Origin: Neisseria sp.
GTDB taxonomy: Bacteria > Pseudomonadota > Gammaproteobacteria > Burkholderiales > Neisseriaceae
NCBI GenBank assembly: GCA_030538415.1
Contig: JAUNTY010000003.1
Span: 20,030 to 84,029, forward strand
DNA length: 64,000 bases
Reading direction: 5' to 3'
The translations under genes and the position numbers were made by a program. How positions within the stretch are numbered: position 1 is the first letter of the stretch; each line of letters begins with the position of its first letter. This document shows positions 1 to 64,000 of this stretch, piece after piece. The notes under the pieces are model-generated. The model ran no database searches, was not told the origin of the DNA, and was given only the letters and a program-made list of their open reading frames with translations.

Positions 1-282
1 GTATTTTTCGATGGTGGTCAAATCGCGGATGCCGCCGCCCAACTGCACCGGAATCTCTTGGCCGACCGCCGCCAGAATGCCGCTGATGGCATCGAGGTTT
101 TTCGGCTTGCCGGCGAATGCGCCGTCAAGATCCACCAGATGCAGGCGGCGCGCGCCTTGTTTGAACCAGTGCAGCCCCATGTCGGCGGGCTGGTCGGAGA
201 ACACGGTGGCCTGATCCATCAAGCCTTGTTTCAGGCGCACGCATTGGCCTTCTTTTAAATCGATTGCGGGAATCAGCAGCAT
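1..282 (-). CDS. hisA: 1-(5-phosphoribosyl)-5-[(5-phosphoribosylamino)methylideneamino]imidazole-4-carboxamide isomerase HisA, N-terminal part; the gene runs off the window edge
   Basis: Reverse-strand translation from the ATG near 282 gives [20 protein letters not shown]...[14 protein letters not shown], a typical HisA N-terminus. It lies downstream of hisH on the same strand. Confidence 0.8.
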
Positions 283-542
283 AAATTTTCCAATTGCAGC
301 CGTCTGCTTTCAGACGGCCTGACAGGGTTGTTATATTCATTCATAAAAGCAAACGACAAGGCGGAGCCGATTGGCTCGGTGCTTCAACCTTGGTAAATCA
401 TTCTCTTGGCGCCAGACAAACCAACTCAGTCAGCTTAATTTTTTATGAACGGACATGATTCAAGTCAAACACAGTTTCAGACGGCCTTGCCAGGAAGCCC
501 GGCAAGGCCGTCTGCAACATTCACAGATGTATTTTACACAAT

Positions 543-1187
543 TTATCCGTTCCAGCGCAAAAAATTACGTAAAAGCAATAATCCGCCGTCATGGCTTTTT
601 TCGGTATGGAACTGGGTGGCGAACACATTGTCTTTGCCGACAATGCAGGCGAATTCATGCGGGTAATCGCTGCTGCCGAGCACGATACGCTTATCGGCGG
701 GGGCAAAATAATAGCTGTGGACGAAATAAAAGCGCGTATCTTGGGCAATACCGTCAAACAGAGGATGCGCCTGCGTCTGGCGAACGGTGTTCCAGCCCAT
801 ATGCGGCACTTTCAGCTTGTCGCCGTTGGCATCGCGCTGGTTGGCGGCAAAGCGCTTCACCTCGCCCTCAAACCAGCCCAAGCCCGGCGTGTCGCCCTCT
901 TCGCTGTGGTCGAACAGCAATTGCGCGCCGACGCAAATTCCGAAAAACGGCTTGTTTTTCAGGCCGTCGGCCACCGCTTCGCCGAGGCCGCTTTGCTGCA
1001 ACGCACCCATGCAGTCGGGCATCGCGCCCTGGCCGGGGAAAATAATCTTGTCGGCGGCAAACACTTCTTCGGGGCGGTCGGTCAACACAATCTCAGCCGG
1101 CACATCCGCCAGCTTTTGCGCCGCCTGCACCGATTTCAACACCGAATGCAGGTTGCCCATGCCGTAATCCACGATGGCTACTTTCAT
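543..1187 (-). CDS. hisH: Imidazole glycerol phosphate synthase, glutamine amidotransferase subunit HisH
   Basis: The 214-aa ORF starts MKVAIVDYGMGNLHSV and contains GICVGAQLLF, the class I glutamine amidotransferase signature of HisH. Confidence 0.9.
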   Translation of the reverse strand: MKVAIVDYGMGNLHSVLKSVQAAQKLADVPAEIVLTDRPEEVFAADKIIFPGQGAMPDCMGALQQSGLGEAVADGLKNKPFFGICVGAQLLFDHSEEGDTPGLGWFEGEVKRFAANQRDANGDKLKVPHMGWNTVRQTQAHPLFDGIAQDTRFYFVHSYYFAPADKRIVLGSSDYPHEFACIVGKDNVFATQFHTEKSHDGGLLLLRNFLRWNG

Positions 1188-1229
1188 ACTTCACTATTCC
1201 TTTTTTCTTTTCCCGTCGTCAGCATCACA

Positions 1230-1538
1230 TCACATCACGCTCTTCTGCATCACCAAAAAAGAAACGATGACAATCGCGAGCGGCAGCAATGCGCCAAACC
1301 AGTAAGTGGCCAGCCACTTGCTGCGCTCCCCGTGCCAGCGGCGCAGCAAAATCAGGTAAGCCCAACAGTAAAAGCCGAACGCGGCAGCGGCAATCGGCGA
1401 CATTTCGCCGCCCACCACCATAAAACCGGCAATGCCGAGAAACACCGCATAAGAGAGCGCCCACGGCCACACCGGCGCATGGCGCCCGACATATTCCTGC
1501 AATTTACCGAAAATCAGCAACAATAAACTTGGCAGCAT
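1230..1538 (-). CDS. Hypothetical small inner-membrane protein with 3 predicted transmembrane helices
   Basis: 102-aa hydrophobic ORF immediately upstream of hisH on the same strand. No Shine-Dalgarno sequence is evident and no family is recognised. Confidence 0.45.
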   Translation of the reverse strand: MLPSLLLLIFGKLQEYVGRHAPVWPWALSYAVFLGIAGFMVVGGEMSPIAAAAFGFYCWAYLILLRRWHGERSKWLATYWFGALLPLAIVIVSFLVMQKSVM

Positions 1539-1987
1539 AATGAATGGTTTTCAATCTTCGTGTTGGCCGTCTGCTTTTCAGACGGCCTCTTTTCAATTCG
1601 CCCGGCCTCACCGCCGCACCAACAAGCAGCGCCGCTGTAAAAAACACCGGCAGCATCCGGGTGACGCCCCCGAGCGATTCGATGGGCACGACTCCCTTGC
1701 CACACCCGTCTCTCGCCGCCCGGCGGCATAAGATGCGCTTTTTTATCGTTACACCGGGGCGTGATATATTTCTCTTTCGCCTGCCCGCCGATGCGCCCGC
1801 CCGCCGACACAGCCAGCGCCAACGGAAACGCCACCTGCCACAAAGCGACAAACATGCCGTTCTTTTTCACAAGACGGCACCGCTTTTCATCTGTCGGCAA
1901 CAAGCGGCTTCACAAAAAGCCTCAGGCCGTCTGAATAGCGATTGTATGTTTCAGACGGCCTGATGCCAAGTGTTTCCATGAAATATT

Positions 1988-2716
1988 CTAATGGTTGAGG
2001 ATTTTCGACAAAAATTGCTGCGCCCGTTCGCTGCGCGGGCTGCCGAAAAATTCTGCAGTGCTGCAATCTTCCACAATCCGCCCTTCGTCCATGAAAACCA
2101 CCTTGTCGGCCACCTGCTTGGCAAAGCCCATTTCGTGGGTGACGCACATCATGGTCATGCCTTCTTTGGCCAGCCCCACCATCACATCCAGCACTTCCTG
2201 AATCATTTCCGGGTCGAGCGCGGAAGTGGGTTCGTCAAACAGCATCGCCACCGGATCCATGCTCAGCGCCCGCGCAATCGCTACCCGCTGTTGTTGGCCG
2301 CCCGACAATTCGGCGGGGAATTTGTGCGCATGCGCGCCCAGGCCGACCCGGTCGAGATAGGCCAACCCTTTTTTCTTCGCCTCATCCTTGCTGCGGCCGA
2401 GCACCTTGATTTGCGCCACGGTGAGGTTGTCGGTGATGCTCAGATGCGGAAACAGCTCGAAATGCTGAAACACCATGCCGACGCGGCTGCGCAACTTGGG
2501 CAGATTGGTTTTCGGGTCGCCCACCGAAGTACCGTCGACGATGATTTCGCCTTGCTGGAAAGGCTCCAGCCCGTTGACGCATTTAATCAGCGTTGATTTG
2601 CCGCTGCCCGACGGGCCGCACACCACCACCACTTCGCCCTTGGCAATGCTGGTCGTGCAGCCGCTCAATACCTGAAAGTCGCCATACCATTTGTTGACAT
2701 TCTTAATTTCAATCAT
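1988..2716 (-). CDS. Polar amino acid (glutamate/aspartate-type) ABC transporter, ATP-binding protein (GltL/GlnQ family)
   Basis: Walker A GPSGSGKST, the LSGGQQQRVAIARAL signature and Walker B LFDEPTSALD; 242 aa. Confidence 0.9.
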   Translation of the reverse strand: MIEIKNVNKWYGDFQVLSGCTTSIAKGEVVVVCGPSGSGKSTLIKCVNGLEPFQQGEIIVDGTSVGDPKTNLPKLRSRVGMVFQHFELFPHLSITDNLTVAQIKVLGRSKDEAKKKGLAYLDRVGLGAHAHKFPAELSGGQQQRVAIARALSMDPVAMLFDEPTSALDPEMIQEVLDVMVGLAKEGMTMMCVTHEMGFAKQVADKVVFMDEGRIVEDCSTAEFFGSPRSERAQQFLSKILNH

Positions 2717-2717
2717 T

Positions 2718-3392
2718 TCACACCCGCATTCTTTTTTGCAATCGTTTCACACCGAAAGTGGCCATCGCGCTCACCACAAAATACACCGCGCCGGCAAACA
2801 GGATATACGGCGTCAGCATGCCCATCAGGTCGCCGCGCACATACGAGGCGCGGAAAAAGTCAACGAGGCCGATGGCAAACACCAGCGTGGTATCCTGAAA
2901 CAAAATAATACTTTGCTGCAAAATCAGCGGCAGCATCTTGCGGAAAGCCTGCGGCAGAACCACCAGCCGCATGGTTTGGCCGTAAGTCATGCCCAGCGCC
3001 TTGGCGGCATTGACCTGTCCTTTTGAAATCGACTGGATACCGGCGCGCACCACTTCCGAAAAATAAGCCGCCTCAAACACCATAAACGCCACCGCACAGG
3101 AAGCAAACGCCACGTTGATGGTAAGGTATTTGCCGGTTGCCCAGTGATACATCATCGGCACGGCGAAATAAAACCAAATCAACACCAGCAAGAGCGGCAC
3201 CGAACGGAAAAAATTCACATACAGCTTGGCCGGTATCGAGAAAATCTTGTAAGGAGAAAGCCGCGCCAGCGCCAGCAAGGTGCCGATGACCATGCCGCCG
3301 ACCACCGCAATCGCCACAATCTCCAGCGTGGTGGTGATGCCGCCGAGCAGCCCCGGCGCGGCCGCCTGCAATTCTGAAAGACCGAAAGCCAT
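2718..3392 (-). CDS. Amino acid ABC transporter permease (GltK-like)
   Basis: 224-aa polytopic membrane protein adjacent to the ATPase and overlapping the next gene by 1 nt. There is a strong GGAGG Shine-Dalgarno sequence. Confidence 0.85.
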   Translation of the reverse strand: MAFGLSELQAAAPGLLGGITTTLEIVAIAVVGGMVIGTLLALARLSPYKIFSIPAKLYVNFFRSVPLLLVLIWFYFAVPMMYHWATGKYLTINVAFASCAVAFMVFEAAYFSEVVRAGIQSISKGQVNAAKALGMTYGQTMRLVVLPQAFRKMLPLILQQSIILFQDTTLVFAIGLVDFFRASYVRGDLMGMLTPYILFAGAVYFVVSAMATFGVKRLQKRMRV

Positions 3393-4135
3393 TATTTTTC
3401 CTCCGCCATCAACCCCGGCACGCGGAATCTGCGTTCGAGAAAATTCATAAACATAATCAGCGCCATGTTGATGATCAGATAAATCAGGGTCGCGTAGGTG
3501 TAGATTTCAAAATTGTTTTGCGTGTATTCAGCGATGGTCTTGGTTTGGCTGATTAACTCGGCCACGCCCACCAGCGACGCCACCGAAGCATTTTTGAAGC
3601 AGTTGGTCAGCTCCGAGCTCAACGGCGGCAGAATCACGCGGAAAGCCTGCGGCAGCAACACCTGGCGGTAAACTTCGGCGGTGCGGAAGCCCAGCGCATA
3701 AGCAGCATTGCTCTGCCCTTTGGGCAGCGACTGGATGCCTGTGCGCACCTGCTCGCAAATCCGCGCGGCGGTAAACAGCCCCAGGCCGACGCTGGCGGAA
3801 ATCATCGCCGAGGTGTTCGGCGTCAGCCCGAAAAACCACCATTGTTTCAAAGCCTCGGGAAAAAAGCCGGGCACCACGTAATACCATACGAAAAGCTGAA
3901 TCAGCAGCGGCACATTGCGAAACAGGCTCACATAAGCCGAAGCAACGGTTTGCAGCGGCTTTGACGGCAACGTGCGCATGATGCCGAGCGCAGTGCCCAG
4001 CATCATGGCGATGACCCAGGCGATGCTGCCGATGAGAAACAGCCAGCCGATACCGGCAACCATCCAGCCCAGATAGGTTTCGTTGCCGATGCCGGTGGGG
4101 TCGAAAAGCACGCCCCAGTTCCAGGAATAGCCCAT
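3392..4135 (-). CDS. Amino acid ABC transporter permease (GltJ-like)
   Basis: 247-aa membrane protein in the same operon, with the permease EAA-like loop region. Confidence 0.85.
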   Translation of the reverse strand: MGYSWNWGVLFDPTGIGNETYLGWMVAGIGWLFLIGSIAWVIAMMLGTALGIMRTLPSKPLQTVASAYVSLFRNVPLLIQLFVWYYVVPGFFPEALKQWWFFGLTPNTSAMISASVGLGLFTAARICEQVRTGIQSLPKGQSNAAYALGFRTAEVYRQVLLPQAFRVILPPLSSELTNCFKNASVASLVGVAELISQTKTIAEYTQNNFEIYTYATLIYLIINMALIMFMNFLERRFRVPGLMAEEK

Positions 4136-4356
4136 TTTATCAACCTCTTTTGTCGGGTTTTGCAGGGTAGTTTTTCATGCCGGTTCATAAAGCAGGCGGG
4201 CAAGGCGGCGGAGTTGAAACAGCGCAGCCAGCGCCCCCTGATGCGCCGGTTGACGGCATTCTGCCCCTGACTGCGCAAGACGGGCTGGCGCAGTTCAGGT
4301 TATTTGCAGTCGGGTTATTTTTATGAATTGGCCTCAGACGGCCTGACAAACCGCAA

Positions 4357-4464
4357 TATAGTCGGAGATGTAGATTCTGGTACAAGGCGGCGAGTCGCAG
4401 GCAGTACAAATAGTACGACAAGGCGAGCCAACGCCGTAGCAGAAACTCATTTCCCCGACTATAC
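4357..4464. repeat. Correia-like MITE, family A, long form (~108 bp), terminal inverted repeats TATAGTCGGAG...CCCCGACTATA
   Basis: Ends in TATAG/CTATA. The core ACAAGGCGGCGAGTCGCAGGCAGTACAAATAGTACGACAAGGCGAGCCAACGCCGTAGCAGAAAC is shared with about 20 other copies in the window and resembles the Correia element core. Confidence 0.8.
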
Positions 4465-4537
4465 ATATCCAATAAAGCGGCGGGCGCTTCCTGCCGTGCG
4501 CCCGCCGCATCACTTCATCCACAGGCCGTCTGAACGT

Positions 4538-5497
4538 TTATTCGACTGCCTGGTCGGTCGGATTGGCGATGATTTCCTTCACCTGCGCCGACATCGGGAA
4601 GTCGAGGTTTACGTTTTTCGGCGGAATCGGGCTTTCAAACCATTTTTTATACAAGGCGTCGATTTCGGCGGTGTTTTTGAAGGTGGCATCCAGAGCGCCG
4701 TCAACCACGGTCTTGAATGCGCTGTCGCCTTTGCGCAGCATGCAGCCGTAGCGCTCAAACGACATCGGCTCGCCCACAATCACCCATTTGTCGGGCTCCG
4801 CCGTTTTGGCGCGCTCGCCCGCCAGCAAGATGTCGTCCATCATGAATGCCTGGGCGCGGCCGTTGAACAACATCAGCGCCGCTTCGCCGTGATCTTTGGC
4901 AGAGATGATGTTCATGCCGAGTTTTTCCTTGTCGTTATAGGCTTTGAGCAGGCGCTCGGAGGTGGTGCCCGCAGTGGTGACCACGGTTTTGCCTTTCAGA
5001 TCGGGAAAGCCTTGAATGCCGGAATCGTTCGCCGTCATCAGGCGGGTGCCGATTTCAAAAAAGGCATTGGAGAAATCCACCTGCTTCTGACGCTCGAGGT
5101 TGTTGGTGGTGGAGCCGCATTCGATGTCGACCGTGCCGTTGCTCACCAGCGGAATGCGGTTTTGCGAGGTGACGAGGTTGTAGCGCACCTTCAGGTCGGG
5201 CATATTCAGCTCTTGTTTCACCGCTTCCACCACTTTCAACTGCAAGTCGTGGGCATAGCCCACCGGCTGGTTGGGCTGGTCGGCTATGTAGGAAAACGGA
5301 ATCGAAGAATCGCGGTGCCCCAACACAATGGTGCCCGACGACTTGATTTTCTCCAGCGTGCCCTGCCCGCTTACAGCGGCAGGCGCTTCACCGGAAGCGG
5401 CGCTGCCGGCGGGTTTCGACGATTCCCCGCCGCAAGCGGCGAGCCCCAGCGCCACCATGCAGGCGAGGCCGAACGGTTTTAATGCGTTTCGTTTCAT
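4538..5497 (-). CDS. Amino acid ABC transporter periplasmic substrate-binding lipoprotein (GltI-like)
   Basis: 319 aa with a signal peptide and lipobox (LAAC), the solute-binding protein family 3 fold, and a GGGAG Shine-Dalgarno sequence. Confidence 0.85.
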   Translation of the reverse strand: MKRNALKPFGLACMVALGLAACGGESSKPAGSAASGEAPAAVSGQGTLEKIKSSGTIVLGHRDSSIPFSYIADQPNQPVGYAHDLQLKVVEAVKQELNMPDLKVRYNLVTSQNRIPLVSNGTVDIECGSTTNNLERQKQVDFSNAFFEIGTRLMTANDSGIQGFPDLKGKTVVTTAGTTSERLLKAYNDKEKLGMNIISAKDHGEAALMLFNGRAQAFMMDDILLAGERAKTAEPDKWVIVGEPMSFERYGCMLRKGDSAFKTVVDGALDATFKNTAEIDALYKKWFESPIPPKNVNLDFPMSAQVKEIIANPTDQAVE

Positions 5498-5688
5498 ATT
5501 TCGCTCCCAATCCTTTTTATTTTTTATCGGCTGAACGCGCCAGCCTCCGGCACCGGGCAGCAGACCCGATGCAGCCTATCCTAGCTCAAGCTTTTTTATT
5601 TGACAATCACCTTAACACTTGAAAATAACAAACACATGATTTTAATTAACAATAAAACAAAAAATATGATGAAGCAACATATAAATTG

Positions 5689-5716
5689 TTGACAATTTAA
5701 GCAGGAAAAATATAAT
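5689..5716 (+). promoter_or_regulatory. Near-consensus sigma70 promoter (TTGACA, 16 bp spacer, TATAAT)
   Basis: TTGACA at about 5689-5694 and TATAAT at about 5711-5716 with a 16-bp spacer in an AT-rich intergenic region. It points at a DUS-pair terminator about 40 nt downstream and not at any plus-strand gene. Confidence 0.45.
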
Positions 5717-5751
5717 ATTGGCGGCATTATTCATGCCTTTAATCATATAAA

Positions 5752-5790
5752 ATGGCCGTCTGAAAGCTTTCAGACGGCCATTTTATTAAT
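5752..5790. terminator. Inverted DUS pair forming a bidirectional rho-independent terminator
   Basis: AAAATGGCCGTCTGAAAGCTTTCAGACGGCCATTTTATT forms a perfect hairpin followed by a T-tract. It ends the minus-strand acidic-protein gene and any short plus-strand transcript. Confidence 0.7.
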
Positions 5791-5821
5791 CATGAAACAA
5801 CTATTCGGCCTGCTCCGCCCC

Positions 5822-6217
5822 TCAGCAATGGCTGCCGTCTTTCGGATTCGGATGAATCTGCTCAGGCTGCGTAATCGCACGGGCGCGGATTTCCTCATCG
5901 CTCAAAGGCTGCTGCGCATAGGTGCGCACATCGTCCACCGAATCTTCGATTACCAATTCGCGCTCCTCCGCTTCCATTTCATCGGCAGGCGTAAACGCAT
6001 GGCATTCGGAAATATCATCGGTATTCACTTCCACCTGTGGTTGGATGGCCGCCTGCTCCGCCAGCGGTGCGGCTTCAGCCTCGGCCTCAGCCTGTTCGGC
6101 TGCCACGGCACGGCGCTCCAGAAAATCATCACAACGCTCCTGGCTCACCAGTGCGGACTCTTCCGCCTCCATCAATTGCGCGGGGTCGGGCATGCGGTTT
6201 GTTTTGGCATCAGTCAT
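5822..6217 (-). CDS. Hypothetical highly acidic protein (131 aa, Glu/Asp/Ala-rich, EAEAEAEA tract)
   Basis: Strong Shine-Dalgarno sequence (TAAGGAGGAAAAAACATG) and a terminator immediately downstream. No family is recognised. Confidence 0.6.
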   Translation of the reverse strand: MTDAKTNRMPDPAQLMEAEESALVSQERCDDFLERRAVAAEQAEAEAEAAPLAEQAAIQPQVEVNTDDISECHAFTPADEMEAEERELVIEDSVDDVRTYAQQPLSDEEIRARAITQPEQIHPNPKDGSHC

Positions 6218-6613
6218 GTTTTTTCCTCCTTATTGGTATATGCAGCGGGTTTCATATTGAGGCTTTATCATAACAAGAAAGCCTGCGCCTGAAAGCATTT
6301 TTTTCATCTGCAAACAGCAAAATCCTGCCCGCCTCAAGCCGACAACACCCTCCCCGCCAGCCAAAACAAGCCCTGCATCACATTGCCCGCCTGCGGTGCG
6401 GCGGCAAACAAATCCGCGTCCGCCACCGCCGCCAAATCCGCGCCGCCGATGCCGAGCAGCAGTAAAACGGCCGGCCGCCGAATTCGTTCATCCGCGCTTC
6501 GACCTGTTTGATTTCCGCCGTCAGCAACACATATAGTGGTTCATTCCATGTTTTCTAAAAACAAGGCCGTCTGAAAACAATGCGTTCAGACGGCCTTTAT
6601 CATTCGTTAGCGA

Positions 6614-7912
6614 TTACGCCCACACCAGCAGCGCATGGTTGCGTTTGCCGCGGCGCACGATGGTGTATTTGCCGAAGCGTTTGTGTGCATCGGTCAAAAG
6701 ATAAGCATCATCGGGTTTTTCCGCCGCATGCTCGGGGTTGTTCGGTTCGGCAATTTGGCCGTTCAACACCACGGCTTTGCTACCCACAAAACCGCGCGCT
6801 TCTTTGTTGGAAGAGGCGAGTTTTGCCGCAATCAATGCTTCCACCACATTCAGACGGCCTGATACTTCAAACGCGGGCAAACCGTCAAGCGCGAGTTGCT
6901 CGAAGTCGGCTTCGGTGAGGTTGCTCTGGTCTTCGGCAAACAGGCTGGCGGAGATGCGTTGCGCCGCTTCCAAAGCCGCTTCGCCGTGAATCAGGCGGGT
7001 CATTTCTTCGGCCAGAATGCGCTGCGCTTCGGGTTTCGCGCCGCTCGCTTTGTCTTTTTCTTCAATCGCATCGATTTCCGAAACGCTCAGGAAGGTGAAG
7101 TATTTCAGGAATTTATATACATCGGCATCGGCCACTTTCAGCCAGAACTGGTAAAACTGATACGGCGAGGTTTTCTTGGCATTCAGCCACACCGCGCCGC
7201 CTTCGGTTTTGCCGAATTTGGTGCCGTCGGATTTGGTCACCAGCGGCAGCGTGAGGCCGAACACCTGCTTTTGATTCAGACGGCGGGTGGCGTCGATGCC
7301 CCAAGTGATGTTGCCCCATTGGTCGGAGCCGCCGATTTGCAGCTGCACGCCGTGGCGCTTGTTCAGCTCGGCAAAGTCGTAGCCTTGCAGCAATGCGTAG
7401 GCAAATTCGGTAAACGAAATGCCCACATCATCGCGCTCGATGCGCTGCTTGACCGATTCTTTCGCCAACATCGCGTTCACCGAAAAATGCTTGCCGATGT
7501 CGCGCAAAAAGTCCAAGCAGCCCATGCCGCCGAACCAGTCGTAGTTGTTCGCCATCACCGCCGCATTGCCGCCCTCGAAGCTCAAAAACGGCATCAACTG
7601 GCCTTTGATGCTTTCCACCCAGTTTTTCACGGTATCGAGCGTATTCAAACTGCGCTCCACCGCTTTGAAACTCGGGTCGCCGATCATACCGGTCGCGCCG
7701 CCCACCAAAGCCACCGGCGTATGACCCGCCAGTTGGAAACGGCGCAAAGCCAACACCGGCAGCAAGTGGCCGATGTGCAGGCTGTCGGCTGTCGGGTCGA
7801 AACCGCAATAGAGCGAGATTTTTTGTTCGGCCAACAGCGCATCGAGCGCTTCGATGTCGGTGGTTTGCGCAATCAGGCCGCGCGCCTGCAGGTCTTGAAT
7901 CACTGATTTCAT
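6614..7912 (-). CDS. tyrS: Tyrosine--tRNA ligase
   Basis: 432 aa with the HIGH motif (LHIGHLLP), a KMSKS-like KFGKT motif and a C-terminal S4 domain. Confidence 0.92.
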
Positions 7913-7939
7913 TAAAAGCTTCCATTCATGATTAATAAA

Positions 7940-8767
7940 TTATCTTGCTTTTTTGTATTTGGATTTTATTCTGCGCCACAGGATGCTGGCTGCCGATTTG
8001 TGTTCCCTCACGGAACCGACCTTATCAACAGACAGAAAATCAGCACCGTTACCATGCTCCCTAATATGGTTTACACGCATCTGATGCATTCTGTCTGCAG
8101 GATCCAAAGCGCAAAATACGGTTGCTTTTTCGGTAAAACCAAAGGGCTCTTGCTTCAATTGCTCAAAAATCAAACGGTCTTCGGCATCTCCGCTTTCATT
8201 GGGAGAGTTGGCCCACAAATGGAGGATATGCGAAACTTTTGTTTTGTCCAACAACAAGCCGGAAGGTCTTACAAACCCGCCAAAATTTTCGGCATAAATA
8301 CCTTTGCCGGGGCCGACGCTTTCCAACATATCTACACACAATCCCTGGCTTTTATTTCCATCGGCATAAATGCAATAAGAAAAAGCCCACGCCCGGCCTT
8401 GCAATGATTGTACTGCCAAGCGGCAATGTTCAGGAGCCAGCCAATCGTCATCATCCAGATACATGACCAACGGAGAATCCGCCAAAAATGACAACACCGT
8501 GCGCAACGAACCGCCATAAGAGCATTGGTGAACGCCACCATGCCTTTTGGAAGTGGAGTATCCCGGGCTAAGCCAAAATAAAGAACGATTCGGCGGGCAT
8601 TGCCGCTGCAATTGCTTTCGTAATTTCTGCTCATTTCCGCTTAAATCTTTGTCTACCCCGACCAGAATCTGAATGCGCCCTTGAAAATCCTGCTCAAATA
8701 TCGATTTTACTGCACGCAATAAAGATTTCCTGCACACCGTTGTCACAACAATTGCAAGATCATGCAT
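7940..8767 (-). CDS. Glycosyltransferase family 2 (GT-A fold) protein
   Basis: 275 aa. The N-terminal nucleotide-binding region AIVVTTVCRKSLLRAVKSI and the DXD motif YLDDDDW are GT2 features. The gene lies in a low-GC islet. Confidence 0.65.
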   Translation of the reverse strand: MHDLAIVVTTVCRKSLLRAVKSIFEQDFQGRIQILVGVDKDLSGNEQKLRKQLQRQCPPNRSLFWLSPGYSTSKRHGGVHQCSYGGSLRTVLSFLADSPLVMYLDDDDWLAPEHCRLAVQSLQGRAWAFSYCIYADGNKSQGLCVDMLESVGPGKGIYAENFGGFVRPSGLLLDKTKVSHILHLWANSPNESGDAEDRLIFEQLKQEPFGFTEKATVFCALDPADRMHQMRVNHIREHGNGADFLSVDKVGSVREHKSAASILWRRIKSKYKKAR

Positions 8768-8849
8768 ATTTGAAATGCCCCCAGATTAGCGAACCAAAGA
8801 AAAAAGACAAACGAATCATTTTTAAAAATCAATTTTATTTCGACGGGTT

Positions 8850-8964
8850 AATATTAATTATCGTCAAAAACTCAATATCTGATGAATACAAGGCAACAAT
8901 CCGCAGTCAATACAAACAAACCCAGCAACACCGTGGTAGGCATTAAGTTTCCCGACCGTATATT
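8850..8964. repeat. Decayed family A Correia-like element remnant
   Basis: The right half CAAGGCAACAATCCGCAGTCAATACAAAC...GGTAGGCATTAAGTTTCCCGACCGTATA aligns to family A cores and inverted repeats but is heavily mutated. Confidence 0.4.
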
Positions 8965-9005
8965 TTACACGAATACCAACCCGATATGCAGAGGCATATA
9001 ATAGA

Positions 9006-9042
9006 AATCGGGAATGATTGCATCATTCCCGATTTCTATTGC
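9006..9042. terminator. Rho-independent terminator hairpin
   Basis: AGAAATCGGGAATGATTGCATCATTCCCGATTTCT is a perfect stem just downstream of the glycine-zipper gene stop. Confidence 0.65.
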
Positions 9043-9060
9043 CATTACAGACTGAACTGT

Positions 9061-9543
9061 TTAATGACGATGGCCGTTACCGCGCACCATGTGCTGTTTG
9101 CCGTGGCCTCTGCCGTTTTTCCACTGCTGCTGGCCATAAGCGCTTTTGCCGCGCGCTTTCACTTTTTGGTTGCGGTAGTTGCGGTATTCCTGATAGCGGC
9201 GTGCTTCTTTATCGCGCAACATACCGCGACGGGTAGCTTCGCGATAGGCTTCGTAGTCTTTACGGTTTTTAAATTCACGGCCGCCGTAGTAATAGCGGTT
9301 GTTGTAGCGGCCTTCGCGGGTGTAGTTGCTGTTGCTTTTGGCAATCAGGTTGCCGAGCAGACCACCGGCAGCAGCGCCGAGCAGCGTGGATTCCATATTG
9401 CCGCCGATGGCGCTGCCGGCTACGCCGCCGACGGCTGCGCCAACGATGGTGCCCTGGGTGCGGCTCATGTCGGCCATGGCCAGCGGGGCGGCGGTCATGG
9501 CGGTGGCGGCGAATAATGAAACGAACAGTTTGTATGCTTTCAT
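9061..9543 (-). CDS. Glycine-zipper membrane protein with a signal peptide and a basic Tyr/Arg-rich C-terminal tail
   Basis: Starts MKAYKLFVSLFAATAMTAAPLAMA with an AGGAG Shine-Dalgarno sequence. Contains GAAVGGVAGSAIGG, typical of glycine-zipper 2TM proteins. The tail is rich in YRNYRN-type repeats. Confidence 0.6.
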   Translation of the reverse strand: MKAYKLFVSLFAATAMTAAPLAMADMSRTQGTIVGAAVGGVAGSAIGGNMESTLLGAAAGGLLGNLIAKSNSNYTREGRYNNRYYYGGREFKNRKDYEAYREATRRGMLRDKEARRYQEYRNYRNQKVKARGKSAYGQQQWKNGRGHGKQHMVRGNGHRH

Positions 9544-9753
9544 GGTGTGCTCCTGCAAGTTATTGGATAGTGCCGCGCCGTTTCAGACGGCCTTGTGCGG
9601 CATGTGGCTATTATGAGCGCAAAGCGCGGGGAAAGTGCGGCGGGTTAGCAAAGTTTTAATCCCGCTTTACCGAAAGCGGCAGCCGCTGCGTTGTATTTTA
9701 CCGACAACAGTGTATGTTTAGCAAAACCTCTTTTCAGACGGCCTCGACAGCCC

Positions 9754-9813
9754 GAGGCCTTTGCAAAAAACAACCGTCGAACCCTTGCCGGGGGAATTTT
9801 GCAAAGGCCTCAG
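9754..9813. repeat. Family B MITE, minimal form (ends only)
   Basis: GAGGCCTTTGCAAAAAACAACCGTCGAACCC...GAATTTTGCAAAGGCCTCAG, carrying the same termini as the 220-bp family B copies. Confidence 0.5.
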
Positions 9814-9818
9814 CCCAT

Positions 9819-9862
9819 CATGCAAAAGCACGGCCGCAATCATACGGCCGTGCTTTTTTGTG
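9819..9862. terminator. Bidirectional terminator hairpin (GCACGGCCG...CGGCCGTGC followed by a T-tract)
   Basis: Lies downstream of the ychF stop. The stem is flanked by A-tracts and T-tracts. Confidence 0.6.
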
Positions 9863-9876
9863 CCTGCTGCGCCTGC

Positions 9877-10968
9877 TTACACGTTAAACAGGAAGTGAAT
9901 CACATCGCCGTCCTGCACGATGTATTCTTTGCCCTCGGCGCGCATCTTGCCCGCTTCCTTGGCCTTGGCTTCGCCGCCCAGGGTGACGAAATCGTCATAA
10001 GCAATCACTTGGGCGCGGATGAAGCCGCGTTCGAAATCGGTGTGGATGGCGGCGGCGGCGCGGGGGGCGCTGTCGCCTTTGTGAATCGTCCAGGCGCGCA
10101 CTTCTTTGACACCGGCGGTGAAATAGGTTTGCAGGCCGAGCAAATCGTAGCCCGCGCGGATGAGGCGGTTCAAGCCCGGCTCTTCCAAGCCCATTTCCTG
10201 CAAAAATTCGGCTTTTTCTTCGTCTTCCAACTCGGCGATTTCGCTTTCCATCGCAGCGCAAACGGCGACCACGGGGGCGTTTTCTTTGGCGGCCAATGCT
10301 TGCAGGCGCTCAAGGTGGGGGTTGTTTTCAAAACCGTCTTCGGCCACGTTGCCGACATACATCGCGGGTTTGGCGGTGAGCAGAAACAGCGGTTTGAGCA
10401 AGGCCAGCTCTTCGGCATCAAGGCCGAACGAGCGCACGGGTTTGCCTTCGTTCAGGTGCGGCAGCAGTTTTTCGCACAGGGCGACCAGTTTTTGCGCGTC
10501 TTTGTCGCCCGACTTGGCCCGTTTGCCTTCGCGGGTGATGGCTTTTTCCACCGAAGCCAAATCGGCCAAGGCCAGCTCGGTGCCGATGGTTTCGATGTCG
10601 GCAATCGGATCGACTTTGCCGGCGACGTGGACGATGTTGTCGTCGTCAAAACAGCGCACCACGTTCACAATCGCATCGGTTTCGCGGATATTGGCCAAAA
10701 ATTGGTTGCCCAAGCCCTCGCCTTTGCTCGCGCCCGCCACCAGGCCTGCGATATCGACAAATTCCACAATCGCGGGCTGCATTTTTTGCGGATTGACGAT
10801 TTTCGCCAACGCATCCATGCGCGAATCGGGCACTTCGACGATGCCGACATTGGGCTCGATGGTGCAGAAAGGATAGTTGGCCGCCTCGATGCCCGATTGG
10901 GTCAAGGCGTTGAAAAGCGTGGATTTACCGACATTCGGCAGGCCGACGATACCGCATTTTAAGCTCAT
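9877..10968 (-). CDS. ychF: Ribosome-binding ATPase YchF (redox-regulated GTP-binding protein family)
   Basis: 363 aa with the G1 motif [12 protein letters not shown] and a TGS domain C-terminus. Confidence 0.92.
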
Positions 10969-11083
10969 GATGGGTTTCCTGAACGTGCAAATTGACTAAC
11001 GGGCGATTATAGCATAATTCGATGACGGTTACGGCCTGACTGCGCGGGCAGCCAAGCTTTCAGGCCGTCTGAAAATAGGTGGA

Positions 11084-11274
11084 AGCCTTTGCAAAATTTC
11101 CCCGCCCTGTCGCTCCCGCGCAGGCGGGAGCCTAGGGCAAAGCGCCGCTTTGCTTGTGGCTCGGCTTGCGACCATGTTTCAAAACGCCTGCAAATTTGAC
11201 TGCAAGGCCGTCTGAAACTGAATCTGCGATTCAGACTGGGCACCCGCACAGGGGGATTTTACAAAAGTCTCAGT
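11084..11274. repeat. Family B MITE copy with a degenerate right arm
   Basis: Left arm CCTTTGCAAAATTTCCCCGCCCTGTCGCTCCCGCGCAGGCGGGAGCCTAGGGCAAAGCG. Right arm ...CAGACTGGGCACCCGCACAGGGGGATTTTACAAAAGTCTC. Confidence 0.6.
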
Positions 11275-11406
11275 GATTCAAACCGTCAGGATGCTTTATT
11301 GATTTTCAAACAATTTCATTAGAGCAGTTCACCTAATCTTTGTTTTTGATTATGCTGCTTCAACCGCACATCACTCTCTCAAGCTGCGGATAACAAAGGA
11401 GAAATC

Positions 11407-11814
11407 ATGAAGAAATTAATCATCCTGGCCGCCCTCGCCAGCCCGCTCGCGTTCGCACAAGGCATCGAAGGCAAATGGCGCACCATCGACGACGAAACCG
11501 GCAAACCCAAGGCGGTGGTGCAAATCAGCCAGAGCGGCGGCACTTACAGCGGCAAAATCGTCTCGCTGGCAGACGGCGTGAAAAACGAATGCCCGGCCTG
11601 CCAACCCGCCAAACCGCTCATCGGCCTGACCATATTGACCGGCCTGAAAGAAAAAGGTGGCAAATACGAGGGTGGCAAGATTTACGACCCGAAAAGCGGC
11701 AAAACCTACAATGCCAAGGCCGAAACAGCCAACGGCGGTCAGGCGCTGAAAGTGCGCGGTTATCTCGGCGTGTCGGCGCTGGGGCGCACCCAAACCTGGC
11801 AGAAAGCGGACTGA
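11407..11814 (+). CDS. DUF2147 family periplasmic protein, copy 1
   Basis: 135 aa with signal peptide MKKLIILAALASPLAFA and the conserved GKWRTIDDETGKPK...GKIYDP motif. Good AAGGAG Shine-Dalgarno sequence. Confidence 0.7.
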   Translation: MKKLIILAALASPLAFAQGIEGKWRTIDDETGKPKAVVQISQSGGTYSGKIVSLADGVKNECPACQPAKPLIGLTILTGLKEKGGKYEGGKIYDPKSGKTYNAKAETANGGQALKVRGYLGVSALGRTQTWQKAD

Positions 11815-12049
11815 GCTTCACCGGCAAATCAAAGGCCGTCTGAAAAGCCGGATGGGTTGCCGCATCTATCCAATTCAGCCAGGCTTTCAGACGGCCTTGA
11901 AGCCGCCGCAACATTGCCCCAAATAATCATTTGACTTTAAAATAAATTAAATTTCAGCCAAGCCATTCACTTCATCCGTGTTTTTCGTTATTCTTTGCCA
12001 ACAAGAAAAATAAATCCTTGTGTTAAAAGGAGAATACATAAATAAATTA

Positions 12050-12445
12050 ATGATACTGGTAGCGCTGTTCAGCCCACTGGCCTTCGCGCAAGGTATCGAA
12101 GGCAAATGGCGCACCTTCAGCGACCTCACCGGTAAGCCCGAGGCGGTACTGCAAATCAGCCAAAACGGCGGTGTGTACAGCGGCAAAATCGTCTCGCTGG
12201 CAGACGGTGTGAAAAACGAATGCCGCGCCTGCCAACCCGCCAAACCGCTCATCGGCCTGACCGTGCTGTCCGGCTTGAAAGAAAAAGGCGGCCGATACGA
12301 AGGCGGTAAAATCTACGACCCGGCAAACGGCGCAACCTACAACGTCAAAGCCGAGCTGGCCAATGGCGGCAGCGCTTTGAAAGTGCGCGGTTATTTGGGG
12401 GCTTCCACCTTGTGGCTCATCCAAACCTGGCAGAAAGCAGATTAA
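12050..12445 (+). CDS. DUF2147 family periplasmic protein, copy 2 (tandem paralog)
   Basis: About 75% identical to copy 1 (GIEGKWRTFSDLTGKPEAVLQISQNGGVYSGKIVSLADGVKNEC...). The ATG at about 12050 is preferred over the upstream GTG used by the ORF track. Confidence 0.65.
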   Translation: MILVALFSPLAFAQGIEGKWRTFSDLTGKPEAVLQISQNGGVYSGKIVSLADGVKNECRACQPAKPLIGLTVLSGLKEKGGRYEGGKIYDPANGATYNVKAELANGGSALKVRGYLGASTLWLIQTWQKAD

Positions 12446-12449
12446 GTTT

Positions 12450-12521
12450 TATAGTCGAAGAAATTAGTTTCTGCTACGGCGTTGGCTCGCCTTGTATCAG
12501 AATCTAATTTCTCCGACTATA
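12450..12521. repeat. Family A Correia-like element, short form (~72 bp)
   Basis: TATAGTCGAAGAAATTAGTTTCTGCTACGGCGTTGGCTCGCCTTGTATCAGAATCTAATTTCTCCGACTATA. It lacks the central segment present in the long form. Confidence 0.75.
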
Positions 12522-12577
12522 TAGGCAAACCAAAGGCCGTCTGAAAAGTTTTTCAGACGGCCTTTTTCTATTCCTGA

Positions 12578-14091
12578 TTATTTAAACAGCAAAATCAACA
12601 CCAACGCCACCGCAATCACCGCCAGCCACAAACTTTGCCGCTGCTGGATTTTCACCAGATGAATGTAGGCATCGCGCATTTCCTGCTGGCGCGTTTCATC
12701 CACCAGCATATTCAGCTTGCGCGGCAGGCTCGGCAGGATTTGCGCCCAATCGGGCGCTTCTTCTTTCAAATTGCGCAACAGGGCTTTGGGGCCGACCTGC
12801 TCGTTCATCCAACTGACTAAAAACGGCTTCGCCGTTGCCCACAAATCCAAATCGGGATCGAGTTGTCTGCCCAAGCCCTCGATGTTGAGCAGGGTTTTTT
12901 GCAGCAACACCAGCTGCGGCTGGATTTCTACATTGAAACGGCGGCTGGTTTCAAACAGGCGCATCAGCACCAGGCCGAACGAAATCTGCGACAAGGGCTT
13001 GTTGAAAATCGGCTCGCACACCGCGCGCACGGCGGCTTCCAGCTCTTCGGCACGGGTGTCGGCGGGCACCCAGCCCGATTCGATGTGAGCGGTGGCGACG
13101 CGGTGGTAATCGCGGTTGAAAAAGGCGAGAAAATTAATCGCCAGATAGCGTTTGTCGTATTCGGTGAGGCTGCCGACAATGCCGAAATCGAGCGCGATGT
13201 AGCGGTTGTCGGCGGCGACGAGGATATTGCCGGGGTGCATATCGGCATGGAAAAAGCCGTTTTTAAACACTTGGGTGAAGAAAATTTCCACGCCGTAACG
13301 GGCGAGCTTTTTCAAATCAATACCGTCTGAACGCAATTTTTCCACATCCGAAATCGGCGTGCCGTCCATCCATTCGATGGTGAGCACGTCGCGACTGCAA
13401 TAATCGAAATATACCTGCGGCACAATCAGCATATTGCTGTCGGTAAAGTTGCGGCGCAGTTGGCTGGCGTTGGCCGCTTCTTTCATCAAATCCAATTCGT
13501 CGTGCAGGTATTTGTCGAATTCTGCCACCACCTCCTGCGGTTTCAGGCGCTTGCCGTCGGCAAACAGCCGCTCTATCCATTTGGCACCGAAACGCATCAG
13601 CGCCAAATCCTGCTCGATGACCGGCAGCAAATCGGGGCGCAACACCTTTACTGCCACCGCTTCGCCGCTGTGTAAACGCGCCTTGTGCACCTGCGCCACC
13701 GAAGCGCTGGCCACCGGCACTTCGTCAAATTCGGCATACACTTTACCAATCGGATGCCCGAGCGAAGCCTCAATGTGCATGCGTGCAACCGTGCCGGGAA
13801 ACGGCGGCACTTTATCTTGCAGCTTCGCCAGCTCCCGCGCATATTCCGGCGGCAGAATATCGGGGCGGGTGGAGAGTACCTGCCCCAGCTTCACAAAAAT
13901 CGGCCCCAGGCTCTCCAGCGCCAAGCGCAGGCGCACCGGCAGCGGCTCCTCGTGGCTCTGCGGGCTTTGCGGCAGCTTCTGCAGCAACAGACGCAGCCAT
14001 TCGGGGCGCACATGCCCGGCAAAAATGTCGGCGAGGCCGTAGCGGTAAATCGTTTTAATGATGGTGGTGGAGCGTTTCAGCCATTTCATGA
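12578..14091 (-). CDS. ubiB: Ubiquinone biosynthesis regulatory protein kinase UbiB (ABC1/ADCK family)
   Basis: Atypical kinase motifs, a C-terminal transmembrane segment and about 500 aa. The start is set at [10 protein letters not shown]; the longer track ORF reads through the adjacent MITE. Confidence 0.88.
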
Positions 14092-14107
14092 GCGGTCTTT
14101 GCAGTAA

Positions 14108-14215
14108 TATAGTCGGAGCAATGAGATTCTGATACAAGGCGGCGAGCCGCAGACAGTACAGATAGTACGACAAGGCGAAACAACGCTGTAGCAGAAACTC
14201 ATTTCTTCGACTATA
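14108..14215. repeat. Family A Correia-like element, long form
   Basis: TATAGTCGGAGCAATGAGATTC...GAAACTCATTTCTTCGACTATA, abutting the ubiB start. Confidence 0.8.
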
Positions 14216-14827
14216 AAAAACGCCGCCTGTGCCGCCGATGCCCGATTATCAAAAGCAGCGGCCGCCCGGCGTGCAGCGGTAAAAAAACGGTGGCGGTTGG
14301 GCAGGTCAGTGCCGGAACAGATGATTTGGCAACCCGCCGGGCAAAGCGGCTGCACAGGCAGCTTCCTCCGCCTCGCAACCCGCCTTCCGGCCAACGGCAC
14401 CATGATACCATAGAAACAACCTGTCCCGATTTCATCCGCTCCGGCAAAAGCAGCCGATATCCGCCTGATATGCACACACAGGCAGAGACGTGAGCCTGTC
14501 GGCATTTGCAGCTTTGCATGCCCGCATTTCCCTGTCGCGGCGCCGGCATTTTAATATGCACAATATTTGATATTTCACCCGCTTCCTCTCCGCATCCGTG
14601 ATATACTTTAACAAAAATATAACGAGTGTCTTAATCGGAATGCATGTAAACTATGCACACAACATACAGCCATGCTATAATCCGCCGAAACACGCAAACA
14701 GCGTATAAATTTGATTCATGCAGCAAAGAATATTTTTCAGTCAGAAACCCCGACGAAACGCTTGATTAATAAGGCTTAGCCCTCTACCCTGACAACATCG
14801 GAACCCATCAAGCAGAGGCGGTGCATC

Positions 14828-15667
14828 ATGACCGAAAGCCAAAAAAAACTCAGTTTTGAATTTTTCCCCACGCGTACGCCGGAAGGGCGTGCCAAACAGG
14901 TGATTACACGGAAACAACTGAGCCAGTACAACCCCGAATTCTTCTCCTGCACCTCCGGCGCCGGCGGCTCCACCAAAGAAGGCACCATGCAGGCGATTGA
15001 AGATATTTTGAGCGAAGGCGTGGCCGCCGCGCCGCACCTGCCCTGCGTTGGCATGCAGCCCGAAGAAATCATCGGGCTCTTGCAGGAATACAAAGCAATG
15101 GGCGTGCGCCACCTGGTGGCATTGCGTGGCGACATCCCTTCCGGCGTCGGCGCAGGCATGGCCGGTTTGCGCTATGCCAACGAGCTGGTGGCGTTGGTGA
15201 AAAGCGAATTCGGCAGCGATTTCCACGTGGAAGTAGCCGCCTACCCCGAATACCACCCGCAGGCGCGCAGCGCCGAAGACGACATCAACAATTTCGTGCG
15301 CAAGGCCAAAGCAGGCGCAGATTCGGCGATTACACAATATTTTTACAATCCCGACGCCTACTTCCGCTTTGTCGACGATGTGCAGGGGCGCGGTGTGGAT
15401 ATTCCGATTATTCCCGGCATCATGCCGATTGCCAGCTTTTCCAAACTGGCGCGCTTTTCCGACACCTGCGGCGCCGAAATCCCGCGCTGGCTGCGGCTGA
15501 AACTGCAATCGTATGCCGACGACACCGCCGCCATCAAGGCGCTGGCGCTGGATGTGGTCACCGAAATGTGCGAACGCCTGCTGCGCGAAGGCGCGCCCAG
15601 CCTGCATTTTTACACGCTGAACCAGGCCGGTCTGGTTTCCACCGTCTGCCAGCGCTTGGGCTATTGA
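14828..15667 (+). CDS. metF: 5,10-methylenetetrahydrofolate reductase
   Basis: 279 aa aligning to E. coli MetF along its full length (SFEFFPTRT, AAPHLPC, HLVALRGD, ITQYFY, HFYTLNQAG). Confidence 0.9.
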   Translation: MTESQKKLSFEFFPTRTPEGRAKQVITRKQLSQYNPEFFSCTSGAGGSTKEGTMQAIEDILSEGVAAAPHLPCVGMQPEEIIGLLQEYKAMGVRHLVALRGDIPSGVGAGMAGLRYANELVALVKSEFGSDFHVEVAAYPEYHPQARSAEDDINNFVRKAKAGADSAITQYFYNPDAYFRFVDDVQGRGVDIPIIPGIMPIASFSKLARFSDTCGAEIPRWLRLKLQSYADDTAAIKALALDVVTEMCERLLREGAPSLHFYTLNQAGLVSTVCQRLGY

Positions 15668-15671
15668 ACAA

Positions 15672-15774
15672 TATAGTCGGAGAGTAAGTTTTAATACAAG
15701 GCGGCGAGCCGCAGACAGTACAGATAGTACGGCAAGCACAGCAACGCCGTAGTAAAACTTACTCTCCGACTATA
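15672..15774. repeat. Family A Correia-like element, long form
   Basis: Starts at the metF stop: TATAGTCGGAGAGTAAGTTTTAATACAAGGCGGCGAGCC...ACTCTCCGACTATA. Confidence 0.8.
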
Positions 15775-15908
15775 CAAGCTTCCTTCTTTTCTTGTTGTAC
15801 CTCAACAGAAAAGCTTCACGGGTCATTTTTATGACCCGTTTTTTTTTGCCCGTTTGGCAAGTCAATTCAGGCCGTCTGAAATTATGTTTCAGACGGCCTG
15901 TTTTTATT

Positions 15909-15980
15909 TATAGTCGAAGAAATGAGTTTTTACTACGGCGTTGGCTCGCCTTGTATCAGAATCTCATTTCTCCGACTATA
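15909..15980. repeat. Family A Correia-like element, short form
   Basis: TATAGTCGAAGAAATGAGTTTTTACTACGGCGTTGGCTCGCCTTGTATCAGAATCTCATTTCTCCGACTATA. Confidence 0.75.
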
Positions 15981-15995
15981 CTTCACCGTTGCCAA

Positions 15996-18176
15996 TCAAA
16001 ACTGCGACTTCGCCACGCGGCGCCAGTGGTGCAGCAGCGGTTCGGTGTAGCCGCTCGGTTGCGCCGTGCCTTTGAATACCAAATCGCAAGCGGCCAAGAA
16101 GGCAGGGGAGCTGTCGAAGCGGCCGACCATCGGGGTGTAGAACGGATCGCCTGCGTTTTGTTGGTCAACCACGCCCGCCATGCGCTCCAGCGTTTCGCGC
16201 ACTTCGGCTTCGCTCACCACGCCGTGCAGCAGCCAGTTGGCGATGTGTTGGCTGGAGATGCGCAGGGTGGCGCGGTCTTCCATCAGGCCGACGTTGTGGA
16301 TGTCGGGCACTTTCGAGCAACCCACGCCCTGCTCTACCCAGCGCACGACGTAGCCGAGGATGCCTTGGCAGTTGTTGTCGAGCTCTTGCTGTTTCTCTTC
16401 CGCGCTCCAGTTGCTATCGGCGGCGACGGGGATGGTGAGCAAGTCGTCGAGATAGGCTTTCGGCTCTTGCGCCAGCAGGTCTTTTTGCACGTCGAACACG
16501 TTCACTTGATGGTAATGCAGCGCGTGCAGGGTTGCGCCGGTCGGCGACGGTACCCACGCGGTGGTCGCGCCGGATTTGGGGTGGCCGATTTTCTGCTTGA
16601 GCATTTCGGCCATCAAATCGGGCATCGCCCACATGCCTTTGCCGATTTGCGCTTTGCCGGGCAGGCCGCATTCCAAGCCGACTTGGACGTTGCTCAACTC
16701 ATACGCCTGAATCCATTTGCTGGCTTTCATGTCGCCTTTGCGGATCATCGCGCCCGCCAGCATGGAGGTGTGCATTTCATCGCCGGTGCGGTCGAGGAAG
16801 CCGGTGTTGATGAACACCACGCGCTCGCGGGCTTCGTAAATACAGGCGGCGAGGTTGACGGAGGTGCGGCGCTCTTCGTCCATGATGCCCATTTTGAGGG
16901 TGTTGGCGGGCAGCTTGGTCAGGGTTTCGATGGCGGCAAACAAGTCGTTGGCGAAACGCACTTCTTCGGGGCCGTGCATTTTCGGTTTCACAATGTAAAC
17001 CGAACCGGCGCGGCTGTTTTTGTTTTCGCTGCGGTTCAAATCAAACGGGGCAATCAAGGCGGTCATCACGCCGTCGAGGATGCCTTCGGGGATTTCGTTG
17101 CCGTTTTGGTCGAGTACGGCGGGCGTGGTCATCAGATGGCCGACGTTGCGGATAAACAAGAGCGAGCGGCCGGGCAGTTTGAATGCGCCGCTGCCGTCGG
17201 GTTGGGTGTATTCGCGGTCGGGGTTGAGGGCGCGGGTGAAGGTTTTGCCGCCTTTTTCCACTTCTTCCGCCAGCGTGCCGTTCATCAGGCCGAGCCAGTT
17301 GGCATACACCAGCGCTTTGTCTTCGCCGTCAACAGCGGTGACGGAATCTTCGCAGTCCATGATGGTGGAGAGCGCGGCTTCGAGAATCACGTCTTTCACG
17401 CCGGCGGGGTCTTGCGCACCGATGGGGCTGTTTTTATCGATCAGGATGTCGATGTGCAGGCCGTTGTGCAGGAACAATAATGAAGTCGGCGCGTCTTCGC
17501 TGCCGTTGTAGCCGACGAACAATTCGGGCGCGGCCAGGCCGCTGCTGCCGCCGTTTTTCAATTGCGCTTTCAGACGGCCTTCTGCCACTTGATAGGCCAC
17601 CACGTCTTTGTGGCTGCCGCTTGCCAGCGGAATGCTGCTGTCGAGCACGTCGCGCGCAAAGGCAATCACGGCATCGCCGCGTACGGGGTTGTAGCCCTTG
17701 CCCGGTGCCAAATCGCCGCTTTGGTCAATCGCATCGGTGCCGTAAAGTGCGTCATACAAACTGCCCCAGCGGGCGTTGGCGGCATTCAAGGCATAGCGGG
17801 CGTTGTTAATCGGCACCACCAATTGCGGCCCGGCTTGTTCGGCCAGCTCGCGGTCGACATTGGCGGTGGCGATTTTGAATTCGAGCGGGCTGTCAACCAG
17901 ATATTCCTGCTCTTTCAGGAAGGTTTTGTAGGCCGCCAAATCGGTCACCGGGCCGGGATTGTTGCGGTGCCACTGGTCGATTTGCAATTGGATGCGGTCG
18001 CGCTTTTCCAGCAAATCGCGGTTGAGCGGGGCGAATTTGTGCACCAAATCGGCGAAGCCCTGCCAGAATTCGGCGGACGAAACCTGCGGATGCTTGGCCA
18101 ATACTTCGTTTTCGACAAATTGGTATAAATGATTGTCCACCTGCAGACCGGCGGCGGGCGTGTAGCTGTATGCCAT
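15996..18176 (-). CDS. glcB: Malate synthase G
   Basis: About 726 aa, collinear with E. coli GlcB ([65 protein letters not shown]). The start is MAYSYT with an AGGAGA Shine-Dalgarno sequence. Confidence 0.9.
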
Positions 18177-18354
18177 CTTGAATTCTCCTGTGCTTTTTTT
18201 CTGATAAGGGCTGATGATTGCAACCAACCTGCCACGAAAATACCACTATTTGTGCGAATAATCCATAGCCCCGCCCCCGGTTTTGCCAAAAAACAGCCGT
18301 CTGAAAAACTTTTGATTAACAAAGTGTTTCAGACGGCTACATTTCAACGAAGAG

Positions 18355-18386
18355 TATAGTCGAAGAAATGAGTTTCTCCGACTATA
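18355..18386. repeat. Family A element reduced to its two inverted repeats (32 bp)
   Basis: TATAGTCGAAGAAATGAGTTTCTCCGACTATA, which is the left and right inverted repeats fused with no core. Confidence 0.6.
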
Positions 18387-18398
18387 GAATTGCACAGA

Positions 18399-18476
18399 TG
18401 GGCAGACAAGCAAAGCTGCGCTTTGCACTGGGCACCCGCCTGCGCGGGTGCGACGGTTATTTTTTGCAGAGGTTTC
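18399..18476. repeat. Family B MITE half-copy (reverse orientation)
   Basis: GGGCAGACAAGCAAAGCTGCGCTTTGCACTGGGCACCCGCCTGCGCGGGTGCGACGGTTATTTTTTGCAGAGG. Confidence 0.55.
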
Positions 18477-18544
18477 AAGTTATAGAAAAAGCCGTCTGAA
18501 AGTGGGTTTCAGACGGCCTTTCTATGGCTTATCAGCAAGCAGGT

Positions 18545-19294
18545 TTAAAACTCTTGTCGGGTCGGACGGATGGTGATTTCGTTCACGGCCACGTCTTCCG
18601 GCTGCTCGATGGCATAAGCCACGGCGCGGGCGACGGAATCGGCGGGGATTTCGTAAGCCTGATAAAAGGCTTCCATCGCGGCGGCGGCGTCTTTGTCGCT
18701 GCTGCCGTGTTTCAATTCGCTCTCCACCGCGCCGGGGTAAAGCGTGGTGACGCGGATGTTGTCGCCCGCCACTTCGCCGCGCAAGCCTTCGCTGATGGTT
18801 TTCACGGCGAATTTGGTGGCGCTGTATACCGTGCCCACGCCACCGGATACTTTCAAACCGGCCACCGACGAGAGGTTGATGATGTGGCCGCTTTTTTGCG
18901 CCTGCATGCCGGGCAGGACGGCGGCGATGCCGTAGAGCACGCCTTTGATGTTGACGTCAATCATTTTGTCCCATTCGTCTACGCGGCATTTGGCCATCGG
19001 CGCCATCGGCATGATGCCTGCATTGTTTACCAACACATCGATGCGGCCGAATCGGGCAACAGCTTCGCGGGCCAGGTTTTCCACTTCGGCGTGCGCCGCC
19101 ACATCGGTGGCTACGGCAATGGCTTCGCCGCCCTGCGCCTGAATATCGGCCACCAGCTTTTCCAGGCGGTCGGCGCGGCGGGCGGCCAATACCAATTTGG
19201 CGCCGAAAGCGGCCAGATGGCGGGCGGTGGCTTCACCCAGACCACTGGATGCGCCGGTGATGACCACGACTTTGTTTTGAATATTGTTGCTCAT
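18545..19294 (-). CDS. SDR family NAD(P)-dependent oxidoreductase
   Basis: 249 aa with TGASSGLG Rossmann motif, NNAG, and catalytic S...YxxxK (YSATK). AGGAG Shine-Dalgarno sequence. Confidence 0.85.
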   Translation of the reverse strand: MSNNIQNKVVVITGASSGLGEATARHLAAFGAKLVLAARRADRLEKLVADIQAQGGEAIAVATDVAAHAEVENLAREAVARFGRIDVLVNNAGIMPMAPMAKCRVDEWDKMIDVNIKGVLYGIAAVLPGMQAQKSGHIINLSSVAGLKVSGGVGTVYSATKFAVKTISEGLRGEVAGDNIRVTTLYPGAVESELKHGSSDKDAAAAMEAFYQAYEIPADSVARAVAYAIEQPEDVAVNEITIRPTRQEF

Positions 19295-19411
19295 GTTTTG
19301 CTCCTGTTTGGATTCAGACGGCCTTTGCGATGCAGTTTTTCACTTTCAGGCCGTTGTTTTTTAAAGATTGCCAAGGCCGTCTGCAAGGCTTTCAGACGGC
19401 CTCTGGCTGAA

Positions 19412-20125
19412 TTACTGTGCGTCGTAAGCCTGCTGCACCACGGCGATGCTCGGAATCACCACCGGCCAGCCTGCGTAAAACGCCAAGTGGGTCATCACTT
19501 CGCCCATTTCTTCGCGGGTGATGCCTTGTTGGATGCCGCGCGCCATGTACACGCCGAGGAAATCGCGCAGACCTTGGGCAATCAGGGCGGTAACGCTGAC
19601 GAGGTTGCGGTCGCGCAGGCTCAGGCCGGGGCGCTGCCATACGTGGTGGTAGAGCAAATCGGTGCTGAATGCGGCGAGGCCGGGGGCGAAGGGAGCGATG
19701 TTTTGCCCAATCAAGCCCATGAAGAAATCGTTGTCAGGCAGCGCTTGCGCCAGCGGCAGCAATTCCGGCGCCAATCCGGGCAGCTGGCTTTCGCTGATGC
19801 CGCGTTCGGCGAAGATGTCTTTCAGGATAATCACAGCGTTAAAGGCATTTGACCAGCCGGAATAAAACGCCATGTGCAACACGATTTCCGACATTTCTGC
19901 GGCAGTGACGCCGCTGTCGAGCGCTTTGTTGAAATAATGCGCCATGCCGGCGGTTTGGGCACGGGCAATCAGCGCGGCCACGGTAATCACGCAGCGGTCG
20001 TGGGTGCTCAGGCCTTCGCGCTGCCACAGGTTATTGACGATGGCGCTGCCGGTGAAGGCCGCCAGCGTGGGCGATACGGCGGCCACATCGGCGGGGCTGA
20101 CGGCGGAACGGGTTGGGTTTGACAT
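19412..20125 (-). CDS. Carboxymuconolactone decarboxylase family protein (AhpD-like, two CMD domains)
   Basis: 237 aa with a duplicated core of the form ITVAALIA...G / VSVTALIAQG, characteristic of tandem CMD/AhpD-fold proteins. Confidence 0.7.
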   Translation of the reverse strand: MSNPTRSAVSPADVAAVSPTLAAFTGSAIVNNLWQREGLSTHDRCVITVAALIARAQTAGMAHYFNKALDSGVTAAEMSEIVLHMAFYSGWSNAFNAVIILKDIFAERGISESQLPGLAPELLPLAQALPDNDFFMGLIGQNIAPFAPGLAAFSTDLLYHHVWQRPGLSLRDRNLVSVTALIAQGLRDFLGVYMARGIQQGITREEMGEVMTHLAFYAGWPVVIPSIAVVQQAYDAQ

Positions 20126-20173
20126 GATGTTTCCTTTCCAATGGATATGTGGTTTTCAGACGGCCTGTATTGA

Positions 20174-20281
20174 TATAGTCGAAGAAATGAGATTCTGATA
20201 CAAGGCGGCGAGCCGCAGACAGTACAGATAGTACGACAAGGCGAGCCAACGCCGTAGCAGAAGCTCATTTATTCGACTATA
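20174..20281. repeat. Family A Correia-like element, long form
   Basis: TATAGTCGAAGAAATGAGATTCTGATACAAGGCGGCGAGCCGCAGACAGTACAGATAGTACGACAAGGCGAGCCAACGCCGTAGCAGAAGCTCATTTATTCGACTATA. Confidence 0.8.
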
Positions 20282-20300
20282 AAGGCCGTCTGAACGGGGT

Positions 20301-21332
20301 TTACAGTTTCAATAAACGCTCGGCGTTTTGGTGGGCGATCAGCGCTTTTTCGGCGGCGCTGACGGGCAGGTTTTCCAGCCAGCTTCGCGCCCCGTCTAGG
20401 CTTTGATACGGGTAATCGATCGAATACAGAATGCGTTCGCTACCCATCAATTCGCGGACAAACATAAAATGCGGCAGGGTGAGCATGCCGCTGGGGCTGA
20501 CATACACATGCTCGCGGTAGGTTTGAATCAGGCTGCGGCTAAGCCCGGTGGCGGCTTGCGGCAGGCTGTCGTCGAGGCGTTGCAGGTAAAACGGCAGCAT
20601 TTCGCCCCAATGGCCGCTGATGACTTGCAGATTCGGATGGCGGTCGAAACAGCCCGCCAGCATCATCCGCAGCACATGAATGCCCGCTTCGTTGTGCCAG
20701 CCCCAGCCAAACATGGCCAAGCGCGCATTCACTTCCGCATCGAAACCTGTGTAATACGCCTCGCGCACGGCCTCCACCGGCAAACCGGGATGCACATACA
20801 GCGGCACTTGCCATTCGTCGAATGCGGCCAGCAGCGAATCAAAGCGCGGATGGTCGAGAAAACCGGCATCAGGGCGGCCGTTGATCAATGCGCCTTTGAA
20901 GCCCAATTCTTTCACCGCCCGCTCCAGCTCCCGCACGGCGGCTTCAGGGTCTTGCCACGGCAAAGTGGCAAAGGCGGCGAAGCGGCCGGGATGTTGGGCG
21001 GCGGCTTCGGCCATCGCATCGTTGGCGGCGCGGTGCAGCGCGGCGGCGGCGGGCATGGCGGCCATTTGCGGCACACCGCCCACCGACAACACCTGCATGT
21101 CGATACCGGCGTCGTCCATCTGCTTCAGACGGCCTGCACCGATGTCCTGCAAAAGCCGCATCGACTCCTGCGCGGCAATCACATGCGGGCGGCTGTGGTC
21201 GGCCACGTCTGCGCCGTCGGTGACGCGGCTGCCCCAGTCGCGCAGATACGGCGCGGCAGCAGCAGTGGCCGCCATGCCCGCCTGCGCCAGCGCGGGATAG
21301 AGCATGTGCTCTTCGAGGGTGATGATTTTCAT
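20301..21332 (-). CDS. Amidohydrolase-2 family protein (ACMSD-like metal-dependent decarboxylase/hydrolase)
   Basis: The start is set at MKIITLEEHM with an AAGGA Shine-Dalgarno sequence. The protein has a TIM-barrel amidohydrolase_2 pattern. The 52 codons upstream in the track ORF are read-through of family C MITE sequence. Confidence 0.7.
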   Translation of the reverse strand: MKIITLEEHMLYPALAQAGMAATAAAAPYLRDWGSRVTDGADVADHSRPHVIAAQESMRLLQDIGAGRLKQMDDAGIDMQVLSVGGVPQMAAMPAAAALHRAANDAMAEAAAQHPGRFAAFATLPWQDPEAAVRELERAVKELGFKGALINGRPDAGFLDHPRFDSLLAAFDEWQVPLYVHPGLPVEAVREAYYTGFDAEVNARLAMFGWGWHNEAGIHVLRMMLAGCFDRHPNLQVISGHWGEMLPFYLQRLDDSLPQAATGLSRSLIQTYREHVYVSPSGMLTLPHFMFVRELMGSERILYSIDYPYQSLDGARSWLENLPVSAAEKALIAHQNAERLLKL

Positions 21333-21354
21333 GTGGTTTTCCTTTGACGGCTTA

Positions 21355-21514
21355 GGGCTTTCTGATACTTCGTTTATGAGGGGATTTTTGTTCCTGAAAA
21401 TGCAGATGCAAGGCAAAAAACGTAGCAAGATTGGACATCTTGCGAGGCTTTTTAACGCAGCAGATGCGTTTTCAGGGACAAAAAGCACCCGTAAATCGAA
21501 GTGTCAGGAAGCCC
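21355..21514. repeat. Family C MITE (~160 bp) with about 18-bp inverted repeats GGGCTTTCTGATACTTCG / CGAAGTGTCAGGAAGCCC
   Basis: A second copy, about 90% identical, lies at 61048..61215. An internal inverted repeat CCTGAAAATGCAGATGCAAGG / CGCAGCAGATGCGTTTTCAGG is also present. Confidence 0.7.
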
Positions 21515-21610
21515 TAGCGTGAAGCTTGCCCAGATAAGGCAAAAGCATCAATGCCAAACCGCTTTTCAATACTGCACGCCGGTTCATGCGCTTGGTTCAA
21601 GCCGCCGGGC

Positions 21611-22297
21611 TTATTTCTGCAAGGCTTCGCGCAATGCCACGCCCAGGCTGGCGGCCGATTGCGGGTTTTGGCCGGTAATCAGGCGGCCGTCAACCTGCAC
21701 TTCGTCATGCCAGTTGGCGGCGGCATGGTGGCGTGCGCCGCGCTCGACCAGTGTGGAAGCCAGCAAAAACGGCACCACATTAGTAGACTGCACTTCTTCC
21801 TCTTCCGCATCGGTAAACGCGGCCACGTCTTTACCGGCAACCAGCAAACTGCCGTCTGAAAGGCGGGCATTCACCAGCGCAGCGGGGCCGTGACACACGG
21901 CGGAAACAATGCCGCCTGCTTCGTAAATCGAGCAGATGGCGTTTTGCGCGGCGGCGTTGTCGGGGAAATCCCACATGGTGCCGTGGCCGCCTGCGAAGAA
22001 AATCGCGGCGTAGCGGGCGGGATCGATGTCGTCGATTTTGAGGGTGTTTTCAATGGCGTGGCGGAAATCGGCATCGGCCCAGTAATGTTTGTTGGCCGGG
22101 TCGTCCATGTCTTCGAGGCCGTCGAGCGGAGCCGCGCCGCCTTTGATGGAGGCGAACTCCACTTTGATGCCTGCTTCGTGCAGCTTTTCCAGCGGGTGGG
22201 TGACTTCGGCCAGATTGAAGCCGGTGGGGATGCCGGTGTCGCCTTTGACAGCCTGGCTGGTGACAACGAATAAAACGGGTTTGTCGGCGTTGCTCAT
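21611..22297 (-). CDS. DJ-1/PfpI family (type 1 glutamine amidotransferase-like) protein
   Basis: 228 aa. The nucleophile-elbow cysteine is in AVCHGPAAL, and FFAGGHG precedes it, as in DJ-1/PfpI/Hsp31-class proteins. Confidence 0.75.
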   Translation of the reverse strand: MSNADKPVLFVVTSQAVKGDTGIPTGFNLAEVTHPLEKLHEAGIKVEFASIKGGAAPLDGLEDMDDPANKHYWADADFRHAIENTLKIDDIDPARYAAIFFAGGHGTMWDFPDNAAAQNAICSIYEAGGIVSAVCHGPAALVNARLSDGSLLVAGKDVAAFTDAEEEEVQSTNVVPFLLASTLVERGARHHAAANWHDEVQVDGRLITGQNPQSAASLGVALREALQK

Positions 22298-22485
22298 GGT
22301 TTGCTCCTGTTGTGTGGGTTGATGGGTGCAGTATAGGGAGAAAGCATGACGGCTGATAGACAGGTGAAAGTGTATAGATTATTTCCTTTTTGGAAATAAT
22401 AAGCATGTCTATGTGTCATCTAAAAGGCCGTCTGAAAACCTTTTCAGACGGCCTTTGATGGATAAGCCTGCTTTTTTGAAAAATA

Positions 22486-23535
22486 TTACAAAGCGGCAAT
22501 CAGCCTGTCTACCGCAGCCTCTTCGGTCGCCCACGAGGTAATCAGGCGCACGGCGGCGTGGTCGGCGTCGGTTTCCTGCCACACGTAAAAGCTGAAATCG
22601 GCTTGCAGTTTTTCAATCACGGCATAAGGCAGAATCGGGAACACCTGATTGGTGGTGGATTCTGTCAGCATGGCGTAGCCTTTTGATTTAACCGCCGCCA
22701 CGATTTTGGCGGCCATCCGGTTTGCATGACGGGCAAGCTCGAAGTAGAGGCCGTCTGAAAACAATTCGTAATACTGGATGCCGAGCAGGCGGCCTTTGGA
22801 GAGCAGCGCGCCGTTTTGTTTGACAATGTAGTCGAAATCGGTTTGCAGCGCGGGGTTGACGATGACCATTGCTTCGCCGAGCAGGCCGCCGTTTTTGGTG
22901 GCACCGATATAAAACGCATCGGCCAGGCGGGCGATGTCGGCGAGGGTGGCGTCGTTGTCGGCGGCGGTGAGCGCGCTGCCGAGGCGCGCGCCGTCGATAT
23001 AGAGCAGCAAATCGTGTGCGCGGCAATATTGTGCGATGGCTTCCAGCTCGGCCAGATGATAAATCGAACCGATTTCGGTGGATTGGGAGAGATAGACCAG
23101 CCGCGGTTTGACCATATGCGGCGCGAGTTCGTGCGCTTTCAGCACGGCGGCGATGTCGGCCACGTCGAGTTTGCCGTCGGCGCTTGCGACTTCAATCACT
23201 TTATGGCCGCTGGCTTCAATCGCACCGGCTTCGTGGGTGGCAATGTGGCCGCTGGCGGCGGCGATGACGGCTTCGTGCGGGCGCAGAAAAGCGGTGGTGG
23301 CGAGACGGTTGGTTTGGGTGCCGCCGCTGAGAAAATGGATGGCGGCATCATCGTTGCCAACCAGCTTTTTCAGCAGGCTTTTTGCTTCACAGCTGTAGAA
23401 ATCTTCGCCGTAGCCTTCGTGTTGCTCCAGATTGCTGCTGAGCAGGCGGTTGAGAATATTGGGGTGCGCGCCTTCGGCGTAGTCGTTTTTGAAGCTGTAC
23501 ATGATGTTTTCGGCAAGATAATTTGAAACCATCAA
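22486..23535 (-). CDS. Low-specificity L-threonine aldolase / beta-eliminating lyase family PLP enzyme
   Basis: 349 aa with a PLP fold-type I pattern (LSGGTQTN, lysine in IGATKNGG). The start is ambiguous between three ATGs at the 5' end. Confidence 0.65.
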   Translation of the reverse strand: MMVSNYLAENIMYSFKNDYAEGAHPNILNRLLSSNLEQHEGYGEDFYSCEAKSLLKKLVGNDDAAIHFLSGGTQTNRLATTAFLRPHEAVIAAASGHIATHEAGAIEASGHKVIEVASADGKLDVADIAAVLKAHELAPHMVKPRLVYLSQSTEIGSIYHLAELEAIAQYCRAHDLLLYIDGARLGSALTAADNDATLADIARLADAFYIGATKNGGLLGEAMVIVNPALQTDFDYIVKQNGALLSKGRLLGIQYYELFSDGLYFELARHANRMAAKIVAAVKSKGYAMLTESTTNQVFPILPYAVIEKLQADFSFYVWQETDADHAAVRLITSWATEEAAVDRLIAAL

Positions 23536-23666
23536 TATAAGGCCGGAACAATGCTTTTAAAGGCCGTCTGAATATTCAAACCGCCCTTGTTTTGCATCGC
23601 CGGTGTCTGCATGCGGATAAAGCCGCGCCTGCCAGCCATTTTGCCCAATGTGCCATACCGCCTCCG

Positions 23667-24233
23667 TCAGACCGATTGATGAATTTGCGCCATCAGCCGC
23701 TCGGCATGCAGGCGCGCCCTGTTTTGCACATCGGCCAAATCGGCCTCGCTGCTCACGCCGGGCACATACATGATGCCGGTCGAACACACCGGCTGCTGCC
23801 AATCCATGCCGCATTGCACCGCGCTTTGCTGCAGCGGCGGCAAAAAGGCTTCCAGCGGATGGTTCATGGCACCGCCATAGCGGTATTGTTCGGCGGGCGC
23901 GCCGGCGGTCAGCGATACAGTCAGCTTTTTGCCCTTGAGCGCGGTGCCGCCGCTGCCGTAGGCAAAACCGTGCAGATACACTTCGTCTAAATAGGCTTTC
24001 ATCAGCGCGGGCAGCGCATACCAGTGCAGCGGAAACTGCCACACCACCACATCGGCGGCCACCAAAGCGGCCTGCTCGGCGGCCACGTCGATTTTGCGGT
24101 TTGCATACAATTCGTCGAGGCGGCGGATTTCGGCCGCATCGCCCAACCCTTGCTGCAAGGTGTCGAGAATCACCCGGTTGGCGGTGGATTGCTGCAAATC
24201 GGGGTGGCCGGAAATAACGAGGATTTTGCTCAT
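23667..24233 (-). CDS. NAD(P)H-dependent FMN oxidoreductase with a flavodoxin-like fold (NQO/KefF/MdaB-like)
   Basis: 188 aa. MSKILVISGHPDLQQS and WQFPLHWY are typical of the flavodoxin_2/NAD(P)H dehydrogenase (quinone) family. Confidence 0.75.
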   Translation of the reverse strand: MSKILVISGHPDLQQSTANRVILDTLQQGLGDAAEIRRLDELYANRKIDVAAEQAALVAADVVVWQFPLHWYALPALMKAYLDEVYLHGFAYGSGGTALKGKKLTVSLTAGAPAEQYRYGGAMNHPLEAFLPPLQQSAVQCGMDWQQPVCSTGIMYVPGVSSEADLADVQNRARLHAERLMAQIHQSV

Positions 24234-24379
24234 GATGGGGCTTTCTGGAAATAATTGAATGTCAACAGGCGCAGTATAGGCGTTTGGATTGATGGGTTTA
24301 AGACAGCTGCCGGTAGAAAGACCATTTCCGCACAGGAAGCAATCAGGCCGTCTGAAAACGCTTTCAGACGGCCTCTGCT

Positions 24380-24872
24380 TTATTCGGGCAGGCCTTCCAC
24401 AATGTAAGTGCGCGAATTGCCGGCGCGGTGGCGGATGGGGATGATTTTGCGGTATTCGGGCGAGTTGTACCAGGCTTGCGCTTGGGCGAGGCTGTCGAAC
24501 TTGATCATCACCAGCCGCCCCTGCGCGCCGAAGCCTTCTTTCACGTCGGCTTCGCCGCCGCGCACGATGTATAGTCGGAGAAATTAAGTTTTAATACAAG
24601 GCGGCGAGCCGCAGACAGTACAGGCAGTACGACAAGGCGAGCCAACGCCGTAGTAAAGCTTAATTTCTCCGACTATAGCGGCCGCTATACGGGCGGAAGG
24701 TATCTTCCACTTCGGCGCTGTAAGGGCGGATGGCCTCGCGGTCGGTGGCTTCGAATTCGGCCACATAATAAGCGGGGCTTGCCTTGGCTGCACCGGCGGG
24801 CGCGGCATGGGCGGCCAGCGGCAGGGCGGCTGCGGCCACTGCGGCGAAGGCAGACAAAAACAGTTTGGTCAT
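24380..24872 (-). pseudogene. DUF1330 family secreted protein gene disrupted by insertion of a 108-bp family A MITE
   Basis: The N-terminal piece (24660..24872: MTKLFLSAFAAVAAAALPLAAHA...PAYYVAEFEATDREAIRPYSGRY) and the C-terminal piece (24380..24565: ...RLVMIKFDSLAQAQAWYNSPEYRKI...) are in different frames and are separated by the element at 24570..24677. Deleting the element and keeping one TA restores a continuous DUF1330 ORF (…GRYIVRGGEADV…). Confidence 0.75.
24570..24677. repeat. Family A Correia-like element, long form, inserted at a TA inside the DUF1330 gene
   Basis: TATAGTCGGAGAAATTAAGTTTTAATACAAGGCGGCGAGCCGCAGACAGTACAGGCAGTACGACAAGGCGAGCCAACGCCGTAGTAAAGCTTAATTTCTCCGACTATA. Confidence 0.85.
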
Positions 24873-24878
24873 TTCAGA

Positions 24879-25304
24879 CTACTCCTTTATTTTATGGAAA
24901 ATCAGCGGCAGGGATTCGGCATCCAGGCTTTGCATGTCGGTCAGCTGCAGCGATTTCACCATGTGCGCGGTGCCGGTTTTGTAGTGCTGGAAGTGCGGCG
25001 ATCGGATATGGGCGTCATAGGCGGCCTGGTCAGCATAAATTTCCAGCAGGCGGATTTGGGCGGGCGCGTTTTGCTCGGCCATCGGCACAATCGCCAGCAC
25101 GCCCGGCTCGATTCTCATCGAAGCCGCCGCCTCTTCTTTCAGCATGGCATAATATTCGGCGCGGTATTGTGGGAAAATTTCGATTTCGGCCATGCGCATC
25201 ATCATTTTACCGCTGCCGTTTTCAGGTTCGCCCGCCTTGTCGTGGGCAAAAACCGGCAGCGCCGCCAAAGCCAGCGCCAGCAGCAATCCTGCTTTTTTCA
25301 ACAT
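24879..25304 (-). CDS. Secreted antibiotic-biosynthesis-monooxygenase (ABM) domain protein
   Basis: 141 aa with signal peptide MLKKAGLLLALALAALPVFA and a ferredoxin-like ABM pattern (IEIF...EYY...HF..Y). Confidence 0.6.
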   Translation of the reverse strand: MLKKAGLLLALALAALPVFAHDKAGEPENGSGKMMMRMAEIEIFPQYRAEYYAMLKEEAAASMRIEPGVLAIVPMAEQNAPAQIRLLEIYADQAAYDAHIRSPHFQHYKTGTAHMVKSLQLTDMQSLDAESLPLIFHKIKE

Positions 25305-25333
25305 AGTCCGCTCCTGTCTGTAAAATCACAAAA

Positions 25334-25441
25334 TATAGTCGAATAAATGAGCTTCTGCTACGGCGTTGGCTCGCCTTGCCGTACTATCTGTACTGTCTGC
25401 GGCTCGCCGCCTTGTATCAGAAGCTCATTTCTCCGACTATA
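25334..25441. repeat. Family A Correia-like element, long form (reverse orientation)
   Basis: TATAGTCGAATAAATGAGCTTCTGCTACGGCGTTGGCTCGCCTTGCCGTACTATCTGTACTGTCTGCGGCTCGCCGCCTTGTATCAGAAGCTCATTTCTCCGACTATA. Confidence 0.8.
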
Positions 25442-25530
25442 TTTGGGAAACGGTATAAATATAAACTGGTTTGCGCCTTATTTTTAGCCTATGATGGGTG
25501 CAAAGATATTTTCCCGAAAGGAACGAATCC

Positions 25531-26430
25531 ATGCACAGCGCCATCTACGGCCAACTGACCGTATTTCACACCATCGCCGCGCAAGGCAGCATTTCCGGCG
25601 CGGCGCGCCAGCTCGAAATCGGCGCGCCTGCGGTGAGCAAATCGCTGAAGCTTTTGGAAGAACACATCGGCCTGCCGCTGTTTAACCGCACCACGCGCAA
25701 GCTGGAGCTGACCGAAGCGGGCGCGTTGCTGCTGGCGCGAACGGGCGAGGCGGTGCAGTCGCTGCAATATGCGGTGGAGAGCGTGCAGGATTTGGGCGAC
25801 ACGCCGCACGGCAGCGTGCGCATCACCGTGGCGCGGTTTGCCTACAAATGCATCCTGAAGCCGCTGCTGGCCGAATTCTGCCGCCAGTATCCCGAAATCC
25901 GGCTGGAAGTGTCGGTGTTTGACGGCACGGTCGATATTCTCGAACAAGGCTTCGATTTGGGCATCCGCTTCGGCGACCGCGTGGAAGAAGGCATGGTGGC
26001 GCGCCAACTGATGGCGCCGTTTAAAGAGGGCTTGTATGTGTCGCAGGCTTATCGCGACCAATACGGCCTGCCCGAAAGCCCCGCTGACCTGCCCGCACAC
26101 CGGCTCATCGGCTACCGCCTGATTACCGCCAACCGCATCCTGCCGCTGACGCTCGACAACCACGGCCAAGCGCTGGAAGTGGACATGCCCTGCCCGATAT
26201 TGGTCAACGACATCGGCGTGATGGCCGACGCGGTGCGCCAGGGTATCGGCATCGGCCGCCTGTTTGAACCGGTGGTGCAGCAATACGCCGACCGCGCCGA
26301 TTTTGTCCCGGTGTTGGCGGATTATTGGCAAAGCTATCCCGGCGTGTATCTCTATTACCTGCAAAACAGCCAGAAAGCCAAGCGCATCAGGGTGTTGATT
26401 GATTTCTTGCTGGCGCATCACGGCGGCTGA
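25531..26430 (+). CDS. LysR family transcriptional regulator
   Basis: N-terminal helix-turn-helix (LTVFHTIAAQGSISGAARQLEIGAPAVSKSLKLLEEHIG) and a C-terminal LysR substrate-binding domain. The start is set at MHSAIYG with an AAGGA Shine-Dalgarno sequence. Confidence 0.88.
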   Translation: MHSAIYGQLTVFHTIAAQGSISGAARQLEIGAPAVSKSLKLLEEHIGLPLFNRTTRKLELTEAGALLLARTGEAVQSLQYAVESVQDLGDTPHGSVRITVARFAYKCILKPLLAEFCRQYPEIRLEVSVFDGTVDILEQGFDLGIRFGDRVEEGMVARQLMAPFKEGLYVSQAYRDQYGLPESPADLPAHRLIGYRLITANRILPLTLDNHGQALEVDMPCPILVNDIGVMADAVRQGIGIGRLFEPVVQQYADRADFVPVLADYWQSYPGVYLYYLQNSQKAKRIRVLIDFLLAHHGG

Positions 26431-26593
26431 ACATGCTCCGCCTAGCCCATGCCTTTTCGGCATACCTTTTACTGCATCGCAAAAGCATCAGGCCGTCTGA
26501 AAGGTTTCAGACGGCCTGATGTGATTGTGCAGCCAAACAATAGCAATCACACAAGACGAAGGCAGCGCCGCAGGATTCCATATTATCCGGCGA

Positions 26594-27610
26594 TCAATAT
26601 TTCATTCCCCGCAGCATCCCCTGAATCGCATTGCGGCGCAGCTCGCGGTATTGCGCGGTTTGCGGCGAGTCGGGGCCAAGCATCTCGAAAGCGTGAAACA
26701 CGCCCGGTATCACGTGCAGCTCGGTGGGCACGCCGGCCTGAATCAGGCGGTTGGCATAATCGATGTCTTCGTTGACAAACAAATCCAGGTCGCCCACGGC
26801 AATAAAGGTTGGCGGCAGGCCGCTCAGGTCTTTGGCCAGCGCGGGTGAAAAATACGCCATCTGCCGCTCGGAAATGCGTTGGCCGCCGCGCAGTTTGCCC
26901 CAGCCGAAGCGGTTGGAAGCCGCCGTCCACACAAATTCACCGGCATACGGGTTGCGGTAAGGCGATTGGGCGGTGCCGGTGCGGTAATCGAGCATCGGAT
27001 AAATCAACACCTGCCCCGCCGGGCTGAATTCGCCCCGGTCGCGGGTGTAGAGCGCCAGCCGCGCCGCCAGCCCGCCGCCCGCGCTCTCGCCCATCAGAAT
27101 GATGCGTTTGTTGTCGAGCTCCAACGCATCGGCGTGGCGGAACACATGGCCGAGGCCGTGGTAGGCATCGTTCAAATCGGCGGGAAACGGCGCTTCGGTG
27201 GCCAGCCGGTATTCCACGCTCACCACCGCCGCCCGGTTACGTTCGGCCAAATCGGCCAGCGCGGCGTTATTCTGGCGTGCATTGCCCATGATGTAGCCGC
27301 CACCGTGAATAAAATAAATCACCGGCAGGCTGCCCGTTGCATTTTTGGGGCGGTAAAGATACAAATCCACCGCCGGTTGGCGCGCCGCCGCAGGTACGGT
27401 GATTTTCAGGTCGGGTTGCGGCGCGGCTTCGGCAGCCTGCCTGAAACCCGCCTCTCGCCGCGCCACTTCGGCATCATCGGCAATGCTGGCCGCCCAATTC
27501 GGCGCTATGCTTTGGTATTCGGGCGCCAAACGGTGCAGGGTTTTGAAATCCTGTGCGGCAACAGGCAGGCTGCACAATGCAATGGCAACGGAAAGCATCA
27601 GTTTGTTCAT
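26594..27610 (-). CDS. Secreted alpha/beta hydrolase (esterase/lipase, hormone-sensitive-lipase-like fold-3)
   Basis: Signal peptide, HGGG oxyanion motif (FIHGGGY) and nucleophile elbow GESAGG. GAGGAG Shine-Dalgarno sequence. Confidence 0.8.
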   Translation of the reverse strand: MNKLMLSVAIALCSLPVAAQDFKTLHRLAPEYQSIAPNWAASIADDAEVARREAGFRQAAEAAPQPDLKITVPAAARQPAVDLYLYRPKNATGSLPVIYFIHGGGYIMGNARQNNAALADLAERNRAAVVSVEYRLATEAPFPADLNDAYHGLGHVFRHADALELDNKRIILMGESAGGGLAARLALYTRDRGEFSPAGQVLIYPMLDYRTGTAQSPYRNPYAGEFVWTAASNRFGWGKLRGGQRISERQMAYFSPALAKDLSGLPPTFIAVGDLDLFVNEDIDYANRLIQAGVPTELHVIPGVFHAFEMLGPDSPQTAQYRELRRNAIQGMLRGMKY

Positions 27611-27811
27611 CACGGCTCCTCAGGGTTGCCATATACTTTTCTTTATACACAAAATCCGCCTGCAAATAAACAGGCCGCTGCAAGCCCGATTGCTGTTCAG
27701 ACGACCACAAGCTTTCTTGTCAGGAAATGATACTATTCCGCCTTCCCCGTTTATTGCTGCCACGCTCCGGCCTATACTGGACACCGTCAGCTTATCCACA
27801 AAGGAAACACC

Positions 27812-28525
27812 ATGATCGAACGCCGCCCTTTTGCCGAACTCGGCGCCGCCAACCACGGCTGGCTTGATGCCAAACACCATTTCTCATTCGCCGAATATTA
27901 CGACCCCGAGCGCATGCACTGGGGCAACCTGCGCGTGTGGAACGACGACACCATCGCCGCAGGCCAGGGCTTTCCGCCGCATCCGCATGCCGATATGGAA
28001 ATCATCACTTATGTGCGCGAAGGCGCGATTTCGCACCAAGACAGCCTTGGCAATAAAGGACGCACCGTAGCAGGCGACGTGCAAGTGATGAGCGCGGGCA
28101 CAGGCATCCGCCATTCCGAATACAACCTTGAAAATGAAACCACGCGCATTTTCCAAATCTGGATTCTGCCCGAGCGCCGCGGCGATGCGCCTGCCTGGGG
28201 CACCAAACCGTTTCCGAAAAGTGACCGCACGGGGCAATTCGTGATACTGGCCAGCGGCCTCGACGCCGACCTGGCCGATGGCAGCGCCCTGCCCATCCGC
28301 ACCGATGCACGCGTGGCCGGTGCCACCCTCAAAGCCGGTGAAACGCTGCAATACCGCTTTGCCGATGCCAGCCGCTACGGCTATCTCGTGCCTGCCCAAG
28401 GCGAAGTAGAAGTCAACGGCGTAGCGCTGGCCGAACGCGACGGCGCCGCCATCCACGGCGAAACCCTGCTCAGCATCACCGCCAAAAGCGATGCGGAATT
28501 AGTATTGGTCGACAGCGCGGGCTGA
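27812..28525 (+). CDS. Pirin family protein (YhhW-like, bicupin)
   Basis: 237 aa. GFPPHPHADMEIITYVREG carries the N-terminal cupin metal-binding histidines. Confidence 0.85.
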   Translation: MIERRPFAELGAANHGWLDAKHHFSFAEYYDPERMHWGNLRVWNDDTIAAGQGFPPHPHADMEIITYVREGAISHQDSLGNKGRTVAGDVQVMSAGTGIRHSEYNLENETTRIFQIWILPERRGDAPAWGTKPFPKSDRTGQFVILASGLDADLADGSALPIRTDARVAGATLKAGETLQYRFADASRYGYLVPAQGEVEVNGVALAERDGAAIHGETLLSITAKSDAELVLVDSAG

Positions 28526-28561
28526 CAAGCCTGCTGCAGTCAAACAACATAAAACCGCTAT

Positions 28562-28605
28562 AAAAGGCCGTCTGAACGCATCGGTGCGTTCAGACGGCCT
28601 TTTAT
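28562..28605. terminator. Inverted DUS pair terminator
   Basis: AAAAGGCCGTCTGAACGCATCGGTGCGTTCAGACGGCCTTTT just downstream of the pirin stop. Confidence 0.7.
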
Positions 28606-28693
28606 ATAGAACGTGAATTCGGGATAAGCGTTTAAGATATTCTTATTATTTTCAGAAATTTACGCATCCCCACAGACAGAAAATCGCCAGATT

Positions 28694-28792
28694 TTCGTCA
28701 TTCCCGCGCAGGCGGGAATCCAGAAGCCTGACATTTCCGTAATGTTTTCAAGGTTTCTGAAACTCGACGACTGGATTCCCGCCTGCGCGGGA
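28694..28792. repeat. Neisserial intergenic mosaic element bounded by two dRS3 repeats (ATTCCCN8GGGAAT)
   Basis: ATTCCCGCGCAGGCGGGAAT at about 28694 and ATTCCCGCCTGCGCGGGAAT at about 28773, in inverted orientation, flank about 60 bp. Confidence 0.7.
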
Positions 28793-28883
28793 ATGACGAA
28801 TCCTTGCGGATTCTGCCTACCTCAAGGAGAAATACATTTCTGAAAATCAAAAGATATTTCATTTGCTTATCCCGAACTCACGT

Positions 28884-28989
28884 TATAGAGGGAAAACTTA
28901 CTCTAATACAAGGCAGCAAGCCGCAGACAGTACAGATAGTACGGCCAGGCGCAGCAACGTCGTGGTAGGAATTAAGTTTTCCCTCTATA
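28884..28989. repeat. Family A-type element with variant inverted repeats TATAGAGGGAAAAC...GTTTTCCCTCTATA
   Basis: The core CAAGGCAGCAAGCCGCAGACAGTACAGATAGTACGGCCAGGCGCAGCAACG is shared with family A. The inverted repeats differ. Confidence 0.7.
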
Positions 28990-29017
28990 GGGGTTTCAGA
29001 CGGCAGCCCCCCCGAAA

Positions 29018-29089
29018 TATAGTTGGAGAAATGAATTTCTGATACAAGGCGAGCCAACGCCATAGCAGAAACTCATTTCTCCGACTATA
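29018..29089. repeat. Family A element, short form
   Basis: TATAGTTGGAGAAATGAATTTCTGATACAAGGCGAGCCAACGCCATAGCAGAAACTCATTTCTCCGACTATA. Confidence 0.7.
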
Positions 29090-29192
29090 TCGGCTCGGGC
29101 ATGGCGGTAAGCAAACAATTGCGCTAAAGTGTGAATTCCTTCCAAACATGTAGAATGAATACCGGCAAACCGGCAACACAGGCACTCTCAGC

Positions 29193-29810
29193 ATGCAGAT
29201 TTTCTGGTCTTGGCTCAACCATATGGCAGATGCCGCCCTTTTTGCGGGCGCATCCGGCATGTTGCTGTTTGGCGCGGTGTTTTTCGTGTTGAGCCTATTG
29301 TGCGTACCGGTCACGCCGCTGATGGCGGCGGCGGGCTTTCTGTTCGGCCCCTTTTGGGGCAGCCTGACCGTGATGGCCGCCAGCGCCCTGTCGGCATGGA
29401 GCGCGTTTGCCCTCGGCCGCACCGCTTTTTACGTGCGCGTGCGCCGCTGGCTGCTGCGCCACCCCCTGCTGGCCACAGTGGAGCGGGCTTTGTCGGCGCA
29501 GGGCTGGCGCACGGTGTTTTTACTGCGTCTCTCGTCCATGATACCGTTTGCCCCGCTCAGCTACGCCCTCGGTGCCGCCAAAGTCAAAACCCGCACCTTC
29601 CTCAGCGCCACCCTGCTTGGCGAATTGCCGTGGGCGCTGCTCTACGGTTATCTGGGCAGCCTGCTCAACGACCTCAGCCAGCTTGCAGACGGCCACAGCC
29701 TCACCGCCAGCCTGCCGCCCTACGCCTATGCCCTGATGGTGGGCGTGATGATACTGGCCGTGCTCTTGCTCAGCCGCACCGCCCGCGCCGCGCTGGGCAG
29801 ACAGCAATGA
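29193..29810 (+). CDS. TVP38/TMEM64 (DedA-related, VTT domain) family inner-membrane protein
   Basis: 205-aa polytopic protein with the conserved FL.RL..PFA..SYA.G core of the DedA/TVP38 superfamily. Confidence 0.65.
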   Translation: MQIFWSWLNHMADAALFAGASGMLLFGAVFFVLSLLCVPVTPLMAAAGFLFGPFWGSLTVMAASALSAWSAFALGRTAFYVRVRRWLLRHPLLATVERALSAQGWRTVFLLRLSSMIPFAPLSYALGAAKVKTRTFLSATLLGELPWALLYGYLGSLLNDLSQLADGHSLTASLPPYAYALMVGVMILAVLLLSRTARAALGRQQ

Positions 29811-29885
29811 TATTCATGCATTCAAAGCCGCAGGCCGTCTGAAACAGGGTTTCAGACGGCCTGCGGCTTTTGCTGCTTAATCCGC

Positions 29886-30995
29886 TTAATCCGCAGTCTT
29901 ACGGCGGCGACGGTCGCCCGGCAGCAGCATATCCGCCCATTTCATGATATTGGCGACTTCGGCAGGATTCAATTCGTAAAATTGGCCGCGTTTCAAGCGA
30001 TTCGGCAGGCCAATCGGGCCAAAACCGACGCGCACGAGGCGGCTCACGGTCAAGCCCAGGCTCTCGAAAATGCGGCGCACTTCGCGGTTGCGGCCTTCTT
30101 TGATGACCACGTTATACCATTTGTTTGCGCCCTCGCCGCCTTGGCCGTAGATGCGCTCGACTTTGGCGAGGCCGTCGTCCAGCATCACGCCTTCTTCGGT
30201 GAGCATTTTCATTTGTTCGGTGCTCATTTCGCCCAACACGCGCACGGCATATTCACGCTCGACTTCAAAGCTCGGGTGGGCGAAACGCTGCACCAACTCG
30301 CCCGAGGTGGTGAGAATCAGCAAGCCGCTGGTATTGATATCGAGGCGGCCGATGGCGACCCAGCGGCTGCTGGCCGCTTGCGGCAGGCGGTCGAAAATGC
30401 TGACGCGGCCTTGCGGGTCGTCGCGCGAGACGATTTCGCCCTCTTGTTTGTAATACAGGATGATGCGCGGCAGGCGGTCGGCCCATTTGAGGTTGATGTT
30501 TTGCCCTTTTACCTGCACATGGTCGCCCGGCGCGACTTTTTCGCCGAGTTGGGCGACTTTGCCGTTGACCTTGACCATGCCTTGGGTAATCCATTCTTCC
30601 ATCTCGCGGCGCGAACCCACGCCCGAAGCGGCCAACACTTTTTGCAGGCGTTCCGGCTCGATGTATTCGCTGTCGACGCGCTTGTCTTTCAAATCGCGAA
30701 CACGCTCCTGGATTTTCTGGTTCGGCGCACGCACAATCAGCTTTTTGGCACGGCTGGCGCGGTTTTTCGGCGCGGCCTGTTCGCCTGAAGCGGCTTTGTC
30801 GCCGCGTTTGCCTGCGGGCGCGGCAGACGGTTTGGCCGCTTTGCCGTATTTGCCGTTTTGCTCGAATTCAGGTTTGACTTTTTTCAGGCCGTCCGAACGC
30901 TTGCCGGGTGATTTTTTAGCAGCAGGCTTCTTGGCGGCCGGTTTTTTGGCGATGCCGTCACGGAATTCGCGCTTGCTGGTGGGTTGCTTTTTCAT
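29886..30995 (-). CDS. rluB: 23S rRNA pseudouridine(2605) synthase RluB, with a Lys/Ala-rich N-terminal extension
   Basis: S4 domain followed by the RsuA/RluB catalytic core (GRLDINTSGLLILT with catalytic Asp). AGGAG Shine-Dalgarno sequence. Confidence 0.88.
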   Translation of the reverse strand: MKKQPTSKREFRDGIAKKPAAKKPAAKKSPGKRSDGLKKVKPEFEQNGKYGKAAKPSAAPAGKRGDKAASGEQAAPKNRASRAKKLIVRAPNQKIQERVRDLKDKRVDSEYIEPERLQKVLAASGVGSRREMEEWITQGMVKVNGKVAQLGEKVAPGDHVQVKGQNINLKWADRLPRIILYYKQEGEIVSRDDPQGRVSIFDRLPQAASSRWVAIGRLDINTSGLLILTTSGELVQRFAHPSFEVEREYAVRVLGEMSTEQMKMLTEEGVMLDDGLAKVERIYGQGGEGANKWYNVVIKEGRNREVRRIFESLGLTVSRLVRVGFGPIGLPNRLKRGQFYELNPAEVANIMKWADMLLPGDRRRRKTAD

Positions 30996-31114
30996 AAGGG
31001 TCTCCTAACTGCATGGCAGTTCTTCTGCGGCTTGTCGCGGCAGGGTTAATATTGGGGTATTCCAATAGGGTTGTGTAACAAGGTGTCAGGCAGTCGGACT
31101 CTGCGGCCGCCATG

Positions 31115-31222
31115 TATAGTCGAAGAAATTAGATTCTGATACAAGGCGGCGAGCCGCAGGCAGTACAGATAGTACGACAAGGCGAGCCAACGCCGTAGCA
31201 GAATCTAATTTCTTCGACTATA
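31115..31222. repeat. Family A Correia-like element, long form
   Basis: TATAGTCGAAGAAATTAGATTC...GAATCTAATTTCTTCGACTATA, followed by the hairpin repeat GCGTGGACTCTGCCCGCG. Confidence 0.8.
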
Positions 31223-31487
31223 GCGTGGACTCTGCCCGCGAAATGCTAAAGGCCGTCTGAAACCGAGACATTACAGTTTCACCAACAACGTGGGCAAAGC
31301 CCACGCTACTGGCTGCAGATTGCGACAGGATTAAAATTACCAACGGGCGCGGATTTTTCTTCAATGGCCATACATTTTACGGCTGCGTAGCGTGGGCTCT
31401 GCCCGCGAAATGCTAAAGGCCGTCTGAAATCATGGCATTACCGTTTGGCCGACTGGTTTTCAGACGGCCTTTAGTTCAACAATGACT

Positions 31488-31892
31488 GAGACCTTTGCAA
31501 AATTCTTCTGCCCGTCGCGCCCGCGCAGGCGGGTGCCTAGTGCAAAGCGCGGCTTTGCTTGCCTGCCCATTTCGATTATTCCAAAAACCCAAGTTGAATC
31601 ATTGAGTTGTATAGTCGTTTCAATTTAGACTGAAACAAGGCAGCAAGCCGCAGGCAGTACAGATAGTACGACAAGGTGCAGCAACGCCGTAGCAGATATT
31701 AAGTTTAGCCACTATAGTACGGCTAGGCGAAGCAACGCTGTATCAAACTAACGGAACGACTATATTATTCCAAAAACCGAATTTGAATCATTGGGTTGTA
31801 TATTTTCAAACCTGGCAGGTTTGAGCTGAAGCTGCGCTTCAGACTGGGCACCCGCCTGCGCGGGTGCGACGGTTATTTTTTACAAAGGTCTC
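31488..31892. repeat. Composite repeat: a family B MITE carrying a nested family A-type element
   Basis: Family B ends GAGACCTTTGCAAAAT...GTCGCGCCCGCGCAGGCGGGTGCC at the left and ...CTGGGCACCCGCCTGCGCGGGTGCGACGGTTATTTTTTACAAAGGTCTC at the right. Inside, a TATAGTCGTTTCAATTTAG-type element (31610..31764) is flanked by a 37-bp direct duplication. Confidence 0.7.
31610..31764. repeat. Family A-type element, inverted-repeat variant 3 (TATAGTCGTTTC...), plus an adjoining half element
   Basis: Complete copy at 31610..31716 (…AGTTTAGCCACTATA), followed by a right-half copy ending AAACTAACGGAACGACTATA. Confidence 0.65.
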
Positions 31893-31897
31893 GGCCT

Positions 31898-32536
31898 TTA
31901 GTTCAACAATGGCTGATTATCGGCTTGTTCTGTTTCAATCTCTACTTCTGCTTCCGTTTCTGTGACCTCTTCTTCATCACCCGTCGGTGGCGTGTCCATC
32001 AATTCGGGCAACACCAACTCGCCAAGCTCGGTCAAAGGCGGCAGTTCGGTCAAATCGCCCAACTGCAAATCGGTGAGAAAGCCTTCCGTGGTCGCCCACA
32101 AAGCCGGGCGGCCGACGGTGTCGCGGTGGCCGATGACTTCAATCCAGCCGCGGTCTTGCAGGGTCTGCATCACATTGCTGGAAACCGCCACGCCGCGTAT
32201 GCCTTCGATGTCGCCGCGCGTCACCGGCTGCTGATAGGCGATAATCGCCAGCGTTTCCATCACCGCGCGGGAATAGCGCGGCGCACGCTGCTCCTGCAAA
32301 CTGCCGAGGCGCTCGAATGCGCGGGCGTCGATTTGGAAACGCCAGCCTTCGTGGGTGTGCACCAATTGCAGCGCACGGTTATGCCAACGGGCTTTCAGGG
32401 TCGAAAGCACGTCGATCAGCTTGTCGGCAGACAAGGGCGGCACGCACAGTTCGCGCATCGCCCGTTCGCTCAGAGGCTCGATTTGGGTCATCAATGCGGC
32501 TTCAATCAGCGCATCGGGAGCAAGTTTGTCGTTCAT
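31898..32536 (-). CDS. scpB: Segregation and condensation protein B
   Basis: 212 aa with tandem winged-helix ScpB domains (TRGDIEGIRGV...) and an acidic C-terminal tail. Confidence 0.88.
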   Translation of the reverse strand: MNDKLAPDALIEAALMTQIEPLSERAMRELCVPPLSADKLIDVLSTLKARWHNRALQLVHTHEGWRFQIDARAFERLGSLQEQRAPRYSRAVMETLAIIAYQQPVTRGDIEGIRGVAVSSNVMQTLQDRGWIEVIGHRDTVGRPALWATTEGFLTDLQLGDLTELPPLTELGELVLPELMDTPPTGDEEEVTETEAEVEIETEQADNQPLLN

Positions 32537-32584
32537 GTTTTATCGGCTTTCAGACGGCCTTGATGTTCGGAGGCCGTCTGAAAC

Positions 32585-32902
32585 TTAAAATGCTTTTTGG
32601 TTCAATAGATTAAAACCACGCTTGGCGGCTTCTTCCTGCTCTGCCGCATCAATCGTGTAAACATTGATGCTGCCCGTCGCGCCGCCGCACACCGCCGGAA
32701 ACGCCACGCCCTGCAAATGGCTTTTTTCGGCGGCATAAACACGGATGCCGTCCAATTCGCGCTGCATTTCCTCAGGCGATACGCCCGCACCCTCGCATTG
32801 GCGCGAACCGTCGGATTGATAGACCTGCACGGTTTGGCCGTCTGAAAGGTTGGCGCAGGCGCTCAAAGCAGTCAGGATGATGAAGGGGATGAGTTTTTTC
32901 AT
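32585..32902 (-). CDS. Hypothetical small lipoprotein
   Basis: 105 aa with signal peptide and lipobox LSAC and two further Cys. No family is recognised. Confidence 0.55.
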   Translation of the reverse strand: MKKLIPFIILTALSACANLSDGQTVQVYQSDGSRQCEGAGVSPEEMQRELDGIRVYAAEKSHLQGVAFPAVCGGATGSINVYTIDAAEQEEAAKRGFNLLNQKAF

Positions 32903-32956
32903 GGTGGTTTTGCTTTCGGGTTTCAGACGGCCTCTAAAATGGGAGGTGCTGAAGCA

Positions 32957-33096
32957 TGTTGCCCTCTCCCTAACCCTCTCTCACGGGAGAGGGAATCAGC
33001 TACTGAAACACAAACGTTTGTAGCAATAATAAACATCTGATTCAGCAGCAACCCAGTCCCCTCTCCCGTGGGAGAGGGGACTGGGAGAGGGCTGCA
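32957..33096. repeat. Family D MITE-like element with about 34-bp GC-rich inverted repeats (CCCTCTC..CGGGAGAGGG)
   Basis: Left GCCCTCTCCCTAACCCTCTCTCACGGGAGAGGG. Right CCCCTCTCCCGTGGGAGAGGGGACTGGGAGAGGGC. The centre is AT-rich. Confidence 0.55.
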
Positions 33097-33187
33097 AACT
33101 GTGAGTTTGCATACTTTTCAAATCAAGTTATTTTGCCAGTAACTTTCAGACGGCCTGTTTTACCGATTCAAGGCCGTCTGAAATATT

Positions 33188-34111
33188 TCAGCCTTTGCGT
33201 GCGGCTTTTTTCGCTTCGCGCTCGGCTTTGAGGGCGGCTTCGTTCTGACGGGCTTTTTTCAGCCAGTTTTCCCATTGGTGCGGGGTTTCCAGCGTAATCG
33301 CGCCGATTTGGCCGTCGCGGAAATCCGTGAGGGTGTTTTCGGCAGCTTTTTGGTAATTGATGCGACCGCCGGGCAGGAGTGCGCCGCGTTTGCGGCCTAT
33401 CCATTCCAGCCATTCGTCGTCGCGCCAATGGCTGCTGGCGTCTTTGTCGGCCTGGTAACGCTCTTGCAACAGCGGCAAATAATGGCGGCGCAAATAGTCG
33501 AGCAGTTCCAGCGCCACCACTTCTTCATCCAGCGCATTGCGGCCGACCGCGCCGCTGGCAGCCAGATTGTAACCGCTTTCTTCAACGATGATTTTCGGCC
33601 ACAACATACCCGGCGTGTCGTAAAGCCAGAAATCGTCGGCCAGAAACAGGCGCTGTTCGGCTTTGGTGATGCCGGGCTCATTGCCGGTTTTGGCGGATTT
33701 TTTGCCGAGCATGCCGTTAATCAGCGTGGATTTGCCGACGTTGGGAATGCCGCAAATCAATACGCGCAAGGGTTTGTCGATGCCTTTGCGGTGCGGCACC
33801 AGCTTGCGGCAGGCTTCAATCATCTTGGCGGCGGCGCTACGGTCGGAGGCATCGAGCGCGATGGCGTTGGTATGCGGTCGGCTTTGGAATTCGGCCAGCC
33901 ACACGGCGGTGCGTTCGGGGTCGGCCAAATCCTGCTTGTTGAGGATTTTCAGCTTGGGCTTGTCGGCGGAAAGCTTGGCCAACAACGGGTTTTCGCTTGA
34001 TGCGGGCAGGCGCGCGTCGAGTACTTCAATCACCATGTCCACGCTTTTGAGCCGCTCGATAATGGCTTTTTTGGCCTTGTGCATATGGCCGGGATACCAT
34101 TGGATTGCCAT
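33188..34111 (-). CDS. rbgA: Ribosome biogenesis GTPase A (YlqF/RbgA)
   Basis: Circularly permuted GTPase motifs (KQDL precedes GIPNVGKST). Confidence 0.85.
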   Translation of the reverse strand: MAIQWYPGHMHKAKKAIIERLKSVDMVIEVLDARLPASSENPLLAKLSADKPKLKILNKQDLADPERTAVWLAEFQSRPHTNAIALDASDRSAAAKMIEACRKLVPHRKGIDKPLRVLICGIPNVGKSTLINGMLGKKSAKTGNEPGITKAEQRLFLADDFWLYDTPGMLWPKIIVEESGYNLAASGAVGRNALDEEVVALELLDYLRRHYLPLLQERYQADKDASSHWRDDEWLEWIGRKRGALLPGGRINYQKAAENTLTDFRDGQIGAITLETPHQWENWLKKARQNEAALKAEREAKKAARKG

Positions 34112-34327
34112 GTTTGTCTCTTCTGGATAAAAGGCCGTCTGAAAAAAGTAGCTCCAGACGAAGCATCATATAGTGATGATTCATGAATAAAAAACCATCA
34201 CAGGCCCCGCCATTAGCTTCACAAATCTGTTACGCTACTCAAACAATGGTTGCAGGATTCCGGCCTGCGCCGGGGTAGCGTAGCGGGCTTGTGAAGCCAA
34301 TGACGTAATTGTCGGTTGTTCCAAACA

Positions 34328-34384
34328 TATAGTCGAAGAAATGAGTTTCTGCTACGGCGTTGGCTTGCCTTGTCGTACTATAGC
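34328..34384. repeat. Truncated family A element (left half only)
   Basis: TATAGTCGAAGAAATGAGTTTCTGCTACGGCGTTGGCTTGCCTTGTCGTACTATA, ending at the internal GTACTAT. Confidence 0.55.
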
Positions 34385-34551
34385 AATCTCTTGCAAAGTT
34401 CGTTTTTCCAGAAATTCCACTATTAACGTACTCAGGCAGCCGGTAAAAGGCTGCCTGATAATGAAGTTACATTATAGCAGATTGTTTTCATGCGCTTTTA
34501 GTTTTTCAGACGGCCTCAATATATAAGATATAAGGCCGCCTGAAAAATTGG

Positions 34552-35406
34552 TTAACGCCCTGCCAAATTCTGCGCCTGGCGGTGGCGCACCAGCAATTCG
34601 TATTTGCCGGCCAGCCGCTCGGCCAAGCGCTCCACCATATACACCGAGCGGTGCTGGCCGCCGGTGCAGCCTATGCCTACGGTAACGTAACTGCGGCTTT
34701 CCACCTGCATGCGCGGCAGCCAGCGGGAAAGAAAGCCGCTGATGTCTTCGAGCATTTCCTGCGCCAGCGGCTGGCCGTCGAGGTAATCCTGGATTTCCTT
34801 GTCCATGCCGTTAAACGGGCGCAATTCGGGGTCGTAATACGGGTTGGGCAGGCTGCGCATGTCAAACATAAAATCGACATTGGTGGGCACGCCGTATTTG
34901 AAACCGAACGATTCGAGTATCACCAGCAGCCCCTTATGCTCGAGCTTGAGCCATTGCTGCACGCTGTAGCGCAGCTGCTGGGCATTCATTTTGGAAGTGT
35001 CGATGCAATAGGCCAGCTCGCGCAGCGGCGAGAGCCATTCGCGCTCTTTGTAGAGGCTTTCGAGCAGCGTCATGCTGTGGCCGGACAGCGGGTGGCCGCG
35101 GCGGGTTTCGGAAAAGCGGCGCACCAACACGCTCTCTTCGGCTTCCAGAAACAGGATTTCCACTTCATGCCCCAGCGCGCGCAGGGCGAGGATTTGTTCT
35201 TCGGCCACATCCAGATCGATGCGCGAACGGATGTCTACGCTCACGCCCAGCTCTTCCACTTCGTTTTGTTCGATGTGGTAGGTCACCAACGAGGGCAGCA
35301 AGTCAATGGGCAGGTTGTCGACGCAGTAATAGCCCAGGTCTTCCAAAAGCTTGAGGGCAACCGATTTGCCCGAGCCGGAAAGGCCGCTAATCAGCACTAT
35401 TTTCAT
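34552..35406 (-). CDS. rapZ: RNase adapter protein RapZ (YhbJ)
   Basis: Starts [33 protein letters not shown], the characteristic RapZ P-loop N-terminus; 284 aa. Confidence 0.9.
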
Positions 35407-36349
35407 GGTTGAGCTCGTCTTCTTTCAGCATGGTTTGATGGCGTTCGAGGAATTCCTTGGTACTGTCTTTGCCGCGCAACTGCAAGATGTAGTTGCGCAC
35501 CGCAGCTTCCACCAACACGGCCAGGTTTCGACCCACCGCCACCGGCAGCGTGACCGAGCGGATGTTGACGTTAAGGATGGATTCGGTTTCGGTGCGGATG
35601 CTCAGACGGTCGAGCTGCTTCATGTAGTCGTCGTCTGCCGCAACCAGATTGATGATGAGCTGGAGGATTTTTTTCGGGCGGATGGAGGTTTCACCGAAAA
35701 TATGGCGCACGTTCAACACACCCAGACCGCGCACTTCGAGAAAATCGCGCAGCATCGGCGGGCAGCGGCCGTCAAGCGTTTCCGGGCCGGTGCGGTAAAG
35801 CTCCACCGCATCATCGGCCACGAGGCTGTGGCCGCGCGAAATCAGCTCCAGCGCCAATTCGCTTTTGCCCAAGCCCGACTGGCCGGTAATCAAAACGCCG
35901 ATTTCAAACACATCGAGAAACACGCCGTGTTTGACGGTTGACACCGCCAGCGTGCGTTGCAGATAAATCCGCAACACATCCATCAGATACGGGCTCTCGA
36001 GCTTGGAGGTGAGCAGCGGCACATTGTGGGTATGGCAATAATCGCGCAAAACAGGCGACACCGGCAGGCCGTTGGCCACCATCACCAGCGACATCGGAAA
36101 ATCAAACAACTGCTCGAAGCTGTAGGCCGCTTCGCCCTCTTCCATGCGCTTGAGGTATTCCACCTCGGCCACGCCCAAGACCTGCACCTGATTGGGGTGG
36201 ATAAAATTCAAATGGCCGACCAGCGCCAAAACGGGCTTGTCGGCCTCCACGCCGATGCGGTTGTCGGCGCCTGCCGTTCCTGCTGCCCAGGCAAGCTGCA
36301 GTTTGTGCTGGTTGTCTTGATACAGGCGGCGGACGGATACGCTCGGCAT
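35387..36349 (-). CDS. hprK: HPr kinase/phosphorylase
   Basis: 320 aa with P-loop GQSGLGKSE and the HprK C-terminal domain. It overlaps the rapZ start. Confidence 0.88.
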
Positions 36350-36354
36350 AAGCT

Positions 36355-36804
36355 TTACTCTTCGGTTAGCAATCGCTGCACATCTTCCGGCGAGGCAGCG
36401 CTCATCAGCGCTTCGCGCACGGCTTTTTGGGAAAATTTGCCCGCAAGTTTCGACAGCACTTCCAAATGCTCGCCGGTGGCGTTTTCCGGCACCAACAACA
36501 CAAAAATCAGCGACACCGGCTTGCCGTCGGGCGCATCGAAGGCCACCGGCTCTTTAGTGCGGATAAACGCGCCGACGGCTTTTTTCACCGAGGCATGGCG
36601 GCCGTGCGGAATGGCAACGCCCTGGCCGAGGCCGGTGGTGCCGAGTTTTTCGCGGGCAAACAGGCAGTCGAACACATCGGCTCTGGCCAAACCGACTTCG
36701 TTTTCCAACAGCAGACCCGCCTGCTCGAACACACGTTTTTTACTGCTGACTTCCAAGTCCAACAAGATATGGGACAGGGGTAAAATCTCGCCGATCAGGC
36801 TCAT
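36355..36804 (-). CDS. ptsN: PTS IIA-like nitrogen regulatory protein PtsN (EIIA-Ntr)
   Basis: The start is set at MSLIGEIL. Active-site His in [10 protein letters not shown]. Confidence 0.85.
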
Positions 36805-37037
36805 AAATATCTCTTCACGAGGGTAAGCAAAACAGCTGCAGATTGTACCGACAGTTGTGCCGAATCTCAATCTTTCCGCCGCATTTTACATTGCAGACAA
36901 TGCCGCAAAATCCATAATTAACCATATTAATCAATTAATTACACAAAAACACCACTCAGCAAAAGGCCGTCTGAAATGCGCGGCGGATAAGCGGAAAAGT
37001 TCCCACCCCGCCGCAAAAAACCGGACGGGATAAATTC

Positions 37038-37940
37038 TCAGCCCAACCAGATATAATGTGCCACGATGCCGAAAAACCAGGCCAGGCCGATGCGGTTGTT
37101 TTCCAGAAACACGCGGAAACACGCCCAGCGGTCGCGTGTTTTGATGACTTGATACTGCTGCCACTGCCAATACACCACCAGCGGCAACACCAGCCAGTAA
37201 GGCCAGCTGGCGCCGATTTGAAAACCAAGCACCGCCATCAGCACGGTGAACCAGAAATGGCACAGCATCACCGCCGACACATCATGATGGCCGAACGTAA
37301 TCGCCGAGGTTTTGATGCCGATTTTGAGATCGTCTTCCTTGTCGGCCATCGCATAGATGGTGTCGTAAGCCAGCGTCCACAGCACGTTGGCGGCGAAAAT
37401 CAGCCAGGCCAGCGGCGGCACGCTATTGGTCACGGCGGCAAACGCCATCGGAATGCCGAATGAAAACGCCAGCCCCAGATAAAACTGCGGCAGCGGGAAA
37501 AAGCGCTTGGTAAACGGATAAGTCACCGCCAAAAACAGCGCGGGCAGGCTCATCAGCCAGGTGAGGCGGTTGAGCGGCAGCAGGCACAAGGCCGCCAGCA
37601 GGCACAAAATCAGCAGCAGCAACAGGGCTTCGCTTTTGGTGACCAAGCCCTGCGCAAACGGGCGCTTGCTGGTACGCGCCACTGCACCGTCGATGTCGCG
37701 GTCGGCAAAATCGTTGACCACGCAGCCGGCGCTGCGCATCAGAAACGTGCCGAGCGTAAACGCCAGCAGAATGGTGAAATCGGGCATGCCTTTCGAGGCA
37801 ATCCACAATGCCCAAAACGTCGGCCACAGCAGCAGAAAGGTGCCGATGGGCTTTTCCATCCGCATCAGACGCGCATACACCGACAGCCGCCCCACCACAT
37901 AACGGGGCAGGAATTTAAGCAGTAATCGTTTGATATTCAT
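37038..37940 (-). CDS. ubiA: 4-hydroxybenzoate octaprenyltransferase
   Basis: 300 aa. UbiA prenyltransferase motifs [10 protein letters not shown] and a second Asp-rich motif DKEDD. Confidence 0.9.
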
Positions 37941-38058
37941 GTGTAATTATTTTGTTTTCATAACATTCAGAGGCCGTCTGAACGTTTCAGACGGCCTCGA
38001 ATTATAATCGAATTTTATGAAGGTTTGCCCCTTCATTTGCTTTTATTAAATGATAGTT

Positions 38059-38586
38059 TTACCCGTCACAGTGAGCCAGATAATTTTTCAGATTCGGCAA
38101 AAAACACTCCACCAAGCCCAAATCCTCGCCGTGCAGACTGAAAAACGAGCGCCGCGCCGCCAATGCCGCGCCGTCAAACCCCGCCAGCCTTGTGTGCCCG
38201 TCCAGCGCCGCATATTCAAATGCCGAACGCTCAAGCGGCAGCGAACCGTCAAACAAGCGCTCGCCCAAAGGCCGCGTGCCGCAGTCGAGCAAATCGCGCC
38301 AGCCGCAGGCCGACACCGCACACTGGCTGCGCGCCCACACCACCGGTTCATCGTCCAGACACAACAACACATCGCGCGAAAACCAGCCCGCCTCATCCGC
38401 TTCCATGCCGTCCGCCAGTAAAGGCTCGGCCGGGGAAGCACCCAAATGCAGCAGACGCACCGAAAAAGCGCGACCCAGCGCCCGCAGCGCCACCGTCAGC
38501 GACGGCGCCTGCATCAGCGCACCCTGCGCCCGATAGAGAGAAGGCAGCGTATCCTGCCAAAATATAGGCTTATTCATGCGCCGCAT
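38059..38586 (-). CDS. ubiC: Chorismate pyruvate-lyase
   Basis: Immediately upstream of ubiA. Aligns with E. coli UbiC (RDVLLCLDDEPVVWARS, TRPLGERLF, LGLVECFLP). The start is ambiguous between ATGs at about 38586 and about 38577. Confidence 0.75.
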   Translation of the reverse strand: MRRMNKPIFWQDTLPSLYRAQGALMQAPSLTVALRALGRAFSVRLLHLGASPAEPLLADGMEADEAGWFSRDVLLCLDDEPVVWARSQCAVSACGWRDLLDCGTRPLGERLFDGSLPLERSAFEYAALDGHTRLAGFDGAALAARRSFFSLHGEDLGLVECFLPNLKNYLAHCDG

Positions 38587-38777
38587 TATATAGGCCGTCT
38601 GAAAAGCACGCCATAGCGGCATCCATACAGCCAAGCAACAGCAAGCCGCATACATTGGTCCGCCTTGTACAGATTCGCATTGCCCGACCACAAAAGCGGC
38701 TCATGCCATCACAATTTTGCCGCAATTTCACGCTATAATCAGGCAAACATTTTTAGCGTTTTCCAAAGGAATGCCAC

Positions 38778-39254
38778 ATGAATCTGATCCTCTGGCGCCA
38801 CGCCGAAGCCGAATACGGCCCGCCCGACCTGGAGCGTGCCCTGACCAACAAAGGCCACGACCAGGCCCGCATCATGGCCGCCTGGCTGCAACGCCACCTG
38901 CCCGCCCCCTACCGGCTGTGGGCATCCGAAGCCCAACGCAGCCGCCAAACCGCCGCCTGTCTCGGCAGCCATATGCAGGTTTTTCCCGCACTCAATCCCG
39001 ATATCGACGCCCGCAGCCTGCCGCAGCTGCTTGAACACATCGGCAGCGACGACACCGTGGTCATCGTCGGCCACCAGCCGTGGCTCGGCGAATTGAGCGC
39101 CTTTCTGCTGAATGAAAACTGGGAAGGCGGCACGTATTGGTCCTACAAAAAAGGCGGTTTTTGGTGGTTTCAAGTCAAACACAGCGACGGCCGCTTTTAT
39201 GCCAAGCTCAAGGCGGCGCTGACACCGGCGGTGTTGATGGATTCGGCCGTCTGA
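38778..39254 (+). CDS. sixA: Phosphohistidine phosphatase SixA
   Basis: Starts MNLILWRHAEAE with the RHG phosphoglycerate-mutase-like motif; 158 aa. Confidence 0.85.
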   Translation: MNLILWRHAEAEYGPPDLERALTNKGHDQARIMAAWLQRHLPAPYRLWASEAQRSRQTAACLGSHMQVFPALNPDIDARSLPQLLEHIGSDDTVVIVGHQPWLGELSAFLLNENWEGGTYWSYKKGGFWWFQVKHSDGRFYAKLKAALTPAVLMDSAV

Positions 39255-39402
39255 ATATCGGCGCGGATTTGCCTGCGCATTTTTGTATCAATACTGCTGC
39301 CGCAGCAGCCCGACCAGCCAAAACAACAAGAGCGTTTGATACCGATTCAGCAAACAACCCGGCTGCGACGGGTTGCTTGATATAAAACGCCGCATCTTAA
39401 AA

Positions 39403-39500
39403 TATAGTCGGAGAAATAAGATTCTGATACAAGGCGGCGAGCCGCAGACAGTACAGATGGCGAGCCAACGCCGTAGCAGAATCTTATTTCTTCGACTATA
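39403..39500. repeat. Family A element, intermediate form (~98 bp, internal deletion)
   Basis: TATAGTCGGAGAAATAAGATTCTGATACAAGGCGGCGAGCCGCAGACAGTACAGATGGCGAGCCAACGCCGTAGCAGAATCTTATTTCTTCGACTATA. Confidence 0.75.
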
Positions 39501-39563
39501 CAAACATAACAGCCAAACAAACCGAAAGGCCGTCTGAACCCGACACCATGTTCAGACGGCCTG

Positions 39564-39783
39564 AGCCCTTTGCAAAACTCCCCTGCCTGTCGCACCCGCG
39601 CAGGCGGGTGCCTAGGGCAAAACGTAGTTTTGCTTGTCTGTCCATGTTTCTCTGATTCTAAAAATCTATTATGAATCATAATTTTGCGTGTTTTCAGGGT
39701 TGGCAAGTTTGAGCTGAAGCCTTGCTTCAGGCTGGGCACCCGCCTGCGCGGGTGCGACGGTTATTTTTTCGCAAAAGTCGCAG
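39564..39783. repeat. Family B MITE, full copy (~220 bp)
   Basis: GAGCCCTTTGCAAAACTCCCCTGCCTGTCGCACCCGCGCAGGCGGGTGCCTAGGGCAAAACG...GGCTGGGCACCCGCCTGCGCGGGTGCGACGGTTATTTTTTCGCAAAAGTCGCAG. Confidence 0.75.
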
Positions 39784-39839
39784 GCCGTCTGAAAACAATT
39801 TTCAGACGGCCTCTTGATACCAATCGCACTATAAATCCA

Positions 39840-40346
39840 TCAATCAATTTTCATATACTGTACCGACAAAATCTCAATCGTTTCGCGCCCGTCGGGGCCG
39901 TTGAGCACCACCTCGTCGCCCTCGCGCGCTTTAATCAGGCAACGTGCCAGCGGCGACACCCACGAAATCTTGTTCGCCGCCGTATCAATCTCATCCACGC
40001 CGACGATTTTCACCGTCTGCTCGCTGCCGTCGCCGCGCAGCAATTCCACCGTGGCGCTGAAAAACACCTGATCGGTCGGCTCACGCGCTTCGGGGTCAAC
40101 CACCACCGCCGCTTCCAAGCGCTTGGTGAGAAAACGGATACGGCGGTCGATTTCGCGCATGCGCCGTTTGCCGTAAAGATAATCGCCGTTTTCGCTGCGG
40201 TCACCATTACCCGCCGCCCAGTTTACAATCTGCACGATTTCTGGGCGCTCTTTGTGCACCAACTGATAAAGCTCGTCTTTCAGCGCCTGCCAGCCGACGG
40301 GCGTAATGTAGTTTTTCGGTGCGGATTGCGGGGTATCGTTACTCAT
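39840..40346 (-). CDS. greB: Transcription elongation factor GreB
   Basis: WAAGNGDRSENGDYLYGKRRMREIDRRIRFL matches the GreB-specific region rather than GreA. The start is set at MSNDTP. Confidence 0.82.
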   Translation of the reverse strand: MSNDTPQSAPKNYITPVGWQALKDELYQLVHKERPEIVQIVNWAAGNGDRSENGDYLYGKRRMREIDRRIRFLTKRLEAAVVVDPEAREPTDQVFFSATVELLRGDGSEQTVKIVGVDEIDTAANKISWVSPLARCLIKAREGDEVVLNGPDGRETIEILSVQYMKID

Positions 40347-40381
40347 TTTCAAGGCCGTCTGCAAAGATGAAACAAAATTGA

Positions 40382-40459
40382 TATAGTCGTTTCAATTTAG
40401 ATTGAGACAAGGCAGCAAGGCGCAGTAACGCTGTATCAAACTAAATTGGAACGGCTATA
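40382..40459. repeat. Family A-type element, inverted-repeat variant 3, short form
   Basis: TATAGTCGTTTCAATTTAGATTGAGACAAGGCAGCAAGGCGCAGTAACGCTGTATCAAACTAAATTGGAACGGCTATA. Confidence 0.65.
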
Positions 40460-40536
40460 CTATTCTACTGCTTTATATAAAGTAACCAAAGGCCGTCTGA
40501 AACTTTTCTTTCAGACGGCCTTTTAATCAACCTGCC

Positions 40537-41919
40537 TCATTCCAAATCGCCGCTCACATAAACCGTGCCGCCGCTTTTGTCTTCCGGCAATACCAGATTC
40601 AGAATCACCGCCATGATGCCGCCGGCTGAAATCGAATTTTGAAACAACACCGGCAGGTTTTGAAACACTTCCGGCTCAAACGCCACGCCCAAGCCGATGC
40701 CGACCGAAGTGGCGGCAATCACGGCTTCGCGGCGGCGGATGCCGTTGCTCACCAAAATGCGTACGCCCGCAATCGCAATCAGGCCGAACATCAACACCAT
40801 CGCGCCACCGAGCACCGGGCTGGGAATGGTGGTGAAGGCGCGGCCGATAACGGGGAACAGGCCGAGCAGAATCAGAATCGCGGCGATGTATTTGCCGACA
40901 TGGCGCGAGGCCACACCGGTCATTTGAATCACGCCGTTGTTTTGCGCGAAGGTGGTCAAGGGCAGCGAACCGAGCGCGGTGGCAATCACCGACACCAAAC
41001 CGTCGGCCATCACGCCGCCTTTCAGACGGCCTGTGTATTCTTCGCCCTCAATCGGCTGGTCGGACACCATCGCCGTGGCGGTAAGGTCGCCCACGGCTTC
41101 AAACACGCTCAACAAATAAATCGCACCGGCCACGATAAACGCATGCCAATCAAACGCAAAACCATATTTAAACGGCACGGGCACGGTAATCAGCGGCAGA
41201 TTATCCAGCGCGGAGAAATCCACTTTGCCCATAAATAATGCCACGATATAGCCGACAATCAGGCCGACGGCGATGCCGCTCATGCGCAACAGCGGGTTTT
41301 TCATGCAGTTGAACAACAACACAATCAGCAACACCAGCGCGGCCAAACCGAGGTTTTCCATCGAGCCGAACGTGCCGTCTGCCTTCGCGCCGAAGCCGCC
41401 GCCGAAATCGGTAATCCCGACATGAATCAGGCTCAAGCCGATCAGCATCACCACCACGCCGCTCACCGTCGGCGTAATCACTTTTTTCAGATAAGGCAAC
41501 AGCCAGGCGGAAAAGCACACCAAAAACGCGCCGACAAACGACACGCCAAGCAGCGTCGAAATCATCGCGTTTTCATCCATGCCGCCCTCTTTCATGCCCG
41601 TGCCCAGCGCAATCATCACGGTGACGAAGGAAAAATTCACCGACTGAATCGACAGCATCCCCGAGCCGACCGGGCCGAAACGGTGCACCTGCAAATAAGT
41701 GCCGATGCCCGAAGCCACCATCGCCATCGACACCAGATAAGCCGTCATCTCCACCGGCAGTTGCAGCGCGCCGCCGACAATCAGCGCGGGCGTAATCATC
41801 GGCACGAAAATCGCCAAAAGATGGGTAATCGCGCTCAACAATGCATTCATAAATGGCGGTTTGTCTTCGAGTCGATAGACCAAATCGGGGGCTTCGGCGC
41901 TTTTCGGGGGCATGGTCAT
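40537..41919 (-). CDS. Nucleobase:cation symporter-2 (NCS2) family permease (xanthine/uracil-type)
   Basis: The start is set at MTMPPK with an AAGGA Shine-Dalgarno sequence. About 13 transmembrane helices with typical NCS2 motifs. The 70 codons upstream in the track ORF are MITE read-through. Confidence 0.8.
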   Translation of the reverse strand: MTMPPKSAEAPDLVYRLEDKPPFMNALLSAITHLLAIFVPMITPALIVGGALQLPVEMTAYLVSMAMVASGIGTYLQVHRFGPVGSGMLSIQSVNFSFVTVMIALGTGMKEGGMDENAMISTLLGVSFVGAFLVCFSAWLLPYLKKVITPTVSGVVVMLIGLSLIHVGITDFGGGFGAKADGTFGSMENLGLAALVLLIVLLFNCMKNPLLRMSGIAVGLIVGYIVALFMGKVDFSALDNLPLITVPVPFKYGFAFDWHAFIVAGAIYLLSVFEAVGDLTATAMVSDQPIEGEEYTGRLKGGVMADGLVSVIATALGSLPLTTFAQNNGVIQMTGVASRHVGKYIAAILILLGLFPVIGRAFTTIPSPVLGGAMVLMFGLIAIAGVRILVSNGIRRREAVIAATSVGIGLGVAFEPEVFQNLPVLFQNSISAGGIMAVILNLVLPEDKSGGTVYVSGDLE

Positions 41920-42053
41920 GCGTTTTCCTTGTATCGAAAAATGGGAGAATGCTAAAAAATGTAAGCGCGAATTGTATACAATCTTGGCCGCCGCTTCAAT
42001 TTTCACGCCCGCTTTTTCATTCCGGCGCGCGCGGAAACCACACCCGGCCGCCA

Positions 42054-42161
42054 TATAGTCGGAGAAATTAGATTCTGATACAAGGCGGCGAGCCGCAGAC
42101 AGTACAGATAGTACGACAAGGCGAGCCAACGCCGTAGCAGAAACTCATTTCTTCGACTACA
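42054..42161. repeat. Family A Correia-like element, long form
   Basis: TATAGTCGGAGAAATTAGATTCTGATACAAGGCGGCGAGCCGCAGACAGTACAGATAGTACGACAAGGCGAGCCAACGCCGTAGCAGAAACTCATTTCTTCGACTACA. Confidence 0.8.
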
Positions 42162-42290
42162 TTCTTTCAGACGGCCTCCAAACCTTTGCAAACCTTTGCA
42201 GGCCGTCTGAAACCAATATTTCACACAATCCGTAAAGTAGGCTACAATCACAGCAATTTTCCGAATGTTCCGACAAATAAAGGTTCAACC

Positions 42291-43166
42291 ATGTTACAAG
42301 GCAGCCTGGTCGCCCTGATTACCCCGATGAATCAAGACGGCAGCGTGAATTTCGAGCAACTCAAATCCCTCATTGATTGGCACATCGAAAGCGGCACCGA
42401 CGGCATCGTCGCCGTCGGCACCACCGGCGAGAGCGCCACCTTATCGGTTGACGAACACATGCTCGTCATCGAAACTACGGTCAAACACGTCAACAAACGC
42501 GTGCCCGTCATCGCAGGCACCGGCGCCAACAACACCGCCGAAGCCATCGAGCTTTCCCGCGCCGCCGAGCGCGTGGGCGCGGATTACACCCTCTCGGTCG
42601 TCCCCTATTACAACAAGCCCTCGCAAGAAGGCATTTACCGCCATTTCAAAGCCATCGCCGAAGCCACGTCGATTCCGATGATTGTGTATAACGTGCCCGG
42701 CCGCACCGTGGTCAACATGAGCAACGACACCATCCTGCGCCTGGCCGAGATTCCCAATATCGTCGGCGTGAAAGAAGCCAGCGGCGACATCGCCCGCGAA
42801 ATCGACCTCATCAACCGCGCCCCCGCAGGCTTCGCCGTTTATTCCGGCGACGACCCCACCGGCATGGCCTTCATGTTTTGCGGCGGCGACGGTGTGATTT
42901 CCGTCGTGGCCAACGTTGCGCCCAAGCTCTTCGCCGACATGTGCCGCGAATCGCTGGCAGGCAGGCTCGAAGCCGCCCGCAGGCTCAATGCAACGCTGAT
43001 TCCGCTTTATGACGTGATGTTTTGCGAGCCCAGCCCCGCCGCGCCCAAATGGGCCGCCGCACACCTCGGCCAATGCGAAGCCCACGTGCGTTTGCCGATT
43101 ATTGAACTTTCCGCCGATGGCCAGGCCAAAGTACGCAGCGCGCTTGCCGCCGCCAAACTGATTTAA
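42291..43166 (+). CDS. dapA: 4-hydroxy-tetrahydrodipicolinate synthase
   Basis: The start is set at [13 protein letters not shown]. Contains GTTGE and the catalytic Lys region (VGVKEAS). Confidence 0.9.
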
Positions 43167-43182
43167 TCCACAGGAAACATCC

Positions 43183-44319
43183 ATGAAAAATGCAATGAAA
43201 CCGGCTGTATTAGCCATCGCCCTGATGAGCGTGGCTGCCTGTTCCAGCAATAAAGAGCAACCGCTGCTCGACTATCAGACCCAAAACCGCAAAGTGGTGA
43301 ACCTGGAAGTGCCGCCCGACCTCACCAACCCCAACCAGGGCAATCTGTATCAGATTCCCGCAGGCTCCGGTGCCGTGCGCGCCAGCGACATCAACCGCAC
43401 CCAAGCCGTGCAACAGCCCGCCAATCAGGCCGTGTTGCAAAGCGTGAAAGGCGTGCACATGGAGCGCGACGGCAGCCAGCGCTGGCTGGTGGTCGACGGC
43501 AAAACCCCTGCCGAAATCTGGCCACTCTTGAAAGTGTTTTGGCAGGAAAACGGCTTTGAAATCAAATCGGAAGAGCCCGCCATCGGCCAGATGGAAACCG
43601 AATGGGCGGAAAACCGCGCCAAAATCCCGCAAGACACCCTGCGCCGCATGTTTGAGCGCGTAGGCCTCGGCGGCATTTATTCCACCAGCGAGCGCGACAA
43701 GTTCATCACCCGCATCGAGCAGGGCAGAAACGGCACCACCGACGTATTCTTCGGCCACCGCGGCATGCAGGAAGTGTATGGCGACAAAAATCAGGACACC
43801 ACCATGTGGCAGCCGCGCCCCAACGACCCCAATCTGGAAGCCGCCTTCCTCGCCCGCTTCATGCAGTATCTGGGTGCAGACAACCAACAGGTTGAAAACG
43901 AGCTGACCAAAACCGCCCAATCCAACCGCCCCGCAGGCAGCGCCGAGCTGGCACGCCTTGAGGGCAACAGCATTGTGGTCAGCGGCGACTACGACCGCAA
44001 CTGGCGCCGCACCGCGCTGGCGCTCGACCGCATCGGTCTGACCGTGCTCGGCCAGAATACCGAACGCCACGCCTTTCTGGTGCAACCTGCCCCGCAGGAA
44101 GGCCAAGCCGTGACCGACGGTAAAAAACCGGGCTTCTTCAAACGCATCTTCGGCAAAGGCAAAACAGAAGCCGCACCGACGGCCGCACCGGAAATGATTG
44201 TGTACGCAGAACCCGTCAGCGGCGGCTCTCGCATCACCCTGCTCAACCGCGACGGCAGCGCCTACACCGGCCGCGACGCCTCTACCTGGCTTGGCCGCCT
44301 GCACACCGAATTGCGCTAA
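43183..44319 (+). CDS. bamC: Outer membrane protein assembly factor BamC (NlpB) lipoprotein
   Basis: Lipobox VAAC after the signal peptide. Synteny immediately after dapA is the canonical dapA-nlpB arrangement; 378 aa. Confidence 0.75.
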   Translation: MKNAMKPAVLAIALMSVAACSSNKEQPLLDYQTQNRKVVNLEVPPDLTNPNQGNLYQIPAGSGAVRASDINRTQAVQQPANQAVLQSVKGVHMERDGSQRWLVVDGKTPAEIWPLLKVFWQENGFEIKSEEPAIGQMETEWAENRAKIPQDTLRRMFERVGLGGIYSTSERDKFITRIEQGRNGTTDVFFGHRGMQEVYGDKNQDTTMWQPRPNDPNLEAAFLARFMQYLGADNQQVENELTKTAQSNRPAGSAELARLEGNSIVVSGDYDRNWRRTALALDRIGLTVLGQNTERHAFLVQPAPQEGQAVTDGKKPGFFKRIFGKGKTEAAPTAAPEMIVYAEPVSGGSRITLLNRDGSAYTGRDASTWLGRLHTELR

Positions 44320-44699
44320 AACGCAGCCTCTTCTCACAGCCTCCGCCCGCGGAGGCTGTTTTGTTGACGGCCGGGTTACGACAGAGGCCGTTTGAAGCCG
44401 CTATAGTGAAATCAACATCAAACCGCAGCAAAATAGCAGGTCGCAGGCCGCACAGCAGTATCGTTAAGTCGCGACAGACCGGGCAGTGATGACCGACATT
44501 CTCAGGCCGTCTGAAATATTCGCGGCCCATACAAATTACCGGGCATGACCGCCCGACCTGCCGCATATACGGCCAGGTTTTTATGCTGCGATTTCAGACG
44601 GCCTACAGCCCTGCTCCGCCCCACGCAACATTTTTTCAGACGACCATTCCCATAGCCGTTATAATCAAGCCCTTATTTCAGCCCGATTTTCATTTTATG

Positions 44700-44933
44700 A
44701 GCAAACGCAAAACCTATCTTGTCGGCATTGCCCTTTTCACGCTTTTATTTATGGCATTGATATTGCTGGGCAGCTGGCTGCTTTCCATCGAAAGCCGCCA
44801 ATACGCCATAGCCTGCTTCCTGTTCGGCTTTGGCGCCGTGTTCGGCCAAATCGGCTGCCTCGCGCTGTATGCCCGCGAAGCCGCGCGCGACAAGGCGCGT
44901 CTGGCCGCATCACAAGGAAACCGCCATGTTTGA
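44700..44933 (+). CDS. Small hypothetical membrane protein (77 aa, 2 transmembrane helices) translationally coupled to rdgB
   Basis: Its TGA stop overlaps rdgB codons 2-3. Confidence 0.45.
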   Translation, partial: SKRKTYLVGIALFTLLFMALILLGSWLLSIESRQYAIACFLFGFGAVFGQIGCLALYAREAARDKARLAASQGNRHV

Positions 44934-45531
44934 CGAAATCGTTTTGGCCAGCAGCAACGCGGGCAAACTGAAAGAATTCTCGCGCTGGTTTGCCGAACGC
45001 AATATCCGGGTATTGCCGCAGTCAGACTTCGACGTGCCCGAATGCCCCGAGCCGCACGCCACCTTTGTCGAAAACGCCATCGCCAAAGCCCGCCACGCCA
45101 GCAAATACAGCGGCAAACCCGCGCTGGCCGACGATTCCGGCATCTGCGCCGTCGCCTTGGGCGGCGCGCCCGGCATTTATTCCGCCCGTTTTGCCGGAGA
45201 AAACCCCAAATCCGATACGGCCAACAACGCCAAACTCTCCGCCGAACTCACCTCACACAGCAATCCAAGCGTGTATTACGTTTGCGTGTTGGTATTGGTG
45301 CGGCATGAAAACGACCCGCAGCCCATCATCGCCGAAGGCATCTGGCGCGGCCGTTGGCAACCCGAAGCCGCAGGCAGCGGCGGCTTCGGCTACGACCCGC
45401 ATTTTTATCTGCCCGAACAAGGCTGCACCGCTGCCGAACTCGCGCCCGAGGTAAAAAACCAAATCAGCCACCGTGGTTTGGCTTTGATTGAACTGAAGCA
45501 GCAAATCGACTTGCTCTATCCGCAAGATTAA
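44926..45531 (+). CDS. rdgB: Non-canonical purine NTP pyrophosphatase (dITP/XTP) RdgB/HAM1
   Basis: Starts MFDEIVLASSNAGKLKEF. Contains SKYSGKPALADDSGICAVALGGAPGIYSARF and GFGYDPHF. Confidence 0.9.
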   Translation: MFDEIVLASSNAGKLKEFSRWFAERNIRVLPQSDFDVPECPEPHATFVENAIAKARHASKYSGKPALADDSGICAVALGGAPGIYSARFAGENPKSDTANNAKLSAELTSHSNPSVYYVCVLVLVRHENDPQPIIAEGIWRGRWQPEAAGSGGFGYDPHFYLPEQGCTAAELAPEVKNQISHRGLALIELKQQIDLLYPQD

Positions 45532-45550
45532 GCACAAGGCCGTCTGAACC

Positions 45551-46045
45551 ATGTCACCCAAGCAACTCACCCTTATTGTTATCCGCCTGCTGTTGCTCTA
45601 TAGCGCCCTTCAGTTTCTTGGCGCGCTGTTGTCGGCCTTTGTGGCGCCGCCAAGCTTCGACAGCGATGGGGCGCTTTGGCAGTATGTCGCCCTGTTTGCC
45701 ATTCTCGCTGTCGCTTGGGTTGCCGTTTTCGGTTTGCTGTGGAAGCTGTCGCCCAAAATCGCCGCCTGGTTGCTGCCCGAGCGCTTGGCCACGCCGGAGC
45801 CGATGCCACAAAATCCGATGCTGTGGCTGAATGCCGCGCTGGTCTTGATGGGCATCTGGCTATTGGCCACCTCGCTGGGTACGCTGCTGGTCGGCCTCTA
45901 CCGGTTGGTTTATTGGCAAATGGCCAGCTCTTTTGCTTTCGCGATGTCCGCTCTGACAGCCGACATCATTCGCGCCCTCATCGGTTTGTTGCTGTGTCTG
46001 AAACCCTTGTGGTTCAGCCGTTGGATTCGTAAAGTGATTTCTTGA
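45551..46045 (+). CDS. Hypothetical inner-membrane protein (164 aa, about 4 transmembrane helices)
   Basis: Hydrophobic ORF. No family is recognised. Confidence 0.55.
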   Translation: MSPKQLTLIVIRLLLLYSALQFLGALLSAFVAPPSFDSDGALWQYVALFAILAVAWVAVFGLLWKLSPKIAAWLLPERLATPEPMPQNPMLWLNAALVLMGIWLLATSLGTLLVGLYRLVYWQMASSFAFAMSALTADIIRALIGLLLCLKPLWFSRWIRKVIS

Positions 46046-46216
46046 AAACAAAAGGCCGTCTGAACGTTTTCAGACGGCCTGCGCAATCATTATTTTTGAT
46101 ACGGAAACGCCATAAACCCATGCCAACCCGCATCAGGCCGTCTGAAACCCGACTTGAAGCCAGCCGTCCTTAATCAAACGCGTTTCCATAAGCTGCCAGC
46201 AGAAAGCCACCCGACC

Positions 46217-47239
46217 ATGATACCCGCATCCGCTATTCCGGCGCTCCTCGCCGCCGTTTTATTCACCGCCACCGTTCATGCCGCCGACCTTTCCGGCGAA
46301 TACCGCCCCCGCCCCTGCGGCGAGCCGACCGGATGCGGCGCGATTATACTGCAAAAAGACGGCAGCTATGCCGCTGTCGGCTTCGGCTATGTCCAGATAG
46401 GCCGTTGGCAGCAGCAAAACCAATCCTTGCTGCTGACGCCCTACAATCCGTCCTTGCCTTTCAGCGCATTCGGCCGTCACAACCCGGACATCAAAGCAGG
46501 CCGCCGCATCGCTTTTGAAGGCGCGTTTGCTTTCATTTATGCCGGCCAATCTCCATCCAACGTCACAGCCCTCGACAAATTTCGCCAGGAATGCCCCGAC
46601 TCGGATTTTGCCTGGTGGCGCAGCGATGCCCGGCCGTTCTCGTTATTCATTCAGCCGCGCCCCTTCACATCTGCCTGGCCGTCTGTACGATACGATGTTG
46701 ACTTTAAACAATATAACGACATCATTATCCGCGATCACGGCGTTTACCAGAGCCCCATGCAGTTTGAGCTCATCCGCGGGGGTTTTGGCACCGCGCAAGA
46801 CGATTACGACACGACCTATCAAAAATTCGCCTCGCTGGATGACTGGAGCCCTGAAAATCAACAATGGCTGCGTCACCTGACCGCTCCGCTCGCCCAAACC
46901 GCCAAAGCCTCACCCGCTTACCGCAACCCCAACCACTGGCCGCTGCTGCCGATTGACGCGGCGGCCACGGTGGAAGACGGCAATTTATGGGTGGACATGA
47001 ACGATGAAGGCCGACGCCGTTTCAACAGACAAGACTACCGTTTTGACAAAGCCCGCAACGCTTATCTGCTGAAAAATGCCGACAACAACAGCGCCGATGG
47101 CTATGGCTACTACAACCGCAACATCATTTACCGCTACGAGCCCCTGGCCGTCAAAGCCGTGCCATCCGCCACATTCGACGCCACCTCGGCCGAACGCACC
47201 CCATTCCAATGTTTCCCGAAAACCAAGCAAGCATCATGA
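46217..47239 (+). CDS. Hypothetical secreted/periplasmic protein (~340 aa) of unknown function
   Basis: Signal peptide MIPASAIPALLAAVLFTATVHA. The stop overlaps the hemW start (ATGA). No motif is recognised. Confidence 0.55.
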   Translation: MIPASAIPALLAAVLFTATVHAADLSGEYRPRPCGEPTGCGAIILQKDGSYAAVGFGYVQIGRWQQQNQSLLLTPYNPSLPFSAFGRHNPDIKAGRRIAFEGAFAFIYAGQSPSNVTALDKFRQECPDSDFAWWRSDARPFSLFIQPRPFTSAWPSVRYDVDFKQYNDIIIRDHGVYQSPMQFELIRGGFGTAQDDYDTTYQKFASLDDWSPENQQWLRHLTAPLAQTAKASPAYRNPNHWPLLPIDAAATVEDGNLWVDMNDEGRRRFNRQDYRFDKARNAYLLKNADNNSADGYGYYNRNIIYRYEPLAVKAVPSATFDATSAERTPFQCFPKTKQAS

Positions 47240-48411
47240 ACCCCATCAGCTTCCCGCAAGCAGGCAAACTCACCGCCCTGCCGCCCTTGTCGCTTTACGT
47301 CCACATTCCGTGGTGCATCCAGAAATGCCCGTATTGCGACTTCAATTCCCACAAAATCAAGTCCGCGCTCGATGAAAATGCTTATATCAATGCGCTGCTT
47401 ACCGATTTGCAGAGCGAATTGCCGAATGTGTGGGGGCGGCCGGTGGAAACCGTCTTCATCGGCGGCGGCACGCCGAGCGTGTTTTCCGCCGCCGCCATCG
47501 ACCGGCTGCTCGGCGGCATCCGTTCGCTGGTAAAGCTGCAACCCGAAGCCGAAATCACCCTCGAAGCCAATCCCGGCACTTTTGAGCGCGAAAAATTCCA
47601 AGGCTTTAAAAACGCGGGAGTCACGCGGCTGTCCATCGGCGTGCAGAGTTTCGACGATGCCGCGCTTCAAGCCTTGGGGCGCATCCACAACAGCGGCGAA
47701 GCGCGTTTGGCGATTGATGCGGCCTTGGCGATTTTCGAGCGCGTCAACATCGACTTGATGTATGCCCTGCCCGGCCAAAGCGTTCAGACGGCCTTGCAAG
47801 ACGTGAAAACCGCGATTGCCAGCGGCGTGAGCCACATCAGCGCCTACCATTTGACCATGGAGCCGAACACGCCTTTCGGCCACACGCCGCCGCCCAACCT
47901 GCCGCCCGACGACACCGCGCTCGACATCGAAGACGCGGTGCACGGCGCATTGGCCGCCGCCGGTTTCGCCCACTACGAAACCTCCGCCTTCGCCAAGCCC
48001 GGCCAAGCCTGCCGCCACAACCTCAATTACTGGCAATTCGGCGACTACCTCGGCATCGGCGCGGGCGCACACGGCAAAATCTCCTACCACGACCACATCG
48101 AGCGCACCACCCGCCGCCGCCATCCCAACGACTACCTCGCCGCCATGCAGGGCAATCCGCAAACCGCCATCGAACGCCACACCGTCGCCGCCGAAGATTT
48201 GGCCTTCGAATTCATGATGAACGCCCTGCGCCTCACCGACGGCGTACCCGCCGCGCTGTTGCAGGAGCGCACCGGCATTCCCGCCGCCAAAATCATGGCG
48301 CAAATCGAAACCGCCCGCAAAAAAAGTTTGCTCGACCCCGACCCGACCGTATTCAGGCCGTCTGAACAAGGCAGGCGGTTTTTGAATGATTTGTTGCAGT
48401 GTTTTTTGTGA
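47236..48411 (+). CDS. hemW: Radical SAM heme chaperone HemW (HemN-like oxygen-independent coproporphyrinogen III oxidase family)
   Basis: CxxxCxxC radical-SAM motif (CIQKCPYCDF) and a HemN C-terminal domain. The start is set at MNPISFPQ. Confidence 0.85.
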   Translation: MNPISFPQAGKLTALPPLSLYVHIPWCIQKCPYCDFNSHKIKSALDENAYINALLTDLQSELPNVWGRPVETVFIGGGTPSVFSAAAIDRLLGGIRSLVKLQPEAEITLEANPGTFEREKFQGFKNAGVTRLSIGVQSFDDAALQALGRIHNSGEARLAIDAALAIFERVNIDLMYALPGQSVQTALQDVKTAIASGVSHISAYHLTMEPNTPFGHTPPPNLPPDDTALDIEDAVHGALAAAGFAHYETSAFAKPGQACRHNLNYWQFGDYLGIGAGAHGKISYHDHIERTTRRRHPNDYLAAMQGNPQTAIERHTVAAEDLAFEFMMNALRLTDGVPAALLQERTGIPAAKIMAQIETARKKSLLDPDPTVFRPSEQGRRFLNDLLQCFL

Positions 48412-48424
48412 TTGTGTTAAGAAT

Positions 48425-48700
48425 AGATGTTCAGACGGCATCGGATAAAGCCGATGCCGTCTGAAACGCCGACCGCCGTCATACCGACGCAGGTCGGTAT
48501 CCACGTTCGAATCTCCAATCATGCCTGATGCCGCCTGAAACCGCCGTAGGTCGGATTCTCGAATCCGACATTTGCCCCAAAAGCAAACTTCTCCATCCGC
48601 CGCCATGCCTATTCTGCGAACCCTACAATATGGATGCCGCCTGAAACCCGTCCGAAACCATACCCGTTTGCCGCCGATTCCACGTATAATCACCCCGTCC
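48425..48700. repeat. Tandem array of three degenerate units, each beginning with a DUS-like GATGCCGYCTGAAAC and containing 8-bp-stem hairpins
   Basis: Units start at about 48431, 48526 and 48631. Hairpins ATACCGACGCAGGTCGGTAT and GTCGGATTCTCGAATCCGAC. Confidence 0.5.
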
Positions 48701-48727
48701 CCACACCATCCCGCTAAGGAATTTGTC

Positions 48728-49117
48728 ATGGCCAAAACCATCATCCACACCGACAACGCCCCCGCTGCCATCGGCGCTTATTCGCAAGCCGTGCGCGCGG
48801 GCAACACCGTTTACATGAGCGGTCAGATTCCGCTCGATCCGGCCGGCATGACCGTGGTCGGTGACGGCGATTTCCGTGCCGAAGCGCATCAGGTATTCAA
48901 AAACCTGCGCGCCGTGGCCGAAGCGGCGGGCGGCTCGCTCGACGACATCGTGAAAGTAAACGCCTACCTGACCGACCTCGGCAACTTCGCCACTTTTAAT
49001 GAAGTGATGGCCGAATACTTCTCCCAGCCCTTTCCCGCCCGCGCCGCCGTCGGCGTGGCCAGCCTGCCCAAAGGCGTGCAGGTGGAAGCCGAAGCAGTAT
49101 TGGTGTTGAACAGTTAA
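48728..49117 (+). CDS. ridA: Reactive intermediate/imine deaminase RidA (YjgF/TdcF family)
   Basis: 129 aa starting [22 protein letters not shown] with [12 protein letters not shown] at the C-terminus. AAGGA Shine-Dalgarno sequence. Confidence 0.88.
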
Positions 49118-49185
49118 TCTTTGTTTCAGACGGCCTCTTTTAATATCAAGGCCGTCTGAAAACCATTCCATACATTAAAAAACAC

Positions 49186-50016
49186 ATGGCACACTACGCA
49201 ATCGGCGATTTGCAAGGCTGCTACGACGAGCTCGAAGCCCTGCTCGCCCAAATCAATTTCAATCACGGCACCGATACCCTCTGGCTCACCGGCGACATCG
49301 TCAACCGCGGCCCCAAATCGCTGCAATGCCTGCAATTTGCTATTGAGCATGAAAGCAGCGTGCAGATTGTACTCGGCAACCACGACCTGCACATGCTGGC
49401 CGTGTCCTACGGTTATGGCAAAATCAAGCGCGGCGACACCATCGCGCCGGTGCTCAACCATCCCGACAGCCGCAAAATGCTCGACTGGCTGCGCGCCCAG
49501 CCGCTGCTGATTCGCAGGCCGCATCACGTGATGGTGCACGCAGGCATGCTGCCGCAATGGTCGGTTGCTGAAGCCGAAAAACTGGCGCGCGAAGTGGAAG
49601 CCGAATTGCGCGGCGGCAAGGCACGCGAATATTTCGCCCATATGTATGGCAACAAACCGCGCGGCTGGCGCGACGGGCTCGAAGGCTACGACCGCCTGCG
49701 CGTGATTACCAACGCCTTCACCCGCATGCGCGCGCTCACTTACGACAACGAAATCGACTGTGATTTCAAGGCGGGCCCCGCCGACATGTCCGTCGGCCTA
49801 CGCGCCTGGTTTGAAGCGCCCAACCGCCAAAACCTCAGCCACAAAATCATCTTCGGCCACTGGTCGGCGCTGGGCTTTTTCAACGATTGCGGCGTGATTG
49901 CGCTCGACACCGGCGCGCTCTGGGGCGGCAAACTCACCGCCATCAATCTGGCCGACGAAGCCGTCAGCCAGGTGGAATCGCATACCGGATTGAGCTGGCA
50001 AACCGCCCTTTCCTGA
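49186..50016 (+). CDS. apaH: Bis(5'-nucleosyl)-tetraphosphatase (symmetrical)
   Basis: Starts MAHYAIGDLQGCYDEL. Metallophosphatase motifs GDIVNRG and GNHD; 276 aa. Confidence 0.9.
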   Translation: MAHYAIGDLQGCYDELEALLAQINFNHGTDTLWLTGDIVNRGPKSLQCLQFAIEHESSVQIVLGNHDLHMLAVSYGYGKIKRGDTIAPVLNHPDSRKMLDWLRAQPLLIRRPHHVMVHAGMLPQWSVAEAEKLAREVEAELRGGKAREYFAHMYGNKPRGWRDGLEGYDRLRVITNAFTRMRALTYDNEIDCDFKAGPADMSVGLRAWFEAPNRQNLSHKIIFGHWSALGFFNDCGVIALDTGALWGGKLTAINLADEAVSQVESHTGLSWQTALS

Positions 50017-50296
50017 CTGCCGGGAGCAGCACGACCAATGGCTTTCAGACGGCCTGTGTCTGTATGCCACAGTAAATTTTCAATGTAAGCATTTGTTTCA
50101 CCAAAATATTATAAAACCCACACCAAATTTTACAACTTGTTGTGATAAAAACTGTAGTTCTACTCTAATTCACCCCCACATTTAGAGTATAATGCCTATC
50201 AACAGATAACAAACCCACAATAAACACACCAAAACGGGAAGCCTCCGATGCTTCCTTCACACACACCTATAAAGGCACATAAAAGGAATTCCCACC

Positions 50297-51478
50297 ATGC
50301 AACACAACTTCGACCCTTTAATCATCCGCGGCAAATCGCTGATACCGATTGTGCAGGGCGGCATGGGCGTAGGCGTATCCGCATCCAGATTATCCAGCGC
50401 CGTGGCCCGTGAAAACGGCGTCGGCACCATCGCCAGCGTTGATTTGCGCCACCTGCACGACGACTTGCTGGCCGAATCGAAAATCAATCCCACCGAAGCC
50501 AAATACGACAAGCTCAACCGCATCGCGCTCGACCGCGAAATCAAAAAAGCCAAGGCCGATTCGGAAGGCTGCGGCATGATTGCGGTTAATGTAATGAAAG
50601 CGGTGAAAGACCATCAAGCTTTGGTACGCCAAGCCTGTGAATCCGGTGCCGACGCCATCGTGATGGGTGCGGGTCTGCCGCTCGATTTGCCGGAAATGGC
50701 CGAAGGCTTCCCCGATGTGGCGCTGCTGCCGATTCTCTCCGAATCACGCGGCATCAACATCGTATTGAAACGCTGGATGAAAAAAGGCATCCTGCCCGAC
50801 GCCATCGTCATCGAGCATCCCGCCCATGCCGCAGGCCACCTCGGCGCCATGACGGTAGACGGCGTTAACGATGCCAAATTCGAATTCAAGCGCGTGATTG
50901 ACGAAACCTTCGAAGTGTTCAAAAAACTCGGCCTCGAAGGCGAAAAAATCCCGCTGGTGTTGGCGGGCGGTATGGCCAACTTCCAAAAGATTCAGACGGC
51001 CTTGAAAGACTGGGGCGCTTCCGCCGTGCAAATCGGTACCGCCTTTGCCGTCACCCACGAAGGCGATGCCCACATCAACTTCAAGAAAACGCTGGCCGGT
51101 GCCGACACCGAGCAAGTGGTCGAATTCATGTCGGTGGCCGGCCTGCCCGCGCGCGGCGTGAAAACCAAGTTTCTCGAAAGCTACATGAAGCGCGAAAGCG
51201 TGTTGCAGGCCAACGCCAAGGCCGACCAACGCCGCTGCACCCAGGGCATCAACTGCCTCTCCGTCTGCGGCCTGCGCGATGGCCTCGAAAAAGTCGGCCA
51301 GTTCTGCATCGACTTGAAGCTGGCTGCCGCCTGGCGCGGCGAAGTGGACAAAGGCCTCTTTTTCCGCGGCAAAGACCCGCTGCCCTTCGGCAAAACCCTG
51401 CGCAGCGTGCAGGAAACCGTGCATTACCTGCTCAGCGGCGAAATGCCGCTGGAGATGCCGTTGCAGAAACAGGCTTAA
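50297..51478 (+). CDS. Nitronate monooxygenase / 2-nitropropane dioxygenase family FMN oxidoreductase (FabK-like TIM barrel)
   Basis: 393 aa. IVQGGMGVGVS FMN-binding N-terminus and glycine-rich motifs typical of the NMO family. Confidence 0.75.
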   Translation: MQHNFDPLIIRGKSLIPIVQGGMGVGVSASRLSSAVARENGVGTIASVDLRHLHDDLLAESKINPTEAKYDKLNRIALDREIKKAKADSEGCGMIAVNVMKAVKDHQALVRQACESGADAIVMGAGLPLDLPEMAEGFPDVALLPILSESRGINIVLKRWMKKGILPDAIVIEHPAHAAGHLGAMTVDGVNDAKFEFKRVIDETFEVFKKLGLEGEKIPLVLAGGMANFQKIQTALKDWGASAVQIGTAFAVTHEGDAHINFKKTLAGADTEQVVEFMSVAGLPARGVKTKFLESYMKRESVLQANAKADQRRCTQGINCLSVCGLRDGLEKVGQFCIDLKLAAAWRGEVDKGLFFRGKDPLPFGKTLRSVQETVHYLLSGEMPLEMPLQKQA

Positions 51479-51558
51479 ATTGAACCTGCAAAACCATCAA
51501 GGCCGTCTGAAAAGCTTTTCAGACGGCCTTCACACGTTTTTGGCAAATAATGCTAACA

Positions 51559-51768
51559 TATAGTCAGGAAAATTAATTTTTATAGTCGTTTCGTTAGCTT
51601 GAGACAAGGCAGCAAGCCGCAGACAGTACAGATAGTACGGCAAGGCGCAGCAACGCTGTATCAAGCTAAATTGAAACGACTATAATACAAGGCGGCGAGC
51701 CGCAGACAGTACACGCAGTACGGCTAGGCGAGCCAACGCAGTAGCAAAAGTTAAGTTTCCTGACTATA
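51559..51768. repeat. Nested MITEs: a family A-type element (variant TATAGTCAGGAAA inverted repeats) interrupted by a variant-3 element
   Basis: The outer element runs TATAGTCAGGAAAATTAATTTT, then the inner TATAGTCGTTTCGTTAGCTTGAG...TTGAAACGACTATA (51581..51684), then AATACAAGGCGGCGAGCCGCAGACAGTACACGCAGTACGGCTAGGCGAGCCAACGCAGTAGCAAAAGTTAAGTTTCCTGACTATA. Confidence 0.7.
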
Positions 51769-51798
51769 AGCACCTGTTACCCCTTTTGAATACATACC

Positions 51799-52986
51799 AT
51801 GAATCCCTTACTCGACCAACTCCAACCCTACCCGTTTGCCCGTCTGCGCGAAGCCATGCAAGGCATCGAAGCGCCCGCCGGTGTCAAACCCGTGCCGCTG
51901 CATATCGGCGAACCGAAACACGCCACGCCCAAAGTGATTACCGATGCGCTCACCGCAAGTTTGGGCGAGCTGGAAAAATACCCACTCTCGGCCGGGCTGC
52001 CCGAATTGCGCCAAGCCTGCGCCGATTGGGCGGCGCGCCGCTACGACGGCCTCGCGCTCAACCCCGACACCGAAATCCTGCCCGTGCTCGGCAGCCGCGA
52101 AGCGCTGTTTGCCTTTGCCCAAGTGGTGCTCAATCCTACGGCCGATAGTAAAGATATCGTAATCAGCCCCAATCCTTTTTACCAAATTTACGAAGGCGCC
52201 ACCCTGCTCGGCGGCGGCGAAATCCGCTTTGCCAACTGCCACACCCCCGATTTCCTGCCCGACTGGTCGCAAATCAATACCGCCACCTGGCAGCGCACCA
52301 AACTCGTGTTCATCTGCTCGCCCAACAACCCCAGCGGCAGCGTGATGCAGCTTGCTCACTGGCAGGCGCTGTTTGAGCTGCAAGAGCGCTACGGCTTCGT
52401 GATTGCTTCCGACGAATGCTATTCGGAAATCTATTTCGACGGCAACAAACCCATCGGCTGCCTGCAAGCCGCCGCCGAACTGGGGCGCAGCAATCAAGGC
52501 ATCGTGATGTTTACCAGCCTGTCCAAACGCTCCAACGTGCCCGGCCTGCGCTCCGGCTTCGTGGCGGGCGATGCCGAACTGCTGAAAGCCTTTTTGCTCT
52601 ACCGCACCTACCACGGCAGCGCCATGAGCATCCCGGTGCAACGCGCCAGCATCGCCGCCTGGAACGATGAAGCCCACGTCGCCGACAACCGCCGCCTGTA
52701 TCAGGAAAAATTCGACAAAGTGGTGCCGATTTTGCAGCAATCGTTTGACGTAAAAATGCCCGACGCTTCGTTTTACATCTGGCTGAAAGTACCCGACGGC
52801 GACGATTTGGCCTTTGCCAAAAACCTGTGGCAACAAGCCGCGATTCAGGTGTTGCCCGGCCGTTTTCTCGCCCGCGACACCGAACACGGCAACCCGGGCG
52901 AAGGCTACGTGCGCATCGCGCTGGTGGCCGGCGTGGCAGAATGCGTGCAAGCGGCGGAAACCATGGTGGCGCTGTATCCGCGCTGA
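51799..52986 (+). CDS. dapC: Succinyldiaminopimelate aminotransferase (DapC, class I aminotransferase)
   Basis: 395 aa starting MNPLLDQLQPYPFARLRE, typical of betaproteobacterial DapC. PLP-lysine in SLSKRSNVPGLR. Confidence 0.82.
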   Translation: MNPLLDQLQPYPFARLREAMQGIEAPAGVKPVPLHIGEPKHATPKVITDALTASLGELEKYPLSAGLPELRQACADWAARRYDGLALNPDTEILPVLGSREALFAFAQVVLNPTADSKDIVISPNPFYQIYEGATLLGGGEIRFANCHTPDFLPDWSQINTATWQRTKLVFICSPNNPSGSVMQLAHWQALFELQERYGFVIASDECYSEIYFDGNKPIGCLQAAAELGRSNQGIVMFTSLSKRSNVPGLRSGFVAGDAELLKAFLLYRTYHGSAMSIPVQRASIAAWNDEAHVADNRRLYQEKFDKVVPILQQSFDVKMPDASFYIWLKVPDGDDLAFAKNLWQQAAIQVLPGRFLARDTEHGNPGEGYVRIALVAGVAECVQAAETMVALYPR

Positions 52987-53079
52987 TTTCCGGCATCAAA
53001 ATATGAAACAGGCCGTCTGAAAGCAGTAGCGCTTTCAGACGGCCTTTAAATGGCTGTTCCGCCGCGCCCCCTACCGCCG

Positions 53080-53187
53080 TATAGTCGGAGAAATTAGATT
53101 CTGATACAAGGCGGCGAGCCGCAGACAGTACAGATAGTACGACAAGGCGAGCCAACGCCGTAGCAGAAACTCATTTCTTCGACTATA
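53080..53187. repeat. Family A Correia-like element, long form
   Basis: TATAGTCGGAGAAATTAGATTC...GAAACTCATTTCTTCGACTATA, followed by the hairpin repeat GCGTGGGCTTTGCCCACG. Confidence 0.8.
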
Positions 53188-53220
53188 GCGTGGGCTTTGC
53201 CCACGAAAACCACACAAGCT

Positions 53221-53300
53221 GAGACCTTTTTGAAAAAATAACCGTCGCACCCGCGCAGGCGGGTGCCCAGCCTGCAGCACAGCTTCAGCTTAAACTCAAC
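53221..53300. repeat. Family B MITE half-copy (reverse orientation)
   Basis: GAGACCTTTTTGAAAAAATAACCGTCGCACCCGCGCAGGCGGGTGCCCAGCCTGCAGCACAGCTTCAGCTTAAACTC. Confidence 0.55.
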
Positions 53301-53494
53301 AGCCGTAGCGTGGGCTCTGCCCACGAAAACCACACAAACTGCACGCAAAGACAACATTTCCGAAATTGTGGTTAACGGTTCCGCCCAAAACGTGGCAGAA
53401 CCCACGCTACGCCGTCTGATTGGTTCAACATCAAAATATGAAAAGGCCGTCTGAAAACCCCATGCTTTCAGACGGCCTCTGTTTTCAACCAACA

Positions 53495-54850
53495 TCACGA
53501 ATAATCAAACAAATCCGGCTGTTTGTGTTCGCGGGTGACGCGTACGTCGGTTTCGCCCTCGGCAAACACAATATGCAGCTTCTGCCCCTGCTTGAGCGTG
53601 TCGGCATTGCGGATGACTTGGCCGCGGCTGTTTTTCACCACGCTGAAACCGCGCTCCAGAATCTGCTGCGGCGACACTGCTTCGAGCAAGGCGGTTTGTT
53701 TTTCCAGGCGTTGGCGGCGGTTGTCGAACAGCATTTGCCAATTTTGCTGCAAGGCCGTCTGAAAATCCTGAATGTCGCGTTTGGCCACCGAAATATCGGG
53801 GCGCAGATGGGCGAGTTTTTGCTGTTGCTGCGCCAGTTTCTGCGTATTGAAACGATGCTGGTTTTGCATGGCGAAGCGCAGGTTTTGCTGCATCGCGGCG
53901 ACGGATAATTTTTGTTCGTTGAGTTTTTGCTGCGGGTGGCGCAATTGGCGGGCGAGCCAGTCGAGGCGTTGGCTGGCGTCGTAATAGCGTTGTTGCAAGG
54001 CGTTTTTCAGACGGCCTTGGGTTTGCGCCAACTGTTGCAGCGATTCGGCGCGGTTGGGGCTGACCAATTCGGCGGCGGCGGTGGGCGTGGGCGCGCGCAT
54101 ATCGGCAACGAAATCGGCCAGCGTGAAATCGGTTTCGTGGCCGACACCGCTCACCACCGGAATGGCGCAACGCTCAATCGCGCGCACCACCGGCTCTTCG
54201 TTAAACGCCCACAAATCCTCAATACTGCCGCCGCCGCGACACACAATCAACACATCCGCTTCGGCGCGGCTTGAGGCCGTCTGAATCGCTTCGGCAATCT
54301 GCAATTCGCTGCCCGCGCCTTGAACCGCGGTCGGATAGACAATCAGCGGAATTTCCGGCGCACGGCGTTTCAGGGTGGAAACCACATCGCGCAGCGCGGC
54401 GGCGGCGAGGCTGGTGACGATGCCGATAACGCGCGGGCGCACGGGCAGCGCTTGCTTGCGTTCGGCATCAAACACGCCCTCGGCCTGCAATTTGGCTTTC
54501 AGCTTTTCATAGGCTTCGTATAGCTGCCCCAAGCCTTTCAGGCGCACTTCGTTGACGGTAATCTGAAATTCGCCGCGCGCTTCGTAAATGCTGATGCGGC
54601 CGGAAAGCTCGATGTGATCGCCTTCTTTCAAGGGCGCGGCGAGTTTGGCGGCCGTGCCTTTAAACATGGCGCAACGCACTTGGGCGCGGCTGTCTTTCAG
54701 CGAAAAATAATAATGGCCGCTGGCGGCGCGGGTAAGGTTCGACACTTCGCCCGCCACCCACAGGCCGAATAAATTTTGCTCGAGCAGGTTTTTGGCGAGC
54801 GCGTTCAACTCGGAAACGGAAACGGCGGCGGGGGCGAAGAGTTCGGACAT
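53495..54850 (-). CDS. xseA: Exodeoxyribonuclease VII large subunit
   Basis: 451 aa with an N-terminal OB fold (GLWVAGEVSNLTRAASGHYYFSLKD) and the conserved catalytic core. Confidence 0.9.
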   Translation of the reverse strand: MSELFAPAAVSVSELNALAKNLLEQNLFGLWVAGEVSNLTRAASGHYYFSLKDSRAQVRCAMFKGTAAKLAAPLKEGDHIELSGRISIYEARGEFQITVNEVRLKGLGQLYEAYEKLKAKLQAEGVFDAERKQALPVRPRVIGIVTSLAAAALRDVVSTLKRRAPEIPLIVYPTAVQGAGSELQIAEAIQTASSRAEADVLIVCRGGGSIEDLWAFNEEPVVRAIERCAIPVVSGVGHETDFTLADFVADMRAPTPTAAAELVSPNRAESLQQLAQTQGRLKNALQQRYYDASQRLDWLARQLRHPQQKLNEQKLSVAAMQQNLRFAMQNQHRFNTQKLAQQQQKLAHLRPDISVAKRDIQDFQTALQQNWQMLFDNRRQRLEKQTALLEAVSPQQILERGFSVVKNSRGQVIRNADTLKQGQKLHIVFAEGETDVRVTREHKQPDLFDYS

Positions 54851-54962
54851 AACAAAAAATCAAAACGGAAAACGGCGATTATAAAGCTTTTCAGACGGCA
54901 TGGCGCGCGGCTTGTGGTAATATTCCCGCTTGATGCCGTCTGAAAACATTCCTCATCCCGTT

Positions 54963-55982
54963 ATGCCCAAGCTCCACCAAATCATCGAACGCCATTGGCA
55001 ACAGCCGCAGCCCGCGTTAACCGCCTTGCTGTGGCCTTTGTCGCGCCTGTTTCAGACGGCCTCGGCTTTGCGCCGCCGTTGGTATCAAACAGGCCGTCTG
55101 AAAAGCGCGAAACTGCCCGTGCCCGTGGTGGTGGTCGGCAACATCCACGCGGGCGGCACGGGCAAAACGCCGGTTGTCGCCGCCTTGGTGAAGGGTTTGC
55201 AGCAGCGGGGCATTAAGGCCGGCATCATCAGCCGCGGCTACGGGCGTGAAAACAGCGGTGTTTATGTGTTGAACGCAGCCAGCCGCGCCGCCGATGCGGG
55301 CGACGAACCCCTACTGCTCCACCGCCAAACCGCCGCGCCGACTGCGGTCGGCAGCAGCCGCATCGAAGCAGGGCGGGCGTTGCTGGCGGCACATCCCGAA
55401 ATAGAAGCCATCATTGCCGACGACGGTTTGCAACATTACGCCTTGCAGCGCGACCTCGAAATCGCCGTTTTCCCCGCCGCCGATGTCGGGCGCGATAATT
55501 TGGATTTGTTGCCCAACGGCGGTTTGCGCGAACCCTTGGCGCGTTTGCAGACCGTGGATGCGGTGGTGGTCAGCGGCGCAGCGGGCGAAACCGATTTCAA
55601 TACCTGGATGCCGTCTGAAAAGCTGTTTCACAGCCACATCGAAAGCGGCGCAATCTACCGCCTCAACCGCCGCGATATTCTGCTGGACAAGCAAACGCTG
55701 CAAGGCAAACGCATTGTAGCTTTGGCAGGCATTGCCAAGCCTGAGCGTTTCTTTCAAAGCCTGAAAAATCTGGGCATCGCAATCAGCGAAACCCGCGCCT
55801 TGCCCGACCATGCCGTGCTCAGCCCTGCGGATTTGCCTGCCGCCGATGCTGTGTTCATCACTGAAAAAGATGCGGTGAAACTGGCCGGTTTTGCGGCGGA
55901 TAATGTGTGGGTGTTGCCCGTTTGTGCGATAATCCAACCTGATTTGGCGGCATGGCTGGCAGGCCGTCTGAACCTGAAATAA
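54963..55982 (+). CDS. lpxK: Tetraacyldisaccharide 4'-kinase
   Basis: P-loop [16 protein letters not shown]. The start is set at MPKLHQ because the upstream ATGs lie inside a DUS. Confidence 0.88.
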
Positions 55983-55995
55983 AGAAAGAAGCATC

Positions 55996-56178
55996 ATGGA
56001 AAAGAAATTTTTGGATATTCTCGTATGCCCCGTCTGCAAAGGCGCGTTGGAATACAAGCAAGACAAACAGGAATTGTGGTGCCGCCAAAGCAAGCTGGCT
56101 TATCCGATTAAAGACGGCATCCCGTTTATGCTCGAAAACGAAGCGCGCGAATTGAGCGAAGAGGAATTACACGCATGA
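55996..56178 (+). CDS. Trm112 family protein (YcaR/UPF0434)
   Basis: 60 aa with Zn-ribbon-like Cys pair CPVCKG. Sits in the canonical position between lpxK and kdsB. Confidence 0.8.
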
Positions 56179-56936
56179 GCGCGCCGTTTACCGTATTGAT
56201 TCCCGCCCGCCTCTCCTCTTCGCGTCTGCCGGGCAAGGCGCTGGCCGACATCCACGGCAAGCCGATGGTGGTGCGTGTGGCCGAGCAGGCGCGCAAAAGC
56301 GCCGCCGGACGCGTGGTGGTGGCCACCGACCATGAAGACATCCGCGCCGCCTGCGAAGCACACGGCGTGGAAGTGGTGATGACCGGCGCGCATCACGAAA
56401 GCGGCAGCACCCGCTTGGCCGAGGCCGCCGCCGCGCTCGCCTTGCCTGCCCACACCATCGTGGTCAACGTGCAGGGCGACGAGCCGCTGATCGACCCACA
56501 ACTGATTAACCGCACGGCGGAAGTATTGGTGGAAAACAACGTGCAGATGGCCACCGCCGCCCACGAAATCCACGATTTCGACGAATTCGCCAACCCCAAT
56601 GTGGTCAAAGTGGTGCTCGATAAAAACCGCAACGCGCTCTATTTCAGCCGCGCCATGATTGCCTTCCCGCGCGACAGCATGCGCGAAGGCAAACGCGAGC
56701 TGCCGCAAGCTTTGCCGCTGCGCCATATCGGTATCTACGCCTACCGCGCGGGCTTTTTGCAACGCTACGCCGAAATGGCCGAATCGCCGTTGGAAACCAT
56801 CGAATCGCTGGAACAGCTGCGCGTGTTGTGGCACGGTTATCCGATTGCGGTGGAAATCGCCGCCGAAGCCCCCGCCGCAGGCGTGGACACGCAGGAAGAC
56901 CTCGACCGCGTACGCGAAGTGTTTCAGGCCGTCTGA
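56175..56936 (+). CDS. kdsB: 3-deoxy-manno-octulosonate cytidylyltransferase (CMP-Kdo synthetase)
   Basis: Starts [23 protein letters not shown]. 253 aa; its start overlaps the ycaR stop. Confidence 0.9.
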
Positions 56937-56939
56937 AAC

Positions 56940-57317
56940 ATGGCGGCGCCAACGGTTTACCTGAGCGCAGCCACCATCCTGCTGGCTTTGTCGACTGGCG
57001 GTTGCGCCCAGATGATACCCGCCAGAAGCACCGATTTGGGTAATCAGCGCTACGAGCTGGAATCAAGCGGCAATGTGTTTGTCAAAGACGGCGTGTTGCA
57101 GGGCAAACTCGACCAAAAAGCCAAAAAGCTCTGCCCGCAAGGCTACCGCTACGAAACCGACGATGCGCCCCGCTTCGGCAACACCGTTTTCTATTACAAT
57201 GGCGTGTTGATGCCTTCCGGTCATTTTACGCTGAAACGCACCATCCGCTGCAACACGACAGAGCAAACCGATTCAAGGCCGTCTGAAAACGCGCAGCCCT
57301 TTTCAGACGGCCTGTAA
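56940..57317 (+). CDS. Hypothetical small secreted protein / putative lipoprotein
   Basis: 125 aa with a signal peptide and Cys at LSTGGC. No family is recognised. Confidence 0.5.
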   Translation: MAAPTVYLSAATILLALSTGGCAQMIPARSTDLGNQRYELESSGNVFVKDGVLQGKLDQKAKKLCPQGYRYETDDAPRFGNTVFYYNGVLMPSGHFTLKRTIRCNTTEQTDSRPSENAQPFSDGL

Positions 57318-57365
57318 ACGTATTAATATAACCCATATAAGAAGCGGTATTCGCAAGCCGCATGA

Positions 57366-58082
<717 letters not shown>

Positions 58083-58124
58083 GCTTCCATGGATACAGAG
58101 GCCGTCTGAATGTTCAGACGGCCT

Positions 58125-58340
58125 CTGTCCTTTGCAAAATTCCCTGCTCGTCGCACCCGCGCAGGCGGGTGCCCAGTGCAAAGCGTAGCTTTGCTTGTCT
58201 GCCCATTTTTCTGATTCTGAAAAATCAAGCAAAATCAATAAGTTGATTATTACCAAAGCTGATAAATTTAAGATGTCACCATGCTTCAGACTGAGCACCC
58301 GCCTGCGCGGGCGCGACGGTTATTTTTTTACAAAGGTCTC
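58125..58340. repeat. Family B MITE, full copy (~216 bp)
   Basis: CCTCTGTCCTTTGCAAAATTCCCTGCTCGTCGCACCCGCGCAGGCGGGTGCCCAGTGCAAAGCG...CAGACTGAGCACCCGCCTGCGCGGGCGCGACGGTTATTTTTTTACAAAGGTCTC. Confidence 0.75.
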
Positions 58341-58450
58341 GGCCTTAGATTTTTTTCCGGCTGAACCCTCGCTAACGGCCATATTGCAAGATTTCGATTT
58401 TGGGAAATTTTACTGTGCCGCGCCAATTCCGGTATGGCCACAAACAAAAA

Positions 58451-58476
58451 AGCACCGAAACATCGGTGCTTTTTTC
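58451..58476. terminator. Bidirectional rho-independent terminator downstream of the tRNA operon
   Basis: AGCACCGAAACATCGGTGCT stem flanked by an A-tract and a T-tract. Confidence 0.65.
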
Positions 58477-58486
58477 AAATCGGGAT

Positions 58487-58565
58487 TGGCGGAGTGGACG
58501 GGGCTCGAACCCGCGACCCCCGGCGTGACAGGCCGGTATTCTAACCAACTGAACTACCACTCCGC
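58487..58565 (-). tRNA. tRNA-Asp (anticodon GTC)
   Basis: Reverse complement GCGGAGTGGTAGTTCAGTTGGTTAGAATACCGGCCTGTCACGCCGGGGGTCGCGGGTTCGAGCCCCGTCCACTCCGCCA; almost identical to E. coli tRNA-Asp. Confidence 0.92.
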
Positions 58566-58574
58566 ACAAAAAAC

Positions 58575-58650
58575 TGGTGGGTGATGACGGAGTCGAACCG
58601 CCGACATTCTGCTTGTAAGGCAGACGCTCTACCAACTGAGCTAATCACCC
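58575..58650 (-). tRNA. tRNA-Val (anticodon TAC)
   Basis: Reverse complement GGGTGATTAGCTCAGTTGGTAGAGCGTCTGCCTTACAAGCAGAATGTCGGCGGTTCGACTCCGTCATCACCCACCA. A 9-nt spacer separates it from tRNA-Asp. Confidence 0.92.
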
Positions 58651-58728
58651 GTTTTCTTCGCACTCTTCGCTGCGAGAACGTGATTAAACCAAAATCCCGC
58701 CTGCCGCGCAAGTATTTTTGCGATTATT

Positions 58729-60711
58729 TTATCTGCCGCCTTGTAGCGACCAGTTTTCAAAAGAAATTATTTTGTCCTTATGCCCCGCCACCACCAGGAT
58801 ATCGCCGCTTTGCAGCTGAAAACCCGCTTCAAACTGCTCAATCCGGTGCGTATTGCGGCGCACAAACAACAGCCTCACCTGTAAATGCTGCAAAGGCAGC
58901 ATGCCGACCGCGCAGCCGACCGCGCGCGCTTCATCGGGCAGGACGAAGGCATAACGGCTGATGCTGTTGCGCTCATCGTCGAAGCCCGCCTCGTCGTCGC
59001 TGCCGACAAACAGGTCTTCCAGCATTTGATAGCGGCTGCGGCGGATATTCATGATAACCTGATGCACATGCTGATATGGCAGGCCTGCGCCCAGCATGGC
59101 ATACGAAGCCAGCGCCAGGCTGGTTTCCTTGGTATCGGACACCACCTCTTCCGCGCCCATGTCGGTAAACGCCTGCAAATAATCATCGCTGACGGCGCGC
59201 ACATGCACGGGCATGGTCGGATACATGGCCATGATATTGTCGAGCACATGGCGGGTTTCGGCCATATTATTGAGCGTAACCACCACCATCTGCGCCCTGC
59301 CCAGCCCCGCCGCCTCCAATACTTCGCGGCGCTTGGCATCGCCAAACGACACCGGCTCGCCCGCGCCGTGGGCAATGCGCACCCGCTCCGCATCCATGTC
59401 CAGCGCGTAATACGGAATGCCTTCCTGCGCCAGAATACGGCCGATGGTTTGGCCGCCGCAGCCATAGCCGACAATCAACACATGCTCCGACTTGCTCATG
59501 CTGTCGATCAGTAGATTCTGCAGATCCACCGCTTTCATGTCCCAGGTGGATTTCACCAACCGGTTGACGAGGCCGTCGCTGGCGTGCAGGATAAACGGCG
59601 CCAAAATCATCGACACCAAAATGGCGGCGGTGGCGGCCTGTTCCAATCCGGCCGACAGCAGATTAAGATTGTGCGACACCGCCAGAATCACAAAGCCAAA
59701 CTCACCACCCTGCGCCAGATACAGGGCGGCTTTCATGCTGTTGGCCACATTATGGCGCCAATAGCGTGCAATCAGGAACACCACCGCCGCTTTCAGCACC
59801 AACAGGATGCCCAACAGCAACAACACCGTCTGCCAGCCAGCCAACAGCGCGCCGATGTCCAGCTTCATGCCGACGGTGATAAAGAAAAAGCCCAGCAGGA
59901 TATCGCGAAACGGGCGGATATCGTCCTCCACCTGGAAACGGTATTCCGTTTCCGACAACAGCATCCCCGCCACAAACGCGCCCAAAGCCAGCGACAAGCC
60001 CTCCAGCTCGGTCAGATAAGCCACCCCGAGCGTCACCAGCAGCACATTAATCATAAACAGTTCAGACGACTTCTGTTTTGCCACCAAACGAAACCAAGGT
60101 GTCATCACGCGGCTGCCGATGACAAACAGCAAACCCAGCGTGAGCACCATTTTCAACGCCGCCACGCCCAGCGCCAGCCACAGATTGCCGCTGCTGCCAC
60201 CCGCCAGAGCAGGCAGCAGAATCATCAGCGGCACCACCGCAATATCCTGCATCAGCAATACGCCCATCGCCATCTGCCCGTGCGGCTGCCCCAATTCGGT
60301 TTTCTCCGCCAGAATCCGGCTGACAATCGCCGTCGACGACATCGCCAGCGCCCCCGCCACCGCAAACGCCCAGGCAAACGGCGTGCCCAGCAGCATCAAA
60401 ATCCCCAACACCAGCGCAATCGTCAACACCACCTGCATCCCGCCCAAACCCAGCACCAGCCTGCGCATGGCCTTGAGCTTGGGCAGCGAAAACTCCAGCC
60501 CGATGCTGAACATCAGAAACACAATACCGATTTCACCCAGATAATCGGTGGCTGCTGTTTGCGGAATCAGATGCAACACCCCCGGCCCGGCCACAAAACC
60601 GACCAGCAGATAGCCCAGCATCGAAGGAATATTCAGACGGCGGCACACAATAACTGTCAGCACGGCCACCAGCAACACCACCACAATCGGCGCAAGGGAA
60701 AAATGCTCCAT
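58729..60711 (-). CDS. Monovalent cation:proton antiporter-2 (CPA2) family K+ efflux protein with a C-terminal RCK/TrkA domain (KefB/KefC/YbaL-like)
   Basis: 660 aa. N-terminal Na+/H+ exchanger domain with 12-13 transmembrane helices plus a TrkA-N Rossmann domain (VLIVGYGCGG). Confidence 0.85.
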   Translation of the reverse strand: MEHFSLAPIVVVLLVAVLTVIVCRRLNIPSMLGYLLVGFVAGPGVLHLIPQTAATDYLGEIGIVFLMFSIGLEFSLPKLKAMRRLVLGLGGMQVVLTIALVLGILMLLGTPFAWAFAVAGALAMSSTAIVSRILAEKTELGQPHGQMAMGVLLMQDIAVVPLMILLPALAGGSSGNLWLALGVAALKMVLTLGLLFVIGSRVMTPWFRLVAKQKSSELFMINVLLVTLGVAYLTELEGLSLALGAFVAGMLLSETEYRFQVEDDIRPFRDILLGFFFITVGMKLDIGALLAGWQTVLLLLGILLVLKAAVVFLIARYWRHNVANSMKAALYLAQGGEFGFVILAVSHNLNLLSAGLEQAATAAILVSMILAPFILHASDGLVNRLVKSTWDMKAVDLQNLLIDSMSKSEHVLIVGYGCGGQTIGRILAQEGIPYYALDMDAERVRIAHGAGEPVSFGDAKRREVLEAAGLGRAQMVVVTLNNMAETRHVLDNIMAMYPTMPVHVRAVSDDYLQAFTDMGAEEVVSDTKETSLALASYAMLGAGLPYQHVHQVIMNIRRSRYQMLEDLFVGSDDEAGFDDERNSISRYAFVLPDEARAVGCAVGMLPLQHLQVRLLFVRRNTHRIEQFEAGFQLQSGDILVVAGHKDKIISFENWSLQGGR

Positions 60712-60761
60712 AGATATCCGTTCTTTTCAAGAAAGCCACAGCCATGTCGAAGCCTTTAATA

Positions 60762-60869
60762 TATAGTGAAAAAACTTAATATCTGCTACGGCGTTGCTGC
60801 ACCTTGCCGTACTATCTGTACTGTCTGCGGTTTGCTGCCTTGTATCAAATATTAAGTTTTTCCACTATA
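60762..60869. repeat. Family A-type element, inverted-repeat variant 4 (TATAGTGAAAAAACTTAATAT...)
   Basis: TATAGTGAAAAAACTTAATATCTGCTACGGCGTTGCTGCACCTTGCCGTACTATCTGTACTGTCTGCGGTTTGCTGCCTTGTATCAAATATTAAGTTTTTCCACTATA. Confidence 0.75.
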
Positions 60870-60972
60870 GTCAATTAAAATGAAAACAATTCAAGGCGGC
60901 GGGCGGAAGACAGCAAACTCTGTGCGGCAAAACGAGGAAACGCTGGGGTGTTTCTTATTTTAATTGACTATA
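60866..60972. repeat. Family A-type element, inverted-repeat variant 5 (TATAGTCAATTAAAATG...), sharing its terminal TA with the preceding element
   Basis: TATAGTCAATTAAAATGAAAACAATTCAAGGCGGCGGGCGGAAGACAGCAAACTCTGTGCGGCAAAACGAGG...TTTCTTATTTTAATTGACTATA. Confidence 0.6.
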
Positions 60973-61047
60973 AACAATCGCTTTTTATTATCTATGCTAT
61001 CAAACAAAATAAAAAGGCCGTCTGAAAAATATTTTTCAGACGGCCTG

Positions 61048-61215
61048 GGGCTTCCTGACAGCGCAGCGGTGTTGTTTACGAGGGGATTTTTGTTCCTGAA
61101 AATGCAGATGCAAGGCAAAAAACGCAGCAAGGTTGGACACCTTGCGAGGCTTTTTAACGCAGCAGATGCGTTTTCAGGGGCAAAAGCACCCGTAAATCGA
61201 ATTGTCAGAAAGCCC
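61048..61215. repeat. Family C MITE, second copy
   Basis: About 90% identical to 21355..21514. It directly abuts a reversed family B MITE. Confidence 0.7.
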
Positions 61216-61216
61216 T

Positions 61217-61436
61217 GAGACCTTGGCAAAAAAATAACCGTCGCACCCGCGCAGGCGGGTGCCCAGTCTGAAGCAAGGCTTCAGCTTAAACTTGCCAGCC
61301 TTGATAATATTCAACCCAATGATTCATATTGATTTTTTGAAATCAAAAAGATGGGGGGACAAGCAAAGCCGCGCTTTGCACTAAGCACCCGCCTGCGCGG
61401 GTGCGACGTACAGAGGAATTTTGCAAAGGCCTCAGC
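61217..61436. repeat. Family B MITE, full copy in reverse orientation
   Basis: GAGACCTTGGCAAAAAAATAACCGTCGCACCCGCGCAGGCGGGTGCCCAGTCTGAAGC...GCTTTGCACTAAGCACCCGCCTGCGCGGGTGCGACGTACAGAGGAATTTTGCAAAGGCCTC. Confidence 0.7.
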
Positions 61437-61466
61437 TTAACACTATAAAAGGCCGTCTGAAAAATA

Positions 61467-61674
61467 TATAGTCGTTCCGTTAGATTGATACAAGGCAGCA
61501 AGCCGCAGACAGTACAGATATAGTGAAAAAACTTAATATCTGCTACGGCGTTGCTGCACCTTGCCGTACTATCTGTATTGTCTGCGGTTTGCTGTCTTGT
61601 ATCAAATATTAAGTTTTTCCACTACAGTACGGCAAGGCGCAGCAACGCTGTATCAAACTAACGGAACGACTATA
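61467..61674. repeat. Nested MITEs: a variant-3 family A element with a variant-4 element inserted at its central TA
   Basis: The outer element runs TATAGTCGTTCCGTTAGATTGATACAAGGCAGCAAGCCGCAGACAGTACAGA, then the inner copy TATAGTGAAAAAACTTAATAT...TTTTTCCACTACA (61519..61626), then GTACGGCAAGGCGCAGCAACGCTGTATCAAACTAACGGAACGACTATA. Confidence 0.75.
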
Positions 61675-61705
61675 TTTCAGACGGCCTTTTGTATCGGAAA
61701 AACCC

Positions 61706-62452
61706 TTACGGCATCAGCATCCCGCCATTGACGTGCAGCGTTTGGCCGGTAATGTATTTGGCCTGCTCACTGGCAAGAAACAACACCGCATCGGCAATAT
61801 CCTGCGCCTCGCCAAAGCGGCCGAGCGAAGTTTGCGCTTCAAACAGTGCGCGTTGCTCTTCCGGCAGCGCACGGGTCATGTCGGTGTCGATAAAGCCCGG
61901 CGCCACACAGTTGACGGTAATACCGCGGCTGCCTACTTCGCGTGCCATCGATTTGGAAAAACCAATCAACCCGGCTTTGGCCGCCGCATAGTTGGCCTGA
62001 CCCGCGTTCCCCATCACGCCCACCACCGAAGTGATATTGATGATGCGCCCCGCACGCTGTTTCATCATGCCGCGCAATACGGCTTTGCTGGCACGAAACA
62101 CCGATTTCAGGTTGACCTGCATGATGTCGTCCCACTCTTCTTCTTTCATCCGCATCAGCAGATTGTCGCGGGTGATACCGGCATTGTTGACCAGAATATC
62201 CAGCTTGCCGTTTTCTTTTTCAATTTCAGCAATCAGCGCTTCGATGCTGCCCGCAGCGGCAGAATCCAACACACGGCCTTCGCCGCCCCATTGCGCCAAA
62301 CGCGCGCCGATGGCCGCCGCACCGCTTTCAGAAGTGGCCGTACCGATTACTTTCGCCCCCGCCGCCGCCAAGGTATCGGCAATCGCCGCGCCGATACCGC
62401 GCGAAGCACCGGTAACCAAGGCGATTTTACCGTTTAAATCTTGTGAACTCAT
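61706..62452 (-). CDS. fabG: 3-oxoacyl-[acyl-carrier-protein] reductase FabG
   Basis: 248 aa, near-collinear with E. coli FabG (NAGITRDNLLMRMKEEEWDDIMQVNL, YAAAKAGLIGFSKSMAREV, HVNGGMLMP). Confidence 0.88.
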   Translation of the reverse strand: MSSQDLNGKIALVTGASRGIGAAIADTLAAAGAKVIGTATSESGAAAIGARLAQWGGEGRVLDSAAAGSIEALIAEIEKENGKLDILVNNAGITRDNLLMRMKEEEWDDIMQVNLKSVFRASKAVLRGMMKQRAGRIINITSVVGVMGNAGQANYAAAKAGLIGFSKSMAREVGSRGITVNCVAPGFIDTDMTRALPEEQRALFEAQTSLGRFGEAQDIADAVLFLASEQAKYITGQTLHVNGGMLMP

Positions 62453-62525
62453 GAATCAAATTTTCCTTTTTGCTTTTGAAGATTTATTCAAACATTTTAT
62501 AGCATATAACTAATCTTTGATGCAC

Positions 62526-63542
62526 CTAATTTAAGGGAAGACCTATTGGCAAATAAGAGTCAATTTCCAAAATATATTTAATCCAATTGCCAAAGCTGTA
62601 TTTTTCTCGAATTGCAGGATCTATTTCATAATATGGTTTTGTTAAAAAATCATCCAATTGTGAAAAGCTTTCACCATCCCAAACCAAAAAATTATTAGGA
62701 TGATAAAAATCATAAGACAAAACTTCCGGATTGGTTGTAATCAGTTTTTTTCGATAACCAATTGCTTCAAACGTCCGAAATGACAAGCCACGGTGTTCAT
62801 CAATCACGAAATCTATCAATACTCGGCTTTCTCTGGCTCGCTTTAAATTTTCCTCGAAGCTCAAAAAAGAATCGCTCAAATTGATATTCTTATGGTATGA
62901 AGTCCGCCTACTCACTCCCCTCCCGCAAACGTTCATATCCAATTTTGCATTTCTTTGATGCGCGTATTCTGAAAATCTGTTTACCAAGTTAATGCGGCAA
63001 TCCATGTGTGCGCCAGTGAAATAAAAATCGCTTTTTATTTCAAAATGCTTATCTAAGTCATAATCAAAATAAAAATTTGTTGCCGGAAAAAATTGATGGT
63101 TTTTATATTTCAAATCATCTGCAGTAAACACATAAAACTTATTGAAAACTTCTATTAATGGGTAAATATCAGGAAATCTATGTAAGCCGTCAAATTGATA
63201 GTTAATAACACCATGTCGGCTTTTTTCCGATACAAACTGCAAGAACTCCTTACTATAAATATCACTATTGATAAATAAGGCATAATCTAAATCATCGACC
63301 CCTTCTAGCTTTTTAGAAATTTCTTGCTGCAATTGCTTCCATTGCAAATTCTTTTTATAACCATAATCTTTATATACTAGTTTTCTCCATTTGATACGTA
63401 TCCGGTCAATTGCAGACGGCTTCCACGCAGAACCAATTTCCGTGATTCCAATGACGCTAAATCCATAATATTGTAGGTTTTTTTCAATTAATCGATAAAT
63501 ACCTGCGAAAGGTGGCATACCAAATAAAATTGTTTTCCCCAT
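62526..63542 (-). CDS. Hypothetical protein (338 aa) in a low-GC island, possibly involved in surface glycan (LOS/capsule) biosynthesis
   Basis: GC is markedly lower than the surrounding genes, with AT-rich codon usage. It lies between a GT25 LOS-type glycosyltransferase and fabG. No family could be assigned with confidence. Confidence 0.45.
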   Translation of the reverse strand: MGKTILFGMPPFAGIYRLIEKNLQYYGFSVIGITEIGSAWKPSAIDRIRIKWRKLVYKDYGYKKNLQWKQLQQEISKKLEGVDDLDYALFINSDIYSKEFLQFVSEKSRHGVINYQFDGLHRFPDIYPLIEVFNKFYVFTADDLKYKNHQFFPATNFYFDYDLDKHFEIKSDFYFTGAHMDCRINLVNRFSEYAHQRNAKLDMNVCGRGVSRRTSYHKNINLSDSFLSFEENLKRARESRVLIDFVIDEHRGLSFRTFEAIGYRKKLITTNPEVLSYDFYHPNNFLVWDGESFSQLDDFLTKPYYEIDPAIREKYSFGNWIKYILEIDSYLPIGLPLN

Positions 63543-63554
63543 TTATTTCTTCCC

Positions 63555-64000
63555 TTAAACAAAAGATACAATTTCCCGCTTACTTTTCATTCTCATTCTT
63601 ACCGGCTTGCTAATAATATGTCGAACCTGCTGGATAACCGTACGTCTTCTTTTTTTCTTCGGCAAATTGTGAAAATGGATTGAGCGTTGCTGCTCAAGCT
63701 GGCTGCTCAGACCATTCTGACCGTTCAAAACGCTATCCTGAATAGAAAGGGCGGGAACCAATTGATATAAGTTGCACCCATCCAGCCCATTCAATTGGTC
63801 GTAAATTAATACATCAATCGGATTGAGCTCATACCCAACCAAACTATTTATTTTACTCATCAATAAGCTTATCATCTCGTATGAAATGATATAGGCGCCA
63901 CAACCATTATTGCTGCTGCTCAAGCGCATAATCTGCCGCCCTTGATGTGGCAACACCATCTTTGTAGCGATAAGATTCAGTGGCCGTAATACAGTTTCCA
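63555..64000 (-). CDS. Glycosyltransferase family 25 (LgtB/LgtE/Lic2A-like LOS glycosyltransferase), C-terminal part; the gene continues beyond the window
   Basis: The C-terminus CGAYIISYEMI...LYQLVPALSIQD...GLSSQLEQQRSIHFHNLPKKKRRR parallels the LgtB C-terminus (CGTAGYIISREA...YQVSPALCTQE...RRHRRS). Low GC. Confidence 0.65.
   Translation of the reverse strand, partial: ETVLRPLNLIATKMVLPHQGRQIMRLSSSNNGCGAYIISYEMISLLMSKINSLVGYELNPIDVLIYDQLNGLDGCNLYQLVPALSIQDSVLNGQNGLSSQLEQQRSIHFHNLPKKKRRRTVIQQVRHIISKPVRMRMKSKREIVSFV

Follow-up and report, generated by a model that had tools for sequence, protein, structure and literature searches.

Correia-like TATAG...CTATA elements with variable terminal inverted repeats in a Neisseriaceae contig related to Uruburuella

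Elements and their gene neighbourhood

The 64-kb stretch of DNA analysed here (the window) carries metF, ubiB and the genes for malate synthase G, an NCS2 permease, dapA and dapC, and is interspersed with short TATAG...CTATA elements. A profile search with nhmmer together with inspection by eye revealed 25-26 such elements at 23 loci, spanning positions 4357-61674. A preliminary description had placed about 25 copies between these positions, and the count agrees while the limits are exactly those claimed. The conserved core, CAAGGCGGCGAGCCGCAGACAGTACAGATAGTACG, gave 14 matches with at most three mismatches in the window against 0.00 expected from 100 shuffles. The density is ~0.4 elements per kb on the basis of this one 64-kb window. 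All 23 loci were intergenic in a window that is 75% coding (P ~1e-14), and none of 286 core matches in 2.7 Mb of Neisseriaceae DNA was found inside a gene. The flanks are unrelated between the copies in the window, and intact copies have TA at both ends, except two ending in CA.

Six end types were distinguished:

Type A, TATAGTCGGAGAAAT: ~14 copies, among them the sub-variants at 24570 and 15672
Type B, TATAGAGGGAAAAC: at 28884
Type C, TATAGTCGTTTCAATTTAG: at 31610, 40382, 51581 and 61467
Type D, TATAGTG[G/A]AAAAACTTAATAT: at 60762 and 61519
Type E, TATAGTCAGGAAAATTAA: at 51559
Type F, TATAGTCAATTAAAATG: at 60866

The elements are listed below with the evidence for each; L112 denotes a colinear contig that is 86-92% identical to the window.

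4357-4463, forward: full 107 bp, type A (TATAGTCGGAG...); core match, nhmmer E=2e-30
8860-8962, forward: degenerate relic, right end type B-like; nhmmer E=2e-07 (profile positions 23-105), sequence reading
12450-12521, reverse: 72-bp short form, type A, 36-bp deletion; perfect predicted hairpin, -37.4 kcal/mol, z -10.1
14108-14215, forward: full 108 bp, type A, 18 bp upstream of ubiB; core match, nhmmer
15672-15774, forward: full 103 bp, type A sub-variant, 2-nt deletion in both arms; hairpin -48.1 kcal/mol
15909-15980, reverse: 72-bp short form, type A, near the malate synthase G 3' end; sequence reading
18355-18386, no strand assigned: 32-bp ends-only palindrome, type A arms; hairpin -11.9 kcal/mol
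20174-20281, forward: full 108 bp, type A; core match, nhmmer
24570-24677, forward: full 108 bp, type A sub-variant, both arms ...AAATTAAG[T/C]TTTA; core match, nhmmer
25334-25441, reverse: full 108 bp, type A, in a divergent promoter region; core match, nhmmer
28884-28989, forward: full 106 bp, type B; core match, nhmmer, folding
29018-29089, forward: 72-bp short form, type A; sequence reading
31115-31222, forward: full 108 bp, type A, arms match 25/26; hairpin -55.9 kcal/mol, z -10.9
31610-31765, forward: chimera, types C/D/C; nhmmer matches 31610-31716 and 31714-31763, sequence reading
34328-34381, reverse: 54-bp half element, comprising a type A end as far as core ATAGTACG; nhmmer E=6e-13 (profile positions 55-108)
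39403-39500, forward: 98 bp, type A, 10-bp core deletion; nhmmer, sequence reading
40382-40459, forward: 78-bp short form, type C; not present at the corresponding position of L112
42054-42161, forward: full 108 bp, type A with CTACA as right end, flanked by the NCS2 permease gene and dapA; core match, nhmmer
51559-51768, forward: outer element, type E, 108 bp after subtraction of the nested copy and one TA
51581-51684, forward: nested 104-bp type C element, within the type E copy 51559-51768 at one of its TAs; core match, nhmmer
53080-53187, forward: full 108 bp, type A, downstream of dapC; core match, nhmmer
60762-60869, reverse: full 108 bp, type D (TATAGTGGAAAAAC); core match, nhmmer, folding
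60866-60972, forward: 107 bp, type F, diverged core, adjoining the 60762-60869 element and sharing its TATA; nhmmer E=6e-07
61467-61674, forward: outer type C element, 102 bp after subtraction of the nested copy; nhmmer
61519-61626, reverse: nested type D element, inserted in the core of the surrounding copy at its TA (ACAGA|TA|GTACGG); 97% identical to 60762-60869

At least five inverted-repeat variants had been claimed, and all six that were quoted exist in the window. The three size classes also proved real (~108, 72-78 and 32 bp). Full forms measure 103-108 bp; the 72-bp forms (12450, 15909, 29018) lack 36 bp between ACAAGGCG direct repeats, and are accompanied by the 78-bp form at 40382, the 32-bp ends-only form at 18355 and further sizes of 98 bp (39403) and 54 bp (the half element at 34328), besides the degenerate relic (~8860-8962). 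Missing from the preliminary description were two TA-nested insertions, an inner/outer chimera, the half element and the exclusively intergenic placement. Several of the copies are lacking in a ~90%-identical relative.

The placement at gene ends was borne out at all four genes for which it had been put forward. The element 15672-15774 begins 4 bp past the metF stop codon, and 15909-15980 lies 15 bp past the 3' end of malate synthase G. The ubiB ORF (12578-14173) extends 28 codons into the element 14108-14215 and the UbiB profile begins at residue 29; this element supplies a false 28-codon N-terminal extension of the ORF. The start of the NCS2 permease ORF falls inside 42054-42161. The statement that almost every long ORF with the core peptide is an artefact was overstated: this peptide, the reverse-strand translation of the core, occurs seven times, and the sole case in a long ORF is the ubiB extension. 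Among 20 weak sigma-70-like matches in the 12-32 kb region, which are matches to the consensus only, six use the terminal TATAGT as -10 box and take the -35 box from the flank.

Relation to canonical Correia elements

The core had been described as Correia-like. Compared with canonical Correia cores taken from 32 public contigs it is ~90% identical; alignment to those of L002-L032 over ~56 nt shows 4-5 substitutions plus a single 1-nt indel. The Correia elements (CREE/nemis) of N. meningitidis, N. gonorrhoeae and N. lactamica have in common with the window elements a core of ~55 nt in the same directionality, together with ends starting in TATAG, TA bounds, a hairpin formed by the whole element and many intergenic copies near gene ends. 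The 26-bp ends, in contrast, are unrelated to TATAGTGGATTAAC beyond TATAG(T), in accordance with the earlier claim that they differ from the canonical ones. The defining 26-bp Correia repeat (TATAG[CT]GGATTAAC/AAT...), searched as four published patterns (PMC2911385, PMC5039591), gave 0 matches in the window at <=3 and at <=5 mismatches, while TATAGTGGATTAAC gave two at <=2 mismatches. The coexistence of at least six end types in the window is a further difference, as is the host, an Uruburuella-like lineage.

The size classes of 103-108 and 72 bp parallel the ~105 and 71-73 bp classes of the CREE series, whose longest class is ~153-157 bp (PMC2649163). Forms of ~155 bp with type A ends were seen in Bergeriella denitrificans (156 bp in L072) and no long form was found in the window. 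The window contains no match to CTTCAGCANCTTA at <=1 mismatch for the IHF-binding site CTTCAGCACCTTA, which is expected because this site belongs to the long forms only. Meningococcal genomes contain ~250 Correia copies each (PMC5039591); the preliminary description had put the density here above that of canonical elements, a comparison based on this one window.

The window elements are short and non-coding, with terminal inverted repeats, many dispersed copies and insertion polymorphism, as is general for MITEs. ERIC and other TA-flanked MITEs are likewise small, intergenic inverted-repeat elements that fold in transcripts and affect mRNA processing (PMC3184786; PMC10969869); they show no sequence similarity to the present elements, and conservation in them lies at the ends, whereas in the present elements it lies in the interior and the ends vary. 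The window elements are best classed as Correia-superfamily MITEs with ends other than the canonical ones, and searches for Correia elements based on the ends miss this variant completely.

Hairpin structure and arm covariation

Each element is an imperfect palindrome having terminal TATAG(T), a stem of ~24-27 bp formed from both ends and a conserved core of ~55 nt with the apex GTAC-AGATA-GTAC. For those full-length elements (103-108 bp) that were folded as RNA, the predicted energies were -34 to -56 kcal/mol with z of -5.7 to -10.9. Covariation was analysed across 18 end types, each represented by the best-paired member of its cluster, a choice that inflates the percentage paired: 98.1% of stem cells were paired against 77.4% in shuffles (0/500 reached the observed value) and 31-48% with slid partners. 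Cells changed on both sides numbered 94 against 28 in shuffles, and the 13 terminal pairs were 100% paired with up to four pair types per column. Identity between end types was 40% at arm positions 7-26 and 76% in the core. Arm variation was graded: within types A and C, sub-variants are set apart by two-sided changes and by indels that recur identically in both arms; the 2-nt deletion in both arms of 15672 has its counterpart in 61467. What is conserved is the terminal pentamer, the core sequence and the complementarity of the arms, whereas the arm sequence itself is free.

The arm mismatches were strongly biased, with 197 G·T/T·G against 26 A·C/C·A (49 against 9 in cluster consensus); some are common to related types by descent, and collapsed by type the figures become ~25 against 6. 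This bias indicates that the hairpin matters in one strand, and pairing is kept in the strand CAAGGCGGCG...AACGCCGT because the mismatches there are of the tolerated G·T/G·U kind. Of 153 elements, 131 folded more stably in the core(+) strand than in the complementary one when treated as RNA and 149 when treated as DNA, the mean advantage being 4.2 kcal/mol. A role of the hairpin in mRNA alone would lead one to expect elements pointing in the direction of the flanking genes, but this tendency was weak (56 vs 37).

Host and spread across Neisseriaceae

The contig is labelled 'Neisseria sp.', and the preliminary description had implied an AG-DUS Neisseria as host. The use of AG-DUS stood (94 copies), and the classical commensal Neisseria did not; the host is represented by an uncultured MAG, and of the named species Uruburuella testudinis and U. 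suis come closest to it. The window is very rich in DUS, with 110 copies in 64 kb.

That the family is dispersed was corroborated by the occurrence of the same end types outside the genome of the window. Type A ends are also present in the isolate genome of B. denitrificans (CP181246.1), type C ends are present in a related metagenome contig, and a Kingella MAG has an end resembling type C. In 2.7 Mb of Neisseriaceae DNA the common core is combined with at least 20 end types. Unrelated interiors also occur between A2-type arms or between other TATAG ends (L118 4279-4386, L119 5713-5805, L123 5967-6116), so the core is dispensable for some TATAG-ended elements.

Evidence for mobility

The elements at 40382, 42054 and 53080 are absent from L112, and the last is also absent from U. 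testudinis (L113). In L112 the empty sites have diverged so far that they display no clean TA. Insertion at TA is seen in the nested copies, 51581-51684 in 51559-51768 and 61519-61626 in 61467-61674, where the TA is single in uninterrupted copies. Duplication of TA is inseparable from insertion of a single-TA unit because the ends are palindromic. The chimera 31610-31765 consists of a type C left end with core, a type D right end (to 31716) and an outer type C right half (31714-31765). It is comparable to the intact nested case at 61467 and, from its layout, may be read as the product of two steps, insertion of a type D element into the TA of the core and later loss of the DNA separating the two cores. 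The search for a transposase in the window gave none, nor did 2.7 Mb of related loci yield an autonomous element whose ends match, so mobilisation in trans is an assumption.

Discussion

The reading preferred here, with a probability of roughly 0.75, is that the elements are non-autonomous, TA-bounded MITEs of the Correia (CREE/nemis) superfamily, mobile in trans, in which the arms are kept paired and the core and termini are conserved. They would spread through a putative enzyme that acts in trans, inserts them at TA and relies on the conserved termini and/or the core, or on the hairpin shape, with the variable part of the arms not being read. The arms have drifted into many types through two-sided changes, possibly aided by arm-to-arm copying within the hairpin, and copies would survive only between genes. 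Deletion between the internal direct repeats would give the 72-bp forms, and further loss the 32-bp form. By analogy with the canonical Correia hairpins, the transcribed hairpin is likely to be an RNase III substrate or an mRNA-stability element, and the terminal TATAGT could serve as a -10 box where the flank provides a -35 box.

A more specific proposal concerns recognition in the Correia superfamily, which would depend on the core, the invariant TATAG and the shape of the hairpin in one particular strand and not on transposase-bound ends, the stem drifting while selection or arm copying keeps it paired. This proposal is quite unlikely to hold in full. If true, it would explain many end types with one core, as well as the lack of a reported transposase matching Correia ends; to our knowledge, none has ever been reported.

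It is unlikely that the end types are instead independent MITE families, each descended from an insertion sequence of its own and moved by a cognate transposase that reads its duplex repeat, with the core passed on between families by recombination or nesting. The chimera shows recombination of the core between types, the TATAG ends with unrelated interiors in L118, L119 and L123 point in the same direction, and in ordinary MITE families the ends serve as transposase binding sites. However, six or more types in 64 kb would demand many cognate transposases in one genome, and no autonomous element with such ends was present in the 2.7 Mb of Neisseriaceae DNA. The graded two-sided variation of the arms also argues against separate families, and the one-strand excess of G·T over A·C is not predicted by duplex binding.

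Movement as a single-stranded DNA hairpin of the core(+) strand, by an HUH-type or other structure-specific enzyme following REPIN/RAYT or IS200/IS605 logic, is very doubtful. Such movement would suit an element that is one hairpin as a whole, with a free stem sequence, preserved pairing and a strong strand asymmetry of mismatches and folding energy, the core(+) strand being the more stable as DNA in 149 of 153 elements; the asymmetry is also stronger in type consensus (49:9) than in private mismatches (57:26), which fits selection at propagation. The active strand of IS608 is the one on the lagging-strand template, but the orientation of the present elements relative to GC skew is weak (121 vs 85) and opposite in sense to IS608. 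RNA explains the tolerance of G·U equally well, and for canonical elements a duplication of TA has been reported, as typically left by staggered double-strand cuts. PATE, of the IS200/IS605 type, has strand-specific hairpins without terminal inverted repeats and a replication-tied orientation; the present elements show a strand asymmetry of pairing but have full-length inverted repeats. The likeness to REPIN/REP sequences extends to hairpin repeats with a conserved short tag, a family-variable stem, arms evolving in step and long persistence (PMC3116915; PMC3733652), but REPs are 20-40 bp, GC-rich and have a GTAG or CGTC tag and a RAYT gene, and in REPINs they are paired in inverted orientation. 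The elements carry neither tag, and no RAYT gene was found among the ORFs tested. In Neisseria the REP/RAYT system is that of the dRS3 repeat and not of the Correia element (bioRxiv 10.1101/2021.07.10.451892; PMC3733652).

Immobile structural or regulatory palindromes (RNA-processing or terminator-like), spread by homologous recombination and natural transformation, would be in line with the abundant DUS, the intergenic position of all copies near gene ends and the conserved hairpin. This is highly improbable in view of the copies nested precisely at TA within other copies, the presence or absence in otherwise colinear relatives and the unrelated flanks. Chance resemblance or a metagenome-assembly artefact, which might be suspected as the contig derives from a MAG, has a negligible probability given the 14 core matches against 0 expected, the unique flanks of elements (mostly ~108 bp, nested <=~210 bp) that would be unlikely to cause assembly joins, and the same types in the isolate genome of B. 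denitrificans.

As a separate observation, a variant of the dRS3 repeat also occurs in the window, and the CGTC-tagged repeats there form a family distinct from the TATAG elements.

Elements of the window and their forms

The presence of the Correia-like elements in the window was analysed through their core, the conserved middle of about 55 nt. This core gave 14 matches at ≤3 mismatches, compared with 0.00 expected from 100 dinucleotide-preserving shuffles of the window. The elements were counted in three ways: TATAG and CTATA ends with complementary arms were scanned for in pairs, a profile made from 13 full copies was searched, and the complex regions were read directly. The combined census revealed 25-26 elements at 23 loci spanning 4357 to 61674, which are the same limits as those given in the preliminary description, and its claim of a real element family is upheld by the core matches. 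All six end types that it had listed (A-F, named by their inverted-repeat arms) were found in the window, and its 108-, 72- and 32-bp size classes were all seen. The forms are as follows.

Full forms, 103-108 bp
Short form, 72 bp, three copies, with the 36-bp segment between the direct repeats ACAAGGCG absent
Type C short form, 78 bp
Ends-only form, 32 bp
Other forms: a copy of 98 bp that has lost 10 bp of the core, a half element of 54 bp and a single degenerate relic

The elements account for 3.8% of the window and for about 15% of its non-coding part. By rough gene calls about 75% of the window is coding, and yet each of the 23 loci is intergenic (P ~1e-14 under uniform placement). No long form was found among the window elements and no match to an IHF-site motif in the window, and at Rfam gathering thresholds no RNA family matched the elements. 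The sole Rfam matches in the window are two adjacent tRNA genes at 58490-58650 on the minus strand.

Relation to canonical Correia elements

A canonical set was obtained by scanning viral and prophage contigs with TATAG-N(18-40)-GCCGCAGACAGTACA, and nearly all of the resulting 32 loci were canonical Correia elements, in both 104-106-bp and ~155-bp forms. Compared with the canonical core, that of the window shows 4-5 substitutions and a single 1-nt indel in about 56 nt, and the arms have TATAG(T) alone in common. This supports the earlier reading of the elements as Correia-like with divergent inverted repeats. The features in common with Correia elements are the core, the apparently TA-bounded ends, the predicted hairpin, the intergenic niche and the size series, the last matching the gonococcal CREE sizes of 153-157, ~105 and 71-73 bp reported by Snyder et al. 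(PMC2649163). The window elements differ in being without the 26-bp Correia repeat, which formally defines Correia elements; the four published patterns of this repeat had no match in the window at ≤3 or ≤5 mismatches. These four patterns underlie the counts for commensals (PMC2911385) and for pathogens (PMC5039591, PMC2649163); the published censuses of commensal and non-human Neisseriaceae used a canonical repeat which finds 0 of the ~25 copies here. The lower numbers of Correia elements concluded for non-pathogens may therefore be due in part to the method, and a family-wide recount would need a core-based search. A literature search, incomplete in coverage, returned no account of variant-end elements, of 'Correia-like' elements or of Correia elements in Kingella, Uruburuella or Bergeriella.

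End types across Neisseriaceae

The comparison set consisted of the rluB neighbourhood from 79 species (genome scan) and 120 loci with a window-type core (metagenome scan). The core profile gave 286 core matches in 2.7 Mb, window included, and both arms could be identified in 222 of them. Canonical ends prevail in N. sicca, N. mucosa, N. polysaccharea, N. viridiae, N. uirgultaei, N. gonorrhoeae and N. lactamica. In Bergeriella denitrificans both type A ends, with a long form of 156 bp among them, and TATAGTCGAATAAAATAAG were found; the ends in a Kingella MAG are TATAGTGGATTCAATTTGAATG and the type C-like TATAGTCGTTTCACACAG. Further end types, such as TATAGTCGGAGAAGTGAAAAAGTAG, TATAGCGAAAGTAATAAAG and CATAGCAAAGAAAATC, were seen in N. 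dentiae, Neisseria sp. WLZKY-1 and many metagenome contigs. In U. suis, U. testudinis and several metagenome contigs the core lies within ATACC[A/C]ATTC...GGTAT ends and not TATAG...CTATA, and the terminal pentamer is therefore not universal in the superfamily. The ATACC...GGTAT-ended core copies, some of them tandem or nested, were located in the comparison contigs (L-numbers) as listed.

L034, 2906-2947 and 7542-7663
L033, 56-101
L113 (U. testudinis), 6595-6791
L120, L123 and other metagenome loci

At least 20 end types are common to one core. Between types, arm positions 7-26 average 40% identity and the core 76%; the two arms of one element are complementary at 82% of positions 7-26, compared with 39% for arms of different elements. 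The usual MITE pattern is reversed in that the interior is conserved and the hypervariable ends stay mutually complementary.

Arm pairing and its strand

The covariation of the arms was analysed using an alignment of 18 type representatives, whose invariant columns are concentrated in the core. RNAalifold predicted a single long hairpin with both-side changes at 17 of 31 pairs. In the 24-pair stem, 98.1% of cells were standard pairs, a percentage that is inflated because each cluster is represented by its best-paired member (pair-type diversity is unaffected), compared with 77.4% in shuffles, where 0 of 500 reached the observed value, and 31-48% with slid partners. Cells changed on both sides numbered 94, the shuffles giving 28. 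No sequence has a mismatch among the 13 terminal pairs, where a column holds up to four pair types. Elements 15672 and 61467 (cited by start) carry the same 2-nt deletion in both arms relative to sister types; element 51581 has this deletion in one arm only and looks like an intermediate or a recombinant.

The arm mismatches were counted in 144 elements, each oriented by its core, and gave 197 G·T/T·G, 26 A·C/C·A, 98 G·A/A·G, 19 C·T/T·C, 19 G·G and 1 C·C. The ratio of G·T to A·C was 49 to 9 in cluster consensus and about 25 to 6 events after related clusters were collapsed by hand into distinct end types; mismatches off the cluster consensus showed a weaker skew of 57 to 26. The core(+) strand, on which an element is oriented by its core, has the better predicted fold in 131 of 153 cases when treated as RNA and in 149 of 153 when treated as DNA, with an advantage of about 4.2 kcal/mol over its complement. 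The mismatch skew and this folding advantage indicate that pairing is maintained on one particular strand, or that strand-specific mutation acts. This strand may act either as RNA or as single-stranded DNA, and the orientation biases, which bear on this choice, are weak in both cases: in tandem gene contexts 56 elements run with the genes and 37 against, and the core(+) strand coincides with the C-rich strand in 121 cases and with the G-rich one in 85. The strand preference of IS608 is opposite in sense to this GC-skew bias.

The reversed conservation and the one-strand pairing limit how such elements can be recognised and moved. Wider interest lies in the undercounting by TIR-based searches, in a conserved core with ends that are free but paired, and in the strand-specific pairing signature. 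The first descriptions of Correia elements date from 1986-1988 (Correia et al., cited in PMC10969869).

Host of the elements

The dapC product, after a 100% identical protein labelled 'MAG: Neisseria sp.', is closest to a metagenome contig (95%) and Uruburuella testudinis (90%). RluB has its best identity, 86%, to a MAG, followed by 82% to Uruburuella suis and about 76% to N. flavescens, N. subflava and N. meningitidis. The DNA uptake sequence GCCGTCTGAA occurs in 110 copies in 64 kb (1.7 per kb), 94 of them of the AG-DUS dialect. From these identities and counts, the host is an uncultured Uruburuella-like member of Neisseriaceae, outside the classical human commensals. Many copies of GCCGTCTGAA form terminator-looking inverted pairs at gene ends, often beside hairpin elements.

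Nested copies and insertion activity

The type C element 51581-51684 is nested in the type E element 51559-51768, at a TA where the left arm of the latter gives way to its core. The type D element 61519-61626, in reverse orientation, is nested at the core TA (ACAGA-TA-GTACGG) of the type C element 61467-61674. When the inner copy and one TA are taken out, the outer elements return to their normal 108 and 102 bp. The stretch 31610-31765 opens with the left end of type C and a single core, continues with the right end of type D and closes with the right half of another type C element; such a structure would result if a D element had inserted into a C element at this core TA and a deletion had then taken place between the cores, which would have been direct repeats. 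Elements 60762-60869 and 60866-60972 adjoin, with TATA common to both. The nested copies, the chimera, the abutting pair and the all-intergenic placement go beyond what had been observed in the preliminary description.

Over ~40.5-58 kb the window has a colinear counterpart in the metagenome relative L112, with nucleotide identities of 86-92%. L112 has three elements in 21 kb, namely a short outer element, a type C copy within it and another type C copy. Four of the window loci fall in the aligned part (40382 at its edge, 42054, 51559 with a nested copy, and 53080), and four more elements lie beyond it (60762, 60866 and 61467 with its nested copy). L112 is without 40382, 42054 and 53080, and its intergenic DNA at the empty sites is too diverged for a clean TA or empty-site alignment. 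U. testudinis is without elements upstream and downstream of dapC, its alignment leaving the other window sites uncovered. These presence/absence differences and the nested copies show insertion activity in this lineage. Upstream of dapC, L112 holds a nested pair at 9770-9960, in which the short-form outer element has another end type (TATAGCGAAATAAAATAAG; TATAGCGAAATAAAATAAGAAAGA) and the inner type C copy is inverted compared with the window; independent insertions at the same spot, an inversion or rapid end turnover at the locus could each account for it.

The alternative that each end type is a separate MITE family, with its own transposase reading the ends as duplex DNA, is less probable; in its modular version, ends and core are separable and the enzyme reads the ends. 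TATAG...CTATA hairpins with interiors unrelated to the Correia core were seen in the comparison contigs, one group having an internal DUS and one of the elements having arms like those of the A2-type Correia variant.

L119, 5713-5805
L121, 3715-3807
L123, 5967-6116 and 6113-6272
L183, 641-742
L199, 3565-3798
L118, 4279-4386

These suggest a broader class of TATAG-ended MITEs in Neisseriaceae and, with the A2-type arms of one of them and the chimera 31610-31765, they leave room for the modular version. Against it are the occurrence of at least six end types together in 64 kb, the graded variation of the arms and the confinement of the signature to one strand, which reading of both ends as duplex DNA by a protein does not predict. 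No transposase gene was found among the window ORFs searched against NCBIfam and Pfam, and the 2.7 Mb of sequence yielded no larger element framed by such ends. Candidates for an autonomous parent (TATAG ends 260-4000 bp apart, without close partners) came to four pairs, all otherwise explained, by Kingella DUS-like repeats, two separate L118 elements and two half elements in the window. An affiliation with RAYT/REPIN was set aside, as this system in Neisseria goes with dRS3 repeats and not with Correia elements.

Neighbouring genes and predicted function

NCBIfam and Pfam confirmed ubiB, malate synthase G, rluB, the NCS2 permease gene, dapC, metF and others in the window. The ubiB ORF reaches 28 codons into element 14108-14215 and the start of the NCS2 permease ORF falls within element 42054-42161; the false N-terminal extensions claimed earlier are therefore real, a practical consequence for gene calling. 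The core-encoded peptide was a different matter: the 13-letter peptide does correspond to the core translated on its reverse strand and occurs seven times, but just one of the seven lies in a long ORF, compared with the 'almost every long track ORF' asserted before.

The stems of the window elements are predicted to be long and nearly perfect. RNase III and mRNA-stability experiments on canonical elements of meningococcus and gonococcus are summarised in PMC2649163 and PMC10969869, and by analogy transcribed copies should be RNase III substrates, changing mRNA stability. The natural variation of the arms offers a ready mutant set for the sequence requirements of RNase III processing and mobility. 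Among 20 weak sigma-70-like consensus matches at 12-32 kb, six have the terminal TATAGT as the -10 hexamer and a -35 from the flank, an arrangement that would resemble the CREE promoter type built of native and element sequence.

Other features of the window

A second repeat family, CGTCGC[A/G]CCCGCGCAGGCGGGTGC, is a CGTC-tagged REP like the neisserial dRS3. The dRS3 stem ATTCCC...GGGAAT and the window stem GCACCC...GGGTGC are different yet each complementary, and the window repeat is a dRS3 stem-variant, a family separate from the elements.

Copies: 18432-18455, 31513-31536, 31848-31871, 39736-39759, 53243-53266, 58149-58172, 58295-58318, 61239-61262, 61385-61408
Repeats flanking the copies: 11084-11157, 31489-31892, 39564-39780, 58125-58339

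The copies often form inverted pairs 150-330 bp apart with intervening repeats in common, like NIME or REPIN arrays. A block of these repeats of about 380 bp adjoins element 53080 and is missing from L112 and U. testudinis.

A 300-nt direct repeat (11395-11694 and 12026-12325, 83% identity) lies over the adjacent small ORFs 11407-11814 and 12050-12445 and is apparently a tandem gene duplication. The GC content of 62000-64000 is 0.40 compared with ~0.56 elsewhere, and its ORFs 62526-63542 and 63555-63959 had no Pfam match. In the short related contig L238, ORF 62526-63542 has a family-25 glycosyltransferase gene after it, and because of this neighbour the region may be an acquired surface-glycan locus.

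Follow-up and report, generated by a model that had tools for sequence, protein, structure and literature searches.

In the 64-kb window analysed here, which comes from Neisseria sp. and a host nearest to Uruburuella testudinis, about 10 kb of sequence is probably best read as the local regulon of one LysR-type regulator, handling quinone and phenolic electrophiles by means of a horizontally shared gene toolbox. The cluster is a genuine yet rather ordinary unit of regulator and enzymes, shared horizontally across distant bacteria and carrying many small mobile repeats. Quinone or phenolic electrophile handling is the function that we propose, and a role in quinone or electrophile stress is likewise putative. 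The first-pass annotation had assigned eleven domains to this region, each of which Pfam confirmed in its place, and had joined their genes into a LysR-linked redox and detoxification regulon; this holds for most of the enzymes, on the basis of a shared operator and recurrent gene families, but not for an esterase and a threonine-aldolase-like gene.

The regulator and its companion genes

The regulator gene, lysR (25531..26430, plus strand), encodes a 299-aa protein with Pfam HTH_1 and LysR_substrate domains. Its start was corrected from GTG 25498 to ATG 25531 because the alignment with orthologues starts at residue 11 or 12 and the 299-aa product exactly equals a database entry, a protein of a 'Neisseria sp.' MAG. 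No second LysR was found by tblastn in the 64-kb window. The best solved-structure match is CrgA (3hhg, 111.6 bits), which in N. meningitidis acts through T-N11-A sites both as an activator of mdaB, the divergent quinone reductase gene, and as its own repressor (PMC2724274). The CrgA-MdaB system is likewise a divergent LysR/quinone-reductase pair, simpler than the present cluster, and the claim that such a regulon is not a described Neisseria module was therefore overstated (PMC2724274). In an alignment of LysR orthologues the recognition-helix region is almost invariant and no cysteine is, which does not point to a thiol-based sensor of electrophiles.

Orthologues of this regulator (52-73% identity) were found in Pasteurellaceae, Klebsiella, U. 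testudinis and 80 metagenome loci, divergent from operons of the same seven families (Flavodoxin_2, CMD, ABM, SDR, DJ-1, Amidohydro_2 and DUF1330); the toolbox recurs in many taxa. The divergent operon reads Flavodoxin_2-ABM in P. testudinis, DUF1330-Flavodoxin_2-ABM-Flavodoxin_2-AKR in U. testudinis, Flavodoxin_2-AKR-CMD in Klebsiella and Flavodoxin_2-ABM-DUF1330 in the Pasteurellaceae USgator11. Among the 63 metagenome loci with at least 2.5 kb upstream, Flavodoxin_2 is the most constant partner (52/63), followed by CMD (29/63), ABM (27/63), SDR (17/63), DJ-1 (12/63), Amidohydro_2 (7/63) and DUF1330 (6/63), and some loci hold DJ-1, Amidohydro_2, Flavodoxin_2, ABM and CMD in one operon. A distant parallel occurs in P. 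syringae, where a different LysR faces FMN_red, a YCII-like gene, DJ-1, Amidohydro_2, a cupin and CMD.

The enzyme genes nearest to lysR, all on the minus strand, encode a single-domain ABM-family protein of 141 aa with a signal-peptide-like N-terminus (24879..25304; Pfam ABM), a DUF1330 protein (24380..24872) and a 188-aa KefF/YwrO-like Flavodoxin_2 protein resembling NAD(P)H:quinone oxidoreductases (23667..24233; Pfam). The last matches general stress protein 14, KefF, NQO1/NQO2 and MdaB in the PDB, and scores 169.6 bits against the NCBIfam KefF model, under its cut-off of 210. Beyond them, also on the minus strand and assigned by Pfam, lie a DJ-1/PfpI protein of the Hsp31 class with a reactive Cys-His motif, VCHGP (21611..22297; PDB matches 4p5p, 1u9c and glyoxalase III), an Amidohydro_2 protein of the hydroxybenzoate (de)carboxylase branch, LigW- or gamma-resorcylate decarboxylase-like (20301..21335; PDB matches 3nur, 4inf, 3s4t, 2dvt and 6m53), a tandem CMD protein (19412..20125; two CMD stretches, PDB 4g9q) and, as final gene of the unit, an SDR oxidoreductase (18545..19294). 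Assignment of the CMD protein as an AhpD-type peroxidase was rejected, as its sequence contains just one Cys and lacks the CxxC motif; it is PcaC-like. The substrates of all these enzymes are putative.

The DJ-1-Amidohydro_2-CMD-SDR unit is found in USgator11 with equal order, sizes and operator, at 82-84% nucleotide and 85-93% amino acid identity (93% for DJ-1, 87% for Amidohydro_2), and by this sequence comparison the block is horizontally shared across bacterial classes. USgator11 is a reptile-associated isolate. The expectation that these genes lie outside the widespread Neisseria core was borne out, as most of their 90%-identity clusters comprise this MAG alone or together with reptile-associated Pasteurellaceae; that of DJ-1 is shared with Testudinibacter.

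Three genes stand outside the regulon or at its edge. The threonine-aldolase-family PLP enzyme (Beta_elim_lyase; 22486..23532, minus strand; Pfam; PDB 1svv, E = 8e-103) has no operator and accompanies LysR orthologues in 0/63 loci, so its proposed membership was dropped; it may nonetheless be co-transcribed with Flavodoxin_2, which it adjoins also in an independent assembly of the same run that matches 22430-24373 and 25415-26515 at 100% identity. The Abhydrolase_3 esterase (26594..27610, minus strand; Pfam), with a signal-peptide-like N-terminus, was set aside too, having no operator, occurring in 0/63 orthologous loci and being a backbone neighbour in related genomes. For the YhhW-type pirin, a quercetin 2,3-dioxygenase-like bicupin (27812..28525, plus strand; Pfam Pirin and Pirin_C_2; PDB 6uts/1tq5, about 195 bits; merely 28% identity to YhaK), the verdict is mixed: a predicted operator precedes it here and in related MAGs, but it is a backbone gene found with LysR orthologues elsewhere in 0/63 loci.

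These gene identities could also be taken as a route that breaks down or processes plant polyphenols (flavonols and hydroxybenzoates) instead of a stress-detoxification regulon, a reading to which we give roughly one chance in five. Pirin would act as quercetinase, the esterase would cleave the resulting depside, Amidohydro_2 would decarboxylate the polyhydroxybenzoate, and SDR, quinone reductase, ABM and CMD would process phenolic products, with LysR sensing the substrate as in classical aromatic-catabolism systems, which are commonly under LysR regulators. Consistent with such a route, a solved homologue of the pirin is named quercetin 2,3-dioxygenase, Amidohydro_2 is nearest to 5-carboxyvanillate, gamma-resorcylate, 2,3-dihydroxybenzoate and salicylate decarboxylases, CMD is PcaC-like, the esterase adjoins pirin divergently, and the nearest relatives come from reptile-associated bacteria. 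However, pirin aside there is no ring-cleavage dioxygenase, nor a transporter or a downstream pathway to central metabolism; the two genes that would open the route are those absent from all 63 loci, and related MAGs have them in a different relative order; the partner kept most constantly is the quinone reductase; and the toolbox has a freely varying make-up, a trait more characteristic of detoxification sets than of pathways.

Predicted operators

A dyad, TTCC-N5-GGAA, which is a T-N11-A LysR box, occurs four times in the window with its centre 53-54 nt upstream of a TATACT-like -10 hexamer, and all four copies lie inside the cluster in proper orientation, upstream of ABM/DUF1330, Flavodoxin_2, DJ-1 (then Amidohydro_2, CMD and SDR) and pirin. 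Expressed as a composite pattern (dyad with at most one mismatch, centre 53-55 nt upstream of TATA[CTA][TC]; chance expectation 0.1 per 64 kb), it has no occurrence in the remaining 54 kb of the window. Start codons follow 35-100 nt downstream of the composite matches, except for ABM, where a MITE extends the distance to about 155 nt. As the pattern was defined after viewing the window sites, those of Flavodoxin_2 and pirin are not fully independent discoveries. A PWM made only from five lysR intergenic sites outside the window gave its two top matches in the 64 kb at 22378-22400 (28.5 bits) and 25506-25528 (24.5 bits), against a null maximum over 60 simulated sequences of 15.4 ± 2.1 (highest 21.0).

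Predicted dyad 1 (25511..25523, minus strand; TTCCTTTCGGGAA on the target strand, T-N11-A), found by both PWM and composite pattern, is centred at 25517, 54 nt upstream of the -10 TATATT (25463-25458); it lies within the lysR leader, 8 nt ahead of the ATG, and aligns gap-free with five orthologous lysR intergenic regions. The interval 25442 to 25530, singled out earlier for a LysR-box search, holds this predicted site. Dyad 2 (TTCCTGTGCGGAA; 24326..24338, minus strand), predicted upstream of Flavodoxin_2 from the composite match and promoter alignment, is centred at 24332, 54 nt upstream of TATACT (24278-24273), and has a counterpart ahead of Flavodoxin_2 in U. testudinis (locus L017, centre 9422). 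Dyad 3, a perfect palindrome (ATTATTTCC-AAAAA-GGAAATAAT; 22378..22400, minus strand) and the best PWM match, is predicted upstream of DJ-1 with its centre at 22389, 54 nt from TATACT (22335-22330), and is kept at identical spacing ahead of DJ-1 in USgator11. Dyad 4 (TTCTTGTCAGGAA, one mismatch; 27714..27726, plus strand), a composite match upstream of pirin, is centred at 27720, 53 nt from TATACT (27773-27778), and in related MAGs the homologous pirin promoter has retained a dyad, TTCTCATCAAGAA, likewise offset by 53 nt.

The operator centre lies at about -66 relative to the inferred start site, the classical position of a LysR recognition site; next come a conserved TCTA element near -35 and the TATACT -10. 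USgator11 shows the same geometry ahead of Flavodoxin_2, AKR and DJ-1, U. testudinis ahead of Flavodoxin_2 and AKR, a JGI contig ahead of Flavodoxin_2, and the related MAGs ahead of pirin; the lysR-proximal site upstream of the U. testudinis DUF1330 is more degenerate and aligns at the same spacing. Binding of LysR to these dyads is putative. The dyad might instead be the site of another, unlinked transcription factor or an element of lineage promoter architecture, with LysR controlling only its divergent neighbour or nothing here, although we consider this improbable, at little better than one chance in ten. It would accord with the pirin promoter, because the dyad is kept in MAGs where pirin, esterase and a VTT gene adjoin and no LysR appears in the 10 kb inspected to each side, so that pirin may answer to another regulator. 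Half-sites also vary by clade (TTCC/GGAA, TTAAG/GCTAA, TAGC/GCTA) though the recognition helix is nearly invariant, which suggests that the inner bases may not be the main contacts, and another LysR stands immediately upstream of the DJ-1 unit in USgator11; but 15 bp separate that LysR from a divergent GST-OsmC operon, which it more probably targets. Moreover, most orthologous loci examined, across several families, have a T-N11-A-type dyad between lysR orthologue and divergent operon, spaced as is classical for a recognition site (about 15/80 metagenome loci had no match), and within the window the pattern is confined to the cluster. Chance aggregation of unrelated housekeeping oxidoreductases without common control is very improbable and already disfavoured: GC and GC3 equal those of the flanks, the suggested compositional check having revealed no anomaly, every unit has a DUS hairpin of its own at the end and a generic promoter scan of the region was uninformative, but the same regulator and families recur in many taxa, the operator is shared with identical geometry, the four-gene unit is highly similar across bacterial classes, and the protein clusters are rare.

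Proposed regulation and inserted elements

In the LysR regulon that we favour, the regulator belongs to an uncharacterised but widespread orthologue group that elsewhere faces one toolbox operon, the toolbox being divided here into separate units with one operator copy each: ABM-DUF1330, Flavodoxin_2 (perhaps with the aldolase), DJ-1-Amidohydro_2-CMD-SDR, and pirin. LysR would occupy the predicted operator sites and repress its own gene, since site 1 lies in the lysR leader, and LysR, on binding a quinone or phenolic ligand, would activate the four promoters; the direction of regulation and the inducer are putative. The products, with affinities to KefF/YwrO/NQO-type quinone reductases, hydroxybenzoate decarboxylases, Hsp31/glyoxalase III and the YhhW quercetinase, would carry out two-electron quinone reduction, quinol re-oxidation or modification, and the handling of hydroxy-aromatic acids and reactive carbonyls. 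The units end at inverted pairs of the DNA uptake sequence (DUS; AGGCCGTCTGAA), which form hairpins after DUF1330 (24345..24374; probably an attenuator or terminator), after the aldolase gene (22425..22454; terminator-like) and after SDR (18491-18519), with a further pair after pirin (28559-28606).

Correia-like MITEs and one other inverted-repeat element are later insertions. The four repeats reported by the first-pass annotation are all present, but the one at 21355 is from a different family than the three Correia-like MITEs, and rather than separating genes the insertions have hit one 5'UTR, one coding sequence and a pair of intra-operon spacers; homologous loci elsewhere lack them. One Correia-like MITE (24570..24677) inactivates DUF1330 with a TA target duplication, splitting it into the two fragments previously noted, here confirmed at 24380-24565 and 24660-24872; deleting 106 nt (24572-24677), with one TA left, gives back an intact ORF of 128 aa that closely resembles the DUF1330 of U. 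testudinis. Another (25333..25442) lies in the ABM 5'UTR, between the predicted -10 and the start codon, folds as a hairpin (-53.6 kcal/mol, z = -9.9) and is missing in all orthologous intergenic regions; it is 97% complementary to the copy at 20173-20281, part of the MITE between Amidohydro_2 and CMD (20173..20288) that is absent from the USgator11 spacer. These inserted elements probably reduce or uncouple expression rather than define genes, and their hairpins may leave parts of the regulon non-functional in the host. The Correia-like MITEs are genome-wide and not specific to the cluster, their terminus occurring 25 times in the window (about 14 elements per 64 kb) versus three elements in the cluster's 10 kb. 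The second MITE-like family is represented by an inverted-repeat element of about 170 bp between DJ-1 and Amidohydro_2 (21350..21520), likewise absent from the USgator11 spacer; it folds at -73.6 kcal/mol (z = -10), carries at its centre a hairpin that is terminator-like in either reading direction, and has further copies at 61013-61200 of the window and in other genomes.

Gene content and the predicted operator

A LysR-associated electrophile-stress regulon was proposed here in the first-pass annotation, and the proposal is partly supported: the cluster appears to be a local, horizontally shared regulon in which redox and detoxification enzymes are grouped around LysR, although the esterase and the aldolase that were counted in it find no regulon support. 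The gene calls were all borne out by an ORF map and Pfam scans. The minus strand carries an SDR (18545-19294), a tandem-CMD protein (19412-20125), an Amidohydro_2 protein (20301-21335), a DJ-1/PfpI protein (21611-22297), a threonine-aldolase-family PLP enzyme (22486-23532), a Flavodoxin_2 reductase (23667-24233), a DUF1330 protein in two fragments (within 24380-24872), an ABM protein (24879-25304) and an Abhydrolase_3 esterase (26594-27610); pirin (27812-28525) is on the plus strand. The lysR start was corrected to the ATG at 25531, giving a product of 299 aa, and it is this form that was matched in exact look-ups, which found no match for the 310-aa GTG-start form or for pirin. Both domains of an LTTR are present: HTH_1 (PF00126, E = 1.2e-19) at residues 19-75 of the 310-aa ORF, equivalent to 8-64 of the 299-aa product, and LysR_substrate (PF03466, E = 1.6e-26). 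Two stretches of the cluster are exactly reproduced in an independent assembly of the same sequencing run.

The CMD protein had been called AhpD-like, but with a single cysteine in 237 aa it lacks the catalytic CxxC, and its best named matches are PcaC-type decarboxylases; it is therefore PcaC-like. The Flavodoxin_2 reductase is of the KefF/YwrO/NQO type by its matches (MdaB matches at E = 1.5e-10), the Amidohydro_2 protein (343 aa, highly conserved) is hydroxybenzoate-decarboxylase-like, the DJ-1 protein is Hsp31-class with the cysteine of VCHGP, and the pirin is of the YhhW type (about 195 bits; YhaK, to which it is 28% identical, reaches 77 bits). Together with ABM, these affinities fit a set of enzymes that deal with quinones, hydroxy-aromatic acids and reactive carbonyls. 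Signal-peptide-like N-termini were seen by eye in ABM (24879-25304), DUF1330 (24660-24872) and the esterase (26594-27610), for example MLKKAGLLLALALAALPVFA followed by HD.

A gap-free alignment of six orthologous lysR intergenic regions reveals three common elements at fixed spacing: the -10 hexamer TATACT of the divergent operon; an invariant TAG inside TCTA/CTAA, near -35; and a T-N11-A dyad. When 13 promoters are aligned, the TCTA proves conserved at about 21 nt before the -10. A position weight matrix built solely from five sites outside the window (maximum in simulated sequences 15.4 +/- 2.1 bits) finds its top match in the 64 kb at 22378-22400 (28.5 bits), upstream of DJ-1, where the dyad is a perfect palindrome, ATTATTTCC-AAAAA-GGAAATAAT. 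Its second-best match (25506-25528, 24.5 bits) is the site in the lysR/ABM spacer (25442-25530), one of two places where a LysR box had been suspected; the other, the spacer at 26431-26593, has no dyad and holds an inverted pair of DNA uptake sequences (DUS) alone.

A composite pattern (TTCC-N5-GGAA with at most one mismatch, centred 53-55 nt upstream of TATA[CTA][TC]) is matched four times in the window against 0.1 expected, always in the correct orientation to the downstream gene: before ABM (centre 25517, minus strand), Flavodoxin_2 (24332, minus), DJ-1 (22389, minus) and pirin (27720, plus). The same geometry is found in Pasteurellaceae USgator11 upstream of Flavodoxin_2, AKR-Flavodoxin_2 and DJ-1; in Uruburuella testudinis before Flavodoxin_2 and AKR, with a more degenerate DUF1330 site at equal spacing; and before Flavodoxin_2 in a JGI contig. 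The pirin promoter of related MAGs has the dyad TTCT/AGAA at an offset of 53. Given a -10 in the standard place, the dyad is centred near -66, matching the classical LysR recognition site as summarised in PMC2724274, and these promoters, with T-N11-A around -65 followed by another element around -35, would be of the LysR type. A generic sigma-70 and terminator scan added little, flagging DUS hairpins and a hybrid -35/-10 at a MITE end. For a widespread LysR group this yields both a predicted regulon and a concrete predicted operator, TTCC-N5-GGAA centred 54 nt before TATACT.

We propose that the window LysR binds the four dyads and represses its own gene, autorepression being suggested by the position of the lysR/ABM dyad, which falls within the lysR leader and across its Shine-Dalgarno region; LysR would activate the four promoters once it senses a ligand that is a quinone or a phenolic. 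Sensing by a thiol switch is unsupported: no cysteine is invariant among the LysR orthologues, so that binding of a ligand in the effector pocket is the more likely mode. A far broader reading, in which this LysR group, carried horizontally across Neisseriaceae, Pasteurellaceae, Enterobacterales and other Proteobacteria, defines a conserved dietary-polyphenol/quinone regulon and the window holds every step of a flavonol route (pirin as quercetinase, the esterase acting on a depside, a polyhydroxybenzoate decarboxylase and finally reductases) assembled by operon fission and operator duplication in a reptile-associated commensal, strikes us as improbable.

Partner genes and known relatives of the system

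Orthologues of the window LysR (57-73% identity among the best 120 matches; 386-472 bits) come from metagenomes, U. testudinis, some alpha-proteobacteria, Testudinibacter, Pasteurellaceae USgator11, P. testudinis, Chelonobacter, Actinobacillus, Mannheimia and Aggregatibacter, and from Klebsiella, Serratia and Dickeya. A scan of genome contigs with the GTG-start LysR pattern, which includes a wrong N-terminal extension, missed U. testudinis and is no basis for absence from Neisseria. In each genome context examined, the orthologue is divergent from an operon with a Flavodoxin_2 reductase and variable partners: Flavodoxin_2-ABM in P. testudinis, DUF1330-Flavodoxin_2-ABM-Flavodoxin_2-AKR in U. 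testudinis, Flavodoxin_2-SDR in the JGI contig, small ORF-Flavodoxin_2-AKR-CMD in Klebsiella, and Flavodoxin_2-ABM-DUF1330 in USgator11. Unlike the window ABM, the ABM partner of each of USgator11 and U. testudinis is a longer, tandem-domain protein.

A scan of metagenome contigs added 80 loci, 63 of them with at least 2.5 kb upstream of lysR, and partners were counted in these 63; the counts are not independent, many loci being near-duplicates, yet 22 distinct non-empty architectures are represented. Flavodoxin_2 occurs in 52 of the 63 divergent operons, followed by CMD (29/63), ABM (27/63), SDR (17/63), DJ-1 (12/63), Amidohydro_2 (7/63) and DUF1330 (6/63), and several loci join DJ-1, Amidohydro_2, Flavodoxin_2, ABM and CMD in a single operon. 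Pirin, esterase and aldolase each occur in 0/63 of these operons. Common proteins of unknown role (DUF1330, tandem CMD, Amidohydro_2 and DJ-1) are in this way tied to a quinone reductase under one LysR. The same enzyme association exists under another regulator: in Pseudomonas syringae CP159362.1 (locus L032, 5220-10424), a different LysR, 32% identical to that of the window, lies opposite an operon that encodes FMN_red, a YCII/MIase-like protein of 99 aa, DJ-1 (74.5% identical to the window protein), Amidohydro_2 (67%), a secreted cupin and CMD. Most of these loci include some small alpha+beta-barrel protein, whether ABM, DUF1330 or YCII-like. Our search of the literature turned up no member of the LysR orthologue group, or of its regulon, that has been characterised.

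The module had been taken for one not described in Neisseria, but its design is that of a larger relative of CrgA-MdaB of N. meningitidis, in which a LysR regulator is divergent from an NADPH quinone oxidoreductase (PMC2724274) and which is the closest design described. The two regulators belong to the same broad clade, CrgA (3hhg) being the best solved-structure match of the window LysR; both systems have a regulator divergent from a flavodoxin-fold quinone reductase and T-N11-A sites between the genes, of which one overlaps the promoter or leader of the regulator itself, and autorepression with inducer-dependent activation is proposed for both. However, the window LysR is no CrgA orthologue (111.6 bits over the full length, against 386-472 for true orthologues), and its reductase is KefF/YwrO-like rather than MdaB and is not directly divergent: ABM and DUF1330 separate it from lysR, and the reductase has an operator to itself. 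The predicted regulon comprises four promoters and eight or nine genes rather than one target gene, and each promoter has one dyad plus TCTA where CrgA-MdaB has two adjacent 30-bp sites. The cluster is a well-supported example of a familiar design, and current understanding is not overturned.

Other known systems resemble parts of the cluster. The uncharacterised YcaN-YcaK pair of E. coli K-12 also has a LysR (YcaN, 32% identical over the full length) divergent from a Flavodoxin_2 protein, but it consists of two genes only and lacks ABM, DUF1330, DJ-1, CMD or Amidohydro_2 partners, and YcaK shares no more than 26% identity with the window reductase. The E. coli MdaB-YgiN quinone redox cycle, which Adams and Jia reportedly described in 2005, sets a flavodoxin-fold reductase beside an ABM-family quinol monooxygenase. 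This pairing is echoed in the window ABM unit and in the 27 orthologous loci with ABM, whereas the subfamilies differ and the window ABM, a single-domain protein with a signal-peptide-like N-terminus, may be periplasmic. GloR of P. aeruginosa, a glyoxal-sensing LysR with a 'glo box', arqI-gloA2 targets and a conserved Cys191 sensor (bioRxiv 10.64898/2026.09.20.752901), is a functional analogue in being an electrophile-sensing LysR with a small defined regulon and a palindromic T-N11-A box; that it is the same system is ruled out by its box (TAATT-N7-AATTA, against TTCC-N5-GGAA in the window), by Cys191, which has no invariant counterpart in the window LysR group, and by its targets. The E. coli LysR/pirin pair YhaJ-YhaK fails as a model, the YhaJ match being limited to the HTH region (36 bits) and the YhhW-type window pirin being no YhaK orthologue.

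Backbone genes and horizontal sharing

The window proteins match a MAG labelled 'Neisseria sp.', and U. testudinis, a species whose transfer to Neisseria has been proposed (bioRxiv 10.1101/2023.02.24.529859), shares synteny with the right flank (29.9-40.8 kb) at 74-93% DNA identity, mostly 82-89%; the synteny breaks at the 3' end of rluB. Pirin, the esterase and a VTT gene adjoin in related MAGs without a LysR within 10 kb on either side, with orientations kept but a different gene order (esterase-pirin-VTT at 26594-29810 in the window; pirin-esterase-VTT at 10001-12585 in L022, a locus from a related MAG), and are therefore backbone genes beside which the LysR units lie. Pirin with its promoter (27695-28521) behaves as an 830-bp cassette, flanked by a canonical-type Correia copy in L022 and by dRS3-like and MITE repeats in the window.

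The LysR units show a patchy distribution and near-identical copies in distant taxa, as horizontal acquisition implies. The USgator11 contig (VDGZ01000038.1) has DJ-1-Amidohydro_2-CMD-SDR in the same order, with the same sizes, the same operator and identities of 82-84% (DNA) and 85-93% (protein), and its spacers lack the two inserted repeats seen in the window; a DJ-1 90% cluster is common to the window MAG and Testudinibacter. The Pasteurellaceae (Haemophilus-type) uptake sequence AAGTGCGGT occurs 10 times in 11 kb and 13 times in 20.7 kb of the USgator11 contig, and the same 20.7 kb carry 11 copies of the Neisseria DUS GCCGTCTGAA, mostly of the AG dialect, around the DJ-1 unit (4825-18205 of the USgator11 locus L029). 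Such sequences point to a donor in the Neisseriaceae and suggest that the USgator11 block came from that family. Several of these DUS form inverted pairs after genes, and a few Kingella-type GCAGCCTGAA copies are also present. The case documents a recent exchange of genes between Neisseriaceae and Pasteurellaceae with reptile hosts in common, in which DNA uptake sequences serve to trace the direction.

In the window genome itself, the cluster (GC 0.56-0.63, GC3 0.70-0.79) is like its flanks; the GC check gave no sign of a compositional island, and the cluster is accordingly not a recent foreign arrival there. A Pfam scan of the listed genes found no integrase-like domain, and the only tRNAs of the window are at 58.5 kb. 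A plasmid search returned only 11 large replicons (at most 60% identity, all non-mobilizable) and thus no evidence for spread by plasmids. The nearest named relatives of LysR, DJ-1 and Amidohydro_2 are almost all from reptile-associated taxa (Testudinibacter, Pasteurella testudinis, U. testudinis, Chelonobacter oris and USgator11), which hints at gene sharing inside a host-linked community.

Inserted repeats and uptake sequences

Correia-like MITEs lie at 20173-20288, 24570-24677 (in DUF1330) and 25333-25442, and had been thought to separate the genes and perhaps to supply promoters or terminators; we regard them as incidental insertions. With three of them in its 10 kb, where the 64-kb window has about 14, the cluster shows no enrichment, and the family, being genome-wide, is not a property of the cluster. 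The elements have the TA duplication, the inverted arms and the long hairpins (-46 to -54 kcal/mol) of Correia elements (PMC2649163); their length of 106-110 bp falls in the 100-160 bp range of that class, and they likewise insert at intergenic and 5'UTR positions. The canonical terminus TATAGTGGATTA... is absent from the window copies, which differ over their terminal ~20 bp (TATAGTCG[A/G]AGAAATGAG) while sharing their core with the canonical-type copy in the related MAG L022; they therefore form a variant family. Short forms of 72 bp consisting of termini only (12450-12521, 15909-15980 and 29018-29089) and a 32-bp hairpin of both terminal repeats (18355-18386) suggest internal deletion variants.

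DUF1330 is inactivated by a clean insertion of 106 bp with a TA target duplication: excising 106 nt and leaving one TA restores an in-frame 128-aa ORF close to the U. testudinis DUF1330. The MITE at 25333-25442 (hairpin -53.6 kcal/mol) begins about 9 nt downstream of the predicted ABM transcript start. At 25465-25436 on the minus strand, its terminus contributes a TATAGT 18 nt downstream of a flanking TTTATA; the resulting hybrid sigma-70-like promoter would drive transcription into the MITE and ABM without recourse to the LysR-dependent -10.

The feature reported as a MITE at 21355 is a real element, but of a different family: a near-perfect palindrome of ~170 bp between DJ-1 and Amidohydro_2 (21350-21520; -73.6 kcal/mol), with termini GCTTAGGGCTTTCTGA... 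and a central terminator-like hairpin followed by a T-run on both strands. Copies at about 84-92% identity occur in the window, U. testudinis (Neisseriaceae) and Pasteurella testudinis (Pasteurellaceae), at window 21350-21520 and 61013-61200 and, in the compared loci, at L001 457-623, L017 (U. testudinis) 5942-6122 and L021 8606-8771, so that this is a MITE-like repeat spanning two bacterial classes. It has no Rfam match, and no Rfam RNA family was found in the region. Correia elements can create promoters, bind IHF and undergo RNase III cutting (PMC2649163), and by analogy the MITE and ~170-bp insertions probably modulate or weaken expression. The cluster thus illustrates how MITEs may erode a regulon, through 5'UTR insertion, gene disruption and intra-operon hairpins.

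The DUS of the window is of the AG-type Neisseria form, with 110 copies of GCCGTCTGAA, 94 of which read AGGCCGTCTGAA; inverted pairs follow SDR, aldolase, DUF1330, lysR and pirin. With dRS3/NIME-like inverted repeats (ATTCCCGCGCAGGCGGGAAT) between pirin and VTT (28694-28800) and a degenerate copy between glcB and SDR (18428-18455), the cluster is bounded at both ends by typical Neisseria intergenic mosaic repeats.

Follow-up and report, generated by a model that had tools for sequence, protein, structure and literature searches.

A diverged Correia-type MITE interrupts an exactly reconstructable DUF1330 gene in an uncultured Neisseria sp.

A DUF1330 gene of an uncultured Neisseria sp. is interrupted by a 108-bp MITE, and its reading frame is recovered exactly when the element is removed together with one copy of a duplicated TA dinucleotide. 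The gene is located at 24380..24872 on the minus strand of the window, i.e. the whole 64-kb stretch of DNA that was analysed, and the element at 24570..24677. The evidence supports the inactivation of one gene by a MITE that duplicated its TA target site. Our preferred reading, to which we assign a probability of about 0.9, is that a diverged, 108-bp short-form copy of the CREE lineage inserted at the TA of the Tyr66 codon (TAC) and disrupted DUF1330.

Anatomy and reconstruction of the interrupted gene

Counting both TA dinucleotides, one at each end, the Correia-like element spans 108 bp and constitutes a net insertion of 106 bp, resulting in a frameshift. It is bounded by two 28-nt terminal inverted repeats, TATAGTCGGAGAAATTAAGTTTTAATAC on the left (24570..24597, plus strand) and GTAGTAAAGCTTAATTTCTCCGACTATA on the right (24650..24677, plus strand), the left arm being 93% complementary to the right. 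The interruption falls after codon 65. The 5' half of the gene (codons 1–65; 24678..24872, minus strand) encodes a signal-peptide-like N-terminus, MTKLFLSAFAAVAAAALPLAAHA|A, followed by the initial third of the domain, and the 3' half (the last base of codon 66 through codon 128 and the stop codon; 24380..24569, minus strand) carries the conserved IVRGGEADVKEGFG…NSRTYIVEG. As the DNA stands, the ORF listing of both strands gives two frames. The 5' ORF (24660..24872, minus strand) starts from the ATG at 24872 and takes the last four of its 70 codons from the element, its product reading MTKLFLSAFAAVAAAALPLAAHAAPAGAAKASPAYYVAEFEATDREAIRPYSAEVEDTFRPYSGRY and then SRRN* from foreign sequence (…GRYSRRN*). 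The 3' ORF (24380..24565, minus strand) lies in a different frame and encodes …RGGEADVKEGFGAQGRLVMIKFDSLAQAQAWYNSPEYRKIIPIRHRAGNSRTYIVEGLPE.

In silico excision of 106 bp restored a single ORF encoding a 128-aa precursor, in three equivalent registers, whereas removal of 104 or 108 bp did not restore the frame. The TA is accordingly a target-site duplication, since the ORF returns only when the element is taken out with one TA left behind. The empty-site sequence of the gene would read CGCACGATGTAGCGGCCGC; the joined ORF includes …GRYIVRGGEADV… and …KFDSLAQAQAWYNSPEYRKI…, and no other stop or frameshift is found in its 128 codons. When searched against Pfam, the joined protein covered all 94 positions of the DUF1330 profile (PF07045, positions 1–94) with 96.9 bits (E = 9.2e-28; gathering threshold 23 bits), and this whole-profile match was obtained with the joined sequence only. 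The first-pass annotation had proposed two halves in different frames on either side of a 108-bp MITE, a continuous ORF upon deletion of 106 bp, and DUF1330 as the identity of that ORF. All three proposals were borne out, by the ORF listing, by the terminal repeats, TA ends and some 25 family copies of the element, and by the excision combined with the Pfam search.

Residues 33–126 of the joined protein match PDB 2FIU (E = 2e-11), and a match to PDB 3LO3 was found as well. The reconstructed protein contains the same domain as 2FIU (from Agrobacterium) and 3LO3 over its full length, but the subfamily found in the window has a signal-peptide-like N-terminal extension of ~30 residues that these solved, cytoplasmic-type proteins of 94–99 residues do not have. 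The N-terminus, MTK-LFLSAFAAVAAAALPLA-AHA|A, contains a hydrophobic run, and comparable hydrophobic N-termini precede the domain in 10 of 10 aligned relatives. Of the earlier description of the product as a secreted protein with a signal peptide, the signal-peptide-like N-terminus stands and is common to the relatives; that the native protein would have been exported or secreted is suggested by this N-terminus. An NCBIfam search gave no name for either the DUF1330 protein or the adjacent ABM-family protein, and no function for DUF1330 was found in the literature searched, in the solved structures 2FIU and 3LO3 or in NCBIfam.

When the joined protein was searched against 5.8 billion protein clusters, 181 relatives were obtained, nearly all of them single proteins of ~110–140 aa. 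Alignment of the joined protein to ten intact relatives places the junction in a conserved block free of gaps, GR[YF]IVRGG. The nearest named relative within the Neisseriaceae, Uruburuella testudinis, has a gene that is continuous at the insertion site, and its DNA aligns to the excised window gene without gaps and with 83% identity over 96 codons; Uruburuella reads GAT-AA-AGCGG where the window counterpart is GAT-GTA-GCGG. The stop after SRRN, together with the continuity of the gene in Uruburuella and in more than 100 homologues, agrees with the insertional inactivation of one gene that had been claimed at the outset.

The element family in the window

The insertion belongs to an abundant family, with ~25 copies or fragments amounting to ~2.3 kb, or 3.6% of the window, as determined by BLAST and profile search. 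The terminal repeat was matched 14 times and the core 16 times, in each case with 0.00 matches expected. Approximately 14 copies are full length (98–108 bp, mostly 106–108 bp), and the shorter forms comprise three internally deleted copies of 72 bp and one 32-bp mini-derivative at 18368, which is a solo repeat match. Several copies abut or nest. TATA is present at both ends in 15 of the 17 repeat-bounded copies, while the copies at 42054 and 61519 have one end altered each (ACA, TGTA). Among these 17, the 24570 copy is the only intragenic one, and it is 87–88% identical to its closest relatives within the 64-kb window. Across 14 copies the two arms covary, both sides having changed in 13 of 28 pairs, a value reached in 0 of 500 shuffles, and the signal collapses once the partners are slid. 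Complementarity between the two arms is thus maintained within each copy.

No larger repeat-bounded (autonomous) element and no 153–157 bp form with an IHF site was found within the 64-kb window. Additional disrupted genes, suggested by stop-to-stop frames spanning the copies at 14108, 15672, 42054 and 53080, were rejected as artefacts, the real genes beginning beyond the junction (e.g. ubiB-like and dapA-like); this spanning-frame test is noisy at 56% GC. Phage records gave no match to the element, and five pattern matches in viral contigs proved not to be elements. Restriction to Neisseria is one of the defining traits of CREE, and the host of the window belongs to this genus; one copy of the diverged family was also found in Uruburuella, indicating that the family reaches slightly beyond it.

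Gene neighbourhood, consequences and age of the insertion

The interrupted gene is preceded by an ABM-family (dimeric alpha/beta-barrel) gene (24879..25304, minus strand; Pfam PF03992, E = 1.5e-12) whose product also has a signal-peptide-like N-terminus. The ABM stop codon is located 6 nt before the DUF1330 start, and with this spacing the two genes are probably co-transcribed. A LysR-family regulator (25531..26430, plus strand; Pfam HTH_1 and LysR_substrate; MDO5638478.1) is divergently transcribed, and the intergenic region between ABM and LysR holds a second copy of the same MITE family (25334..25441), inverted relative to the 24570 copy and placed 30 nt ahead of the start codon of ABM. On the other side of the DUF1330 gene, an inverted pair of DNA uptake sequences (DUS; AGGCCGTCTGAAA / TTTCAGACGGCCT) is found at 24345..24374, 6 nt past the stop codon. 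The pair is a possible transcript-end hairpin; its T-tail is present on the plus strand only, and termination on the minus strand is putative. Beyond it lies a gene for an NAD(P)H-dependent oxidoreductase (Flavodoxin_2; 23667..24233, minus strand), which is KefF-like at a score under the NCBIfam cut-off. The window as a whole has a GC content of 55.6% and contains 110 copies of the DUS GCCGTCTGAA, 94 of them with the AG prefix.

This arrangement is conserved. The Uruburuella locus holds LysR, DUF1330, Flavodoxin_2 and ABM together, with LysR in the same position and 69% identical, and with a Flavodoxin_2 homologue, 70% identical to that of the window, following the DUF1330 gene. Of the 51 related loci spanning 6 kb or more, 43 have an ABM homologue beside the DUF1330 gene, 27 a LysR and 19 a Flavodoxin_2, and the neighbours in other relatives include aldo-keto reductases, cupins and short-chain dehydrogenases. 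The synteny with Uruburuella and the related loci upholds the original assignment of the gene to a LysR-associated cluster. Its description as accessory is plausible, the distribution being sparse across taxa, and the ABM, DUF1330, LysR and oxidoreductase genes presumably form a periplasmic or redox detoxification module. ABM and DUF1330 form a conserved, uncharacterised gene pair, of which the lineage would have lost one partner.

The sequence of events that we envisage begins with an element of the CREE/NEMIS lineage, presumably mobilised in trans by a transposase, landing at the TA inside the Tyr66 codon and duplicating that TA. The 106-bp net insertion would shift the frame, so that translation from the native start would stop four codons into the element and yield a 70-aa stub, consisting of the putative signal peptide and roughly one third of the domain, while the other 62 codons would be left without a start or an export signal. 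DUF1330 is a single alpha+beta unit of ~94 residues, and neither piece should therefore fold. On these grounds the gene is probably functionally dead. At the RNA level, the hairpin of the element may make the ABM–DUF1330 transcript less stable, by analogy with the action of RNase III on canonical Correia elements, and cleavage at the hairpin could lower ABM mRNA. Since DUF1330 is the last gene before the DUS hairpin, polar effects should be small.

With regard to age, the gene carries no other lesion and the insertion is therefore probably recent on an evolutionary scale, albeit 128 codons give limited power for such a conclusion. The alternative, an old insertion that has become fixed in a gene long reduced to a dead relic in the lineage, is unlikely in our judgement. 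It would account for the identity of only 87–88% between the 24570 copy and the most similar copies in the window, and for the lack of an intact allele among Neisseria genomes, metagenome contigs and protein database entries. Specifically, no close copy of the DUF1330 gene, intact or not, was found in other Neisseria genomes, metagenome contigs or protein clusters, and a search for an intact or empty-site allele among species-representative genomes, metagenome contigs and a 5.8-billion-protein database, complemented by contig look-ups with the exact proteins of both halves and of three neighbours and by cluster membership, gave nothing above ~81% identity. However, the sister-copy search was confined to 64 kb of this genome, and sampling of the lineage is very thin, as evident from the neighbouring window proteins checked, all of which are singletons at 90% clustering. 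Apart from named relatives, the best intact homologues (P0004 and P0001) are located on contigs without any DUS, and their source is consequently not a member of the Neisseriaceae. Moreover, a long-dead relic is difficult to reconcile with the condition of the reading frame, which has acquired no further frameshift or stop in 128 codons and whose product agrees with the ten intact relatives at 46 of their 47 invariant columns (all 13 on the N-terminal side of the junction and 33 of 34 on the C-terminal side, with Q106R as the sole deviation). Likewise, the differences between the window and Uruburuella genes are distributed 12/10/26 over codon positions 1/2/3. This enrichment at third positions (26 of 48) points to purifying selection during the build-up of most of the divergence.

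The possibility that the element is retained for regulation, as a promoter, an RNase III substrate or a terminator-like hairpin, or that it acts as a precisely excising on/off switch for DUF1330, was also considered and appears highly improbable. Canonical Correia elements carry promoters (Snyder 2009, PMC2649163, and a review) and serve as RNase III substrates. In the window, the transcript of the 24570 copy is predicted to form a strong hairpin (-54 kcal/mol, z = -6.4), and the second copy, situated in the ABM/LysR promoter region, offers a promoter-like TTTATA-18-TATAGT with its terminal TATAGT as the -10 box, a consensus match only. Still, a consensus scan revealed no promoter-like site at the 24570 copy or directed outwards from it, and this copy sits in the last gene of an apparent bicistron and has little downstream to control. 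Neither an excision product nor a polymorphism was observed, and for an insertion within a coding sequence, loss is the simplest reading.

It is very unlikely that the insertion stems from faulty assembly or binning, or represents a minority allele in a population that mostly carries the intact gene. The window matches a single MAG contig of 98 kb and the element family is very abundant in the window; independent Logan contigs with identical flanking genes (from SRR24915824) are interrupted at the MITE and DUS repeats and hence give no independent confirmation of the filled site. Nevertheless, mis-assembly at repeats joins unrelated loci, whereas here a complete element with TA on each side sits within one codon, and a 106-bp deletion restores the protein with no residue gained or lost. 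This exact placement makes an artefact very improbable, and reads should in addition span the element, as its 108 bp are shorter than a typical read. Finally, the public PGAP annotation (locus tags Q4G28_) lists the halves as two separate CDSs, MDO5638476.1 (70 aa, 'hypothetical protein', Neisseria sp., identical to the 5' stub) and MDO5638475.1 (61 aa, 'DUF1330 domain-containing protein', 24380..24565), but the notion that they are natively separate small genes, which the first-pass annotation had named as grounds for refutation, is refuted by the excision result, by the Pfam domain that is complete only once the halves are joined, by the alignment, by the continuous Uruburuella DNA, by the element-derived codons (SRRN*) that finish the 70-aa ORF, and by the homologues, of which more than 120 are single ORFs (~118–135 aa) and, among the 120 listed, all except the stub of the window itself are single whole-domain proteins (~88–182 aa), leaving it a practically negligible chance. 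The public annotation is corrected accordingly: MDO5638475.1 and MDO5638476.1 are fragments of one pseudogene.

Relationship to Correia elements and other systems

The element is homologous to CREE. For its positions 13–83, at least 40 matches with ~85% identity were obtained per chromosome in two strains of N. gonorrhoeae (both chromosomes were taken from PLSDB, where they are labelled plasmids), and it is collinear with a genuine 105-bp gonococcal CREE, the 27-nt core ACAAGGCGGCGAGCCGCAGACAGTACA being identical. The gonococcal and window elements match closely over AAGGCGAG-CAACGCCGTA and share the outermost TATAGT…CTATA, and both are non-coding MITEs with long terminal inverted repeats. The inner ends are asymmetric in CREE (…CAGGACAA / …CGGTACGG) and likewise in the window consensus (…CTGATACAAGG / …CTGCTACGGCG, reverse complement), with the …ACAA end and the …TACGG end common to CREE and the window family. 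In length, the 103–108 and 72 bp forms of the window correspond to the 104–108 and 69–73 bp classes of CREE, for which a class of 153–157 bp is also described (Snyder 2009, PMC2649163). Target duplication, a mainly intergenic location and an asymmetric core are documented features of CREE (Snyder 2009, PMC2649163; Roberts 2016; Delihas 2008), and the window family is similarly high-copy and mainly intergenic with occasional gene disruption.

The differences are concentrated in the repeats, the middle of which has diverged to TATAGTCGGAGAAATTAG… in the window from TATAGTGGATTAA(CAAAAA/ATTTAA)… in CREE. Operationally, CREE are defined by a 26-bp repeat in one of four canonical variants with at most three mismatches (Marri 2010, Roberts 2016). 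In the window, the canonical repeat is approached to no closer than 7 substitutions at TATA-starting sites, and the 24570 copy differs from it by 8–11 edits. We therefore refer to a diverged Correia-type subfamily rather than to canonical CREE. With such diverged inner repeats the family would be missed by standard CREE searches, and commensal or uncultured Neisseria evidently carry Correia-type elements with repeats drifted beyond the standard patterns, so that published CREE counts for non-pathogenic species may be underestimates. The letters of the core and repeat sequences, when looked for in paper texts, gave chance matches to primers only. The density is also different, with about one copy per 2.5 kb in the window as compared to roughly one per 9 kb in the meningococcus, whose genome is about 2.2 Mb. 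The meningococcal value is based on 249 CREE per genome (Roberts 2016).

Outside the Neisseriaceae, the closest parallel considered is RUP of Streptococcus pneumoniae, a 107-bp MITE with a TA target and proposed mobilisation by IS630-Spn1 (Delihas 2008). RUP resembles the window element in size (~107 bp), terminal inverted repeats, TA duplication and hairpin transcript, and differs in host phylum; no sequence link between RUP and Correia elements was found in the literature searched. On plasmid pBM407 of S. suis, an element of ~105 bp whose ends read TATAGTC…GACTATA aligns along its length with both the window element and the gonococcal CREE. The pBM407 element resembles RUP, its identity with RUP being putative, and the combination hints at an IS630 link for Correia elements. 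The mobilising mechanism of CREE is described as undetermined (Snyder 2009, PMC2649163). That the diverged family is active now or has been so very recently, and that this genome together with the S. suis plasmid element could point to the Correia transposase, is a tentative idea to which we give rather low odds; it is based on the density of ~1 copy per 2.5 kb, the invisibility to canonical patterns, the arm covariation and the undecayed target gene.

Gene disruption is listed as an established effect of CREE in reviews (Snyder 2009, PMC2649163; Roberts 2016). CREE are documented as insertional inactivators of eight genes, with cases from N. gonorrhoeae and N. meningitidis (Snyder, Cole & Pallen 2009, Table 3, PMC2649163), among them NMB0397, cvaB and NGO0243, and in gonococci 8 disrupted coding sequences were reported among ~125 CREE (Snyder 2009, PMC2649163), a proportion close to the 1 of 17 intragenic copies in the window. 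In those cases, as here, the element lies inside an identifiable coding sequence; what sets the present case apart is the gene that was hit, DUF1330, and its host, a Neisseria sp. that is uncultured and uses the AG-DUS dialect. The strain- or lineage-specific distribution of CREE gene insertions was read as evidence of element mobility (Snyder 2009, PMC2649163), whereas here we infer mobility from the duplicated TA and from orthologues that are intact in a different genus, and the clean filled site with its exact TA duplication supports mobility of the window subfamily. The first-pass annotation had given the element no family name; with its assignment to the Correia/CREE family, as a diverged member, the insertion becomes an event of a known, documented and not unusual kind. 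New in this case are the particular gene and host, the diverged subtype of the repeat, the high density of copies in this region and a public annotation that had stood uncorrected.

The disrupted gene and its conserved partner

The public NCBI record for the source MAG does not treat the DUF1330 gene (24380..24872, minus strand) as a single pseudogene; its two fragments are entered there as independent coding sequences, MDO5638476.1 and MDO5638475.1. A comparison of gene neighbourhoods, drawing on loci L001-L082, the orthologous Uruburuella testudinis locus L083, L094 and L095, showed that the ABM gene adjoins the DUF1330 gene in 43 of the 51 related loci of at least 6 kb, across Proteobacteria. 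Genes for aldo-keto reductase, Flavodoxin_2, cupin, CMD, YCII or DUF2255 proteins are often close by. The ABM and DUF1330 proteins each come from a dimeric alpha/beta-barrel-type family, and together the two genes form a conserved gene pair.

A second element in the ABM/LysR promoter region

A second copy of the MITE family that splits DUF1330 lies at 25334..25441, in the divergent ABM/LysR promoter region, with the ABM start codon 30 nt downstream of the element. A promoter scan identified at this copy a promoter-like site, TTTATA-18-TATAGT, which is a consensus match only and whose -10 box is the terminal TATAGT of the element itself. The position of the element together with this site suggests that regulation of the module may also have been rewired, separately from the disruption of DUF1330. 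The copies at 24570..24677 and 25334..25441 are inverted relative to each other, with 85% complementarity across 108 nt. The 656 bp between them contain the ABM gene together with the 5' half of DUF1330, an arrangement that is composite-like or a possible substrate for inversion.

Arm covariation and other repeats in the window

Alignment of the 14 full-length copies in the window revealed that the terminal-repeat arms covary between copies; the arms vary from copy to copy, yet remain complementary within each. Two-sided changes were observed in 13 of 28 pairs, a level reached by none of 500 shuffles, and the signal collapsed in slid controls. The covariation could originate from subfamily descent, from selection on the hairpin or from a templating mechanism.

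Several other repeats share the window with these elements. The DNA uptake sequence GCCGTCTGAA occurs in 110 copies, 94 of them in the AG-prefixed dialect AGGCCGTCTGAA, and often as inverted pairs 3' of genes (e.g. 24345..24374, 22425..22454 and 18486..18519). Furthermore, a 205-nt inverted repeat pair (58136..58340 and 61217..61421, 81% complementary) encloses approximately 2.9 kb carrying tRNA-Asp, tRNA-Val and a cation:proton antiporter gene. This pair holds a second repeat family, centred on GCACCCGCGCAGGCGGGTGC, as well as dRS3-like ATTCCCGCGCAGGCGGGAAT units; further sites listed with these repeats are 31512..31555, 39589..39615 and 28694..28800.

Relatives of the MITE family and comparison with CREE

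Uruburuella testudinis (CP091508.1; L083:2845-2952) carries a complete 108-bp member of the family with TATAGTGGAATAAAG… ends, and the LysR gene belonging to the orthologous module is about 1 kb away. Consequently, Correia-type elements reach another Neisseriaceae genus. An element of about 105 bp with TATAGTC…GACTATA ends is also present on the Streptococcus suis BM407 plasmid pBM407 (L093:1484-1588, NC_012923.1 about 14790-14894), flanked by an IS1216 transposase gene and addA. Over its full length this element aligns with the window MITE and a gonococcal CREE, with 60 of 108 columns invariant among four sequences. The pBM407 element may be RUP-like; no sequence link between Correia and RUP was found in the literature searched. 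As a separate observation, the PLSDB entries NZ_CP119140.1 and NZ_CP119142.1 are 2.17-Mb Neisseria gonorrhoeae chromosomes filed as plasmids.

The family reaches a very high density in the window, with approximately 25 copies or fragments in 64 kb (3.6% of the sequence), none of which canonical Correia patterns would find in a pattern search of the whole window. Nested or abutting copies at 51581..51768, 60762..60972, 61467..61657 and 31610..31747 are apparently tandem remnants or element-into-element insertions, and a 32-bp mini-derivative (18356..18387) consists solely of the fused outer repeat halves. The density per kb is several times that implied by the 249 CREE of a meningococcal genome (Roberts 2016). 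The three internally deleted 72-bp derivatives (12450..12521, 15909..15980 and 29018..29089) belong to the published 69-73 bp class of CREE.

Follow-up and report, generated by a model that had tools for sequence, protein, structure and literature searches.

Correia-type elements nested at TA sites in a 64-kb stretch of Neisseria sp. DNA

At positions 61467-61674 of the 64-kb stretch of Neisseria sp. DNA analysed here (the window), a short inverted-repeat element lies inside another one, and the locus raises the question of how such an element came to be there and whether its position reflects more than the crowding of these elements. An earlier note, made from the letters of the sequence, had described MITEs inserted into other MITEs at three places and had read them as three independent events of recent mobilisation in trans by a shared transposase. 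In the present study each of these claims is followed through the window, its relatives and metagenome contigs. Our best explanation, to which as a whole we assign a probability of about 0.8, is that the MITEs of the window are real, that they became nested at TA by transposition, and that crowding explains the nesting.

Elements of the window and their nesting

By the pairing of their termini, about 23 Correia-type MITEs of 72-108 bp were identified in the window, covering 2.3 kb (3.6%) of it, and the core pattern GCCGCAGACAGTACAGATAGTACGGC has 14 matches against 0 expected, far above chance. This one conserved core is combined with at least seven types of terminal repeat, named V1 to V7 (V3 with the subvariants V3a and V3b), and the arms of each element pair with each other, type by type. 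All elements start with TATAG(T); among the 22 with flanks compared, 20 are bordered by TA on both sides and two by TA and CA, TA being the target throughout. An alignment of all seven sequences, with a mean column identity of 80%, shows V1 to V5 collinear with the classical Correia element, and likewise V7, which has diverged further. The same core is present at loci of N. mucosa, N. sicca, N. elongata and N. gonorrhoeae, with other terminal repeats. None of the elements holds an open reading frame and no transposase domain was found within the 64-kb window, in agreement with the mobilisation in trans that had been proposed.

Example copies are those at 31115, 15672, 51581, 60762, 28884, 51559 and 60866. 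V1, V4 and V6 make up one group of terminal repeats, and V3, V7 and the classical Correia repeat a second one. The arms stay complementary while the terminal repeats get replaced. Besides the full-length copies there are short forms with internal deletions of the core, which parallel the 69-73-bp class of CREE, and a half element:

12450-12521, short form of 72 bp
15909-15980, short form of 72 bp
29018-29089, short form of 72 bp
40382-40459, short form of 78 bp
39403-39500, short form of 98 bp
34328-34381, half element ending exactly at the central TA (...CGTACTATA/GCAATC; slashes mark junctions here and below)

The partner half of the last one was searched for within the window and was not found. 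The first of the short forms lies just downstream of a tandem pair of DUF2147 genes (11395-11694 and 12026-12325), a DNA repeat of 300 bp with 83% identity. Two copies of V1 adjoin the same REP-like hairpin, TAGCGTGGGCTyTGCCCrCG, at 31222-31245 and 53187-53210, with similar left flanks (..GCCGCCATG and ..TACCGCCG); either a TA in the hairpin repeat is a recurrent target, or element and hairpin belong to a larger joint repeat unit. AG-type DNA uptake sequences (DUS; aggccgtctgaa) are spread throughout the window, and the closest named organism to its proteins is Uruburuella testudinis (FabG 97%, DapC 90%).

Three of the nested structures have junctions that can be read directly, and their parts are as follows:

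61444-61696, minus strand, inverted DUS pair (terminator-like hairpin after fabG) with nest 1 in its loop
61467-61520, left half of the outer V3b of nest 1, from the TA duplicated at its own insertion (61467-68) to the TA at its centre that served as target (61519-20)
61519-61626, inner V4 of nest 1, 108 bp with the flanking TA and CA, body 61521-61624
61627-61674, right half of the outer V3b of nest 1, beginning GTACGG
51559-51768, outer V6 of nest 2 (TATAGTCAGGAAA type), 108 bp without its insert
51581-51684, inner V3 of nest 2, 104 bp, flanked by TA on both sides
60760-60972, V7 element (TATAGTCAATTAAAAT terminal repeat, beginning TATAGTCAATTAAAATGAAAAC...) with V4 (60762-60869) in its first, terminal TA

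The layout of nest 1 is TATAGTCGTTCCG...CAGA/TA/(TAGTGAAAAAAC...TTTTTCCACTA)/CA/GTACGG...CGGAACGACTATA, where the round brackets enclose the insert, which ends ...CCACTA, and where the right-hand copy of the target duplication is CA instead of TA. The position of V4 at the central TA of V3, as first described, is confirmed to the base. Deletion of 61521-61626 leaves an outer element of 102 bp that can be aligned over its whole length with the intact V3 at 51581-51684, and the inner V4 is identical in 105 of 108 positions to the V4 copy at 60762-60869, the two copies being 757 bp apart. The core of the inner V4 is antiparallel to the core of the outer V3b, and in the predicted fold the target TA is found within the five-base loop of a small central GTAC/GTAC hairpin. 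The outer V3b occupies in turn the TA within the loop formed by the inverted DUS pair located 3' of fabG. For the fabG (minus) strand of the region 61440-61700, a single hairpin of great length (-126.5 kcal/mol, z = -14) is predicted that takes in the DUS pair, V3 and the antiparallel V4, and which directly after fabG would be a potential RNase III substrate.

The empty form of this terminator would read GGCCGTCTGAAATATATTTTTCAGACGGCC. In ten contigs of a related lineage (L082-L091, FabG 98% identical) the hairpin of the DUS pair is unbroken, with the sequence GGCCGTCTGAAAATATATTTTTCAGACGGCC, and no element is present there. The fabG-kefC spacer measures 333 bp in these contigs versus 995 bp in the window, where it is rearranged, the terminator being duplicated with a family-B block between the copies, and the family-B elements of the orthologous regions differ; U. 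testudinis is similar to the relatives. What the relatives hold is a matching terminator with an empty target, and not a clean empty allele.

In nest 2 the insertion point, TTTT/TA/ATACAAGG, is located at the end of the outer terminal-repeat stem, between repeat and core, and once V3 is taken out, the remaining 108 bp form an element that runs collinear to the copy at 24570-24677. The placing of a V3 inside this type of element was therefore correct, and the deletion of the inner copy plus one TA, proposed by the earlier note as a check, yields full-length outer elements, of 102 bp in nest 1 and 108 bp in nest 2. A relative, L093, has a DapC 95% identical to that of the window and a DNA identity of 77-90% over collinear blocks. 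The same NMO-dapC spacer of this contig (9770-9960) contains a different short element (TATAGCGAAATAAAATAAGAAAGA...) hosting a V3 in the opposite orientation and at a neighbouring TA (GA/TA/CAAGG), a nest independent of those in the window and belonging to a different lineage. L093 is without the V1 copies found in the window at 42054 and 53080 and carries V3 copies of its own; one of them (13169-13274) splits a PAP2-like ORF (W-S-R-I/Y-L-G-V) at ATT/TA/CCTG with duplication of the TA, and this is direct evidence of TA-duplicating insertion.

Only three nests had been listed, and while nests 1 and 2 were rightly among them, a fourth case, V4 in V7, had been overlooked. Its junctions read CTTTAA/TA/TA(TAGTG..CCACTA)TA/GTCAATT. 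The preference for TA that had been proposed is thus borne out by MITE-in-MITE insertion at TA with duplication in nest 1, nest 2 and V4/V7, as well as by the flanks described above.

The comparison of orthologous loci, the other check put forward at the outset, gave a mixed answer, since the terminator is intact at the nest 1 position in L082-L091 within a spacer that is rearranged in the window, and L093 holds a different nest in the spacer of nest 2. Among at least 80 Neisseriaceae loci matched by KdsB, the best match listed is 86% (N. perflava); synteny around the nests is not kept in these loci and no empty sites were found. The mobilisation had also been called recent. Mobility since the split from the relatives is supported by the empty fabG terminator and by the differences from L093; recency can be stated only in relative terms, the closest pair of copies being 97% identical and the lineages compared differing by about 10-23% in DNA.

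Two other origins of such composites have to be weighed against transposition. The nests could be artefacts of metagenome assembly, with reads of separate repeat copies merged by the assembler. The window belongs to a MAG contig, its repeats are 90-97% identical, and a short-read Logan contig matched by FabG (L001, 3 kb) stops 27 nt inside the right arm of V3b, at 100% identity. Nevertheless, mis-joins fall in shared k-mers, that is in the core, and would yield neither TA-flanked terminal repeats nor an outer element of canonical length, and the same architecture appears in many independent assemblies (L222, L142, L139, L163, L204 and L093); we consider this origin very improbable. The composites could alternatively have arisen by homologous recombination or gene conversion between elements sharing the core, or could belong to longer families that spread as units. 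Nest 3, a chimera with mismatched outer ends, is clearly recombinant, and published work, cited in PMC10969869, reports in-place inversion of CREE. At five different metagenome loci (L147, L165, L172, L194 and L211) an outer left half is found together with an inner element and with no outer right half, and because such forms recur at different loci, composites can spread as units. In nests 1, 2 and V4/V7, however, the junctions fall exactly at the element termini, with duplicated TA and outside the shared core, both partners are also known as free-standing full-length copies, and recombination in the core is unable to put a complete terminal repeat within another element. For the nests of the window as a whole we regard recombination as improbable, with somewhat better prospects than an artefact of assembly.

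Transposition remains the preferred reading. We propose that the elements were moved by a DDE transposase supplied in trans, most likely one of the TA-duplicating IS630/Tc1-mariner type, and that new copies would persist only in intergenic DNA; some insertions would then hit older elements because earlier copies already take up a third of the intergenic TA sites. In nest 1, V3 entered the TA in the loop of the terminator that the DUS pair forms after fabG, followed later by V4 entering the loop TA of the central GTAC-AGATA-GTAC of V3. Nest 2 formed by entry of V3 into V6 at the end of the terminal-repeat stem, and the fourth case by entry of V4 into the first TA of V7.

Nest 3 and its family-B host

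The third structure differs from the others in that it lies within an element of another family, and it is composed of the following parts:

31488-31892, family-B element, NIME/dRS3-like, about 225 bp when intact, host of nest 3
31575-31613, left copy of a 39-bp direct repeat of family-B sequence, its final TATA overlapping the start of the element
31610-31716, chimeric unit, the left end and core of V3a joined to the right end of V4
31717-31764, right half of V3b, starting at the central TA/GTACGG
31764-31802, right copy of the 39-bp direct repeat

This nest had been described as a variant-3 element plus a half element with a 37-bp flanking repeat. The V3 right half and the flanking repeat stand, whereas the variant-3 element is a V3/V4 chimera and the repeat measures 39 bp. 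The first 44 nt of the chimera match V3a in 41 positions, and its last 51 nt match V4 in 47 versus 36 for V3. The V3b right half agrees with its counterpart in nest 1 at 46 of 48 positions, shares with it the private subvariant CTAACGGAACGAC, and has the same central start; the V4 end is oriented opposite to that of nest 1. The two copies of the 39-bp repeat are identical in 36 positions, and three intact family-B copies carry this segment once. Deletion of the inner copy and one TA restores no element here; removal of the nest 3 composite together with one copy of the 39-bp repeat gives a collinear family-B element.

Judging from the sequence, nest 3 is probably a rearranged V4-in-V3 nest. 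The independence of the three events could not be maintained, since nests 1 and 3 share the CTAACGGAACGAC subvariant, the inner family and the target TA and nest 3 is rearranged; both may descend from a single V4-in-V3 event and are not necessarily independent. The starting point would be a V4-in-V3b nest with the inner element in the orientation opposite to that of nest 1. In such an orientation the core on the outer left side and that of the inner element would form direct repeats of about 31 bp; homologous recombination of the inner core with a V3a element would lead to the observed order, with loss of the outer left core and of one V4 end and with another V3 left end brought in. An unequal exchange between two family-B alleles or copies with elements 39 bp apart would then account for the flanking repeat; we propose it because of the mismatches between the repeat copies and because two V3 subvariants are represented at the outer ends, and such an exchange appears plausible in a naturally transformable organism. 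The history would comprise several steps, of which no intermediate has been observed.

Two simpler accounts of nest 3 were considered and rejected. One is a target duplication of 37-39 bp made by a transposase: all other copies duplicate TA, and the repeat copies differ at three positions. The other is that nest 1 was simply copied, against which stand the reversed orientation of the inner element and an outer left end of another subvariant.

The family-B host, in the scpB-rluB spacer, has on either side 19 bp of the 3' end of scpB as a direct repeat (31466-84 and 31893-911). A complete family-B element at this locus is absent in the relatives, which show a truncated B or none. Long direct duplications bracket family-B elements or blocks at 31466-31484 / 31893-31911, 53007-53047 / 53437-53477 and 61000-61040 / 61444-61696; the first is the scpB segment and the others are whole DUS-pair terminators, with a single terminator in the relatives. 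This suggests for family B a mode of entry different from TA transposition.

Frequency of nesting, landing sites and candidate partners

A total of 229 of the 1844 TA dinucleotides of the window lie inside elements (12%), and the share rises to 32% for TAs outside ORFs. The probability of finding at least four of 23 elements nested is 0.32 on the former basis and 0.97 on the latter. The frequency of nesting is at chance level, as expected in a genome crowded with repeats. An automated search for nests by the pairing of terminal repeats gave only 3 of them and was not used as a census.

A landing preference could still exist, the central TA of Correia-type elements or TAs in hairpin loops being the favoured sites; the cause could be a local palindrome or bend, or a centre, GATAGTAC, that mimics the element end TATAGT. 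Nests 1 and 3 share the same central TA, and the hairpin loops of DUS pairs hold the outer V3 of nest 1 as well as the V1 copy at 20174. All three V4 copies of the window are inside other elements (p = 0.002-0.03), although this test is post hoc and the copies are perhaps not independent. Against these points, overall nesting is at the chance level just given, other TAs are used by nest 2, the L093 nest and V4/V7, and nests 1 and 3 perhaps stem from one event, two matches on the same TA among about nine having p ~0.1.

Metagenomes were scanned for the left junction GACAGTACARATA/TAGT, a pattern of 17 nt (120 loci; about 100 chance matches were removed by context). True Correia elements with an insert at the central TA account for 22 of the 120 loci, with at least four MITE types and two IS630-family insertion sequences (ISs) among the inserts. 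The MITEs found there are Correia-like, 89-148 bp long, and form complete nests with TA duplication in L222, L139, L142, L204, L148, L205 and L118; in L220 a classical Correia element is nested in a classical Correia element. The search required that exact junction, so it demonstrates recurrence and gives no relative rate or preference, and many of the matches are one composite at different loci, which suggests a composite spreading as a unit. Taking these points together, targeting is a possibility that we hold to be somewhat doubtful, and crowding is preferred as the explanation of nesting. On one contig (L141, minus strand, match at 4728-4744) a classical Correia centre reads AAATA-TA-GTACGG, with an extra TA and no insert, and this TA may be the excision footprint of a nested element.

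The two IS630-family ISs, of 920 bp in L163 and 887 bp in L208, are located at the central TA with the TA duplicated and have TATAGT ends. That of L163 (3768-4792) is a complete nest, and its left end is also found at the junction on the ends of short contigs in L138 and L162. The IS fragments match the domains HTH_Tnp_IS630 and DDE_3 / NF033545. The IS with matching ends was found only in other Neisseria contigs, where it is frameshifted. A remnant of an L163-type IS is seen at a N. gonorrhoeae locus (L023, ~14923-15013).

Over 28 nt without gaps, the ends of the L163 IS are identical to V7 in 23 positions, to the classical Correia element in 22 and to V3a in 19, its own two ends agreeing in 20; V1, V4 and V6 match them in 11-14, which is background. 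In the same comparison with the classical Correia repeat V3a has 21, V7 20 and V1, V4 and V6 13-17 identities over a background of ~12-13, and the repeats of V1, V4 and V6 agree with those of V3, V7 and the classical element in 11-17 of 28 positions, a background level beyond TATAG(T). The proposal that all families share a transposase is accordingly not upheld: V1, V4 and V6 are at background level against V3, V7 and the classical repeat, making at least two classes of terminal repeat. A shared landing site says nothing about a shared enzyme, since in other Neisseria the central TA has also received two different IS630-family ISs whose ends are of other types.

By the similarity of its ends, the L163-type IS is a candidate autonomous partner of Correia-type elements. 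A broader scheme, in which the central TA is a preferred landing pad of the IS630 family, the TATAGTCAATTAAAA-ended IS (L163, L138 and L162) a possible mobiliser of the classical, V3 and V7 lineages, and the composites new mobile units, seems to us rather unlikely. If it were true, composites would use one outer and one inner end, which would lead to longer mobile units and drive the turnover of terminal repeats seen here.

Comparison with known systems

Correia elements affect promoters, terminators and RNA processing in Neisseria. The nesting in the window leaves that picture unchanged and can be regarded as a by-product of very high element density; its consequences include very long hairpins and the breaking of short-read assemblies. 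Two aspects go further. The lineage keeps the core and swaps the terminal repeats, so the conserved features (termini, core and TA target) become separable from the variable ones. Furthermore, IS630-family ISs with Correia-like ends within Correia centres make the question of the partner transposase directly testable.

The elements of the window share with Correia elements (CREE, nemis) the duplication of TA with occasional CA ends, the TATAG(T) termini, the core ACAAGGCG..GCCGCAGACAGTACA(G/A)ATAGTACGGCAAGGCG..CAACGCCGTA, and a mostly intergenic location, often beside DUS terminators. Their forms of 72, 78, 98 and 102-108 bp may correspond to the size classes near 70 and 105 bp. They differ in that the canonical 26-bp repeat (TATAGTGGATTAA(C)A...; TATAGTGGATTAACAAAAA.. 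or ..AAATTTAAA..) is replaced in the window by at least seven other repeats, and the 155-bp long form of Correia was not found in the window. The density of elements is about three times that of N. meningitidis, a figure based on about 250 Correia copies per 2.2 Mb in the latter.

TA duplication and occasional CA ends are also reported for the CREE of the gonococcus (Snyder 2009, PMC2649163). The Correia literature and MITE reviews describe TA duplication, CA ends and a mobilising enzyme that is unknown, and in the part of them covered here no mention of nested Correia elements was found.

Family B resembles NIME / dRS3 in being intergenic, about 225 bp long, with inverted CACCCGCGCAGGCGGGTG-type motifs near both ends and GAGACCTTTGCAAAA termini. 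Its motif departs from the dRS3 consensus, ATTCCCN8GGGAAT, and its copies are bracketed by duplications of 19 to ~40 bp. On these sequence features family B is likely a relative of NIME / dRS3.

Nesting at TA is familiar outside Neisseria. Nested plant MITEs (Stowaway/Tourist) have been used to read insertion preference; copies duplicating TA or TAA are found inside older ones, and removal of the inner copy restores the outer one, as in nests 1 and 2, although the plant elements are eukaryotic and reach far higher copy numbers. For TA-duplicating bacterial MITEs an affinity with IS630 is suspected. The closest parallel to a partnership of this kind is RUP of Streptococcus pneumoniae, a MITE of 107 bp with TA duplication and IS630-Spn1-like ends that is mobilised in trans (PMC2229807), and the pneumococcal BOX, RUP and SPRITE repeats lie in clusters and are found inserted within each other (PMC3049150, PMC10969869). 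The RUP/IS630-Spn1 system differs in its host and sequences, and the window is without a partner IS. Nesting itself is thus an ordinary phenomenon of a known kind, and the diversity of terminal repeats together with the Correia-ended IS630-family IS are the useful leads that this locus provides.
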